Shown piece by piece: positions 1 through 64,000 of a DNA stretch of 64,000 nt. A model generated the notes under the pieces. That model worked only from the letters and a program-made list of their open reading frames with translations, ran no database searches and was not told the DNA's origin. The position numbers and the translations under genes are program-made. Position 1 is the stretch's first letter; each line of letters begins with the position of its first letter. The stretch lies in assembly GCF_022045235.1 (NCBI RefSeq), contig NW_027266275.1, positions 38,316,001-38,380,000 of the forward strand, in the 5' to 3' direction. Source of the stretch: Haliotis cracherodii (Eukaryota).

Positions 1-989
1 CTAAGAGAAGATCTTCCTAAAGAAGGCAGCAGCTCTCGTCAGCGCCTTTCTAAAGGGATGAATCTCTCTGTCATCCACAAAGCTGTGGTCGTCCTCGTCC
101 TCGTACACCCAGTAGTCACTGTCATCGTCGTCACTTGGGGCAGGGTAGTGATCAGCGTGGTTAATGGTGACGGGGGCAGGGAGCGTCTCACCGTAGACAG
201 GGCGGGCCCAGAACGGAGTGAAGACGCTCAGGGGGTCGGGACAACGGGAAGGGGACACAGCCAGGGAACGCTACACATCGAGGGGGTGGAAGGAGGGACA
301 AAGGGAGGCATGTGAGACAGAATACGGGATACGTTTGCAAAGAAAACGAATCACAGTTTATTATAGGGACTGGGCAGACTTAATGTACAATAAAACAGGG
401 GCTATAATAGAAGGAAGAAGTGACAGGGAGGGCATGTAAAACTACATACACAGTCGGACTCCTCATCCTGAGACGGCCACAAACTCACAGCCGCAGGAGT
501 GCCATAATAGCGAATTATGTCCTCCCGAGCTGAAAAAGAAAAACGAAAGCTAGGTTCAGTTAAATGTACGCCGGCGGCTGCGTTTACAAAATCACAACTT
601 ACGTCTTCTGACAGCTACAATATGTCATTAGACCTCGGCCTTTTGACAATGCGAATTCCAAGTGTATGTGGGCTTTACAGGCTGTGCTGCAAGACCACCA
701 TTAACCAATAAAATGGGCCAAACAGCTGCTTTTCACGTAATACAGGTTATCTTACATCTGTACTACAACGCTCGACACTATAATGAACGAACAGGTTTCA
801 TCTAAGCACCACATGTCAAGTTTACAATCCAAATTTTTCAATTAAGACAATTGCAAATGGCGGCCGCCATCTTCAGTCCCGATACTGCTGCCTAACAACG
901 ACCAATTTCACATCTATATTAACATCTTAATACTGTTAAGTGGAATAATTGTGACCTTAAATACCTTGAATGTGAAGCCTTGTGTTCAT
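1..989 (-). CDS. Putative 124-aa orphan protein, copy 1 (coding exons 989-965, 529-450, 270-1)
   Basis: ATG in ccaagATG context after an in-frame upstream TGA. Donor AAG|GTATTT (phase 1), acceptor tttttctttttcag|CT, donor TGT|GTATGT (phase 0), acceptor after a pyrimidine tract ...gatgtgtag|CGT. The last exon contains the 85-aa ORF of the track. No homology recognised. Confidence 0.45.
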
Positions 990-2524
990 CTTGGAAGAAG
1001 GCACACTTGGAAAGATACAGCAGTGAGCGAAACGTAGAGGTCAGCGGAGCAAATGCGATCGTTTTTCTGTTGTAAACAGAAGGGACGTGGGTAACGGCAA
1101 CGGTAACTACGTTACGGAGTTCGAGGACTCAGAACGAGGCTCATCGACAGCTTCCGGCGTGGTCAAGCCTAATGGCATTGCAGAGGCTGAAAACAGACGG
1201 GTTTATTTCGTCTGAACACCAGGCTTAAGTTGTAACTTACAACTGAAACGTTGCATACATCAGTTTAGAGTTTGAAAAAACGTGCTGGTGAAACTGGGTG
1301 TTTTTCGTGCCTCCATTATTCGGAACAGGGCGAATTTTGTTCATTTTCATATGGATCATCACTTGTAGACATTAACCTGAAACGTTGGCCACGTGGCTGG
1401 GCCGAATAGCGATACCATATAAGAACCCTCTGTTATACCAGCCTTCACAATACCTTTTACATTCGACAAACTGACACGGGCTAGTGGGCTAGTAAGAATG
1501 TGAGGGAGACTAGATATTTTTTCAGCTATGGATGCAAAACCAGTTATAAACTATGAGCCTAAATAAAACTTTTCTTTAAAAAACACACACCTTGCAACAA
1601 TTTATTTTTGGTGGCCGACATGTTCTTTTTGTTCAACAGTCTGAAGCATAATTATTTTCCAATCAATTTCTGAGACAATTTATTTGTTTCTGATAAAATC
1701 CTTCCCACCCACACACTCACAGTCAGAGAAATCCAATTGTCCGTTCCATTTTGAAAACGCTGATGTGGACGTACAGGGGACGAATTCAGACCCCTTCTAT
1801 CATTTATGTATTTTTGTAGAATGCCAGATACGAATAGTACGTCATATTTGTATTAATCTACTCTTGCATACAAGTAGGTGTCAACATAGGCGTTTTACTT
1901 GCACCTGACCACAGCCTATGTATAAAAGCATGCCCTCTGCTTTTTCTGAAGATCACGGGCCAAAGGAACAGCAGTGAAGTCGATTTCTGGAAGGCCACAA
2001 TGAAGAGACGAGTGGAATCCAATATTGTCTGGGGCGAAGGGAGATCACTCTCAATCCCTTGTCCGACTACCGGTATTAGATGGTGAAGTGCTCGTAATAT
2101 ATCCTATGTGGCGACACTTGTGTTTTAGAGAAGAAAGGCAATTCTCGATTCGAACTCCATCAATAGGAAGCCACAATCATTGTTTCATTAGAAAAGTTTA
2201 GCTAGTTAATTGGAATATTAAAATTCTTCAATAACAAAGTGTCCAAGAGAGCTATCCTCGGAAAATATCCCGTGTCACAATTGTCGCCACATAAAAATTT
2301 AGAAGTGTCAAATCTTAAGGTAGCCCCACCTATTCAGAAATCTTCTGCCGAGTACAGATCATGAAATTGGGACACAGCAGAACAGCAATATAGGGGCAAC
2401 TTTCACTGATTAACAATATCCATATGAATTTATGTCTCGTGTTCGGGAACCTTGGGATTTGGCCAGATGCCTATATTGCGATGCTGCTGTCGCCCAGATA
2501 TTATTAGCTGTAAGGATGAAACAC

Positions 2525-2571
2525 TGTAGACAAAACAGACAACTTGTGTATACATTACAGAAACATTTATT
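2525..2571 (-). terminator. Candidate polyadenylation signal plus GU-rich downstream element (units 1-7; AATAAA deleted in unit 8)
   Basis: Minus strand reads AATAAA tgtttctgtaatgtatacacaag TTGTCTGTTTTGTCT, ~740 nt past the stop codon of the next copy. Confidence 0.45.
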
Positions 2572-2759
2572 CAGATCACAGAAAGCCGAAAGTAATATGC
2601 CTCAAGAGAGATCCAAAAACGGGCCAAAATTGTATAGAACGTATAGTCTTGTGCGATTCTAATAAGCCAAGAGGTTTGCCGAAACGAAAGTGAAAGTTGG
2701 GCCAAAATGTATGTGCCTAAAAATACGCCAAAATGCACAAAGAGCAGTTATGTGGAAAG

Positions 2760-2762
<3 letters not shown>

Positions 2763-2797
<35 letters not shown>

Positions 2798-3321
2798 ACA
2801 GACATATATGTACTCGTTAATTCACTCTAACTCTCATCTCTAACATACATACCTTCTTCCTCTCACACACACATACATACATACTCATTCAGTCAGTCAC
2901 ACACACAGACACACAGACACACACACACATTAGCACACTTACACACTAATACACTAACACGAACACATGCTCATTCAATCTTTCATTTACACTCACATAC
3001 GCACACATACATACACACATGCTCATTCTCTCACTCACTCGAACACATTCAGACATTAAAAGGATAAGGAGTCTAAGAGAAGATCACACACACATTCATA
3101 CATACTCATTCAGTCAGTCCATCACACAGACACACATACACACAAACACACACACACACACTAACACACACACACTAGCACACTTACACACTTACACGAA
3201 CACATGCTCATTCAATCTTTCATTTACTCTCACATACGCACACATACATACACACATGCTCATTCACTCACTCACTCGAACACATTCAGCAGTAAAAGGA
3301 TAAGGAGTCTAAGAGAAGATC
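2763..3321. repeat. (CT)n microsatellite, CA-rich low complexity and a ~205-250-bp internal sub-repeat (2 copies per unit, 3 in unit 2)
   Basis: The block CACGAACACATGCTCATTCAATC...GGATAAGGAGTCTAAGAGAAGATC recurs within each unit. Its copy number and microsatellite lengths explain most unit-length differences. Confidence 0.9.
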
Positions 3322-4297
3322 TTCCTAAAGAAGGCAGCAGCTCTCGTCAGCGCCTTTCTAAAGGGATGAATCTCTCTGTCATCCACAAAGCTGTGGTCGT
3401 CCTCGTCCTCGTACACCCAGTAGTCACTGTCATCGTCGTCACTTGGGGCAGGGTAGTGATCAGCGTGGTTAATGGTGACGGGGGCAGGGAGCGTCTCACC
3501 GTAGACAGGGCGGGCCCAGAACGGAGTGAAGACGCTCAGGGGGTCGGGACAACGGGAAGGGGACACAGCCAGGGAACGCTACACATCGAGGGGGTGGAAG
3601 GAGGGACAAAGGGAGGTATGTGAGACAGAATACGGGATACGTTTGCAAAGAAAACGAATCACAGTTTATTATAGGGACTGGGCAGACTTAATGTACAATA
3701 AATCAGGGGCTATAATAGAAGGAAGAAGTGACAGGGAGGGCATGTAAAACTACATACACAGTCGGACTCCTCATCCTGAGACGGCCACAAACTCACAGCC
3801 GCAGGAGTGCCATAATAGCGAATTATGTCCTCCCGAGCTGAAAAAGAAAAACGAAAGCTAGGTTCAGTTAAATGTACGCCGGCGGCTGCGTTTACAAAAT
3901 CACAACTTACGTCTTCTGACAGCTACAATATGTCACTAGACCTCGGCCTTTTGACAATGCGAATTTCAAGTGTATGTGGGCTTTACAGGCTGTGCTGCAA
4001 GACCACCATAAACCAATAAAATGGGTCAAACAGATGCTTTTCACGTAATACAGGTTATCTTACATCTGTACTACATCGCTCGACACTATAATGAACGAAC
4101 AGGTTTCATCTAAGCACCACATGTCATGTTTACAATCCAAATTTTTCAATTAAGACAATTGCAAATGGCGGCCGCCATCTTCAGTCCCGATACTGCTGCC
4201 TAACAACGACCAATTTCACATCTATATTAACATCTTAATACTGTTAAGTGGAATAATTGTGACCTTAAATACCTTGAATGTGAAGCCTTGTGTTCAT
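3309..4297 (-). CDS. Putative orphan protein, copy 2 (4297-4273, 3837-3758, 3578-3309)
   Basis: Same splice signals and frame as copy 1. Candidate AATAAA on the minus strand at 2571-2566. Confidence 0.45.
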
Positions 4298-6647
4298 CTT
4301 GGAAGAAGGCACACTTGGAAAGATACAGCAGTGAGCGAAACGTAGAGGTCAGCGGAGCAAATGCGATCGTTTTTCTGTTGTAAACAGAAGGGACGTGGGT
4401 AACGGCAACGGTAACTACGTTACGGAGTTCGAGGACTCAGAACGAGGCTCATCGACAGCTTCCGGCGTGGTCAAGCCTAATGGCATTGCAGAGGCTGAAA
4501 ACAGACGGGTTTATTTCGTCTGAACACCAGGCTTAAGTTGTAACTTACAACTGAAACGTTGCATACATCAGTTTAGAGTTTGAAAAAACGTGCTGGTGAA
4601 ACTGGGTGTTTTTCGTGCCTCCATTACTCGGAACAGGGCGAATTTTGTTCATTTTCATATGGATCATCACTTGTAGACATTAACCTGAAACGTTGGCCAC
4701 GTGGCTGGGCCGAATAGCGATACCATATAAGAACCCTCTGTTATACCAGCCTTCACAATACCTTTTACATTCGACAAACTGACACGGGCTAGTGGGCTAG
4801 TAAGAATGTGAGGGAGACTAGATATTTTTTCAGCTACGGATGCAAAACCAGTTATAAACTATGAGCCTAAATAAAACTTTTCTTTAAAAAACACACACCT
4901 TGCAACAATTTATTTTTGGTGGCCGACATGTTCTTTTTGTTCAACAGTCTAAAGCATAATTATTTTCCAATCAATTTCTGAGACAATTTATTTGTTTCTG
5001 ATAAAATCCTTCCCACCCACACACTCACAGTCAGAGAAATCCAATTGTCCGTTCCATTTTGAAAACGCTGATGTGGACGTACAGGGGACGAATTCAGACC
5101 CCTTCTATCATTTATGTATTTTTGTAGAATGCCAGATACGAATATTACGTCATATTTGTATTAATCTACTCTTGCATACAAGTAGGTGTCAACATAGGCG
5201 TTTTACTTGCACCTGACCACAGCCTATGTATAAAAGCATGCCCTCTGCTTTTTCTGAAGATCACAGGCCAAAGGAACAGCAGTGAAGTCGATTTCTGGAA
5301 GGCCACAATGATTAGACGAGTGGCATCCAATATTGTCTGGGGCGAAGGGAGATCACTCTCAATCCCTTGTCCGACTACCGGTATTAGATGGTGAAGTGCT
5401 CGTAATATATTCTATGTGGCGACACTTGTGTTTTAGAGAAGAAAGGCAATTCTCGATTCGAACTCCATCAATAGGAAGCCACAATCATTGTTTCATTAGA
5501 AAAGTTTAGCTAGTTAATTGGAATATTAAAATTCTTCAATAACAAAGTGTCCAAGAGAGCTATCCTCGGAAAATATCCCGTGTCACAATTGTCGCCACAT
5601 AAAAATTTAGAAGTGTCAAATCTTAAGGTAGCCCCACCTATTCAGAAATCTTCTGCCGAGTACAGATCATGAAATTGGGACACAGCAGAACAGCAATGTA
5701 GGGGCAACTTTCACTGATTAACAATATCCATAGGAATTTATGTCTCATGTTCGGGAACCTTGGGATTTGGCCAGATGCCTATATTGCGATGCTGCTGTCG
5801 CCCAGATATTATTAGCTGTAAGGATGAAACACTGTAGACAAAACAGACAACTTGTGTATACATTACAGAAACATTTATTCAGATAACAGAAAGCCGAAAG
5901 TAATATGTCTCAAGAGAGATCCAAAAACGGGCCAAAATTGTATAGAACGTATAGTCTTGTGCGATTCTAATAAGCCAAGAGGTTTGCCGAAACGAAAGTG
6001 AAAGTTGGGCCAAAATGTATGTGCCTAAAAATACGCCAAAATGCACAAAGAGCGGTTATGTGGAAAGGTACTCTCTCTCTCTCTCACTCTCTCTCTCTCT
6101 GTGTCTTATACAGACATATATGTACTCGTTAATTCACTCTAACTCTCATCTCTAACATACATACCTTCTTCCTCTCACACACACATACATACATACTCAT
6201 TCAGTCAGTCACACACACAGACACACACACAGACACACACACACATTAGCACACTTACACACTAACACGAACACATGCTCATTCAATCTTTCATTTACAC
6301 TCACATACGCACACATACATACACACATGCTCATTCACTCACTCACTCCAACACATTCAGACATTAAAAGGATAAGGAGTCTAAGAGAAGATCACACACA
6401 CATACATACATACTCATTCAGTCAGTCAATCACACAGACACACAGACACATTAGCACACTTACACACTAACACGAACACATGCTCATTCAATCTTTCATT
6501 TACACTCACATACGCACACATACATTCACACATGCTCATTCACTCACTCACTCGAACACATTCAGACATTAAAAGGATAAGGAGTCTAAGAGAAGATCAC
6601 ACACACATACATACATACTCATTCAGTCAGTCAATCACACAGACACA

Positions 6648-6682
<35 letters not shown>

Positions 6683-6835
6683 ACACACTAACACACACAC
6701 ACTAGCACACTTACACATTTACACGAACACATGCTCATTCAATCTTTCATTTACTCTCACATACGCACACATACATACACACATGCTCATTCACTCACTC
6801 ACTCGAACACATTCAGCAGTAAAAGGATAAGGAGT

Positions 6836-7824
6836 CTAAGAGAAGATCTTCCTAAAGAAGGCAGCAGCTCTCGTCAGCGCCTTTCTAAAGGGATGAATCT
6901 CTCTGTCATCCACAAAGCTGTGGTCGTCCTCGTCCTCGTACACCCAGTAGTCACTGTCATCGTCGTCACTTGGGGCAGGGTAGTGATCAGCGTGGTTAAT
7001 GGTGACGGGGGCAGGGAGCGTCTCACCGTAGACAGGGCGGGCCCAGAACGGAGTGAAGACGCTCAGGGGCGCGGGACAACGGGAAGGGGACACAGCCAGG
7101 GAACGCTACACATCGAGGGGGTGGAAGGAGGGACAAAGGGAGGCATGTGAGACAGAATACGGGATACGTTTGCAAAGAAAACGAATCACAGTTTATTATA
7201 GGGACTGGGCAGACTTAATGTACAATAAAACAGGGGCTATAATAGAAGGAAGAAGTGACAGGGAGGGCATGTAAAACTACATACACAGTCGGACTCCTCA
7301 TCCTGAGACGGCCACAAACTCACAGCCGCAGGAGTGCCATAATAGCGAATTATGTCCTCCCGAGCTGAAAAAGAAAAACGAAAGCTAGGTTCAGTTAAAT
7401 GTACGCCGGCGGCTGCGTTTACAAAATCACAACTTACGTCTTCTGACAGCTACAATATGTCATTAGACCTCGGCCTTTTGACAATGCGAATTCCAAGTGT
7501 ATGTGGGCTTTACAGGCTGTGCTGCAAGACCACCATTAACCAATAAAATGGGCCAAACAGCTGCTTTTCACGTAATACAGGTTATCTTACATCTGTACTA
7601 CAACGCTCGACACTATAATGAACGAACAGGTTTCATCTAAGCACCACATGTCAAGTTTACAATCCAAATTTTTCAATTAAGACAATTGCAAATGGCGGCC
7701 GCCATCTTCAGTCCCGATACTGCTGCCTAACAACGACCAATTTCACATCTATATTAACATCTTAATACTGTTAAGTGGAATAATTGTGACCTTAAATACC
7801 TTGAATGTGAAGCCTTGTGTTCAT
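6836..7824 (-). CDS. Putative orphan protein, copy 3 (7824-7800, 7364-7285, 7105-6836)
   Basis: Same model, with one D->A change (CPDPL->CPAPL). Confidence 0.45.
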
Positions 7825-9686
7825 CTTGGAAGAAGGCACACTTGGAAAGATACAGCAGTGAGCGAAACGTAGAGGTCAGCGGAGCAAATGCGATCGTTTT
7901 TCTGTTGTAAACAGAAGGGACGTGGGTAACGGCAACGGTAACTACGTTACGGAGTTCGAGGACTCAGAACGAGGCTCATCGACAGCTTCCGGCGTGGTCA
8001 AGCCTAATGGCATTGCAGAGGCTGAAAACAGGCGGGTTTATTTCGTCTGAACACCAGGCTTAAGTTGTAACTTACAACTGAAACGTTGCATACATCAGTT
8101 TAGAGTTTGAAAAAACGTGCTGGTGAAACTGGGTGTTTTTCGTGCCTCCATTACTCGGAACAGGGAGAATTTTGTTCATTTTCATATGGATCATCACTTG
8201 TAGACATTAACCTGAAACGTTGGCTGGGCCGAATAGCGATGCCATATAAGAACCCTCTGTTATACCAGCCTTCACAATACCTTTTACATTCGACAAACTG
8301 ACACGGGCTAGTGGGCTAGTAAGAATGTGAGGGAGACTAGATATTTTTTCAGCTATGGATGCAAAACCAGTTATAAACTATGAGCCTAAATAAAACTTTT
8401 CTTTAAAAAACACACACCTTGCAACAATTTATTTTTGGTGGCCGACATGTTCTTTTTGTTCAACAGTCTGAAGCATAATTATTTTCCAATCAATTTCTGA
8501 GACAATTTATTTGTTTCTGATAAAATCCTTAAGCTTCCCACCCACACACTCACAGTCAGAGAAATCCAATTGTCCGTTCCATTTTGAAAACGCTGATGTG
8601 GACGTACAGGGGACGAATTCAGACCCCTTCTATCATTTATGTATTTTTGTAGAATGCCAGATACGAATATTACGTCATATTTGTATTAATCTACTCTTGC
8701 ATACAAGTAGGTGTCAACATAGGCGTTTTACTTGCACCTGACCACAGCCTATGTATAAAAGCATGCCCTCTGCTTTTTCTGAAGATCACAGGCCAAAGGA
8801 ACAGCAGTGAAGTCGATTTCTGGAAGGCCACAATGAAGAGACGAGTGGAATCCAATATTGTCTGGGGCGAAGGGAGATCACTCTCAATCCCTTGTCCGAC
8901 TACCGGTATTAGATGGTGAAGTGCTCGTAATATATTCTATGTGGCGACACTTGTGTTTTAGAGAAGAAAGGCAATTCTCGATTCGAACTCCATCAATAGG
9001 AAGCCATAATCATTGTTTCATTAGAAAAGTTTAGCTAGTTAATTGGAATATTAAAATTTTTCAATAACAAAGTGTCCAAGAGAGCTATCCTCGGAAAATA
9101 TCCCGTGTCACAATTGTCGCCACATAAAAATTTAGAAGTGTCAAATCTTAAGGTAGCCCCACCTATTCAGAAATCTTCTGCCGAGTACAGATCATGAAAT
9201 TGGGACACAGCAGAACAGCAATGTAGGGGCAACTTTCACTGATTAACAATATCCATAGGAATTTATGTCTCATGTTCGGGAACCTTGGGATTTGGCCAGA
9301 TGCCTATATTGCGATGCTGCTGTCGCCCAGATATTATTAGCTGTAAGGATGAAACACTGTAGACAAAACAGACAACTTGTGTATACATTACAGAAACATT
9401 TATTCAGATAACAGAAAGCCGAAAGTAATATGCCTCAAGAGAGATCCAAAAACGGGCCAAAATTGTATAGAACGTATAGTCTTGTGCGATTCTAATAAGC
9501 CAAGAGGTTTGCCGAAACGAAAGTGAAAGTTGGGCCAAAATGTATGTGCCTAAAAATACGCCAAAATGCACAAAGAGCGGTTATGTGGAAAGGTACTCTC
9601 TCTCTCTTTCTCTCTCTGTCTCCCTCTCTCTCTCTTATACAGACATATATGTACTCGTTAATTCACTCTAACTCTCATCTCTAACA

Positions 9687-9846
9687 NNNNNNNNNNNNNN
9701 NNNNNNNNNNNNNNNNNNNNNNNNNNNNNNNNNNNNNNNNNNNNNNNNNNNNNNNNNNNNNNNNNNNNNNNNNNNNNNNNNNNNNNNNNNNNNNNNNNNN
9801 NNNNNNNNNNNNNNNNNNNNNNNNNNNNNNNNNNNNNNNNNNNNNN
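9687..9846. other. N gap (160 N); similar 128-N gaps at 19492-19619, 22797-22924 and 26114-26241
   Basis: All four start after CTCTAACA at the same unit position, in the CA-rich tract. Confidence 0.97.
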
Positions 9847-10195
9847 CACGAACACATGCTCATTCAATCTTTCATTTACACTCACATACGCACACATACA
9901 TACACAGATGCTCATTCTCTCACTCATTCGAACACATTCAGACATTAAAAGGATAAGGAGTCTAAGAGAAGATCACACACACATACATACATACTCATTC
10001 AGTCAGTCAATCACACAGACACACAAACACACAGACACACTGACACACTAACATACACACACTAGCACACTTACACACTTACACGAACACATGCTCATTC
10101 AATCTTTCATTTACTCTCACATACGCACACATACATACACACATGCTCATTCACTCACTCACTCGAACACATTCAGCAGTAAAAGGATAAGGAGT

Positions 10196-13100
10196 CTAAG
10201 AGAAGATCTTCCTAAAGAAGGCAGCAGCTCTCGTCAGCGCCTTTCTAAAGGGATGAATCTCTCTGTCATCCACAAAGCTGTGGTCGTCCTCGTCCTCGTA
10301 CACCCAGTAGTCACTGTCATCGTCGTCACTTGGGGCAGGGTAGTGATCAGCGTGGTTAATGGTGACGGGGGCAGGGAGCGTCTCACCGTAGACAGGGCGG
10401 GCCCAGAACGGAGTGAAGACGCTCAGGGGGTCGGGACAACGGGAAGGGGACACAGCCAGGGAACGCTACACATCGAGGGGGTGGAAGGAGGGACAAAGGG
10501 AGGCATGTGAGACAGAATACGGGATACGTTTGCAAAGAAAACGAATCACAGTTTATTATAGGAACTGGGCAGACTTAATGTACAATAAAACAGGGGCTAT
10601 AATAGAAGGAAGAAGTGACAGGGAGGGCATGTAAAACTACATACACAGTCGGACTCCTCATCCTGAGACGGCCACAAACTCACAGCCGCAGGAGTGCCAT
10701 AATAGCGAATTATGTCCTCCCGAGCTGAAAAAGAAAAACGAAAGCTAGGTTCAGTTAAATGTACGCCGGCGGCTGCGTTTACAAAATCACAACTTACGTC
10801 TTCTGACAGCTACAATATGTCATTAGACCTCGGCCTTTTGACAATGCGAATTCCAAGTGTATGTGGGCTTTACAGGCTGTGCTGCAATACCACCATTAAC
10901 CAATAAAATGGGCCAAAAAGCTGCTTTTCACGTAATACAGGTTATCTTACATCTGTACTACATCGCTCGACACTATAATGAACGAACAGGTTTCATCTAA
11001 GCACCACGTCAAGTTTACAATCCAAATTTTTCAATTAACCCTCTGGATGCCGAGTTTTTTTCTCTGATGCACATTTTCCTAAGATCGGAAAGGTGAAGGT
11101 TGTGCGAGAATTGCGCTCACGCGGCACTGGATCTACCTCTAGCTATAAAATTACGCAGAGGTGGAGAATATTAAATGTCTTACTTGATGGTGCAAATTTA
11201 ACTGTAAATATCAAACCTGTTTTTAAAAAAGACACTCCTAAGTGTTGTCCGAGAATTTATTCTGCGTTGAAAAACAGTAAATTTCTCCGCTTTTTATCGT
11301 ACACCGATAAAAGTACTGTGCGACAATTTTTTTTATTAAGAAGCTTTACGGAAACTGTGAGCGAACAAAATACTGCCTAATATCTGAACGACATAACTAC
11401 ATATCAAATGGAGTTATATGCGTATGTATAACGACATACATTCAATTCCAAAAATAGCAAGCCGTAAATGACGAAAACTGATTTTTCTCTATGACGTCAA
11501 AAGGTGACAGAGAGGTTACACACGTACAAAGAAAAGGGGGCATAACTTCGCTATGCTTAGCTCTACTTTGTTGTAACTCAGGTCACTTGGTGAGAATTAG
11601 CTGTGAGAACGGACAAAATATTTTCGTGGTGTTTTGTTCAGGAGGAACCAAACTATTCCAACACAAATATCGATATTGAAACTGTACACGTTTAGTTATA
11701 AAATATACCCATAAGAAATGATGAAATCGTACTTCATAAAAAGGATGGCCTTATCTTAGCTATAACTTAGTCCTTACATTCCAACATTCTCCTGATTGTG
11801 TAAGTGTAATTTGACTAATGTTGCATCATTATTCATGGAGCACAAGCCCTATCACCAAATGTAATGAAATACCCTAAAAATAACACGATTCCTTTTGACG
11901 TCATGGCTGGTTTTATGTCTTTGATAACGTCGGAAAAAGACGACACTGGTATTTTGATTAATATATATCTCCCCTAATTTTCGTTCATGGTATGGAAAAT
12001 CTCGATGTGTGGAACGGAATTTGACGCTTTTTCGACACAACATAAAATGACTGCTCTCACCAAGTAAATAATGTCTTGAATATGTAAACAATTAGATAGT
12101 TTATCGTGTATCTTAATTGGACAAGACACGCACCTGTTTGGCATCAGCTTACGTAATGAAATTCCCAAAAGAATATTTCAAAACAACCAAAACTATATTC
12201 AATATTGGACACATATTTGTTCATGATTATGTTATTTTTTCTTACACAATAAAAGATGCAAAGAAAGCTCTTTTGGTATAGAATTATCAGGATAATCGTA
12301 TACGTTTGAACCAACGGGGTACCTGGCATGTGTTATATATTTATACATTTTACAATTCCTGGAGAAATAAAGTAAACTGTTTACTATCCTGTGATCACAA
12401 CATTGAATTTTTTTTTGTAACCATTGATTATATAATGCAAAACGAGAGGAATAATTCGTAAATTGTTTGTGACTAACGCGCACCTGGCGAATCGTTAGAT
12501 ATCACTGTTCTCTGTATCCAACGACATAAAAGACAAATCCAAGACCAAGACATTTCAGGAATGTGTGCATATATTTTACCGAAAAATATTATCCATTTTG
12601 TTAAAGTAATATATTCAGTTTTAGTTATAAAATAAAATGAAACGGCTATTCATGGACATTGGTTATATGAACTTATAATATTGACTTATTACACATCCCA
12701 AGAAATGCGTACATGCTGCAGGTACATTTACACTTCATCTTGTAACACTTGTCCACAGGAAAGAAATATCGTAGTCGACACTTTAAACCTATCACATTGC
12801 TATGTAAACAATGTTCAAACAAACAGGAGATTATCAAAGGTTCGTTCATACATGTTGTGGCCTATATGTACGTATGATTTCATTTTGAACATTGACAAAT
12901 ATCCAAAGTGAAATTAATTGTGTGAATTTTTTTAAAAAGACATGCAAAATATACACCATAACTGAGACTGTAAACAGCACGATACAGTGATCGTGTGCAC
13001 TCTCATTCAAGGACCTTCACCTCAAAGAAATTACCAAATATGTACAACAATGTTGACGTATGACATCACTACCTGTGACCCACTTTTACAAAATGGCGTG

Positions 13101-14351
13101 TACACTTTCAACAGTACGCGGGATTGTACGAGGGGACTTTCGTTGATTCAGGGATCGTATAAACATAAATGTGACATGTAAGTAATCAGATACATTCTGA
13201 TAGTCTATGTACTGTTATTTGTTGTCATAATTTTCATTGAAACAAACGGAAATAGTCAGAAATTCCGATAAATACCGTTGTCGTTGTGCGTGATTTTGCG
13301 TCAGTCATGGCGTCAACAAGAACGGTAACTTTGACAACTTCTGTTGAAAATATCAAATCATTGCAATGTATCTATTTGAAATTCCCTAATTCTTCTTACG
13401 ATTCTCTCCCCATGCATATTCTGAAAATGTTGAGCCAATATCTTGAACGAATAGACGAATGGATAGCTCAAAATAGGAGAATATGCTACACTGTAGAATC
13501 TGAATTTTGCTTTGTTTACATTTCAACCATGTGCAGTTTTTCGAGCACAGCGTTCGTTTTCACACCTAAATTATTTTGCTTAATTTCATCTAGCCACTTT
13601 GTATTGGTGACAAAGACCACTGGTCATTTGATTCTAAAATGTATGAGGAATTCAAGGATGTAGGTATAGCAGATAAGTTTGAAATATACTTGATGTTACA
13701 GGCGTCTCATAACCGGTGCACCTCAAACGTGTTTTTGTAAACACTATCCAATATGGCGAAAAGTTCACTTCGGCGTTCGTGTTTTCGTTTTTTCCAAAAC
13801 ATTCTAATCGATTCTCGGGTTATCGGAGACGTTTTGGAATGAACATTGGTGATTTCATAAAAGAAAGATACCCGTGATCACTAATATGCTATTTTTGAAA
13901 TTCATTTCTCCGAGTAAATATGCGAAATTTAGATTTCAAAACATGCTGTAAATAACGCCTTGAGTGGTGATTTAGTAATGTGTAAAAAATGGCGACATTT
14001 ACGATGTACCTAATTTTCAGAGGTCATGTTCAGTACTTTTGCTTCGCCTAAAATGCCAGTGGATGATATCACAGAACAGGGAATTTCACACCTTATTCAA
14101 AACTGTAAAGTGTAGTTGTGTGGGTGATGTATTTTGAATTTTATTCGACTTCAAAGTGAGGGCTGTAGAGGAGGGACATATATGTCCCTCTGGCATCCAG
14201 GGGGTAAGACAATTGCAAATGGCGGCCGCCATCTTCAGTCCCGATACTGCTGCCTAACAACGACCAATTTCACATCTAATTTAACATCTTAATACTGTTA
14301 AGTGGAATAATTGTGACCTTAAATACCTTGAATGTGAAGCCTTGTGTTCAT
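10196..14351 (-). CDS. Putative orphan protein, copy 4 (14351-14327, 10724-10645, 10465-10196), with a transposon in the modelled intron 1
   Basis: Same model. The 11039-14204 insertion lies between modelled exons and leaves them intact. Confidence 0.42.
11039..14204. mobile_element. Non-autonomous DNA transposon, piggyBac-like (3166 bp)
   Basis: Interrupts CAATTAAGAC, which is intact in the other 7 units. 13-bp TIRs CCCTCTGGATGCC / GGCATCCAGGGGG with 1 mismatch. Left flank TTAA, right flank TAA. Subterminal 20-bp palindrome at 14171-14190. No transposase ORF. Confidence 0.85.
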
Positions 14352-16112
14352 CTTGGAAGAAGGCACACTTGGAAAGATACAGCAGTGAGCGAAACGTAGA
14401 GGTCAGCGGAGCAAATGCGATCGTTTTTCTGTTGTAAACAGAAGGGACGTGGGTAACGGCAACGGTAACTACGTTACGGAGTTCGAGGACTCAGAACGAG
14501 GCTCATCGACAGCTTCCGGCGTGGTCAAGCCTAATGGCATTGCAGAGGCTGAAAACAGACGGGTTTATTTCGTCTGAACACCAGGCTTAAGTTGTAACTT
14601 ACAACTGAAACGTTGCATACATCAGTTTAGAGTTTGAAAAACGTGCTGGTGAAACTGGGTGTTTTTCGTGCCTCCATTACTCGGAACAGGGCGAATTTTG
14701 TTCATTTTCATATGGATCATCACTTGTAGACATTAACCTTAAACGTTGGCTGGGCCGAATAGCGATACCATATAAGAACCCTCTGTTATACCAGTCTTCA
14801 CAATACCTTTTACATTCGACAAACTGACACGGGCTAGTGGGCTAGTAAGAATGTGAGGGAGACTAGATATTTTTTCAGCTACGGATGCAAAACCAGTTAT
14901 AAACTATGAGCCTAAATAAAACTTTTCTTTAAAAAACACACACCTTGCAACAATTTATTTTTGGTGGCCGACATGTTCTTTTTGTTCAACAGTCTGAAGC
15001 ATAATTATTTTCCAATCAATTTCTGAGACAATTTATTTGTTTCTGATAAAATCCTTCCCACCCACACACTCACAGTCAGAGAAATCCAATTGTCCGTTCC
15101 ATTTTGAAAACGCTGATGTGGACGTACAGGGGACGAATTCAGACCCCTTCTATCATTTATGTATTTTTGTAGAATGCCAGATACGAATATTACGTCATAT
15201 TTGTATTAATCTACTCTTGCACACAAGTAGGTGTCAACATAGGCTTTTTACTTGCACCTGACCACAGCCTATGTATAAAAGCATGCCCTCTGCTTTTTCT
15301 GAAGATCACGGGCCAAAGGAACAGCAGTGAAGTCGATTTCTGGAAGGCCACAATGAAGAGACGAGTGGAATCCAATATTGTCTGGGGCGAAGGGAGATCA
15401 CTCTCAATCCCTTGTCCGACTACCGGTATTAGATGGTGAAGTGCTCGTAATATATCCTATGTGGCGACACTTGTGTTTTAGAGAAGAAAGGCAATTCTCG
15501 ATTCGAACTCCATCAATAGGAAGCCACAATCATTGTTTCATTAGAAAAGTTTAGCTAGTTAATTGGAATATTAAAATTCTTCAATAACAAAGTGTCCAAG
15601 AGAGCTATCCTCGGAAAATATCCCGTGTCACAATTGTCGCCACATAAAAATTTAGAAGTGTCAAATCTTAAGGTAGCCCCACCTATTCAGAAATCTTCTG
15701 CCGAGTACAGATCATGAAATTGGGACACAGCAGAACAGCAATATAGGGGCAACTTTCACTGATTAACAATATCCATATGAATTTATGTCTCATGTTCGGG
15801 AACCTTGGGATTTGGCCAGATGCCTATATTGCGATGCTGCTGTCGCCCAGATATTATTAGCTGTAAGGATGAAACACTGTAGACAAAACAGACAACTTGT
15901 GTATACATTACAGAAACATTTATTCAGATAACAGAAAGCCGAAAGTAATATGCCTCAAGAGAGATCCAAAAACGAGCCAAAATTGTATAGAACGTATAGT
16001 CTTGTGCGATTCTAATAAGCCAAGAGGTTTGCCGAAACGAAAGTGAAAGTTGGGCCAAAATGTATGTGCCTAAAAATACGCCAAAATGCACAAAGAGCGG
16101 TTATGTGGAAAG

Positions 16113-16160
<48 letters not shown>

Positions 16161-16673
16161 ACAGACATATATGTACTCGTTAATTCACTCTAACTCTCAT
16201 CTCTAACATACATACCTTCTTCCTCTCACACACACATACATACATACTCATTCAGTCAGTCACACACACAGACACACACACACACACACAGACACACACA
16301 CACACACATTAGCACACTAACACACTAACACGAACACATGCTCATTCAATCTTTCATTTACACTCACATACGCACACATACATACACACATGCTCATTCT
16401 CTCACTCACTCGAACACATTCAGACATTAAAAGGATAAGGAGTCTAAGAGAAGATCACACACACATTCATACATACTCATTCAGTCAGTCCATCACACAG
16501 ACACACATACACACAAACACACACTAACACACACACATACTAGCACACTTACACACTTACACGAACACATGCTCATTCAATCTTTCATTTACTCTCACAT
16601 ACGCACACATACATACACACATGCTCATTCACTCACTCACTCGAACACATTCAGCATTAAAAGGATAAGGAGT

Positions 16674-17660
16674 CTAAGAGAAGATCTTCCTAAAGAAGGC
16701 AGCAGCTCTCGTCAGCGCCTTTCTAAAGGGATGAATCTCTCTGTCATCCACAAAGCTGTGGTCGTCCTCGTCCTCGTACACCCAGTAGTCACTGTCATCG
16801 TCGTCACTTGGGGCAGGGTAGTGATCAGCGTGGTTAATGGTGACGGGGGCAGGGAGCGTCTCACCGTAGACAGGGCGGGCCCAGAACGGAGTGAAGACGC
16901 TCAGGGGGTCGGGACAACGGGAAGGGGACACAGCCAGGGAACGCTACACATCAGGGGGGTGGAAGGAGGGACAAAGGGAGGCATGTGAGACAGAATACGG
17001 GATACGTTTGCAAAGAAAACGAATCACAGTTTATTATAGGAACTGGGCAGACTTAATGTACAATAAAACAGGGGCTATAATAGAAGGAAGAAGTGACAGG
17101 GAGGGCATGTAAAACTACATACACAGTCGGACTCCTCATCCTGAGACGGCCATAAACTCACAGCCGCAGGAGTGCCATAATAGCGAATTATGTCCTCCCG
17201 AGCTGAAAAAGAAAAACGAAAGCTAGGTTCAGTTAAATGTACGCCGGCGGCTGCGTTTACAAAATCACAACTTACGTCTTCTGACAGCTACAATATGTCA
17301 TTAGACCTCGGCCTTTTGACAATGCGAATTTCAAGTGTATGTTGGCTTTACAGGCTGTGCTGCAATACCACCATTAACCAATAAAATGGGCCAAACAGAT
17401 GCTTTTCACGTAATACAGGTTATCTTACATCTGTACTACATCGCTCGACACTATAATGAACGAACAGGTTTCATCTAAGCACCACGTCATGTTTACAATC
17501 CAAATTTTTCAATTAAGACAATTGCAAATGGCGGCCGCCATCTTCAGTCCCGATACTGCTGCCTAACAACGACCAATTTCACATCTAATTTAACATCTTA
17601 ATACTGTTAAGTGGAATAATTGTGACCTTAAATACCTTGAATGTGAAGCCTTGTGTTCAT
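16674..17660 (-). CDS. Putative orphan protein, copy 5 (17660-17636, 17202-17123, 16943-16674)
   Basis: Same model, with a synonymous TTG->TTA change in the middle exon. Confidence 0.45.
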
Positions 17661-19979
17661 CTTGGAAGAAGGCACACTTGGAAAGATACAGCAGTGAGCG
17701 AAACGTAGAGGTCAGCGGAGCAAATGCGATCGTTTTTCTGTTGTAAACAGAAGGGACGTGGGTAACGGCAACGGTAACTACGTTACGGAGTTCGAGGACT
17801 CAGAACGAGGCTCATCGACAGCTTCCGGCGTGGTCAAGCCTAATGGCATTGCAGAGGCTGAAAACAGACGGGTTTATTTCGTCTGAACACCAGGCTTAAG
17901 TTGTAACTTACAACTGAAACGTTGCATACATCAGTTTAGAGTTTGAAAAACGTGCTGGTGAAACTGGGTGTTTTTCGTGCCTCCATTACTCGGAACAGGG
18001 CGAATTTTGTTCATTTTCATATGGATCATCACTTGTAGACATTAACCTTAAACGTTGGCTGGGCCGAATAGCGATACCATATAAGAACCCTCTGTTATAC
18101 CAGTCTTCACAATACCTTTTACATTCGACAAACTGACACGGGCTAGTGGGCTAGTAAGAATGTGAGGGAGACTAGATATTTTTTCAGCTACGGATGCAAA
18201 ACCAGTTATAAACTATGAGCCTAAATAAAACTTTTCTTTAAAAAACACACACCTTGCAACAATTTATTTTTGGTGGCCGACATGTTCTTTTTGTTCAACA
18301 GTCTGAAGCATAATTATTTTCCAATCAATTTCTGAGACAATTTATTTGTTTCTGATAAAATCCTTCCCACCCACACACTCACAGTCAGAGAAATCCAATT
18401 GTCCGTTCCATTTTGAAAACGCTGATGTGGACGTACAGGGGACGAATTCAGACCCCTTCTATCATTTATGTATTTTTGTAGAATGCCAGATACGAATATT
18501 ACGTCATATTTGTATTAATCTACTCTTGCACACAAGTAGGTGTCAACATAGGCTTTTTACTTGCACCTGACCACAGCCTATGTATAAAAGCATGCCCTCT
18601 GCTTTTTCTGAAGATCACGGGCCAAAGGAACAGCAGTGAAGTCGATTTCTGGAAGGCCACAATGAAGAGACGAGTGGAATCCAATATTGTCTGGGGCGAA
18701 GGGAGATCACTCTCAATCCCTTGTCCGACTACCGGTATTAGATGGTGAAGTGCTCGTAATATATCCTATGTGGCGACACTTGTGTTTTAGAGAAGAAAGG
18801 CAATTCTCGATTCGAACTCCATCAATAGGAAGCCACAATCATTGTTTCATTAGAAAAGTTTAGCTAGTTAATTGGAATATTAAAATTCTTCAATAACAAA
18901 GTGTCCAAGAGAGCTATCCTCGGAAAATATCCCGTGTCACAATTGTCGCCACATAAAAATTTAGAAGTGTCAAATCTTAAGGTAGCCCCACCTATTCAGA
19001 AATCTTCTGCCGAGTACAGATCATGAAATTGGGACACAGCAGAACAGCAATATAGGGGCAACTTTCACTGATTAACAATATCCATATGAATTTATGTCTC
19101 ATGTTCGGGAACCTTGGGATTTGGCCAGATGCCTATATTGCGATGCTGCTGTCGCCCAGATATTATTAGCTGTAAGGATGAAACACTGTAGACAAAACAG
19201 ACAACTTGTGTATACATTACAGAAACATTTATTCAGATAACAGAAAGCCGAAAGTAATATGCCTCAAGAGAGATCCAAAAACGGGCCAAAATTGTATAGA
19301 ACGTATAGTCTTGTGCGATTCTAATAAGCCAAGAGGTTTGCCGAAACGAAAGTGAAAGTTGGGCCAAAATGTATGTGCCTAAAAATACGCCAAAATGCAC
19401 AAAGAGCGGTTATGTGGAAAGGTACTCTCTCTCTCTCTCTTATACAGACATATATGTACTCGTTAATTCACTCTAACTCTCATCTCTAACANNNNNNNNN
19501 NNNNNNNNNNNNNNNNNNNNNNNNNNNNNNNNNNNNNNNNNNNNNNNNNNNNNNNNNNNNNNNNNNNNNNNNNNNNNNNNNNNNNNNNNNNNNNNNNNNN
19601 NNNNNNNNNNNNNNNNNNNCACTAACACACTAACACGAACACATGCTCATTCAATCTTTCATTTACACTCACATACGCACACATACATACACACATGCTC
19701 ATTCTCTCACTCACTCGAACACATTCAGACATTAAAAGGATAAGGAGTCTAAGAGAAGATCACACACACATTCATACATACTCATTCAGTCAGTCCATCA
19801 CACAGACACACATACACACAAACACACACACACACACACACACACTAGCACACTTACACACTTACACGAACACATGCTCATTCAATCTTTCATTTACTCT
19901 CACATACGCACACATACATACACACATGCTCATTCACTCACTCACTCGAACACATTCAGACATTAAAAGGATAAGGAGT

Positions 19980-20969
19980 CTAAGCGAAGATCTTCCTAAA
20001 GAAGGCAGCAGCTCTCGTCAGCGCCTTTCTAAAGGGATGAATCTCTCTGTCATCCACAAAGCTGTGGTCGTCCTCGTCCTCGTACACCCAGTAGTCACTG
20101 TCATCGTCGTCACTTGGGGCAGGGTAGTGATCAGCGTGGTTAATGGTGACGGGGGCAGGGAGCGTCTCACCGTAGACAGGGCGGGCCCAGAACGGAGTGA
20201 AGACGCTCAGGGGGTCGGGACAACGGGAAGGGGACACAGCCAGGGAACGCTACACATCAGGGGGGTGGAAGGAGGGACAAAGGGAGGCATGTGAGACAGA
20301 ATACGGGATACGTTTGCAAAGAAAACGAATCACAGTTTATTATAGGAACTGGGCAGACTTAATGTACAATAAAACAGGGGCTATAATAGAAGGAAGAAGT
20401 GACAGGGAGGGCATGTAAAACTACATACACAGTCGGACTCCTCATCCTGAGACGGCCACAAACTCACAGCCGCAGGAGTGCCATAATAGCGAATTATGTC
20501 CTCCCGAGCTGAAAAAGAAAAACGAAAGCTAGGTTCAGTTAAATGTACGCCGGCGGCTGCGGTTACAAAAATCACAACTTACGTCTTCTGACAGCTACAA
20601 TATGTCACTAGACCTCGGCCTTTTGACAATGCGAATTCCAAGTGCATGTGGGCTTTACAGGCTGTGCTGCAAGACCACCATTAACCAATAAAATGGGCCA
20701 AACAGCTGCTTTTCACGTAATACAGGTTATCTTACATCTGTACTACAAAGCTCGACACTATAATGAACGAACAGATTTCATCTAAGCACCACATGTCAAG
20801 TTTACAATCCAAATTTTTCAATTAAGACAATTGCAAATGGCGGCCGCCATCTTCAGTCCCGATACTGCTGCCTAACAACGACCAATTTCACATCTAATTT
20901 AACATCTTAATACTGTTAAGTGGAATAATTGTGACCTTAAATACCTTGAATGTGAAGCCTTGTGTTCAT
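19980..20969 (-). CDS. Putative orphan protein, copy 6 (20969-20945, 20508-20429, 20249-19980)
   Basis: Same model, with terminal S->A. Confidence 0.45.
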
Positions 20970-23294
20970 CTTGGAAGAAGGCACACTTGGAAAGATACAG
21001 CAGTGAGCGAAACGTAGAGGTCAGCGGAGCAAATGCGATCGTTTTTCTGTTGTAAACAGAAGGGACGTGGGTAACGGCAACGGTAACTACGTTACGGAGT
21101 TCGAGGACTCAGAACGAGGCTCATCGACAGCTTCCGGCGTGGTCAAGCCTAATGGCATTGCAGAGGCTGAAAACAGACGGGTTTATTTCGTCTGAACACC
21201 AGGCTTAAGTTGTAACTTACAACTGAAACGTTGCATACATCAGTTTAGAGTTTGAAAAACGTGCTGGTGAAACTGGGTGTTTTTCGTGCCTCCATTACTC
21301 GGAACAGGGCGAATTTTGTTCATTTTCATATGGATCATCACTTGTAGACATTAACCTTAAACGCTGGCTGGGCCGAATAGCGATACCATATAAGAACCCT
21401 CTGTTATACCAGCCTTCACAATACCTTTTACATTCGACAAACTGACACGGGCTAGTAAGAATGTGAGGGAGACTAGATATTTTTTCAGCTACGGATGCAA
21501 AACCAGTTATAAACTATGAGCCTAAATAAAACTTTTCTTTAAAAAACACACACCTTGCAACAATTTATTTTTGGTGGCCGACATGTTCTTTTTGTTCAAC
21601 AGTCTGAAGCATAATTATTTTCCAATCAATTTCTGAGACAATTTATTTGTTTCTGATAAAATCCTTCCCACCCACACACTCACAGTCAGAGAAATCCAAT
21701 TGTCCGTTCCATTTTGAAAACGCTGATGTGGACGTACAGGGGACGAATTCAGACCCCTTCTATCATTTATGTATTTTTGTAGAATGCCAGATACGAATAT
21801 TACGTCATATTTGTATTAATCTACTCTTGCATACAAGTAGGTGTCAACATAGGCTTTTTACTTGCACCTGACCACAGCCTATGTATAAAAGCATGCCCTC
21901 TGCTTTTTCTGAAGATCACGGGCCAAAGGAACAGCAGTGAAGTCGATTTCTGGAAGGCCACAATGAAGAGACGAGTGGAATCCAATATTGTCTGGGGCGA
22001 AGGGAGATCACTCTCAATCCCTTGTCCGACTACCGGTATTAGATGGTGAAGTGCTCGTAATATATCCTATGTGGCGACACTTGTGTTTTAGAGAAGAAAG
22101 GCAATTCTCGATTCGAACTCCATCAATAGGAAGCCACAATCATTGTTTCATTAGAAACGTTTAGCTAGTTAATTGGAATATTAAAATTCTTCAATAACAA
22201 AGTGTCCAAGAGAGCTATCCTCGGAAAATATCCCGTGTCACAATTGTCACCACATAAAAATTTAGAAGTGCCAAATCTTAAGGTAGCCCCACCTATTCAG
22301 AAATCTTCTGCCGAGTACAGATCATGAAATTGGGACACAGCAGAACAGCAATATAGGGGCAACTTTCACTGATTAACAATATCCATATGAATTTATGTCT
22401 CATGTTCGGGAACCTTGGGATTTGGCCAGATGCCTATATTGCGATGCTGCTGTCGCCCAGATATTATTAGCTGTAAGGATGAAACACTGTAGACAAAACA
22501 GACAACTTGTGTATACATTACAGAAACATTTATTCAGATAACAGAAAGCCGAAAGTAATATGCCTCAAGAGAGATCCAAAAACGGGCCAAAATTGTATAG
22601 AACGTATAGTCTTGTGCGATTCTAATAAGCCAAGAGATTTGCCGAAACGAAAGTGAAAGTTGGGCCAAAATGTATGTGCCTAAAAATACGCCAAAATGCA
22701 CAAAGAGCGGTTATGTGGAAAGGTACTCTCTCTCTCTCTCTCTCTTATACAGACATATATGTACTCGTTAATTCACTCTAACTCTCATCTCTAACANNNN
22801 NNNNNNNNNNNNNNNNNNNNNNNNNNNNNNNNNNNNNNNNNNNNNNNNNNNNNNNNNNNNNNNNNNNNNNNNNNNNNNNNNNNNNNNNNNNNNNNNNNNN
22901 NNNNNNNNNNNNNNNNNNNNNNNNCACTAATACACTAACACGAACACATGCTCATTCAATCTTTCATTTACACTCACATACGCACACATACATACACACA
23001 TGCTCATTCTCTCACTCACTCGAACACATTCAGACATTAAAAGGATAAGGAGTCTAAGAGAAGATCACACACACATTCATACATACTCATTCAGTCAGTC
23101 CATCACACAGACACACATACACACAAACACACACACACACACACTAACACACACACACACTAGCACACTTACACACTTACACGAACACATGCTCATTCAA
23201 TCTTTCATTTATTCTCACATACGCACACATACATACACACATGCTCATTCACTCACTCACTCGAACACATTCAGACATTAAAAGGATAAGGAGT

Positions 23295-24284
23295 CTAAGC
23301 GAAGATCTTCCTAAAGAAGGCAGCAGCTCTCGTCAGCGCCTTTCTAAAGGGATGAATCTCTCTGTCATCCACAAAGCTGTGGTCGTCCTCGTCCTCGTAC
23401 ACCCAGTAGTCACTGTCATCGTCGTCACTTGGGGCAGGGTAGTGATCAGCGTGGTTAATGGTGACGGGGGCAGGGAGCGTCTCACCGTAGACAGGGCGGG
23501 CCCAGAACGGAGTGAAGACGCTCAGGGGGTCGGGACAACGGGAAGGGGACACAGCCAGGGAACGCTACACATCGAGGGGGTGGAGAGAGGGACAAAGGGA
23601 GGCATGTGAGACAGAATACGGGATACGTTTGCAAAGAAAACGAATCACAGTTTATTATAGGGACTGGGCAGACTTAATGTACAATAAAACAGGGGCTATA
23701 ATAGAAGGAAGAAGTGACAGGGAGGGCATGTAAAACTACATACACAGTCGGACTCCTCATCCTGAGACGGCCACAAACTCACAGCCGCAGGAGTGCCATA
23801 ATAGCGAATTATGTCCTCCCGAGCTGAAAAAGAAAAACGAAAGCTAGGTTCAGTTAAATGTACGCCGGCGGCTGCGTTTACAAAAATCACAACTTACGTC
23901 TTCTGACAGCTACAATATGTCACTAGACCTCGGCCTTTTGACAATGCGAATTCCAAGTGTATGTGGGCTTTACAGGCTGTGCTGCAAGACCACCATTAAC
24001 CAATAAAATGGGCCAAACAGCTGCTTTTCACGTAATACAGGTTATCTTACATCTGTACTACAACGCTCGACACTATAATGAACGAACAGATTTCATCTAA
24101 GCACCACATGTCAAGTTTACAATCCAAATTTTTCAATTAAGACAATTGCAAATGGCGGCTGCCATCTTCAGTCCCGATACTGCTGCCTAACAACGACCAA
24201 TTTCACATCTAATTTAACATCTTAATACTGTTAAGTGGAATAATTGTGACCTTAAATACCTTGAATGTGAAGCCTTGTGTTCAT
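23295..24284 (-). CDS. Putative orphan protein, copy 7 (24284-24260, 23823-23744, 23564-23295)
   Basis: Same model, with terminal S->A. Confidence 0.45.
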
Positions 24285-26609
24285 CTTGGAAGAAGGCACA
24301 CTTGGAAAGATACAGCAGTGAGCGAAACGTAGAGGTCAGCGGAGCAAATGCGATCGTTTTTCTGTTGTAAACAGAAGGGACGTGGGTAACGGCAACGGTA
24401 ACTACGTTACGGAGTTCGAGGACTCAGAACGAGGCTCATCGACAGCTTCCGGCGTGGTCAAGCCTAATGGCATTGCAGAGGCTGAAAACAGACGGGTTTA
24501 TTTCGTCTGAACACCAGGCTTAAGTTGTAACTTACAACTGAAACGTTGCATACATCAGTTTAGAGTTTGAAAAACGTGCTGGTGAAACTGGGTGTTTTTC
24601 GTGCCTCCATTACTCGGAACAGGGCGAATTTTGTTCATTTTCATATGGATCATCACTTTTAGACATTAACCTTAAACGCTGGCTGGGCCGAATAGCGATA
24701 CCATATAAGAACCCTCTGTTATACCAGCCTTCACAATACCTTTTACATTCGACAAACTGACACGGGCTAGTAAGAATGTGAGGGAGACTAGATATTTTTT
24801 CAGCTACGGATGCAAAACCAGTTATAAACTATGAGCCTAAATAAAACTTTTCTTTAAAAAACACACACCTTGCAACAATTTATTTTTGGTGGCCGACATG
24901 TTCTTTTTGTTCAACAGTCTGAAGCATAATTATTTTCCAATCAATTTCTGAGACAATTTATTTGTTTCTGATAAAATCCTTCCCACCCACACACTCACAG
25001 TCAGAGAAATCCAATTGTCCGTTCCATTTTGAAAACGCTGATGTGGACGTACAGGGGACGAATTCAGACCCCTTCTATCATTTATGTATTTTTGTAGAAT
25101 GCCAGATACGAATATTACGTCATATTTGTATTAATCTACTCTTGCATACAAGTAGGTGTCAACATAGGCTTTTTACTTGCACCTGACCACAGCCTATGTA
25201 TAAAAGCATGCCCTCTGCTTTTTCTGAAGATCACGGGCCAAAGGAACAGCAGTGAAGTCGATTTCTGGAAGGCCACAATGAAGAGACGAGTGGAATCCAA
25301 TATTGTCTGGGGCGAAGGGAGATCACTCTCAATCCCTTGTCCGACTACCGGTATTAGATGGTGAAGTGCTCGTAATATATCCTATGTGGCGACACTTGTG
25401 TTTTAGAGAAGAAAGGCAATTCTCGATTCGAACTCCATCAATAGGAAGCCACAATCATTGTTTCATTAGAAACGTTTAGCTAGTTAATTGGAATATTAAA
25501 ATTCTTCAATAACAAAGTGTCCAAGAGAGCTATCCTCGGAAAATATCCCGTGTCACAATTGTCACCACATAAAAATTTAGAAGTGCCAAATCTTAAGGTA
25601 GCCCCACCTATTCAGAAATCTTCTGCCGAGTACAGATCATGAAATTGGGACACAGCAGAACAGCAATATAGGGGCAACTTTCACTGATTAACAATATCCA
25701 TATGAATTTATGTCTCATGTTCGGGAACCTTGGGATTTGGCCAGATGCCTATATTGCGATGCTGCTGTCGCCCAGATATTATTAGCTGTAAGGATGAAAC
25801 ACTGTAGACAAAACAGACAACTTGTGTATACATTACAGAAACATTTATTCAGATAACAAAAAGCCGAAAGTAATATGCCTCAAGAGAGATCCAAAAACGG
25901 GCCAAAATTGTATAGAACGTATAGTCTTGTGCGATTCTAATAAGCCAAGAGATTTGCCGAAACGAAAGTGAAAGTTGGGCCAAAATGTATGTGCCTAAAA
26001 ATACGCCAAAATGCACAAAGAGCGGTTATGTGGAAAGGTACTCTCTCTCTCTCTCTCTCTCTTATACAGACATATATGTACTCGTTAATTCACTCTAACT
26101 CTCATCTCTAACANNNNNNNNNNNNNNNNNNNNNNNNNNNNNNNNNNNNNNNNNNNNNNNNNNNNNNNNNNNNNNNNNNNNNNNNNNNNNNNNNNNNNNN
26201 NNNNNNNNNNNNNNNNNNNNNNNNNNNNNNNNNNNNNNNNNCACTAACACACTAACACGAACACATGCTCATTCAATCTTTCATTTACACTCACATACGC
26301 ACACATACATACACACATGCTCATTCTCTCACTCACTCGAACACATTCAGACATTAAAAGGATAAGGAGTCTAAGAGAAGATCACACACACATTCATACA
26401 TACTCATTCAGTCAGTCCATCACACAGACACACATACACACAAACACACACACACACACTAACACACACACACACTAGCACACTTACACACTTACACGAA
26501 CACATGCTCATTCAATCTTTCATTTATTCTCACATACGCACACATACATACACACATGCTCATTCACTCACTCACTCGAACACATTCAGACATTAAAAGG
26601 ATAAGGAGT

Positions 26610-27599
26610 CTAAGCGAAGATCTTCCTAAAGAAGGCAGCAGCTCTCGTCAGCGCCTTTCTAAAGGGATGAATCTCTCTGTCATCCACAAAGCTGTGGTCG
26701 TCCTCGTCCTCGTACACCCAGTAGTCACTGTCATCGTCGTCACTTGGGGCAGGGTAGTGATCAGCGTGGTTAATGGTGACGGGGGCAGGGAGCGTCTCAC
26801 CGTAGACAGGGCGGGCCCAGAACGGAGTGAAGACGCTCAGGGGGTCGGGACAACGGGAAGGGGACACAGCCAGGGAACGCTACACATCGAGGGGGTGGAG
26901 AGAGGGACAAAGGGAGGCATGTGAGACAGAATACGGGATACGTTTGCAAAGAAAACGAATCACAGTTTATTATAGGGACTGGGCAGACTTAATGTACAAT
27001 AAAACAGGGGCTATAATAGAAGGAAGAAGTGACAGGGAGGGCATGTAAAACTACATACACAGTCGGACTCCTCATCCTGAGACGGCCACAAACTCACAGC
27101 CGCAGGAGTGCCATAATAGCGAATTATGTCCTCCCGAGCTGAAAAAGAAAAACGAAAGCTAGGTTCAGTTAAATGTACGCCGGCGGCTGCGTTTACAAAA
27201 ATCACAACTTACGTCTTCTGACAGCTACAATATGTCACTAGACCTCGGCCTTTTGACAATGCGAATTCCAAGTGTATGTGGGCTTTACAGGCTGTGCTGC
27301 AAGACCACCATTAACCAATAAAATGGGCCAAACAGCTGCTTTTCACGTAATACAGGTTATCTTACATCTGTACTACAACGCTCGACACTATAATGAACGA
27401 ACAGATTTCATCTAAGCACCACATGTCAAGTTTACAATCCAAATTTTTCAATTAAGACAATTGCAAATGGCGGCTGCCATCTTCAGTCCCGATACTGCTG
27501 CCTAACAACGACCAATTTCACATCTAATTTAACATCTTAATACTGTTAAGTGGAATAATTGTGACCTTAAATACCTTGAATGTGAAGCCTTGTGTTCAT
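26610..27599 (-). CDS. Putative orphan protein, copy 8 (27599-27575, 27138-27059, 26879-26610)
   Basis: Same model, with terminal S->A. Confidence 0.45.
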
Positions 27600-29915
27600 C
27601 TTGGAAGAAGGCACACTTGGAAAGATACAGCAGTGAGCGAAACGTAGAGGTCAGCGGAGCAAATGCGATCGTTTTTCTGTTGTAAACAGAAGGGACGTGG
27701 GTAACGGCAACGGTAACTACGTTACGGAGTTCGAGGACTCAGAACGAGGCTCATCGACAGCTTCCGGCGTGGTCAAGCCTAATGGCATTGCAGAGGCTGA
27801 AAACAGACGGGTTTATTTCGTCTGAACACCAGGCTTAAGTTGTAACTTACAACTGAAACGTTGCATACATCAGTTTAGAGTTTGAAAAACGTGCTGGTGA
27901 AACTGGGTGTTTTTCGTGCCTCCATTACTCGGAACAGGGCGAATTTTGTTCATTTTCATATGGATCATCACTTTTAGACATTAACCTTAAACGCTGGCTG
28001 GGCCGAATAGCGATACCATATAAGAACCCTCTGTTATACCAGCCTTCACAATACCTTTTACATTCGACAAACTGACACGGGCTAGTAAGAATGTGAGGGA
28101 GACTAGATATTTTTTCAGCTACGGATGCAAAACCAGTTATAAACTATGAGCCTAAATAAAACTTTTCTTTAAAAAACACACACCTTGCAACAATTTATTT
28201 TTGGTGGCCGACATGTTCTTTTTGTTCAACAGTCTGAAGCATAATTATTTTTCAATCAATTTCTGAGACAATTTATTTGTTTCTGATAAAATCCTTCCCA
28301 CCCACACACTCACAGTCAGAGAAATCCAATTGTCCGTTCCATTTTGAAAACGCTGATGTGGACGTACAGGGGACGAATTCAGACCCCTTCTATCATTTAT
28401 GTATTTTTGTAGAATGCCAGATACGAATATTACGTCATATTTGTATTAATCTACTCTTGCATACAAGTAGGTGTCAACATAGGCTTTTTACTTGCACCTG
28501 ACCACAGCCTATGTATAAAAGCATGCCCTCTGCTTTTTCTGAAGATCACGGGCCAAAGGAACAGCAGTGAAGTCGATTTCTGGAAGGCCACAATGAAGAG
28601 ACGAGTGGAATATTGTCTGGGGCGAAGGGAGATCACTCTCAATCCCTTGTCCGACTACCGGTATTAGATGGTGAAGTGCTCGTAATATATCCTATGTGGC
28701 GACACTTGTGTTTTAGAGAAGAAAGGCAATTCTCGATTCGAACTCCATCAATAGGAAGCCACAATCATTGTTTCATTAGAAACGTTTAGCTAGTTAATTG
28801 GAATATTAAAATTCTTCAATAACAAAGTGTCCAAGAGAGCTATCCTCGAAAAATATCCCGTGTCACAATTGTCACCACATAAAAATTTAGAAGTGCCAAA
28901 TCTTAAGGTAGCCCCACCTATTCAGAAATCTTCTGCCGAGTACAGATCATGAAATTGGGACAAACCAGAACAGCAATATAGGGGCAACTTTCACTGATTA
29001 ACAATATCCATAGGAATTTATGTCTCATGTTCGGAAACCTTGGGATTTGGCCAGATGCCTATATTGCGATGCTGCTGTCGCCCAGATATTATTAGCTGTA
29101 AGGATGAAACACTGTAGACAAAACAGACAAAATTGTATAGAACGTATAGTCTTGTGCGATTCTAATAAGCCAAGAGGTTTGCCGAAACGAAAGTGAAAGT
29201 TGGGCTAAAATGTATGTGCCTAAAAATACGCCAAAATGCGCAAAGAGCGGTTATGTGGAAAGGTACTCTTTAATTCACTCTAACTCTCATACCCTCTTCC
29301 TCTCACACACACATACATACATACTCATTCAGTCTCTCTCTCTCTCTCACACACACACAGACACACACACACACACACATATTTTTAACAAACACAAGTT
29401 TGTGTTTACCGTTATACTTGCCCATGTAGCCGTCGTATACATGAAAAACAGATATAAGTTGTGTGGAAGGTGTTGAAGATCTTCTTTGGTTGGCTTCAAA
29501 ATACACTGTTTACACCTGCACATAACTTAGCTACATCATAAATTTGATATATATATCTTTGTTATCTTTAAATACCCACATCGAAAATCAATCAACATGC
29601 ACTACAAGACATACTCATCACTTCCTAAAGAAATGTTTGTATTTGGATTGCTTTATTTGAAATATGAATACTTTCTACAGACGACATATGTAACTGTTAG
29701 ACTGTGTTGAAAATGAGTGAAACGGTCGATACCAGGTACTGGAGAAATACGACCTAAGTGTGTTGATTTCACATGTGTATGTTATGTAAAGAGCATACAA
29801 ACAGTGTTAAATTATAATATCCTCTGAATTCCATTGTTGTGAAAATCCAATAATATATTCTCGAAAAGAAGATCCAGGAGAAATATAGTATATATATTAC
29901 ACATAGGGAGGGGAA

Positions 29916-30209
29916 GGGGCACGGGTGGCCCAGTCGTCAAAAGCGCCGCAATTCGCTGTGCAGAGTTGCGTTCCTTGGACACGCCAGAAACCTATAATTG
30001 TGCTTTCGAATCCCGGTTTGCCCCGATTATGTTTCTAGGTTTGGCAGCACCATACCCGTGCTCGTGGGTTTCACCGAAGTGGTAAACGTCTAAGACCTAA
30101 GACCATCTAAGCCCTGCATCTTCGGGCTTTTCTCCCACATTACGCTGACACGCCGTGATATAACTGGAATACTGTTAAAAGCGGCGTTAAACCCAACTCA
30201 CTCACTCAC
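29916..30209 (+). mobile_element. tRNA-derived SINE, family A (full length)
   Basis: A-box-like TGGCCCAGTCG, B-box-like TTCGAATCCC, tail GGAATACTGTT...GGCGTTAAACCCAAC(TCAC)n. Homologous copies at 40143-40310 (-) and 61048-61323 (+). Confidence 0.8.
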
Positions 30210-30974
30210 ACTGCCATGTGTAGTCAACTTTGACAGCCTATGGGAGATAACTTAGCCGGAAATTCCAACATCAGTGATTGTTAATGTGATACGAGTAGAG
30301 CTGTGGGGTATGTAACTGTTAGTCCTCAGCACACTTGCTTGAATAAACCCTAAGGACCTCAGAGCTCTCTCCTCTCTTGTTTCAAAGACAGAAACATTTA
30401 AATATTTCTACTTTATGTATAAACTTCTTATTTCATTGTTATTATTGTCTAGAAAATGTTAAAGTTAAGTTTGAATTAGTACTGACGTATTGTTACACTC
30501 AATCTAATACGTACAGGTTGTAAATGCAACAAGCAAGATTTATTTTATGCGTAGATGGGTTATCCCATATTTTCCGACAGTCCGCTGTTCAAAGGCTATA
30601 TGAGCATCTTTGCTCAGAATGGGCTTTAACAACGCATTTCGCATTTCTTAGGTTTTATAATCACGAAGTAAGTGTTTGAATATATAGTAAATTGCCCCGT
30701 TCCTCATCTAAAACAGTTTGGGCAGTCTACCTTATATGCTCCATGTGTTTATTTTCATTTAATGTTAATAGTCATAAATGCTTTACCATAGTTGCCTAAG
30801 TTGGCGCGCCATACCACACATAGAATTATTATGTAGGTTTTACCGTAATGCTCTATTCAAATGTGACGATTACTCAATTTAGCTGAAAGAAATGTTATTT
30901 GGAATTACCGTCATTACTCTGGTAAATATTGCATCCATTGTATAATGTTACCGTACATACTCCAATATTACATA

Positions 30975-31149
30975 CAGTAAACTACGGTTATAACGAACTC
31001 AAAGGGACTACTAATTTTAGTTCGTTATAACCGTAGTTCGTTATAAGCATATATACAACATAACTACAGCAAATAGTCGGGACCAAAAAATAAGTTCGTT
31101 ATATCCGTCAGTTCGTTATAAGCGTGTTCGTTATAACCGTAGTTTACTG
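30975..31149. mobile_element. Tc1/mariner-pogo-type MITE (175 bp)
   Basis: Perfect 24-bp TIRs CAGTAAACTACGGTTATAACGAAC, TA on both sides, internal GTTCGTTATA repeats. Confidence 0.92.
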
Positions 31150-31604
31150 TACATTGCTTTTATTCCCAGATTTAGATTGAAACTGTAATCATTATCATTG
31201 TATGTCATTATTTTATATTAATTAATTTAATTTGGTTGATATATCGACACTTGCTTGCACTAACCCTGTGGACCTCACAGTTCTCTCCTCTCTTGTTTCA
31301 ATGCTAGCTCCCAATAGCTAATTCCCCCTATCGAGGTCTGACAGTTATTTGAATAAGGTCAAAGCTGTCTTATATAGTCTAATAGGCATGATATCACAAT
31401 ATCCCCAAAATAACATTTGTTAATTTGACCACTTTCTAAAAGGCATTTTGTGTTTGTCCTTTTCGCGTCCAAGTCCCTAATCCACTGCCACATACTGTCT
31501 GCGTCTAGGAGGCCCGTGACGGTTCCACTACACACAGTCGTTCTCTTCTCTGTTCACAGAGTACTTGTAGCCTGCATGATACGCACATCTACCACCACGA
31601 AGGT

Positions 31605-32715
31605 TATTTTTATCATCTTTATTCCTCCATAGGAGAGTTACATGCAATTCATTACGGTTATACAGATATTAACAAGAGAAATAACAAGATTAGGTTAAGG
31701 GTCAGGATCTAGTGTCAAACACAGTTCTTGCAAACAGCTCATTGTCTTCTTCATTCGCTTGTACAGGAGATATGCATGACAGCAGACTGCACACTAGGTC
31801 AACGTCACACATGGAGTGTAAGGTAACCCTCAATTCTACTGAACAACAGTTGACAATTTCACACCACATACGATCCCTGATGAATTCTGATGCTCTGAAG
31901 TGGCATATCATATCGACCAGAAGATCATTATAACCTTTGTCACAACATTCTCAGTGACCATGTACTTTGCCTGGCCGCCAGAGTGCGCACATGTCCACAA
32001 CAAATTTGCAGGAGTCTTTTAGTAAGGGCCAATGCTTAGCATCTTTCCATGCTTTGTGAGGTTTGATTTTGTTGTGTATTTTTAAAAAATGGTGTAGGTC
32101 CGGGTCTGTTTGTAGACGCTGTTGCCACTCCGAGTCATGATGTTCTTCGATTTGCTTCTTGGCCTTTTTCTTCCAGAGTGATGGTTTGCAAAACTGCCCT
32201 GTGTCCATGAATGCTGTTAGATGCTCAAACATGTTGTACTTCTGTAGAATCTGAACAATGTTTGGTACAAAGCCACGAGACCTTTTGGAACATCCATTTC
32301 TTAGCAGGAATAAGCCTGTGGTGAACAATGTTCTGCTGAGGTAGTGTGTTGGGTTATTACACAGCTGCCCCAGAAACAGCAACTTTTAAGCATCTATGTA
32401 AGATTCAATTGGATAGAATCCTATCAGAGCGTTTCAGATATCTGTTCGCGTTGTTTTAGGTAGGCCTTGAACAAGTTTTACAGAGAATCTCTGAGCATGT
32501 TGAAGAGCAATTAATTCCGTTTTATTTAAATCTGACCAGAGCTCGCATCCAAACGTAGATTTGGGTAAGGACACCATTTTTAACAATTTTGAACTTGTTA
32601 GCGGATTGAGGCCTTTACGGTCACAGCCTAATCGCTGAAGGGCCATGGTGCTTGCTTTCAATTTGGAACAGGCATTGATGGTTCTGTCCCAAGAATTCAT
32701 ATTGTGATTTAAGAG
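31605..32715 (-). mobile_element. 5'-truncated, frameshifted non-LTR retrotransposon (LINE ORF2 C-terminal region and 3' tail)
   Basis: Consecutive minus-strand ORF pieces (LPKSTFGCELW...QRFSVKLVQGLPKTTRTD; LFLGQLC; degenerate Cys-rich end) resemble the post-RT region of LINEs. Ends in GGAGGAATAAAG plus an A-rich tail. Clade not determined. Confidence 0.75.
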
Positions 32716-34098
32716 GTAGACTTCTGCCTTAGCAATTTCGACTGACCTGTCCCTCTTTGGGACTCATGTGTGTGAGTAGGGTACACATGTCTATTGCGCA
32801 TTTTGGTATTCATAAAAATTCTGTGTTTGTATTGACATGAATTCTATTTTCGTTTATTGATATATTTTCGTTTTTATCGTTGGCTGTTCTGTGGCAAGAA
32901 ATACTTTGTCTACCTCTCAACATCAACATCAGGAAACAAGTTTACACCAGTAAAGTACCAGATAGATTCTGCAGCCACGTGTAATACCATTTCCGATCAG
33001 ACTGTTAGAGATATGTTTCCAGAGGCAACTATTCAAAGATCCCCGTTCATATTGGATCCTTATGGTGATGCAAAGCCCCTTCACCCGTTAGGACAAGTCA
33101 GTTTAATATGTGAACGAAAGAACAAGTTTGAACTTTTGACATTTCAAGTACTTCCCCATGATCAGTTGAAAGGAAAGCCAGCTTTACTTTCTGGCCAAGA
33201 CAGTGAAAATCTTGGACTGATAAAGATTGAAGCTGATGAGGTATTTACTTTGACTTCTAAAGTACATGATGTTGCAGATGTTACAGATGGTGGAGACTTA
33301 CCAGGGTTTCAGGCACGCAGACCAGACTGCGGTTCATCAAATCTTCAAGACTCAAATGAATCCATGTGAAAAGTAAAAAGAAACAAATGGAAATTACAGA
33401 TCCCAGTAGTCTATGTGCATGCAATCATCTTGAGACTATACACAGCAAGGTGCCTGGACAATGCACTATGCCACCTCCAGCACTATCAGAGCCTAATGTA
33501 GTAACAAGGAAAAGGATGTTACCTCCACCTGGTCAACTCACTAAGCACAACGTGCTGAAGGAATAACCAGAAAATTTTGAAGGGGCAGGGTCCCTGGGAC
33601 CTCCAGTTCATTTCAAGGTGAAAACTGATGTTGTTCCCATACAGATGCCAATACACAGAGTTCCTGTAGCGAAAAGGGAAAAGGAAAAGATTGCAATTGA
33701 TAAATATGTAGAAGCTGGTATACTAGCAAAGGTGGATGAGCCAACACCATGGTGCTCAAATGTTCTAATTAGAGCAACTCCAAAAAAGTTCAGGGTATGC
33801 ATAGATCCCAGTCAAACTGTGAACAAAGCCATCCTTTGACCAATATGTCAAATGCCGACACTCAATGAACAGCTTCACAAATTATGCAACGCCAAGTGTT
33901 TTTCACTGGTAGATGTCCGTGATGGTTTTCTTCATATTCCTTTGGATGAAGAATCATCTTTCATGACTACGATGCACACGTCTTATGACAGGTATAGATG
34001 GCTACGCCTGCCATTTGGAATTACAAGTGCACCTGAGGAGTTCCAAATAAGACTATCTGCTGCACTGGAAGGTCTTGTTGGAACCATATCAATGACTG

Positions 34099-36396
34099 AT
34101 GACATACTCATATATATCAAACACATATGAGGAGGCGGAACAGGATCATGATCGACGCTTTATAGCGTTAATGGAAAGATGCTTGACGAAAAATATCAAG
34201 TGCCAACCTTCTAAACTGAAGTTCAAAATGAAGGAACTGAAATTTGTCGGCAACATAATTACTGACAAAGGAATGAAAATGGACCCAGACAAGGTTGCTG
34301 CGATCACAGAAATGCCTCCTCCACGCAACAAGGCTGGGCTCCTGAGATTCATAGGGATGGTCAACTACTTATCACCCTTCTGTGAAAATCTGAGTGCAAC
34401 AATTCGCCCTCTCACAATGCTCACACAGGGAGGTGTACCATTCTCTTGGGCGTCAACACAAGAAACTGCATTCAATCAGGCCAAACAACTTATATCAACA
34501 GCACCTGTGCTAAGTTATTATGACCTGCAAAAGAATGTGGTATTGCAAGTGGATGCTAGTGAGGAAGGTCTTGGTGGTGCCTTACTTCAGCCTGATGCTA
34601 ATGGAAAACTTCACCCAGCAGCATTCACATCCTGCAGCATGAATGCGACAGAACAGAGATATTCCCAAATTGAGAAGGAGTGTCTTGCGATATGCAATGC
34701 ATTTGCCAAGTTTGACCAGTGGATGTACGGAAAGGCAGACATTGAAGTACATACTGATCATCAGCCATTGGAAACAATCATGAAGAAGCCACTGAACAAG
34801 GCCCCTGCAAGGCTACAAAGAATGTTGTTAAAACTACAACGCTATCACTTCACTGTCAAGTACAGAAAAGGGACATCACTTCATCTTGCAGACACACTGT
34901 CACGAGCAGCACTACCAACTCCAATCAATGTCAAGGTGACAGGGTATGAAGTATTCCGTCTAGAACACGAATATGATGAGCACAATCCACATCTCCATGA
35001 AGAAACTGAGACCAGACTCCGAGAGGAAACTGCGAAAGATCCATTGATGTCTAAGTTGTATACACTGATAGGTCATGGATGGCCAGATGACAGAAACCTA
35101 CTGGATCAAGCTTTGGCCTCCTACTGGGGCTATAGAGATGAACTTAGCATCAGGAATGGGATCATATACAAAGGTCCACTTGTGATGATCCCAAAGAGCA
35201 TGTACAGAGAGATGCTGGAAAAGATACACTTGAATCACTTTGGAGCTGAATCAAACATACGAATGGCCCGAGAGGTCCTCTTTTGGCCTGGGATGAGGAA
35301 CTCTATTCATGATATGTGCAGTGCGTGTGGAACATGTGCACAGTATGGAAATGAAGCACCCAAAGAACCCATGAAGTCTTTGCCAATACCCACCATGTCC
35401 TGGCAAATTATAAGTCAAGATTTATTTGCCTGTGAGAAAAAGACTTACCTTGTCACAGTTTGTCACTTCTCTGATTGGATTGAGGTTGACGAATTGGAAG
35501 ACACTCTCTCCGCTACAGTGATAGCCAAAACAAAGGCTCATTTCTCTCGCTATGAAATTCCAAGTGTTTGTCATACAGACAATGGACCTCAGTTCATCAG
35601 CAAAGAATATGAAGACTTTGCTCAGCAGTATCACTTCAAGCACACAACGTCTTCACCATATCATCCAAAAGGAAACGGAAAGGCTGAGTCAGCTGTCAAA
35701 GTGGCAAAAGCTATGATGAAGAAATCTGATGACAAAGAACTGGCATTCTTGAACTACAGATATACTCCTCAAAAGGGACATACCTATTCACCTGCACAAC
35801 GCATGATGAATCGTCGCACAAGGACTTTGCTGTCGACACAAAATCAACTTCTGCAGCCCCAGGTAGTGGATCCCGAAATAGTTGATAGAGAGATCAGGGG
35901 CAAAAGAATCTCTAACAAGACTCAGTACAATAGATTGTCTGGTACAGAGCATGAACCAATAGAAACTGGCAGTTATGTGTATGCTAAACCTCCACCAAAC
36001 CAGAGAGGTAAACCTTGGGCATATGGGCAAGTCATCCACAAGGACAATACAAGGTCTTACACAATAAAAACCCATGGTAGCACACTGAGAAGAAACCATG
36101 TGCAAATCAAGCAAGCAGCTGCGCCACCACCATCAAACTACTACAACTTATCACAGAGGGCGCATAATCAATTGATCTTGAAGAATGCCGAAGTCCAAAC
36201 AGCTGTACCAAGTTCACCCATGAAACCTGTGACAGATCGAAGTGTAACAGCCAAAGCCAGCCCTAACATTACACAGAATGTAGAACAATCACAGCCAGGT
36301 TTTCAACCTACAGAAAGTGTTACAGATATTACCAAGATATCTGAAGAGACTTGCTCAGTAAAACGTCCACTCAGGGAAAAAAGATTGCCTTTATGA
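34099..36396 (+). pseudogene. Gypsy pol fragment (RT C-terminus, RNase H, integrase), 765 codons open
   Basis: ORF track motifs. Disconnected from the upstream RT by a frameshift. Confidence 0.9.
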
Positions 36397-36665
36397 TACA
36401 ATGACTATATAATGCTTGAGTGAATTGATGTAATAATTGTCCACATGGACAAGCATGAATTACTGTCATGAACTTTGAGGCAAGACTATTAGATGCAGTT
36501 GCATATACAGACAGTGCCTGTGGGAACTAAGCAGATACATTAACTATCTGATCATTGCAGCTGTTGAGAACTTTTAATGGTTACAATCGTTTAATATAAT
36601 TTGAGTTAAAGGAGACATACTCTCTTTCTTTTTCCTTTTTCTTTTTTCTTCCAAAGGAGGGGAGA

Positions 36666-36866
36666 TGTTAGTATGTTCATTTCCGAGTTATTCCGATTGA
36701 TGGAAATACGAAGTTTTGCGAATGTCAGGCCGGAAGTAGCATGGTCGGGTATCCCTAACTAGATGGCCGCCCGCATGTGTTGTGATCGAGGCCGGTGTAT
36801 CGTCAAGTGTAATAAAGCCTCTGCAAATCAAGAAAACTGAACTGTGTCTTTATCATTGGTCCAACG
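36666..36866 (+). repeat. 3' LTR (~200 bp) preceded by a polypurine tract
   Basis: PPT AAAGGAGGGGAGA at 36653-36665, then TGTTAG, internal AATAAA, and an end CCAACG (probably mutated ...AACA). The right boundary is inferred. Confidence 0.7.
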
Positions 36867-36912
36867 AGGTTGGAAACTCTATTAAGTTATCGAGGTACTT
36901 CTTTAATTTCGG

Positions 36913-36985
36913 GACCCGTGAAGATCCGGGCTAGAATACGTCTTCAGCAACCCATGCTTGCCTTAAAAGGCATCTATGCTTGTCA
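36913..36985 (+). mobile_element. SINE family B, 5' fragment, followed by (GT)n at ~36996-37030
   Basis: GACCCGTGAAGATCCGGG...CTTCAGCAACCCATGCTTG is shared with the copies at 50280 and 51776. Confidence 0.7.
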
Positions 36986-36996
36986 ATTATATATAT

Positions 36997-37033
<37 letters not shown>

Positions 37034-37334
37034 GATATCTCATCTATTCAAAATCGTTTTGGCTTTGGATTCATTGTTGATTGTTTCAATTGCCTGTTCA
37101 CCACCTAGCATGGCCCTTAGGGTTTCATAAACGTTACCATTTGTATGCAAAAGATTTGCCTTCGTTAAGTCTTGTAATCTAATCATCGAAGCGGCCAGGC
37201 TTGTGGACTAGGACACAAATATCGTCGTCAAAAACATCCGATATCAAATGTACCGTATTTCCTCTATCATATATTCATTTCGCGAGAGCCGTTTGTAACC
37301 TCGGGGCTTGTATTGGAGACCAAGCGTCTAACAA

Positions 37335-38352
37335 AATAATGGGCAAAAGAAACGCCAGCAAACAACTTTCTGGTCTAAAACAAAACAGACGCAAATTCTA
37401 GCAACAGTTCTAGTTTTAGTTTTATTATAAAAAAAACCCAAACAATTATTCAAAAACGGTATTTGAAAATGACAAGATAAAAAACTATGTACTTAAAGTT
37501 CTGCAGACACGTTTATCATGCTGGGTGCACTGTCCAGTATTCGATCACACCAGCAGAATCGACGTCGATCTCTTTTAAAGTCCTGTACTACACACATTGC
37601 ACAATATTGGATGTGACCCCCTCCAGCAACGGTGCAGGCCCCAACACGACGTCGAACTGAGTACACGAGTCTCCTGACATCCTGATTAGGGATCCTACGC
37701 CATTCTTCCTGCAGTCCAATTGCCAAGGCATCCCTCGTCAATGGCGGCTGTTGGCGTTTGCGAATCCTGCGTCCAAGTTGGTCCCAGAGGTGCTCTATGG
37801 GCGACAGGTCCGGTGATCTGGCTGGCCATTGTAATACGGTCACGTTGTTGGCGTTCTGAAAGTTGCTAGTGACTCGAGCTGTGTTAGGGTCGGCGTTGTC
37901 CTGCTGAAACAGCGTCCGTGGGTGTCGTTGCAGGAAAGGCAGTACCACAGGCCCCAAAACCTCATAAATGTAACGACGTGCAGTGAGATTTTCGTCGATG
38001 ATAACCAGATCTGTCTTCTGGTCCCCGCAGATGCCACCCCAGACCATGACACTACCACCACCATAAGGTAAGTCGAGGCATGTTCGTTGTTTTGAACGGT
38101 TTCTTGTGATGAGAGAGTACGATTCTGCTCATGTTTTATACCAAAATTCTATACGGGTAACTTTGTGTACATTTTGCATTTTGTAGAGATTAAATTCACT
38201 TTTCTCGCAAATCACGTGAAGCACGTGCACATGTTCACATGGAACATAGCATTCAAGCTATGTGTTCCCAACTGTTTTCGTGCTGTTTGGCAAATTTGTT
38301 GAAAACTGACGACCATTATTTATTTGGTGGCCTTTCTTTTGCCCGCTAGTTT
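37335..38352 (-). mobile_element. Tc1 (DD34E) element with internal deletion
   Basis: FQQDNA-x-SPDLSPIE with 34 residues between D and E. ATG at 38081 (MPRLT) is joined out of frame directly to YGGGSVMVWG. Degenerate TIRs GGGCAAAAGAAA(C/G)GCCA(G/C)CA at both ends. Confidence 0.85.
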
Positions 38353-38478
38353 AAATAGTGGCAATACCGATATGGTATACAGTTCTTATGGGTGATCGGC
38401 GGCCATTTTGTTATGGATCGAAATGAAGGCTATCGATGTATTCATACGCACGGTTTTGGTGTTAAAAGGCTTATTATA

Positions 38479-39981
38479 TACTGAACCAAATTAAAAACTT
38501 CCTAAAATTTTAACATTTTGACCAGTTATCATTGTGGGCCCTAATTGTGTATTTAAACAGTAATGGCCACGTATTGTATTCAGAAAACACCCGTTTTTGT
38601 GCAGGTGAATCGATCAAAATCATGTGCACAGCACTATAGTGGCAAAAGTGTTTTTTCACGTGCAACTGGTCACGTGGCCATAATACCGCACCTGTTTACG
38701 TGTTAGCAGTCATTAACAAAAAAAGAAAAACGCAAGTAAACAAAAATCTTTACGGCCATTTGTCATGCCACGCCTTTCAAATGTGCAACGTGAACGTGCC
38801 ATCGGCATGTTGCAGACGGGAACGTCCGTAGCTGAAGTCGCAAGGACAATGGGTTGTAGTCAACGGACTGTTTATGAGACGCGTCTACAGCAAACGGGTA
38901 CCACCGCTGATCGCCCTCGGCCAGGTCGACCACGTGTGACGTCACATGCAGAGGATCGTCAGATTGTCTTACTTCACCTCCGTAACCGATTTTTGATGGC
39001 TACATCAACCAGAAATGAACTGTTTAGGGGTAGACTGAGTGCGCAAACTGTTCGAAACCGTCTGAGAACTGCTCACCTTCAAGCACGACGGCCATACTGC
39101 GGGCCGATTCTGACTCAATTACACAGACGTCAACGTCAATTGTGGGCACAGCGACACTTACGATGGACTCAGAGGAATTGGAATCAAGTCGTCTTAAGTG
39201 ATGAATCCCGATTTAATCTTCGATTTGCTGATGGTAGTGCGAGGGTGTGGAGGCGCCGTCATGAACGTTACGCCCAGTGTTGTGTACAAGAGGTTGACAG
39301 ATTTCGAGGCGGAAGTGTCATGGTGTGGGATGCTTTCTGTGGCAATGCACGTTCCAGGCTTCTTGTCATCCGTGGCAACCTCAACGCTGCTGCTTACCGC
39401 GACCAGGTACTGGCACCAGAACTTCTGCCTTTTATGGCAGCACATGGACCCGGTTTGATCTTCCAACACGACAATGCCAGACTACACACAGCAATTTTGA
39501 CAAGGAATTTCCTTCAGAATGCGGGAGTCAACGTCATGGACTGGCCGTCAAGGTCTCCCGACCTCAATCCCATCGAACACGTCTGGGATGCTCTTGGCAG
39601 AAGTCTGCGCACTCTCCAGAACCAACCACAGAATTTGCAAGATCTTGGCACCATTTTGCAGCAACAATGGCGTCGTCTTCCAAATCATGTGTTTACAAGC
39701 ATCACAAGGTCCATGCGGAGGCGTTGTGTGGCAGTTGTCAACGCACATGGTGGCCATACACGCTACTGAACTTGATTCTCGTGCTTAGGACTTATGATTT
39801 AAACTGTTGATGTTATTACCGAATAACGTAGGTGCTTGGAACAAATTATGGTTACCACCGTTAATTAAAATCCTTCTTTTGACATTAATGATTCAAAATT
39901 ACCTTCTCTGATACATTTGTCCGTTGTATATCATATATGGGATTACTTTTAAAAATGTGAAGTTTTTAATTTGACTCAGTA
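38479..39981 (+). mobile_element. Full-length Tc1-family transposon (1.5 kb)
   Basis: TIRs TACTGA(AC/GT)CAAATTAAAAACTTC flanked by TA on both sides, enclosing a transposase ORF. Confidence 0.93.
38765..39769 (+). CDS. Tc1-like DD34E transposase, 334 aa
   Basis: N-terminal HTH region, GRPR linker, SDESRF, HDNA-(34)-E in WPSRSPDLNPIEHVW, C-terminal GGHTRY. Confidence 0.95.
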   Translation: MPRLSNVQRERAIGMLQTGTSVAEVARTMGCSQRTVYETRLQQTGTTADRPRPGRPRVTSHAEDRQIVLLHLRNRFLMATSTRNELFRGRLSAQTVRNRLRTAHLQARRPYCGPILTQLHRRQRQLWAQRHLRWTQRNWNQVVLSDESRFNLRFADGSARVWRRRHERYAQCCVQEVDRFRGGSVMVWDAFCGNARSRLLVIRGNLNAAAYRDQVLAPELLPFMAAHGPGLIFQHDNARLHTAILTRNFLQNAGVNVMDWPSRSPDLNPIEHVWDALGRSLRTLQNQPQNLQDLGTILQQQWRRLPNHVFTSITRSMRRRCVAVVNAHGGHTRY

Positions 39982-40142
39982 TATTTAAAAGAGGTTTCAG
40001 TGGGAAAAAGGATACCACTTTTTAACCAATCAGAATCAGCATTCTTCAATGTCATGGTAGAATGCTATTTACACCCCATAAAATAACTTTTATTCTCGAT
40101 CTTGATCAGACAGAAATTTAACGCCTGCTGTCATTATCACAA

Positions 40143-40310
40143 AGTGAGTGAGTTGGGTTTAACGCCGCTTTTAACAGTATTCCAGTTATATCGCGGCGTG
40201 TCAGCTTAATGTTGGGGGAAAACCAGAAGTGATGCAGGTTTCAGACGTTTACCACCTTGGTGAAACCCACGAGCACGGGTATGGTGCTGACAAACCTAGA
40301 AGCATAATCA
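40143..40310 (-). mobile_element. SINE family A, 3' part
   Basis: Reverse complement of ~30026-30209. Confidence 0.8.
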
Positions 40311-40383
40311 GCCGAATATTTATGTGCATATTCACTCACAAGTTTACACAACCACGATATTAAACCTTCACGTGACCTTGTCT

Positions 40384-40535
40384 GTTTAACGCCGCACTCA
40401 GCAATATTCCAACTATATGACGGCGGTTTGTAAATACATGTAATCGAGTCTGTAAGCGAGCCTGACCACCCGATCCCGTTAGTCTCCTAGTCTCATCTTA
40501 CGACAAGCATAGTCGCATTTTACGACAAGCATGGG
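40384..40535 (-). mobile_element. SINE family B fragment
   Basis: TTAACGCCGCACTCAGCAATATTCCA...CGACAAGCATGGG. Confidence 0.75.
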
Positions 40536-40873
40536 TGGCAAATATTTGTATAAGTATCAAGTTCAAGTTAACTTTCACAAGGAAAAATGTTTTCTATAAG
40601 GGGGGAGCAATTAAGCTGACACGCCGCGATATAACTGGAATACTGTTGAAATCGGCGTTAAACCCAACTCACTCACTTTATGTAGGACAAAAATAGCTAA
40701 ATAGATTTCAGCTGTAGACAGTTTTCACTTTGGTGAACCCAACCGACCATCGGGACGAATGTGAAATTCGAACGCACGATATGCACATCCAAGTACTGCT
40801 TAGGGCCGTAACTCTGCACTGCGCATTTCGTCGCCTTACACCAATAGGCCACTCTTTATACACAGTCCGTGAG

Positions 40874-41083
40874 TTGTTGTTGTTTGTTGTTTAACGCCGC
40901 ACTCAGCAATATTCCAGCTATATGACGGCGGTCTGTATAATAACCGAGTCTGGGCCAGACAATCCAGTGATTGACATCATGAGCATCGATCCCGTTAGTC
41001 GCCTTTTACGACAAGCATAGTCGCCTCTTACGGCAAGTATGGGTTGCTGAAGACCAATTCTATCCCGGAATCTTCACGGGTCA
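40874..41083 (-). mobile_element. SINE family B with 12-bp TSD
   Basis: Flanked by ACAGTCCGTGAG (40862-40873) and ACAGTCCGTTAG (41084-41095). An empty site is present in the paralogous block at ~42914. Confidence 0.88.
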
Positions 41084-42039
41084 ACAGTCCGTTAGAATGG
41101 CTATTTGTCTTCGTCACTTTGATCTTATCTCATATTGACATTCTGATACTTCTATGTTCACATGTCTGTTATCTTGTTATCTGTATACACTGTGGTGTCG
41201 AACTGCGAACTGACAATCTACATTGTTTCACAACAGACGCATATTGCCCCCACCCACCCACCCACGCCCCCAAAAAGAAAAAAAGTATATTGATCGAAGT
41301 ACCCATATCCTGACGTGCATTCTGATTGCCTTGCCTTCGAATTGGGGACGAGCCATTCGTCACCACGATGAAAGCCTCGCGTGGAGATTACGCAGCGTTT
41401 AGAATGAGCTTTCGATGAATACCTTTATGTTTAGGTGTGTGTTTTTTAAATCAATCTTTCGTACATGTTTGTTAAACATCTTCAGGCGATGTTTGAAACA
41501 TTCATGTGTGACGTGGGATTATTAAATCGTCGTTTTCTTCTGTTTGTCTAAAAACATGCACTAATGCACATGTAATCAGTACAATCAGTATAGTATGGCT
41601 ATCCGTGGCCCTGTGCACTAATGGCACGCGATCATGACTATAATTCATACAGAAATCATCGTCATTATGTTTACTCAATAAAAACCATCTTAATCAGCAG
41701 CTTATATATAAGCGCGATGAGAATTTGTAAATCGTGTTTTGAATAAATAGGCGTTAACGCAAGCGCACGAACCACACTCACAATAGACCTTTAACGAACA
41801 ACCAACTTCGACTGGAAATTCTGGATTCAGCCAGTAAAGCAGCTCAAATGTGTCAAATGGTCAAAGGGCGATAACTGAAGTACGGCGTGTATGGCCATTG
41901 ATGTTTACTGCTTATGCTAAACACGTGGTAGCAGCGAGAGAGGTTAACTCGAGTAGACCAGTCAATCTCGTATAACGGTGAATTGCATCAAAGTGTTCGG
42001 TTGCGGTGACTGTTGCTGCTCAAAATCATTCGAACCGAT

Positions 42040-42115
42040 ATGGCGTCTCTAAAGAATGTTGGAAGATCGCTCGCAAGATGCACATTACAAAGTGTTGCGA
42101 GGGGGCCGCATATTC
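42040..42115 (+). CDS. ABAT: ABAT exon 1 (mitochondrial targeting peptide)
   Basis: [25 protein letters not shown] is Arg/Ser-rich with no acidic residues. Donor C|GTAAGT is phase 1, matching exon 2. Confidence 0.75.
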
Positions 42116-45100
42116 GTAAGTTTTAACTCATCACTTCCAATGTCGATAGCTGTCAGAACCCTTTCTTTGCATGTCTTTGGGTGTCAATAACATGTTTATC
42201 ATACGTTAAACCGTTTAGTATGGTGATGTATATTACCAGCTGATTGTGTAATGTATAAGTATGCTATTGTACATTGCGATATGGTATTCAACAATTGGCC
42301 ATGGTATAGTAATACCTAAGTATTGATTTAGTTATAATATAACTGCAACATCCCTGGAGAATAAAGCATCTTGTCTCGCCCAATATTAATCATTAAATTC
42401 ATTGTGTTCTTTCTTTGAAAGAAATATAAAATAAATGCCACTTTCCTCACTTTTGACAATAGATGTTTATCAAATAACCAATTACCGTACTTATCAACAT
42501 GTATCAGTCAACGTTAAACTACATCTATCACTTTATTTTTTGTAAGATATATTTCCTCATTAGTGTTAATTAACACTGCACTACTAGTAATGTCAATTGT
42601 CAAGTATCAAGTTTAAGTTAACTTTCCCAAGGAAAAATGTTTTCTATAAGGGGGGAGCAATTAAGCTGACACGCCACGATATAACTGGAATACTGTTGAA
42701 AGCGGCGTTAAACCCAACTCTCTCACTTTATGTAGGACAAAAATAGCCAAATAGATTTCAACTGTAGACAGTTTTCACTTTGGTGAAACCCACCGACCAT
42801 CGGGAGAAATGTGAAATTCGAACACACGATATGCACATTCAAGTACTGCTTATGGCTGTAACTCTGCACTGTGCATTTCGTCGCCTTAGACCAATAGGCC
42901 ACCCTTTATGTGTAGTCCGTGAGAATGGCTATTTGTCTTCGTCACTTTGAGCTTATCTCACATTGACATTCTGATGTCTGTTATCTTGTTATCTGTATAC
43001 ACTGTGGTGTGGAACAATTTTTCATGGACCCCCCAAAAAGACCCCTCAGCCCCTGACCCCAATAAGAAGTGACCAGTCCCTAAATAAAGTTAAAATTTGT
43101 AATTCAAACATTCGAAAAAAATTCAACTGTCATTTTTTCATGCACACGACAGGAAAAGAAATGTCAAGTCTATACTATATGGTGATAAATCCCATCAATG
43201 TGGCCAACACTACGCCCTCCCTATTCACCTCTGTTCCTGCACACTGTATCTCATCTTTAAGGAGATCCTTTGGGTTGGACTTTGACTCCATCTCTAAATA
43301 GAATGATTCGGAGGGATTCCAAACATTACTTTTGAAGGTTGTTAAAATGTCAGACTCCACGACATCCTACAACACAAAACAGTTTTTCGTAGTCACATAT
43401 TTATCAGATTCGTACATAATGCATAGGACTTTGTTCTAACAAATGTTGGGTAGTAAACACAAGATTACAGTGACAATCACATTTGTGTCATGTTTTAAAA
43501 ACAAAATGTTTTGCCGAAAAAAGTCAGTTGACTTACAGAGTTAAAACTTACGAACTTAACAACTGAGTCTAAAGCATAGCAACTTTACAGATTTTAGTTC
43601 ATTGGGGGCATGCTTAATCACAAATGGTGGACCGAAAATAATTTGACAAAAGGAAAGCATAAAACAGACAATAAAAAACGACAGGCGAAATCTTCCCTAA
43701 ACAACTGGGGCGATTCCCCTTACTGGGGTTAAAATGGGTTCCTGGCGTGTGACGCGCTGTGCAGTTTCAACAATCGGGACAATGGACAGTCTACCTGCTT
43801 CTGCTTCAGATTTTTTAACCTTATTTTTCTGTCGACACATCCGGGGCACCAGGTGGTTTATTCGGGGGTCCTCCTCCTAGTCTCACCCCTATTGTTATGG
43901 GTACAAATTCACCTGAGCAGGGTGATGGGTAGGTAAGACAAGAGGCGAGATTAAGTTGGGCCTGTCACATAAGACAAATTGTTGGTGAATATCTTACAAA
44001 ATATAACGACAAAACTAATTTCACATTTCTTCTATTATGAATCATTTGAATGGTATTAGCATGTGTGAAGCTGTAGACAGGCTACACTGCGAAGGGGGAC
44101 ATTCATAAGTACTTTGATATGCTTTCCTTTGTCAACACAAATAATGCTGGTGTCATCGCCAGACGTAGGACACGAAGTGACATAAAACTAATTACCTTGG
44201 AATATGTTCTGCGATTTAAAAGTCGTGTTTTAATGATTGAAATATTATTTATGTCGGACAGTTATGTCTTTTCAATCACATTTGAAATGGTTGTCCTGTG
44301 TAAATGTTATTGTATGCCCAAAACCTCTCCACACTGCCGCTGTACAAGATGGATGACTTCAACTTTCCAATAGTCAACTTCCCTTATGTCTACCTTTCAC
44401 AATTTTCTAGGTTCAATTAAGCACGTTCTTTCTACGAAGCTTTGAAAGAGACCTGTGTTCTGCTACATATACAATCTCACCTGAGTGTCTTTTGATATCA
44501 AATATATCAACGAGTGATGATAAATAAAATCCACTAATAAATATTAATAAATTGAAAAACTTGAAAAAACCATCAGTAATTTCCAGAAGAGAACACAGAT
44601 CCTACAACAGATCACAGGTGTTCCTAATAAATGTTGTCCGTAATAGAATATTCATATCTGTGACAGAGCGTGTGGACGTGTGCAATACTGGAATGCATAA
44701 TTTAAAGAGGGCACGGTAACATGATTATTCCACTGATTATACAATGTTCACATTGGCATATTTAACGACTTTAAAAAAAATCGCTGGCATAAACATATGA
44801 AGGTGGGAGAGTGCGAGTTAAAATTTAAAGCCACATTGGCAGTATTTCAACCATATCGTGACTATATAAAGTAATGCAATAATAATTCATACATTTAGAC
44901 CATATATAAACATGTCAACAAATGACCATAAAAAACTCGACCATCACAGACCTGTTTCAAAAACTTGCATGTAACCATAAAAAGACTATTCAAAACAATA
45001 ACAGCGTAACCAGGGGCTGTAAAGCAACTACAAAACTCTGCCTATAATCATACAACATATATACTGAGGAGTAAAAGAAACCATACCTCACTTGGTTTTA

Positions 45101-48100
45101 TCATATGTCTGATTTTCTGTTGAAAATATCTTAAGTTAGCAATGGCATTTTAAATAAATGAACTGAAATTACTCTTAATCAGCATCTTTGAAAATCAATA
45201 AATTTGCTTTTTTTTTACAGATTTGGCTTGGGTACGATGAAATAAAAAAATAGTTAATCATTATTTAATTCTAATTATAAAAAAATAATTTTTCAACCCT
45301 GATCTCAGAGCAGGCATACAGAATAAGGTCCTTTGGCACATCAACTGATGCTATACATGCAGATACAGAACGGCAATTCTCTCTACTGCTGTTCCCTCTT
45401 GTGTAGAGTGCCAGTTACAACAGTGAGACTGGGTACAGGATATTACAGCATTACTAGTTTTCAGAAGATCTTTAATTTGTTTAGAAGGCAAACATACAAC
45501 ATTATGCCAAATAGCGTATGGAAGGAATCTTTTGTGACAAATATAGTTTTCCTAAAACTAGTTTTATGTTAGGACACCTCCATGGCATGCTGAACGGTTT
45601 CCTTGGCCCACATTTCTGGGTGCAGAAATATTCAGGTCAAATCATTCAAAACAGGTCAAGTTTTTGAACCAGGCCTCACTAGAACCTGAGCACTGACAGA
45701 CATGTGACATGTAGGCCAAAGGTCAGCATGGCCATAGAGATAGGGATAACAACCTTGATATTTATGATGATGACCTTGATATTTATGGCTAGGGATAATG
45801 ACCTGATGTTTAAGTTATTCATCTGTCAGGATTCATGGTTATTATAGTCCCCAGGGACCTATATATATGCTATGCAAGACTTAATGGATCGGATGGTTAG
45901 ACCACAGGAATTCGAAGGTTTTCAAGAACTACAAAAAAGCTTCTATGTTTGTAAAGCTACTTAATCCTGAGGTCAATAACATGTTTATCATACGTTAAAC
46001 CGTTTACTATTGTGATGTATATTACCAGCTGATTGTGTAATGTATAAGTATGCTATTGTACATTGCGATACGGTATTCAACAGTTGGCCATGGTATAGTA
46101 ATACCCAAGTATTGATTTAGTTATTATATAACTGCAACATCCCTGGAGAGTAAAGCATCTTGTCTCGCCCAATATTAAACATTAAATTCATTGTGTTCTT
46201 TCTTTGAAAGAAATATAAAATAAATGCCACTTTCCTCACTTTTGACAATAGATGATTATAAAATAATCAATTACCGTCCTTATCAACATGTATCAGTCAA
46301 CATTAAACTACATCTAACACTTTATGTTTTGTAAGACCCAATTTATTTTTACACAAAATTATTCAGCCTCAGATTACTATTGTTTACAGATTTGGCTTGG
46401 GTACGATGAAATAAAAAAATAGTTAATCATTATTATTTATATAATAACGGTGTTGGATATCTGTCTCAACGGTGTTGGATATCAGTCCCAACAGTTTTGG
46501 ATATCAGTCCCAACGGTGTTGGATATCAGTCCCAAAGGTGTTAAATATCAGTCCTACAGTGTTGGATATCAGTCCCAACGTTTTTGAATATCAGTCCTAA
46601 TGGTGTTGGATATCATTCCCAAAGGTGTTGAATATCACTCCCAACGGTGTTGGATATCTGTCACTGTTTTTTCTGATGTAGAAAGGCCACCATCATTAAG
46701 ATGGAATATTATTTTTTTTAATATATAATAATTTGTCAAAAAAGAATTTTTGCTGGTGACAATAAAAATGAAATTGGACTCTCCAATTATTAACAAAACT
46801 CTGTAAAAATAGAAATCAGGAGATTCTATGTTCAGCATCAACAGATTCTTCTTGAAATTTCATCTTATTATCTTGAAATTTCAAGATTTTAAGTGGAAAT
46901 TTCAAGGTATTGACTTGAAATTTCAACATACAGTAAATATCTTGAAATTTCAAGTTAGTATCGTGAAATTTCAAGTTAGTATCTTGAAATTTCAACTTAT
47001 GTATCTTGAAATTTCAACATAGCATCTTGAAATTTCAACTTCGCATTTGTTCAACAGGACCAAAAGGGTACAAATTTTGATAATGGCCAATATAATAAAA
47101 GTCAAAAAGTGATTTTTCACCCATGAGGTCCCTTATCCATGGAAGCCATTTAGAGCCATTTGTTTTTGATTTCCTTCTTGAAATTTCAACTTATTATCTG
47201 GAAATTTCAAGTTATAAAGTTGAAATTACAAGATGCTGAAGTTGAAATTTCAAGATATTAAGTTGAAATTAATTTCAACATACCGTTAACATCTTGAAAT
47301 TTCAAGTTAGTATCTTGAAAAGAACAAATGGCCCTAAAAGGCTTCCGTACTTATCACATGGTTGGTCACATATAATTTATCTGTAACTTTACATAATGAC
47401 CTATAGGTTTACTTGTTTATAATAAAGGTTTGGAATGGCAAGTGAATTCCTGGCTCAAAATTAACTGCCATAACAATAATGTGATGTCTGCATAATGGTT
47501 TAATATGATTTAGTATATAGCAGTAACAAGGCTCCATTTAACTATATAATACATGCACCAAAGCAGCCTATTATTAAAAAAATGCAATTTAATATTTATG
47601 CCAACATGCACCAAGTATGTTTGCCTAACCCTTACATGCCCACACTAGAATGACCTTTGAACACACTCAATACCTCTTAGGTTTTTGTCCCATACTACAT
47701 CACTAATCTCTGTGTTATGTATAATGTGTCATGCTTCCATGGGCCTGACGTCATCAAACAGCCTATTATTGAAAAATGCAATTTTATATCTATGCCAACA
47801 TGCACCAAGTATGTCTGCCTAACCCTTACATGCCCACACTAGAATGACCTTTGAACACACTCAATACCTCTTAGGTTTTTGTCCCATACTACATCACTAA
47901 TCTCTGTGTTGTGTATAATTCAGGGATGTGAGCAGGTTTTCCTGAAAAAAAGAGTAAAAGTGTAGGGGGGTCAGGGGGCATGCCCCCCAAGAAATTAAAA
48001 AATATTTGATTGCATTGCAATTTCGTGCAGTTTGGACAACATTCACACCAAGAAATGTAATAAGTCAATGGCAAAAATCAGTAAGTCAAATAAACAAGAT

Positions 48101-51100
48101 GGCAGATGGCAGATTTTTTAAAAGTACTGATTTAACTTCGAAATTTTACTAATTTCGAAGTTAAATCAGTACTTTTAAAAAATCGGGCATAGCTCCCGCG
48201 CACCTGGCTACTCACCAGGTCTGGGAGCAATACTGCCATAAACTTCAACCCCCATCCCCCGGACACAAGGACATGGCCTATGTTTCAATTTTCCATAAAT
48301 AAATCAATCTCATTAATATAAGATCTTAGTTCCCGCTGTCGCTAAACAACGATATGAGGACATCCCATAAGGGTCATGTCAGAACGACCTTTCATCGGAC
48401 CAAGTAGAATGTCGCTTACCAGATCATGAAAGTGACAGTCGGAATGTGTTTTCTAAAACGAAAACGTTAACATGGGGTATTCTGAACGACAGTTATGGCA
48501 AAATTATCGTCTATCTCTCGCTTCCGTGGGATAAACATTTGAACAAAGGAAGCGTTGCACAATATGTGGAAAGCACTGCCATACAATCTCAACCATATAT
48601 TAGACATTCCGGAATGTTCGTTTGTTCAGTTTTCAAAATTTTAATCGAGAACTGTGTCAACACATATTTCAAGCATAGTCTGTAATAGAAGTCGCCAGGT
48701 TGAAACGAATGCCGTAAAGCTCGAGAAGGCTGCTTTCTAATTGGCTGGTGTCGACTTCTTGTTAGTTGTTTCAGTGGTAGGTAAAAGTTGTTCTGACGTG
48801 AGCGTGGCGGGATGTCCTCAGATCTTTGTTTAGCGGCAGCAAGAACTTACATTTGATTTTAATGAGATTGATGAAAAAATGGGACCAGGGTGCAACCTTG
48901 TTGTGTCTGGTGCAACTGTGTTTTCATGTAGACATGCACTATATGCAAGTTAAATCAAGTTTCCTGTCATAAACAGGGATGTTGTAATATCCCTAGGATT
49001 TTATATAATATCCCGGGGTTATGTTATCCCGGGTAACATATGAATGTTTCTTGTTATATATGATGTTTTGCATCTGAACACAAGATACTGAAATGTAAAA
49101 TCAAATGACAATTGTGTTCTTTATATTCCCCCGGATCGAACACACAACCTTTGTATCTTTAGCCCAGTGAGTGTACCACAAGGCTACAGAAGCGCTGATA
49201 AATCACAATGCTTTGAAGAATTTTTTTCAAGAACCGTATGCCAGCAACAGATATCTTACCCCCCTTTCCTAAGGTACATGGATAGTATGAAACAAAAAAA
49301 ATGTTAATTAATGTTGCTTTGAGTTTCCTTTTTCAGTTTATAAGTTGGATAAAACACATATCCTTTCTAAGAGATTTAAGTCCCACAACTTCGGGATAAA
49401 CTTCAGGGCTGACTTGGTTTATCCATTGGATTCTGGTTTTAAACCTTCTGATGTGTTTTATCTTACACATTTATAAATCAAGTCCAGTCTGTGATTATTA
49501 TACCCCTGACCTGAAAGGGTGGGGTATATAGTTACACCTTGGAATTCTGTCAGTCCTGTCATCTGTCCTTCCATCCATCCGTCCTTCTGCAGACAATTTG
49601 TGTGCAACCTATAACTTGAAAACTCCTTCATAGGTCTTTTTCAAACTTGGTGAACACTTTCTATACCAATATGTGTGTGTGTAGTTTGATTTCAATGTTT
49701 GGATTTTCTGAAAAACTTTTTTTCCTTTTTTGGACTTAGAAATGTTTTGCTTAAACATTTGTGTGACCTATAACTTGAAAACTTTTGCATGAAAAGTTTG
49801 ATTTTGATAAGGGGATTTTCTGAGAAAATATTGCATTTTCATGTTTTGAACAGAGAAATGTGTTGAAGTCGAAGTCGGGGGTAGTAGTGAGCCCTGCTCA
49901 CTTTTTACGTTGTTGACATTATCAATTAGGACACTTAATAACCGTTTTGCTGTATTTACATGAGCAGATTACTTTTTTTAAAACATATTGAAGAATTAAG
50001 AATGGTTGATATGTCAGTTGTCTAATATCTGGGTGTCTGAAATGTCTGAAGAGAACTCAATTTTGTTTACTTGCTCACAGAATTGTAATGAGTTTCATAC
50101 TTTAAACAGCCACTCTGAATGTAAGGTGAAGTGTCTGGCATGGGACTGATTGTCTATGAAGGACAAGTTTGCGAGTTATGAAATAAATAAACAACTTTTG
50201 ACTCATATAACTTCACATCTGTATTCACCATACTAGCCAAGTCTTATTAAAATCAGATCATTTACTCCCGTATCATACAGACCCGTGAAGATCCATGGTA
50301 GAATAGATCTTCAGCAACCCATGCTTGCCGTAAAATCGACTATGCTTGTTGTGAGAGGAGACTTACGAGATCGGGTGGTCAGGCTCTCTGACTTGGTTGA
50401 TGCACGTCATCATATCCAAACTGCGTGGATGGTGCTCATGATGTCAATCACTGGGTTGTCTGGTCAAGGATGTCTGAGGAGGCTTTATCGAACCCTGAGC
50501 AAAATTTGACCACCCAATTCTTAATGAAGTATGTGTGGGTTCCCGAGCCAATCAGATGTCAGTTTTCAGAAATGATCCATGTAAATTTCTTTACCACCAT
50601 GATTCAGATCATACCTCGGCTTAAATTTTGTGTGTGATTCCAGGTATAGTTTCCAAGAACATTCCTCTGGTAATCTGACTTTATCTGACTGGAGCTAAGC
50701 AGACATTGCAGTCCTATTAAAAATATTATTTGGAACCAGACAATTATCTGTTAAGCAATATTTGATCATTAACTCCTGACAGTATAAACAGGTTTTATTG
50801 TGTATTTATCATTCACTTTCATCAGAGTCAGTTCGATGTCGGGCTGCTGCACCTGCTGTGAATGTTCGGCCAGTGGATGATGAGCCTGCGGCGCCAATGG
50901 TGAAGACTGCCATCCCGGGTCCCAGATCCAAGGAGCTTCTAAGGGATCTGGAATCAATACAGGTGACCTGATAGTTCTTTGACAGGGGAGAACTGTATTG
51001 TATAGATTGAAAAGGGCAGTATTATCATTATACAATAACTAGTCAAGAATATATATGGATATGAAATATGATATGTATCACAACACTTTGTTCAAGATGT

Positions 51101-54100
51101 AATTATCAAAATTCACTTCAAAGTAAAATCGTTTGAATGGATTCCAATTTTGACACAAGCCCTACAAAAATACAAATTATTTTCAAATTGTTATGCCTGA
51201 TGTATATGTGATTATAAAACCTACAACAAAGACAATACAACAAAGTGTTGACCCATCCTGGTTTGACATCTAATTAAAGTTGAGATAATAAAATGTGAAA
51301 TGTATTTGTGAAATGATACATAATAATACAGCTTATCTTTGAGTTGGTATCTTTGCATAGGTTAATCATATCCCAGAACATGGCCCATGGCAACAAGCTT
51401 GTTGAAACCTTGTTGCGTAAACAATAGGGATTGTCATAACACAGCATACATCATATGAGACAAGTGCTATGACAAAGCAGCAGTATGAAGCTAAATATTG
51501 TTTGTTTCTAGTGTGCCACAAGGCACAATGATTTTTCTATTTGTTCTTTGACGCCGCCTTCAGCAATATTCTAGCAATATGACAGCAGTCTGTCATTAAT
51601 TGAGTCTGGACCAGACATCATGAGCATCGATCTATTCAATTTGGATATTCTGCCCACCCGATCCCATTACTTGCCACTTACGACAAGCATGGGTTGCTGA
51701 AGGCCTATTCTAACCCGGATCTTTACAGCTTTACACTCATGAAGATGTTAAGGTGTGCGCTTTGGTATGTGGTGTCACCTGAAGATCCGGGGTAGAATAG
51801 CTCTTCAGCAACCCATGCTTGCTGTAAAAAGCGACTATGCTAGTCTTAAGAGGCGACTAATGGGATTGGGTGGTCAGACTCGCTGACTTGGTTGATGCAT
51901 GTCATCGTGTCCCAATTACGTGGATCATGATGTCAATCACTGGATTGTCTGGTCCAGACTTGATTATTTACAGACCGCCGTCATATAGCTGGAATATTGC
52001 TGAGTGCGGCATTAAACAACAAACAAACAAATGTAGTGTCACCAAGAATAAGCCTTATTTGAAGATATTTGAAGCAGTAATCATGTTCATATAGTTATCA
52101 GTTTCAATGTGTTTGTCCAGTTTACTTGTGCGAAAGAATGGTGTCATATATTTGACATCATGTGGGAATTTTATTACAAACAAGTGACTAAAACAGTAAT
52201 GGTACTGGGAACTTATTTAACATGTTTAACTCTGTGGTTAATTGTTTAACCATCAACTGGCACTTTAATGCAAATCATTTTGAACCCTGATATTGATGGT
52301 TACATGGTATTGTTTTCATGCCTTCATTAGTGTTTCATTTATGTACATATTTGACACATAATGACTCTCTACACTTGAAGTTCTGATTTAAAAAAGGTCT
52401 TCAGCAATCCATGCTTGCCATAAAAGGCAACCATGCTTGTCATAAGTGGCAACTAATGGGATCGGTCAGGCTTGCTGACTTGGTTGATGGATGTCATTGT
52501 ATCCCAGTTGCAGAAATGTGTGAAGCCCACGTCTTATAGCTGTAATATTGCTGAGTTCAGTGTTTAACAACAAACAGACAATATAATTACACTCAGCACA
52601 TATTCTTTAGATGATTGTTGCATGTTTTACATATGCAGGACTACCTAATGTAACACTCACAAAAGATTGGTTTGACCTAGAACTCTGAGGCTGTTCAGTT
52701 CTTTGTGGACTATGACAGAAGCCATGGCAACTACATCACTGATGCTGATGACAACGTTCTTCTGGATTTGTACACTCAGATTGCTTCAATACCCATCGGT
52801 AAGTCAATCTCACTTGGCTACTTGTTATTTGGAATTCATTTGGAAACATGTTTCAGACATTTCCTACAGATGATTGGAAACATGTTTCAGACATTTCCTA
52901 CAGATGATGGTAAACATGTTCCAGACATTTCCTACAGATGATGGGAAACATGTTCCAGACATTTCCTACAGATTCTGGGAAACATGTTCCAGACATTTTC
53001 CTCAGATGGTGGGAAACATGTTCCAGACATTTCCTACAGATGATGGGAAACATGTTCCAGACATTTCCTCCAGATGCTGGGAATCATGTTACAGACATTT
53101 CCAACAGATGATGGGAAACATGTTCCAGACATTTCCTACAGACGCTTGGAAACATGTTCCAGACATTTCCTACAGATGCGAGTTATCATGTTCCAGGCAT
53201 TTCCTACAGATGATGGGAAAATGTTCCAGATGTTTCCTACAGATGCGAGGAATCATGTTCCAGACATTTCCTACAGATGCAAGGAAACATTTTCCAGACA
53301 TTTCCTCCAGATAATGGGAAACATGTTCCAGACATTTCCTACAGATGATGGGAAAAATGTTCCAGACGTTTCCTACAGATGCAAGGAATCATATTCCATG
53401 CATTTCATACAGATGATGGGACACATGTTCCAGACATTTGCTACAGATGCTGGGAAACATGTTCCAGACATTTCCCTCAAATGGTGGGAAACATGTTCCA
53501 GACATTTCCTACAGATGATGGGAAACATGTTCCAGACATTTTCCTCAGATGGTGGGAAACATGTTCCAGACATTTCCTACAGATGATGGGAAACATGTTC
53601 CAGACATTTCCTCCAGATGCTGGGAATCATGTTACAGACATTTCCAACAGATGATGGGAAACATGTTCCAGACATTTCCTACAGACGCTTGGAAACATGT
53701 TCCAGACATTTCCTACAGATGCTGAGAAACATGTTCCAGACATTTCCCACAGATTCTTGGAAACATGTTCCAGACATTTCCCTCAGATGGTGGGAAACAT
53801 GTTCCAGACATTTCCTACAGATTCTGGGAAACATGTTCCAGACATTTTCTACAGATGATGGGAAACATGTTCCAGACATTTCCTACAGATGCAAGGAAAC
53901 ATGTTCTAGACATTTCCTACCTATGATGGGAAACATGTTCCAGACATTTCCTACAGATGCTTGGAAACATGTTCCAGACATTTCCTCCAGATGATGAGAA
54001 ACATGTTCCAGACATTTCCTACAGATGATGGGAAACATGTTCCAGACATTTCCTACAGATACAAGGAATCATGTTCCAGACATTTTCTACAGATACAAGG

Positions 54101-57100
54101 AATCATGTTCCAGACATTTCCTCCAGATTATGGGAAACATATTCCAGGCATTTCATACAGATGATAAGAAACATATTCCTGACGTTTCCTACAGATGCAA
54201 GGAATCATATTCTATGCATTTCATACAGATGATGGGAAACATGTTCCAGACATTTCCTACAGATGCTTGGAAACATGTTCCAGACATTTCCCTCAAATGG
54301 TGGGAAACATGTTCCAGACATTTCCTACAGATGATGGGAAACATGTTCCAGACATTTTCCTCAGATGGTGGGAAACATGTTCCAGACATTTCCTACAGAT
54401 GATGGGAAACATGTTCCAGACATTTCCTCCAGATGCTGGGAATCATGTTACAGACATTTCCAACAGATGATGGGAAACATGTTCCAGACATTTCCTACAG
54501 ACGCTTGGAAACATGTTCCAGACATTTCCTACAGATGCTGAGAAACATGTTCCAGACATTTCCCACAGATTCTTGGAAACATGTTCCAGACATTTCCCTC
54601 AGATGGTGGGAAACATGTTCCAGACATTTCCTACAGATTCTGGGAAACATGTTCCAGACATTTCCTACAGATGATGGGAAACATGTTCCAGACATTTCCT
54701 ACAGATGCAAGGAAACATGTTCTAGACATTTCCTACCTATGATGGGAAACATGTTCCAGACATTTCCTACAGATGCTTGGAAACATGTTCCAGACATTTC
54801 CTCCAGATGATGGGAAACATGTTCCAGACATTTCCTACAGATGATGGGAAACATGTTCCAGACATTTCCTACAGATGCAAGGAAACATGTTCCAGACATT
54901 TCCTACAGATGCGAGTTATCATGTTCCAGGCATTTCCTACAGATGATGGGAAAATGTTCCAGATGTTTCCTACAGATGCGAGGAATCATGTTCCAGACAT
55001 TTCCTACAGATGCAAGGAAACATTTTCCAGACATTTCCTCCAGATAATGGGAAACATGTTCCAGACATTTCCTACAGATGATGGGAAAAATGTTCCAGAC
55101 GTTTCCTACAGATGCAAGGAATCATATTCCATGCATTTCATACAGATGATGGGACACATGTTCCAGACATTTGCTACAGATGATGGGAAACATGTTCCAG
55201 ACATTTCCTACAGATGCTGGGAAACATGTTCCAGACATTTCCCTCAAATGGTGGGAAACATGTTCCAGACATTTCCTACAGATGATGGGAAACATGTTCC
55301 AGACATTTTCCTCAGATGGTGGGAAACATGTTCCAGACATTTCCTACAGATGATGGGAAACATGTTCCAGACATTTCCTACAGACGCTTGGAAACATGTT
55401 CCAGACATTTCCTACAGATGCTGAGAAACATGTTCCAGACATTTCCCACAGATTCTTGGAAACATGTTCCAGACATTTCCCTCAGATGGTGGGAAACATG
55501 TTCCAGACATTTTCTACAGATGATGGGAAACATGTTCCAGACATTTCCTACAGATGCAAGGAAACATGTTCTAGACATTTCCTACCTATGATGGGAAACA
55601 TGTTCCAGACATTTCCTACAGATGCTTGGAAACATGTTCCAGACATTTCCTCCAGATGATGGGAAACATGTTCCAGACATTTCCTACAGATGATGGGAAA
55701 CATGTTCCAGACATTTCCTACAGATACAAGGAATCATGTTCCAGACATTTTCTACAGATACAAGGAATCATGTTCCAGACATTTCCTCCAGATTATGGGA
55801 AACATATTCCAGGCATTTCATACAGATGATAAGAAACATATTCCTGACGTTTCCTACAGATGCAAGGAATCATATTCTATGCATTTCATACAGATGATGG
55901 GAAACATGTTCCAGACATTTCCTACAGATGGTGGGAAACATGTTCCAGACATTTCCTACAGATGCTGGGAAACATGTTCCAGACATTTCCTACAGATGCT
56001 GGGAAACATGTTCCAGACATTTCCTACAGATGATGGGAAACATGTTCCAGACATTTCCTCCAGATGCTGGGAAACATGTTCCAGACATTTCCTCCAGATG
56101 CTGGGAAACATGTTCCAGACATTTCCTACAGGTGCAAGGAATCATGTTGCAGACATTTCCTACAGATGATGGGAAACATGTTCCAGACATTTTCTACAGA
56201 TGATGGGAAACATGTTCCAGACATTTCCTACAGATTCTGGGAAACATGTTCCAGACATTTCCTTCAGATGCTGAGAAACATGTTCCAGACATTTCCTACA
56301 GATGTAAGGAAACATGTTCCAGACATTTCCGAGAGATATCCAATCACGTTCAGTTAATTCCTGCAGATGCAAGTATCTATCGATTAGACATGTTAACAGT
56401 GGCAGTAGATGCACAGCTCTAGTTGTAATACTGGGTTTTACCTCGTCTTCTCATGCTATTTGTTGCTGCACCCATGGAGCAGTATTGACCAACTCAGCAC
56501 CTGTTCATTTACAGTAGTGCCATGTGTACTTTGCTGTAATTGATGAACTCTTCTTGCTTGTTGTACTATATTTATTAACCTAAACTGACACACTTATTCA
56601 GTAGACCCCAATAGTTTAGTAGCTCACCTTCAAGGATATTTTTTCTGTAGCACTCTTTGTGGACACAATAAAACAAAGATGTCACTGTGGAATGCAATGA
56701 TATATTCACACCATGGATGGTGTCATTTGCTTCCATTACAACCATAATATCTGTTTACAAGCTTCAAATTTTCAAATCCTAATCGAATGGAATATATACT
56801 ACTCAAAAGAAGTAAAGGAACACTTGATTCTTTCATTTTACTATACATTTCTACAGATTAACTATAGTAATATGAAAGATTCAGATGTTCTTTAATTTCT
56901 TTTGAGTAGTATGTAATAAATGTAACTTTCATGACTCTACATGTTCTCAAAATTTTATGCAAATTGAACTTATTTGTATTTCTCAGGAAAAGTATTCAGG
57001 TTTGGCAAATATTTGGTCTTCTTACACCATTTAGCAATGTTTTTCAAGCAATCAGATAGAAGTACCCTCTCGCATTATTTTACAATGATGTTGTAGGCTA

Positions 57101-60100
57101 CAATCATCCCAATCTGATGGCAGTCATGCAGAAACCAGAGAATCTGGTAAGTATGTTTTTTATTCTGACATAATCATGCCAATCATAATCATAGTCAGCA
57201 GTGTTGTTGTTCTGTCATGGTGTTTGTCAGCAGGAGTGACCAAGGAGGGTATTGAGGGTAGTGAAATCAGTGACTCAAGCCTGAAGATGCCTGTCAGCCT
57301 GGTCACCGTGTTTTACCTTGTAAACACTTTCAAACTGAACTGCCATTGTGTCCACCTGATCTACATTCTGGTAGCGATAGCTGGTAATGTTTTTTGCGAT
57401 GGGGGAAAAACATTGTGTCAGTGTAAAACTTGAGTTTATTAAAAATGTACATTAATTTTGGGAGCCGTACGTTGCTGCAGCTATAACTGGATTAGCACTA
57501 TATTGAAGGGTGTAATAGCAAGACAACACTGTATATTGATGATATTTGGCTGACCCCTATGATATGTAGATGAGATAACGAAAGTGACACTGCCTATTAG
57601 CACGGATTGGTGGGATCATAATAGGGACAAATGTGTGTTGTTCACCCGCAAGCTTCAGATCCTTGTATGCCTAGGGGGCATAACTATTGTGTTTTCGTGA
57701 CTTAGATCACTGGTCCTTCTCATCATTTTAACACATTAAAAAGAATAAAATCTATGACTGTTATTTTTTCTGATTTAGACAATGTTTTGATGAGAGATAC
57801 TGAAACGTAGAATCCCATCTTTCAGGGCCACTTCATCAACAGACCTGCCCTCGGTGTGTTTCCCCCCAAGGACTGGGCCGAGAAGCTGCGGAAAACTCTT
57901 TTAGCTGTAAGTTACAGTTTTTTAAAGGTTTTCCATTTATCCAAAGGCCACAAAAATTGCTTTAATTATTTTATAGTTACTCTTTAGCCGTTTTTAGCTC
58001 AGTCGAATGTAATGCAATTTGGTATATGTGTAGCTAGTAATGGGACTTGACACAAATGTTCCATTTTTCTTGAGACATTTAATTTTGATCTTTATTTGAC
58101 TTTCTGCACTTTAGACGATGCTCATAGATTATTTCACAATGCTTAAATGCAGAATTTAAGAGCATGGCCAATTTTGGGGAAATTTTAGACTTTCATACCA
58201 TGCTCCTGTATTCTCTAAAAACACTATATACATCCACTTCTCAGCAAACCTCTTGACCAATGAAGCTGAAATATCTCAAACTTGGTCCCACCAATGATGA
58301 CATCTGAATTTGTTCGAAAGGTTTGAACCTGATTTTCAATATGGCCCCTATGGAAGCCATATTGTAAAGCTATATTATATATAGTCAGCCATTTCTGCTC
58401 AAAGTGCACTGTTATGCTCTTGCATTTTAACAAAACACATTTTGGGCCCTGTAAACAAGCTGAACTTTGCATGTATGTTTTTGTTATGATGATCACAATA
58501 TGGCTAAAATACAACTCAATCTTATTATGATATATTGTTTTCAAATCATTAGTGTGTTTCTTGGAAACATGGTATGGCATCAGATGAAATTATTCTCCTT
58601 TGAAGCTATACAAGGCTCAGAGTTGAAACTTTGTTAATAGTAAATTCAACTGTTGAGTATTGCAACAACATTTAGTAACATTTAGATATTTAGTTACTTG
58701 TTTCATATTTGTTAATACATTTGTCATAAGTATTTAGGCTGAAAATATTCAATGGCAATGCTGGCATCCTCTTTTGTTAAGTATTGGCATTTTAAAGTGT
58801 TGAGTACATATCCAGGTGAGCTACAGTGCTATTGCTTTATTTTTAGCCATTAGAGTTGCATTGACATCTTGACTTTGTTTGTTCTTTTCCACCTGCTCCA
58901 GCAAATGCTTCCTTTAAAGCGTTAATATGTTTGTTTGTCTGTTGTTCAATGCCACACTGAGCAGTATTCCAGCATTATGACAGCAGTCTGAAAATAATCA
59001 AGTCTGGACCAGACAATCCAGTGATTGACATCATGAGCATCGATCTACGCAAATGGGATATGATATGATCTTCGCGGGTCTGGAGTGTTAATAAATAACT
59101 TTGATGGATGTGTTTCATATCAAGCTAGAATTCGAAATAGAATATTTCCATCCTGAAGCTTATACAGTTTGTATGGCAGGACACAGCAAAGTGTCATATC
59201 CTTCATTATTGGACACAGTCCCGCTGATTTCATATAACCTGTATGATTCAAGTCTGCACACTTCGCAGGGCTAACAGGATCCCAGAATGTCGCCTGGCAT
59301 CACAAACTCCTTTCTATCGATCGTCTTAGCTCTTTCACCCTAACCCGTCTGCTCCTCAAGTCGAGAAATCCGAGGGCCTTGCAGTTTAAACAAAATCTAC
59401 CAAGAGATTATTGAACATGTGAAATGATTCCCCATCACTCGGAAGAATTTATTGAATTTTTTATTGATCTTTGGCTTAATTCCTCCATACGCTAACGGCC
59501 AAGCTATCGCTCAATATCGTGGCCAGAAGCAATTAGATGTTACCCTGCTCTCATTGATTATTGGCCAGCAGAATGACAGGTGTTGGCGCCACTGTAGAAT
59601 TCTTTCACTGGAAGAAAGCTATAAAGGATCATCAGCACTAGGCTGGATTTTTTTCATCAATTCAGGAAGTGATTCAAATGTGAATACTGGATCATGAATC
59701 ATTTGAATAGCTGTTGCCGCAGTTTCGAGGATTTCAAAAAGGAATATTATTTTGAAATCATTTGACATCCTATTTGTACATACTGATTGTTAAGGCAATA
59801 TCAAAATGTACATATATGACTGTGGCAAATTGATTAGAATATTTTCTGTGCACTTTTCATCCAATTTATTTTAATTTTGTACAAGGTGATATATTTTCAC
59901 TTAATGTATTATCTGCAGCCAAGCATCAATCAGTGCAAACTTGAGAATAAGAAAGATTCTTTAATAGAGTTTAGGAAAAGTAATCTGTGTTGGAAAATAT
60001 AGATTTGAGATTGTATGAGTTTTGTATAGTGATAAGAAAGTTGGTTGTTAAATCTGTTCAGCATATGTGTCAGTTCCCATTGTCTATTCAGGTTATCTAA

Positions 60101-63100
60101 CCTAGTCAAGATTAATGTCTGGTTAAGGGGCGTTGGGGTGGCCTTGTGGTTAAAGCTCTCGCTCATCACACCAAAGACCCGGGTTCAATTCCCCTCATGG
60201 GTGCAAATTGTGAAGCCCGTTTCTGGTGTCCCCCGCTGTCATATTACTGGAATATAGCAAAAAACTGCGTAAAACCATACTCACTCACTTATAATATCTG
60301 GTTTAATAGGTTCACTGCTTTGAGTGATTGAGTGAGTGAGTATAGCTTGGAACACTTGTAAGTGTTGTTTTTTATCCGATGAGCAACCTCTCTAAGCACT
60401 ATAGACTATCCATCCTCCTCCTGTTGAACCACGCCTTGTGTGACTTGGCTGATTGTGTGTCATCCGATCCAGATGCCATGGGTCTGAGCTCATGCTGTCA
60501 ACCACTGGTTTGTCTGGCCATTCACGTTTATTTGCAGGCTGTCATGATATAGCTGGATAAAGGTAGACTATGGCATAGAGAAAAATATAAATAAACTGGT
60601 GGATTACCAACTTTAGCTCATTAAAATTTTATTCATCAATAATGTGTTTAACATTTACAATCAATTTATCTGTTACATTAAATTACAACTAGAGGATTAG
60701 GTAATTTAGTGAATTCAATAACAACCCGACCATCGGGCATGCAACTTTTCAAAACTGACCTTCTGTCAGCAAAATAGACTGCCTTGGTCTGTCGGGCAGG
60801 CAGGTAATTTAAACACTGCATTGAAAGTCAATTTAAAGTTTCAAATAAATGCAGACACCACAACTATAATCTCTAAACTTTTTGATTATTTTATATCTTT
60901 CACTAACTGCACTGTTGGGCAATCTTAACCTTCAAGGTTTCCTTACTGACAGCACACTGGCAAGGTGACCCTGAATGCAAGGTTATATCGTCCCAAAGTT
61001 TCATGTTAATAACAAGAACAGTTGATCCTTGTTGTCTCAAATTCGGTGGGGGCACAGGTGGCCCAGTCGTCTAAGGTGTGGCAATTCATTGTGCAGAGTT
61101 GCGTCCCATGGGCATTCCAGAAACCTATGATCGTGGGTTCAAATTCTGTGTCACCCTGATTATGTTTCTAGGTTTGTCAGCACCATACCCATACTCGTCG
61201 GTTTGACCAAAGTGGTAAACGTCTAAGACCTGCATCGCGTTGATCCCACATTAAGCTGACATGCAGTGATATAACTGGAATACTGTTCAAAGCGGTGTTA
61301 AACCCAACTCAGTCACTCACTCAATCGAACTTGGAATTGTCAAAATCTGGTTGTCGAACTCACAGGCCGGTCCCTAGCTGCAGACTGTTTCAACCAAGAT
61401 GTGTTGAACTTGTTTTTTTAAATTCATGGTTGACTTGGACTCAATTTATAGTCCCAAGAGTTAAAAATAATTTATAACTTACACTGATGAGTCCAATTTA
61501 AAATGTTTGGAAAAACACAACCTAGCTGTAGTTAGCATAATGACCTTACACGATATGAATCCTCAAAGACAGAAAAACATTGATTGGCCTGCATAAAGGC
61601 TGCTGTGATTGTCGCCACTTGAAATAGAAACAAGAAATATTGCAATGAATAACTAACAAAGATAGCTACATGTGTGCTAATACTTGTAAAGTGAAAACAA
61701 ACCATTCCACTGATAAGGAATAATGACAAAAAATGCAAAGTGAGCTTTTCAAGAAATGTCCATATTCTTAGTGATAAACAACATCATCGAGTTTTGATCA
61801 GATGGCCACGATCCGACTGAGGATTGGCAGTCAGGTGACTGCGCGGCTATATTTAGCAGCGTGTTCAGCGTACGTATATTGTCAGCAGGAACGGAAAGAA
61901 AAACAACACAGATGTAGTATTGAAAGTGCTATTGACCAAGGTCACTGCTAAATATTACTGCTGGCAGTCAGCTGTCTGTCGAGTCTTACCCAGATTAAAA
62001 CCATGTGATCAAAACTCAATGAGGATGATTATTTCTGGTATTTGCCAGGGACCTCAAAATCTTTTTGTGTTTTACACATTTTTATTCCTGAAATATATTC
62101 TGGTATTTGCATGAGACCACAAACTATTTTTGTGTTTAACACATTTTTATTCCTAAAATACTTGAAGGTAGGAGGAATAGAATAACTTTTAAATAATTAA
62201 ACAAGAGTCATCAGGAGATGACATATCCCCCTGGTGCAATTTGTTTGGCTAATTTTACCCCACTGTTGGTTCATTGCCATTGGATACCTTCAGTTCAGTT
62301 AAGAAAACAATGATGCTGTTCAGTATTTTTCAACATCCCAAATCATCAAAAGGCACCAGTTCATCACTAGACTGGCCTGTATATGAAGTTTCAGCCAGAT
62401 ATATTCAGTGGTAAAAGTCAATGACATTCATTAGTACATTGTGTCCTTCCAGATTTTCTTGTGTATAATACAATCACACATTTTTGGGGTTCATCAGGGT
62501 TTAATGTTGCGGGATGTTAGTTTGACACTGGGAGTTGGATTCAGGACAAGTCATTTTCATCATATGCAGCTGTTCAGAATGCTGCAAGTCCTTGGGGAGA
62601 CGTTAATTTAGAGTGACAGAAGTGGTACATAAATTATACTGAGGTGTATTTTCTGATCTAATCTAATAATTGATTTGTTGTGGCCTAATATTGTAACACC
62701 CAGTGCAAATAAGGCTGTATACAGTGTACAGTAAATGTGTTAAAAAATACCATATATGTTGAAAGTTTTTCTTGACAGATTTAAATAATGTTATTTTGAC
62801 ATTCTTCTTTAGGAATATGTATTACACTACTTGAAGAATTCTTGATAAAGGTTAATTTGGGTATGAAAAGTCAAAATAATATTTTACCTTAATTTGATAA
62901 CTCTCTCCATCCAAATATGACAACCCTCCACAGGAGATCATTATTACCGCGTCTTCAAGATGAAAGATAAGTTGTTTTTCTGTCCAATCAGATTTCAGCT
63001 TTTCTAACACAAGTTAGCTTCGTAGTGTTCCAGCAGTTTTGCTCATGTTTGATGTAGGAGAAGTGATACAGAAGCAAGGCTGAAATGACAGGGTGTAACA

Positions 63101-63758
63101 TATCCATAACATGGAACTGCTGTTATTTGTCTCCATTTGGTACTGCCCATTTTTGAGATAAAAAGTCTGATATGCTGTATCAAAATGCTGCACTTGCTTG
63201 TACTGAGAAATTAAAAAAAATTGCGCTGATTGGCTGATGAGATATTTCACCAACGGTGACCTATGGCGGGATTGTCAGATATTGATGGCAAGAAGTATCA
63301 AATTGAAGTGTGCCAAATCACTTGAGCACCTTGATCAAAAGAATGAAAAGATTTGGAAAATATCTGTTGACAGTACACATGCTCTGTAAATCCTGAAATT
63401 GATCGAAATCTGCATGGCAGTTTACGAACCGGATGTTGATTTTGTTACACGATTTGATTAGACTATGCATAGACTCGTAAGTCCAGCAAAAATATAACTC
63501 CATAATTCCAGCCTAGTTCGGCAAGGTCGGAAACAGTTAACTTCTACTGTATGTATCTCTTCTTGAAACCAGTATTGGATGATACATATAGTATTCAGGT
63601 TATTGCAAGATTTGCATGAGCACTGAGATTCAGCCCATTGGAAGTTATGATGTTCCCTCCTCCAGGTAGCTCCCCCAGGGATGTCCGAGGTTCAGACGAT
63701 GGCGTGTGGCGCATGTTCCGTTGAGCATGCTCAGAAAGCCTTGTTCATTGCATACAAG
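42040..63758 (+). CDS. ABAT: 4-aminobutyrate aminotransferase, mitochondrial (GABA-T), 5' part; gene continues beyond the window
   Basis: Six phase-compatible GT-AG exons: 42040-42115, 50826-50962, 52681-52798, 57097-57146, 57826-57906, 63666-63758. They give ...[13 protein letters not shown]...[46 protein letters not shown].../[14 protein letters not shown].../[18 protein letters not shown], collinear with animal ABAT. Confidence 0.95.
45972..46435. repeat. Composite intronic duplication (copies of ~42183-42548 and ~45215-45265)
   Basis: GTCAATAACATGTTTATCATACG...TGTAAGA and TTACAGATTTGGCTTGGGTACGATG... each occur twice. Confidence 0.9.
46446..46660. repeat. 22-bp minisatellite, ~10 copies
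   Basis: Consensus AACGGTGTTGGATATCAGTCCC. Confidence 0.9.
46850..47349. mobile_element. MITE (47139-47349) built from palindromic CTTGAAATTTCAAG repeats, plus an adjacent partial copy
   Basis: Imperfect TIRs GGAAGCCATTTAGAGCCATTTGTT / AACAAATGGCCCTAAAAGGCTTCC and ~21-bp internal repeats. Confidence 0.7.
47564..47919. repeat. Tandem duplication, period ~195 bp
   Basis: CAGCCTATTATT...CTAATCTCTGTGTT.TGTATAAT occurs twice. Confidence 0.9.
48112..48184. repeat. Perfect inverted repeat: 34-bp arms, 5-nt loop
   Basis: GATTTTTTAAAAGTACTGATTTAACTTCGAAATT-ttact-reverse complement. Confidence 0.95.
48304..48871. mobile_element. MITE/foldback element with ~63-bp degenerate TIRs
   Basis: TCAATCTCATTAA...GAGGACATCCC versus GGGATGTCCTC...TTAATGAGATTGA. 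Confidence 0.65.
49497..49913 (+). mobile_element. Non-autonomous Helentron-associated (HINE/DINE-1-like) element
   Basis: 5' ATTATACCCC, (GTCC/ATCC)n microsatellite, two core repeats (ACCTATAACTTGAAAACT), 3' GGGGGTA followed by hairpin AGTGAGC-cct-GCTCACT and a T-run. Confidence 0.6.
50280..50466 (+). mobile_element. SINE family B, 3'-truncated
   Basis: Homologous to 51776-52030. Confidence 0.8.
50826..50962 (+). CDS. ABAT: ABAT exon 2
   Basis: [28 protein letters not shown]. Acceptor ttcatcag, donor CAG|GTGACC. Confidence 0.9.
51535..52030. mobile_element. Two SINE family B copies head-to-head (51535-51725 minus; 51776-52030 plus)
   Basis: Mutually reverse-complementary. The plus copy ends GGCATTAAACAAC(AAAC)n. 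Further degenerate copies at ~52395-52580 (+) and ~58930-59080 (-). Confidence 0.8.
52681..52798 (+). CDS. ABAT: ABAT exon 3
   Basis: [18 protein letters not shown]...QIASIPIG. Sites tag| and G|GTAAGT. Confidence 0.96.
52840..56332. repeat. 34-bp minisatellite, ~103 copies, in ABAT intron 3
   Basis: Consensus GGGAAACATGTTCCAGACATTTCCTACAGATGAT. Translations cycle every 34 aa (3 units). Confidence 0.97.
56797..56911. mobile_element. Small Tc1/mariner-type MITE (115 bp)
   Basis: ~26-bp TIRs TACTACTCAAAAGAA.T.AA.GAACA. Confidence 0.7.
57097..57146 (+). CDS. ABAT: ABAT exon 4
   Basis: (G)[16 protein letters not shown]. Sites ttgtag| and |GTAAGT. Confidence 0.94.
57826..57906 (+). CDS. ABAT: ABAT exon 5
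   Basis: [27 protein letters not shown]. Sites tttcag| and |GTAAGT. Confidence 0.95.
60127..60290 (+). mobile_element. tRNA-derived SINE, family C
   Basis: A box TGGCCTTGTGG, B box GGTTCAATTCC, tail GGAATAT...CGTAAAACCATAC(TCAC)n. Confidence 0.75.
61048..61323 (+). mobile_element. SINE family A (full length)
   Basis: Homologous to 29916-30209. Confidence 0.8.
63666..63758 (+). CDS. ABAT: ABAT exon 6
   Basis: [31 protein letters not shown]. Sites ctccag| and AAG|GTAAGT. Confidence 0.95.
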
Positions 63759-64000
63759 GTAAGTACGGCTGGGACAAGTCCAAAGTTACTACACGGGTAC
63801 CCAACCCCCTCTAACTGACCCTACCTGGGTACCTGCTGTAGAACTCCAGTGTAAACATATAAACAGCAAGGATGGTTCTCAATGGTTATTCATCAAACAG
63901 TTAATGCATGAAAATTATCATTAATCATAAATAACATTTTAAATGTATATAGTAATGACTGCAACTAAATAACACGATATTGGAATATATTATTCCCGAT

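What the first reader, a model, noticed from the sequence alone, without database searches (positions are those of the whole stretch)
1..29380. The 3.3-kb 'satellite' may be a tandem array of a spliced orphan gene (124 aa)
Seen: the 85-aa minus-strand ORF starts at GTG, four codons after a pyrimidine tract ending in TAG, which fits a terminal exon. Upstream lie an 80-nt exon with a strong acceptor (tttttctttttcag) and a 25-nt ATG segment ending AAG|GTATTT. The phases match (1, then 0) and give MNTRLHIQAREDIIRYYGTPAAVSLWPSQDEESDCRSLAVSPSRCPDPLSVFTPFWARPVYGETLPAPVTINHADHYPAPSDDDDSDYWVYEDEDDHSFVDDREIHPFRKALTRAAAFFRKIFS. All indels I saw between copies, and the 3.2-kb transposon, fall outside the modelled exons. 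One exon-2 change is synonymous. Caveat: the two changes in exon 3 are non-synonymous, and divergence is too low to test selection. Inference: a recently amplified lineage-specific gene with at least 8 copies.
Basis: partly seen in the sequence, partly recalled or inferred. Interest (0 to 1): 0.85.

Follow-up and report, generated by a model that had tools for sequence, protein, structure and literature searches.

The report
Abalone orphan gene in tandem arrays
Each 3.3-kb repeat is a complete, spliced small gene known only from abalones; selection keeps it intact in about 200 copies in the black abalone genome, it is already in RefSeq as "uncharacterized protein", and its function is unknown.

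Summary
It holds 8 head-to-tail 3.3-kb units, part of a 14-unit array.

Every unit carries the three modelled minus-strand coding exons, intact and with canonical GT/AG sites. The 124-aa model is 123/124 identical to RefSeq proteins of H. cracherodii and H. rufescens. The product of copies 6-8 equals XP_071106956/63/70.

- Junction 965^529 appears in contigs of three runs. One contig adds a 5'UTR intron.
- Junction 450^270 was not seen in my single read-laying run. It rests on RefSeq models from three species and on comparative evidence.
- In 21 copies from five contigs, both introns vary in length, in all residues mod 3. Read-through always hits a stop, and exons have only in-frame indels.
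- dN/dS is 0.06-0.31, mean 0.17 at dS 0.68.

The family has about 200-240 copies on seven contigs, in two subtypes. One subtype is shared with H. asinina, so the family is old even though this array is very young.

No relative was found outside Haliotis, and no domain. The protein is acidic and mostly disordered, with a basic amphipathic C-terminal helix.

The scan probably met this family before (s1-829593).

The parts
1..29380 (-). Window part of a 14-unit tandem array of about 3.3-kb gene units. The array starts 20.5 kb before the window, at C12:38295503.
   Evidence: Self-BLAST; own-genome searches.
1..2028 (-). Gene copy 1. Exons: E0 2028-1899 (5'UTR); E1 1186-965 (ATG at 989); exon 2 529-450; exon 3 270-1 (stop at 3-1).
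3309..5336 (-). Gene copy 2. Exons: E0 5336-5207; E1 4494-4273; exon 2 3837-3758; exon 3 3578-3309. The joints 3837>4273 and 4494>5207 were seen on this copy.
6836..8861 (-). Gene copy 3, intact, with an Asp>Ala variant in exon 3. Exons: 8861-8732, 8021-7800, 7364-7285, 7105-6836.
10196..15381 (-). Gene copy 4. All exons are intact, and intron 1 is enlarged by a transposon. Exons: 15381-15252, 14548-14327, 10724-10645, 10465-10196.
11039..14204 (.). Non-autonomous DNA transposon of 3166 bp. It has CCC...GGG termini, 14-nt inverted ends and a TTAA/TAA target. It contains no domain-bearing ORF.
   Evidence: There are at least 1071 candidates genome-wide, and the 40 scored are 94-98% identical.
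16674..18690 (-). Gene copy 5, intact, with one silent change in exon 2. Exons: 18690-18561, 17857-17636, 17202-17123, 16943-16674.
19980..21991 (-). Gene copy 6, intact. Its product equals RefSeq P0003 (last residue Ala). Exons: 21991-21862, 21166-20945, 20508-20429, 20249-19980.
23295..25306 (-). Gene copy 7, intact, with the same product as copy 6. Exons: 25306-25177, 24481-24260, 23823-23744, 23564-23295.
26610..28621 (-). Gene copy 8, intact, with the same product as copy 6. It is the last unit, truncated at unit position about 2766 (window 29269). Exons: about 28621-28492, 27796-27575, 27138-27059, 26879-26610.
2863..3321 (.). Spacer and probable 3'UTR. It holds CA/TG microsatellites and an internal 220-bp duplication that repeats the last 12 nt of the CDS plus the stop. 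The only AATAAA on the minus strand is at unit position 2571.
9687..9846 (.). Assembly gap in the spacer. The other three gaps (19492-19619, 22797-22924, 26114-26241) sit at the same unit position. All are outside the exons.

Best explanation
Each 3.3-kb unit is a self-contained minus-strand transcription unit of a Haliotis-only gene family.

Shown:
- The unit has at least four exons: 5'UTR exon E0, exon E1 with the ATG, an 80-nt exon 2, and a 270-nt terminal coding exon.
- It has canonical GT/AG introns of about 712, 435 and 179 nt.
- It encodes a 124-aa product.
- Purifying selection acts on all three coding exons.

The array itself is young. Copies differ by 0-1.4%, and it grew by duplication or unequal crossing-over, partly in a two-unit register. 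The family is old: there are about 200-240 copies in some 25 or more arrays on seven chromosome-scale contigs, and two subtypes.

Inferred:
- The protein is 14 kDa with pI 4.7. It has no signal peptide or transmembrane segment and is mostly disordered.
- It has invariant aromatic residues in a Pro-rich and strongly acidic middle (net charge -10 over residues 81-100), and a basic amphipathic C-terminal helix (residues 107-123).
- It most likely stays inside the cell and acts through short linear motifs plus the helix, binding a partner or a membrane surface.
- The arrays are probably kept for gene dosage, that is, bulk expression at some stage or condition still to be identified.
For: - Sequence: the modelled exons and splice signals are present, and all 8 window copies are intact without exon indels.
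- Transcript evidence: joint 3837>4273 (unit 529^965, CT..AC on the + strand, which is GT..AG on the minus strand) occurs in contigs of X1, X2 and X3, from three organisms and three studies. Joint 4494>5207 occurs in X1, with canonical sites.
- RefSeq: Haliotis proteins of 124 aa (H. cracherodii, H. rufescens) and 120-122 aa (H. asinina) contain both exon joins. The model is 123/124 identical to P0003, P0014 and P0016.
- Species: contig lengths 82358895 and 61937186 identify the genome as H. cracherodii.
- Open frames: all 150 scored genomic copies of exon 3 are open, at 88-89 aa and 74-100% identity.
- Paralogues: in 21 copies the GT/AG sites of intron 2 and the intron-1 acceptor are conserved in all, and the ATG and intron-1 donor in the 19 whose exon 1 could be aligned. 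Exon 2 has a 3-nt indel and exon 3 a 1-codon indel.
- Selection: dN/dS is 0.06-0.31, with an A x B mean of 0.17 at dS 0.68. Introns differ by about 45%, with many gaps.
- Intron 2: its length is 166-340 nt, in all residues mod 3, and read-through stops after 8-32 codons.
- Copy number: a conserved 25-mer gives 202 hits against 0 in the control.
- Array history: the unit distance matrix shows a two-unit periodicity.
- Protein: no Pfam family; only Haliotis hits among 1.84 billion representatives; AF2 mean pLDDT 56 with a single helix at 107-123; charge and hydrophobic moment.
Against: - Junction 450^270 was not among the joints in the four runs laid. Contigs of X2 and X3 run through intron 2. 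These could be DNA, pre-mRNA, paralogues or genuine intron retention, which would give a 50-aa product.
- All runs were Logan contigs whose RNA status is only a guess. Tissue, strand and expression level are therefore unknown.
- The 5' leader seen in X1 has three upstream ATGs.
- There is no protein-level evidence.
- The statement about function rests on sequence features only.
Confidence: 0.85

Rival explanations
1. The units are transcribed, but the 124-aa protein is not the functional output. The mRNA would mostly retain intron 2, giving a 50-aa peptide, or would act as RNA. The RefSeq models would then be computational.
For: No 450^270 joint was seen, and there are intron-2-containing contigs at appreciable depth. 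The leader contains uATGs. RefSeq also holds an odd 655-aa model that chains nine copies of exon 3.
Against: dN/dS is about 0.17 on exon 3, in the frame that only this splice provides. The frame is open at 88-89 aa in 150 of 150 copies, down to 74% identity. GTATGT...TAG is conserved at intron 2 in all 21 copies examined. There is no ATG within exon 3.
Confidence: 0.07
2. It is non-coding satellite DNA, and the open frame and splice-like signals are chance features or remnants of an amplified pseudogene.
For: The units are in tandem head-to-tail arrangement with microsatellite-rich spacers. The ORF lacks its own ATG.
Against: The evidence listed under the best explanation applies here as well: spliced contigs, RefSeq models in three species, purifying selection, and only in-frame exon indels against freely varying introns.
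Confidence: 0.02
3. The unit is cargo of, or was spread by, a mobile element. This would explain arrays on seven chromosomes. The gene would then be a captured or TE-encoded ORF.
For: The arrays are dispersed, with unit lengths of 3.0-5.3 kb. A 21-nt inverted repeat pair lies upstream of E0. The X1 contig continues from E0 into an interspersed repeat with 1101 genomic copies.
Against: None of the unit's ORFs of 50 aa or more scanned has a transposase, RT or integrase domain. The unit has no terminal repeats. The loci of the interspersed repeat share nothing with the unit except CA repeats. The only clear transposon is a secondary insertion in one copy.
Confidence: 0.05

Closest known systems
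RefSeq 'uncharacterized protein' genes of Haliotis (e.g. LOC125376035, LOC125376031 and LOC125372355 of H. rufescens; XP_071106956.1 of H. cracherodii; XP_067685017.1 of H. asinina)
   Same: This is the same gene family. In H. cracherodii the genes are the same ones: the product of copies 6-8 is identical to XP_071106956/63/70. The three-coding-exon structure is identical.
   Different: Nothing differs. The array organisation, copy number, subtypes and selection were worked out here.
Protein-coding macrosatellites of mammals (D4Z4/DUX4 with 3.3-kb units, TSPY, CT47, RS447/USP17)
   Same: These also have kilobase-sized head-to-tail units that each contain a whole gene. Within-array identity is very high, and copy number is shaped by unequal exchange (from general knowledge).
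   Different: There is no sequence relation. Here the gene is spliced and orphan, is under clear purifying selection, and sits in many arrays on seven chromosomes. Nothing is known about its expression or about epigenetic silencing.
Ampliconic germline gene families (Drosophila Stellate/Su(Ste), mouse Slx/Sly)
   Same: They are young, lineage-restricted small genes amplified to tens or hundreds of tandem copies (from general knowledge).
   Different: Those families are tied to sex chromosomes and genetic conflict and often evolve fast. Here dN/dS is about 0.17, and no link to sex, germline or conflict has been shown.
Other orphan gene arrays noted by this scan in the same genome (s1-829593, s1-823174, s1-836500)
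   Same: s1-829593 describes a 3.5-kb macrosatellite with a spliced abalone-only gene in several hundred copies. It is probably this family, since the arrays on C78 have a 3.5-kb period. The other two are different orphan arrays.
   Different: I did not compare sequences with those notes. This window holds the 3.3-kb A-type array on C12.

Membership tests
Haliotis RefSeq uncharacterized-protein family (LOC125376035-like) | Full-length protein identity and the same exon joins | tested here: met
   The model is 123/124 identical to P0003, P0014 and P0016, and the ...SDC|RSL... join is present. Exon-wise translations of copies 6-8 equal P0003.
Haliotis RefSeq uncharacterized-protein family (LOC125376035-like) | Same genome record | tested here: met
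   Contig lengths 82358895 and 61937186 of G000 equal those given for the H. cracherodii proteins.
Protein-coding gene (against non-coding satellite) | Purifying selection on the reading frame | tested here: met
   dN/dS is 0.06-0.31. All 150 scored copies are open. Exon indels are in frame.
Protein-coding gene (against non-coding satellite) | Spliced transcripts across both coding introns | tested here: inconclusive
   Intron 1 and a 5'UTR intron are seen spliced in contigs. The intron-2 joint was not seen in the one call allowed. It is supported only by RefSeq models and comparative evidence.
Transposable element | Transposase, RT or integrase ORF, or terminal repeats bounding the unit | tested here: not met
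   No Pfam TE domain in any of the unit's ORFs scanned. No terminal repeats.
SH3 domain | Significant sequence match and a five-stranded beta-barrel fold | tested here: not met
   The best PDB profile hit is spectrin SH3 at E = 0.2, as an ungapped 45-aa stretch. No Pfam SH3 hit at E up to 10. The AF2 model has no strands.
Secreted or membrane protein | N-terminal signal peptide or a hydrophobic segment | tested here: not met
   The maximum 19-residue Kyte-Doolittle mean is 0.40, and the N-terminus is polar. No dedicated signal-peptide predictor was available.

The most novel reading that the evidence does not exclude
The family is a dosage-driven orphan system. Hundreds of near-identical copies of a disordered acidic protein would be kept by selection to supply a burst of product at one stage or condition, for example gametogenesis or early cleavage, or stress protection in an intertidal animal. 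Array size would then be a selectable, fast-evolving trait in abalones. This would be a mollusc counterpart of the ampliconic or macrosatellite gene families of flies and mammals, but under purifying selection.
Probability: 0.2. Interest if true: 0.6.

Novelty: new member of a known kind. Interest (0 to 1): 0.4.

Why it matters
It shows that a repeat which looks like a 3.3-kb satellite is in fact a conserved, spliced gene. A genus-restricted gene of unknown function takes up roughly 0.8 Mb of the black abalone genome, about 200 units of 3-5 kb.

Orphan genes amplified to hundreds of copies yet under purifying selection are uncommon. They are a tractable entry into how new genes gain dosage-dependent roles.

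There are practical consequences too. Such arrays are prone to assembly collapse (this one has four gaps), to chained gene models (the 655-aa RefSeq model), and to multi-mapping loss in RNA-seq. The family is therefore likely to be under-reported in abalone expression studies.

The gene models themselves are already public, so the gain is in characterisation, not discovery.

Tried and rejected
- Rfam and tRNA scans of the array found nothing.
- A whole-unit DNA search of the own genome was not scored because there were too many candidates. Shorter queries worked.
- Pfam on exon 3, on full-length RefSeq proteins and on the other unit ORFs gave nothing significant. The best hits were LTI65/78 at E = 0.14 and STAS_2 at 0.044, both far below the cut-offs.
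- ESM Atlas: best score 0.77, which is in the noise range.
- phmmer against 1.84 billion representatives found only Haliotis, plus one repetitive 574-aa metagenome protein at E = 1.3e-4. That protein matches a short acidic stretch repeated nine times, and I take it as spurious.
- AF2 with the 24-sequence family alignment gave pLDDT 56 and pTM 0.17. The model was too poor for a fold search, so none was run.
- The PDB profile search gave spectrin SH3 at E = 0.2. I rejected this as membership.
- Literature: no paper was found for the LOC or XP identifiers, for peptide strings, for 'abalone macrosatellite', or for abalone satellite DNA.
- The 50 loose letters of the X1 contig beyond E0 belong to an interspersed repeat with 1101 copies that is unrelated to the unit. 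Whether they represent an upstream exon in that species or a contig chimera stays open.
- Joined model: I sent no joined (spliced) sequence to any search tool. Searches used exon references or RefSeq protein ids. In one local script I did translate the three exons together, only to count identities against the fetched RefSeq proteins.
- The N runs were neither filled nor looked up.
Full report
**Observation**

A self-comparison of the window shows eight head-to-tail units of about 3.3 kb, starting at 1, 3309, 6836, 10196, 16674, 19980, 23295 and 26610. They are 97-99% identical. The last unit is truncated near 29269, just before a CA run that ends at 29379.

- an ATG at 989, followed by AAG|GTATTT at 965/964;
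- an 80-nt exon at 529-450, behind tttttctttttcag and followed by GTATGT;
- a terminal exon from 270 to the TAG at 3-1, behind a pyrimidine tract ending in TAG.

All eight copies keep these exons without any indel and with identical splice signals. One exon-2 change, in copy 5, is silent. Copy 3 has Asp>Ala, and copies 6-8 share Ser>Ala at the last residue.

**The N runs**

All four gaps lie at the same place in the unit, positions about 2846-2957. This is the CA/TG-rich spacer, 350-490 nt downstream of the stop codon of the next copy. They touch no exon and no frame. Their flanks are collinear with ungapped units, but continuity cannot be shown. I did not fill them.

**The insert**

The stretch 11039-14204 has CCC...GGG termini, 14-nt inverted ends and a TTAA/TAA target. 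No ORF in it bears a domain. The genome holds at least 1071 candidates; the 40 scored are 94-98% identical. It is a young non-autonomous DNA transposon, and it sits in intron 1 of copy 4. The exons of that copy are untouched.

**What it is**

A protein search with the exon-3 translation found only abalone RefSeq proteins. These are 'uncharacterized protein' entries of Haliotis rufescens and H. cracherodii (124 aa, with 130-145-aa isoforms) and of H. asinina (120-122 aa).

The model is 123/124 identical to P0003, P0014 and P0016. Taken exon by exon, the product of copies 6-8 equals P0003, which carries three H. cracherodii accession numbers.

The contig lengths of the window's genome (82,358,895 and 61,937,186) equal those listed for the H. 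cracherodii proteins. The window is therefore black abalone, and these very genes are already annotated.

**Transcript evidence**

Fifteen runs guessed to be RNA, from four organisms and six studies, hold about a third of the 31-mers of window 1-1100. That is roughly the exon share.

I laid four of them on copy 2.
- A joint 3837>4273 appears in X1, X2 and X3.
- One X1 contig continues through a second joint, 4494>5207, whose sites are canonical (ttttcag| and CAA|GTAAAA).

So the ATG exon is 222 nt long (unit 1186-965), with an in-frame TGA upstream of the ATG. At least one 5'UTR exon lies at unit 2028-1899. It is present with its signals in all eight copies.

Contigs of X2 and X3 run through intron 2. 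These runs are contigs of uncertain library type, from species with hundreds of paralogues. This is therefore a missing observation, not a contradiction.

**Comparative test**

That is true within the array, but not within the genome.

Exon 3 has at least 242 candidates genome-wide. All 150 that were scored are open, at 88-89 aa and 74-100% identity. A conserved 25-mer occurs 202 times against 0 for the control, on contigs C1, C2, C12, C34, C45, C56 and C78, nearly always at 3.0-5.3-kb spacing.

I fetched 20 copies from five contigs and aligned them with copy 2.
- The GTATGT donor and TAG acceptor of intron 2 and the CAG acceptor of intron 1 are conserved in all 21 copies.
- The ATG and the GT donor of intron 1 are conserved in every copy whose exon 1 could be aligned, which is 19 of 21. 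One of the other two, L023, has the same transposon family in that region.
- Exons differ only by in-frame indels: one codon in exon 2 and one in exon 3.
- Intron 1 ranges from 274 to 631 nt and intron 2 from 166 to 340 nt, in all residues mod 3.
- Read-through from exon 2 meets a stop after 8-32 codons in every copy.
- Pooled over the three exons, dN/dS is 0.06-0.31. The mean between subtypes is 0.17 at dS 0.68. Introns are about 45% different, with many gaps.

Together these results establish a spliced protein-coding gene under purifying selection, and they support the intron-2 splice independently of reads.

**History**

There are two subtypes.
- Type A is 124 aa, starts MNTR..., and lies on C12, C78 and C1.
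- Type B is 122 aa, starts MFTR..., and lies on C34, C56 and C45; the two C2 copies carry the B-type variant of the 25-mer.

The exon-3 translations of black-abalone type B copies are 88-93% identical to H. asinina P0020, but only 76-78% identical to type A. The family and its split are therefore old.

This array is young. It has 14 copies in the assembly, and they differ by 0-21 substitutions per 1500 nt. Alternate units are the most alike, with 0-5 differences at distance two against 10-14 at distance one. This points to recent duplication in a two-unit register. Assembly errors in such repeats could distort that picture.

**The protein**

- It matches no Pfam family.
- It has nothing in the Atlas above noise.
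- It has no relative outside Haliotis among 1.84 billion representatives.
- AlphaFold gives mean pLDDT 56, with one helix at residues 107-123.
- It is 14 kDa, pI 4.7, with 12 prolines and 16 aromatic residues. Residues 81-100 carry net charge -10.
- The last 18 residues form a basic amphipathic helix with hydrophobic moment 0.6.
- No hydrophobic segment or signal-like N-terminus is present.
- A profile hit to spectrin SH3 (E = 0.2) is not significant, and neither Pfam nor the model backs it.

My best reading is an intracellular, mostly disordered protein that acts through conserved aromatic-acidic motifs and the C-terminal helix, with the arrays kept for dosage. That part is inference.

**Rivals**

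- A non-coding satellite is excluded by the results above.
- An RNA-only or intron-retaining output is unlikely given the selection on exon 3, but it is not excluded by reads.
- A transposon origin finds no support: there are no TE domains and no terminal repeats.

**Novelty**

The gene models are public, and no paper on them was found. Two notes just upstream of the window (s1-829725, s1-829847) concern the same array.

The finding is correct and moderately interesting. It is a gene-bearing macrosatellite family of unknown function, not a new kind of element.

**Limits**

- Only one read-laying run was allowed.
One local script translated the exons together to count identities with RefSeq proteins.

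Noticed in passing
window 11039-14204; also G000:C34:58146276-58146873 (inside L023): A young non-autonomous DNA transposon with CCC...GGG ends and a TTAA/TAA target. The genome holds at least 1071 candidates, 94-98% identical among the 40 scored. It has inserted at least twice within members of this gene family, in the region of intron 1 (in this array and in a C34 array).
   Followed up: partly
window 1-29380 plus C12:38295503-38316000: Alternate units are nearly identical (0-5 differences per 1500 nt), while direct neighbours differ by 10-14. This indicates a two-unit higher-order repeat in the array. It could in part be an assembly effect.
   Followed up: partly
window 2863-3085 and 3084-3321 (and the same place in other units): The spacer contains an internal 220-bp duplication, 88% identical, that repeats the last 12 nt of the coding sequence, the stop codon and about 30 nt after it.
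   Followed up: no
window 965-1186 and 1899-2028 (minus strand): The 5' leader seen in one contig carries three upstream ATGs, giving short uORFs of 10 and 23 codons and one that runs off exon E0.
   Followed up: partly
RefSeq protein P0029 (XP_071118469.1, H. cracherodii, contig C34): A 655-aa gene model chains nine copies of exon 3 from successive units. It is either an annotation artefact of the array or a sign of splicing between units.
   Followed up: no
Read laying loose end behind window 5339 (run X1): The contig that joins exon 2, E1 and E0 continues into 50 letters of an interspersed repeat with 1101 genomic copies. That repeat is absent from the window. It may be an upstream exon in another species or a contig chimera.
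   Followed up: partly
window 34099-36396 (+), 37493-38047 (-), 38765-39769 (+): Just beyond the array lie an LTR-retroelement pol fragment (RNase H and integrase domains) and two Tc1/mariner-type transposase ORFs. I only observed these.
   Followed up: partly
window 52842-56337: A 34-nt satellite with about 103 copies at 87% matches. Smaller 21-22-nt and 194-nt repeat arrays lie at 46446-47919.
   Followed up: no
window 5410-5430 / 5584-5604 (unit positions about 2102-2296): A 21-nt inverted repeat pair, 153 nt apart, lies just upstream of exon E0 in the presumed promoter region. It may be a MITE remnant or a regulatory element.
   Followed up: no
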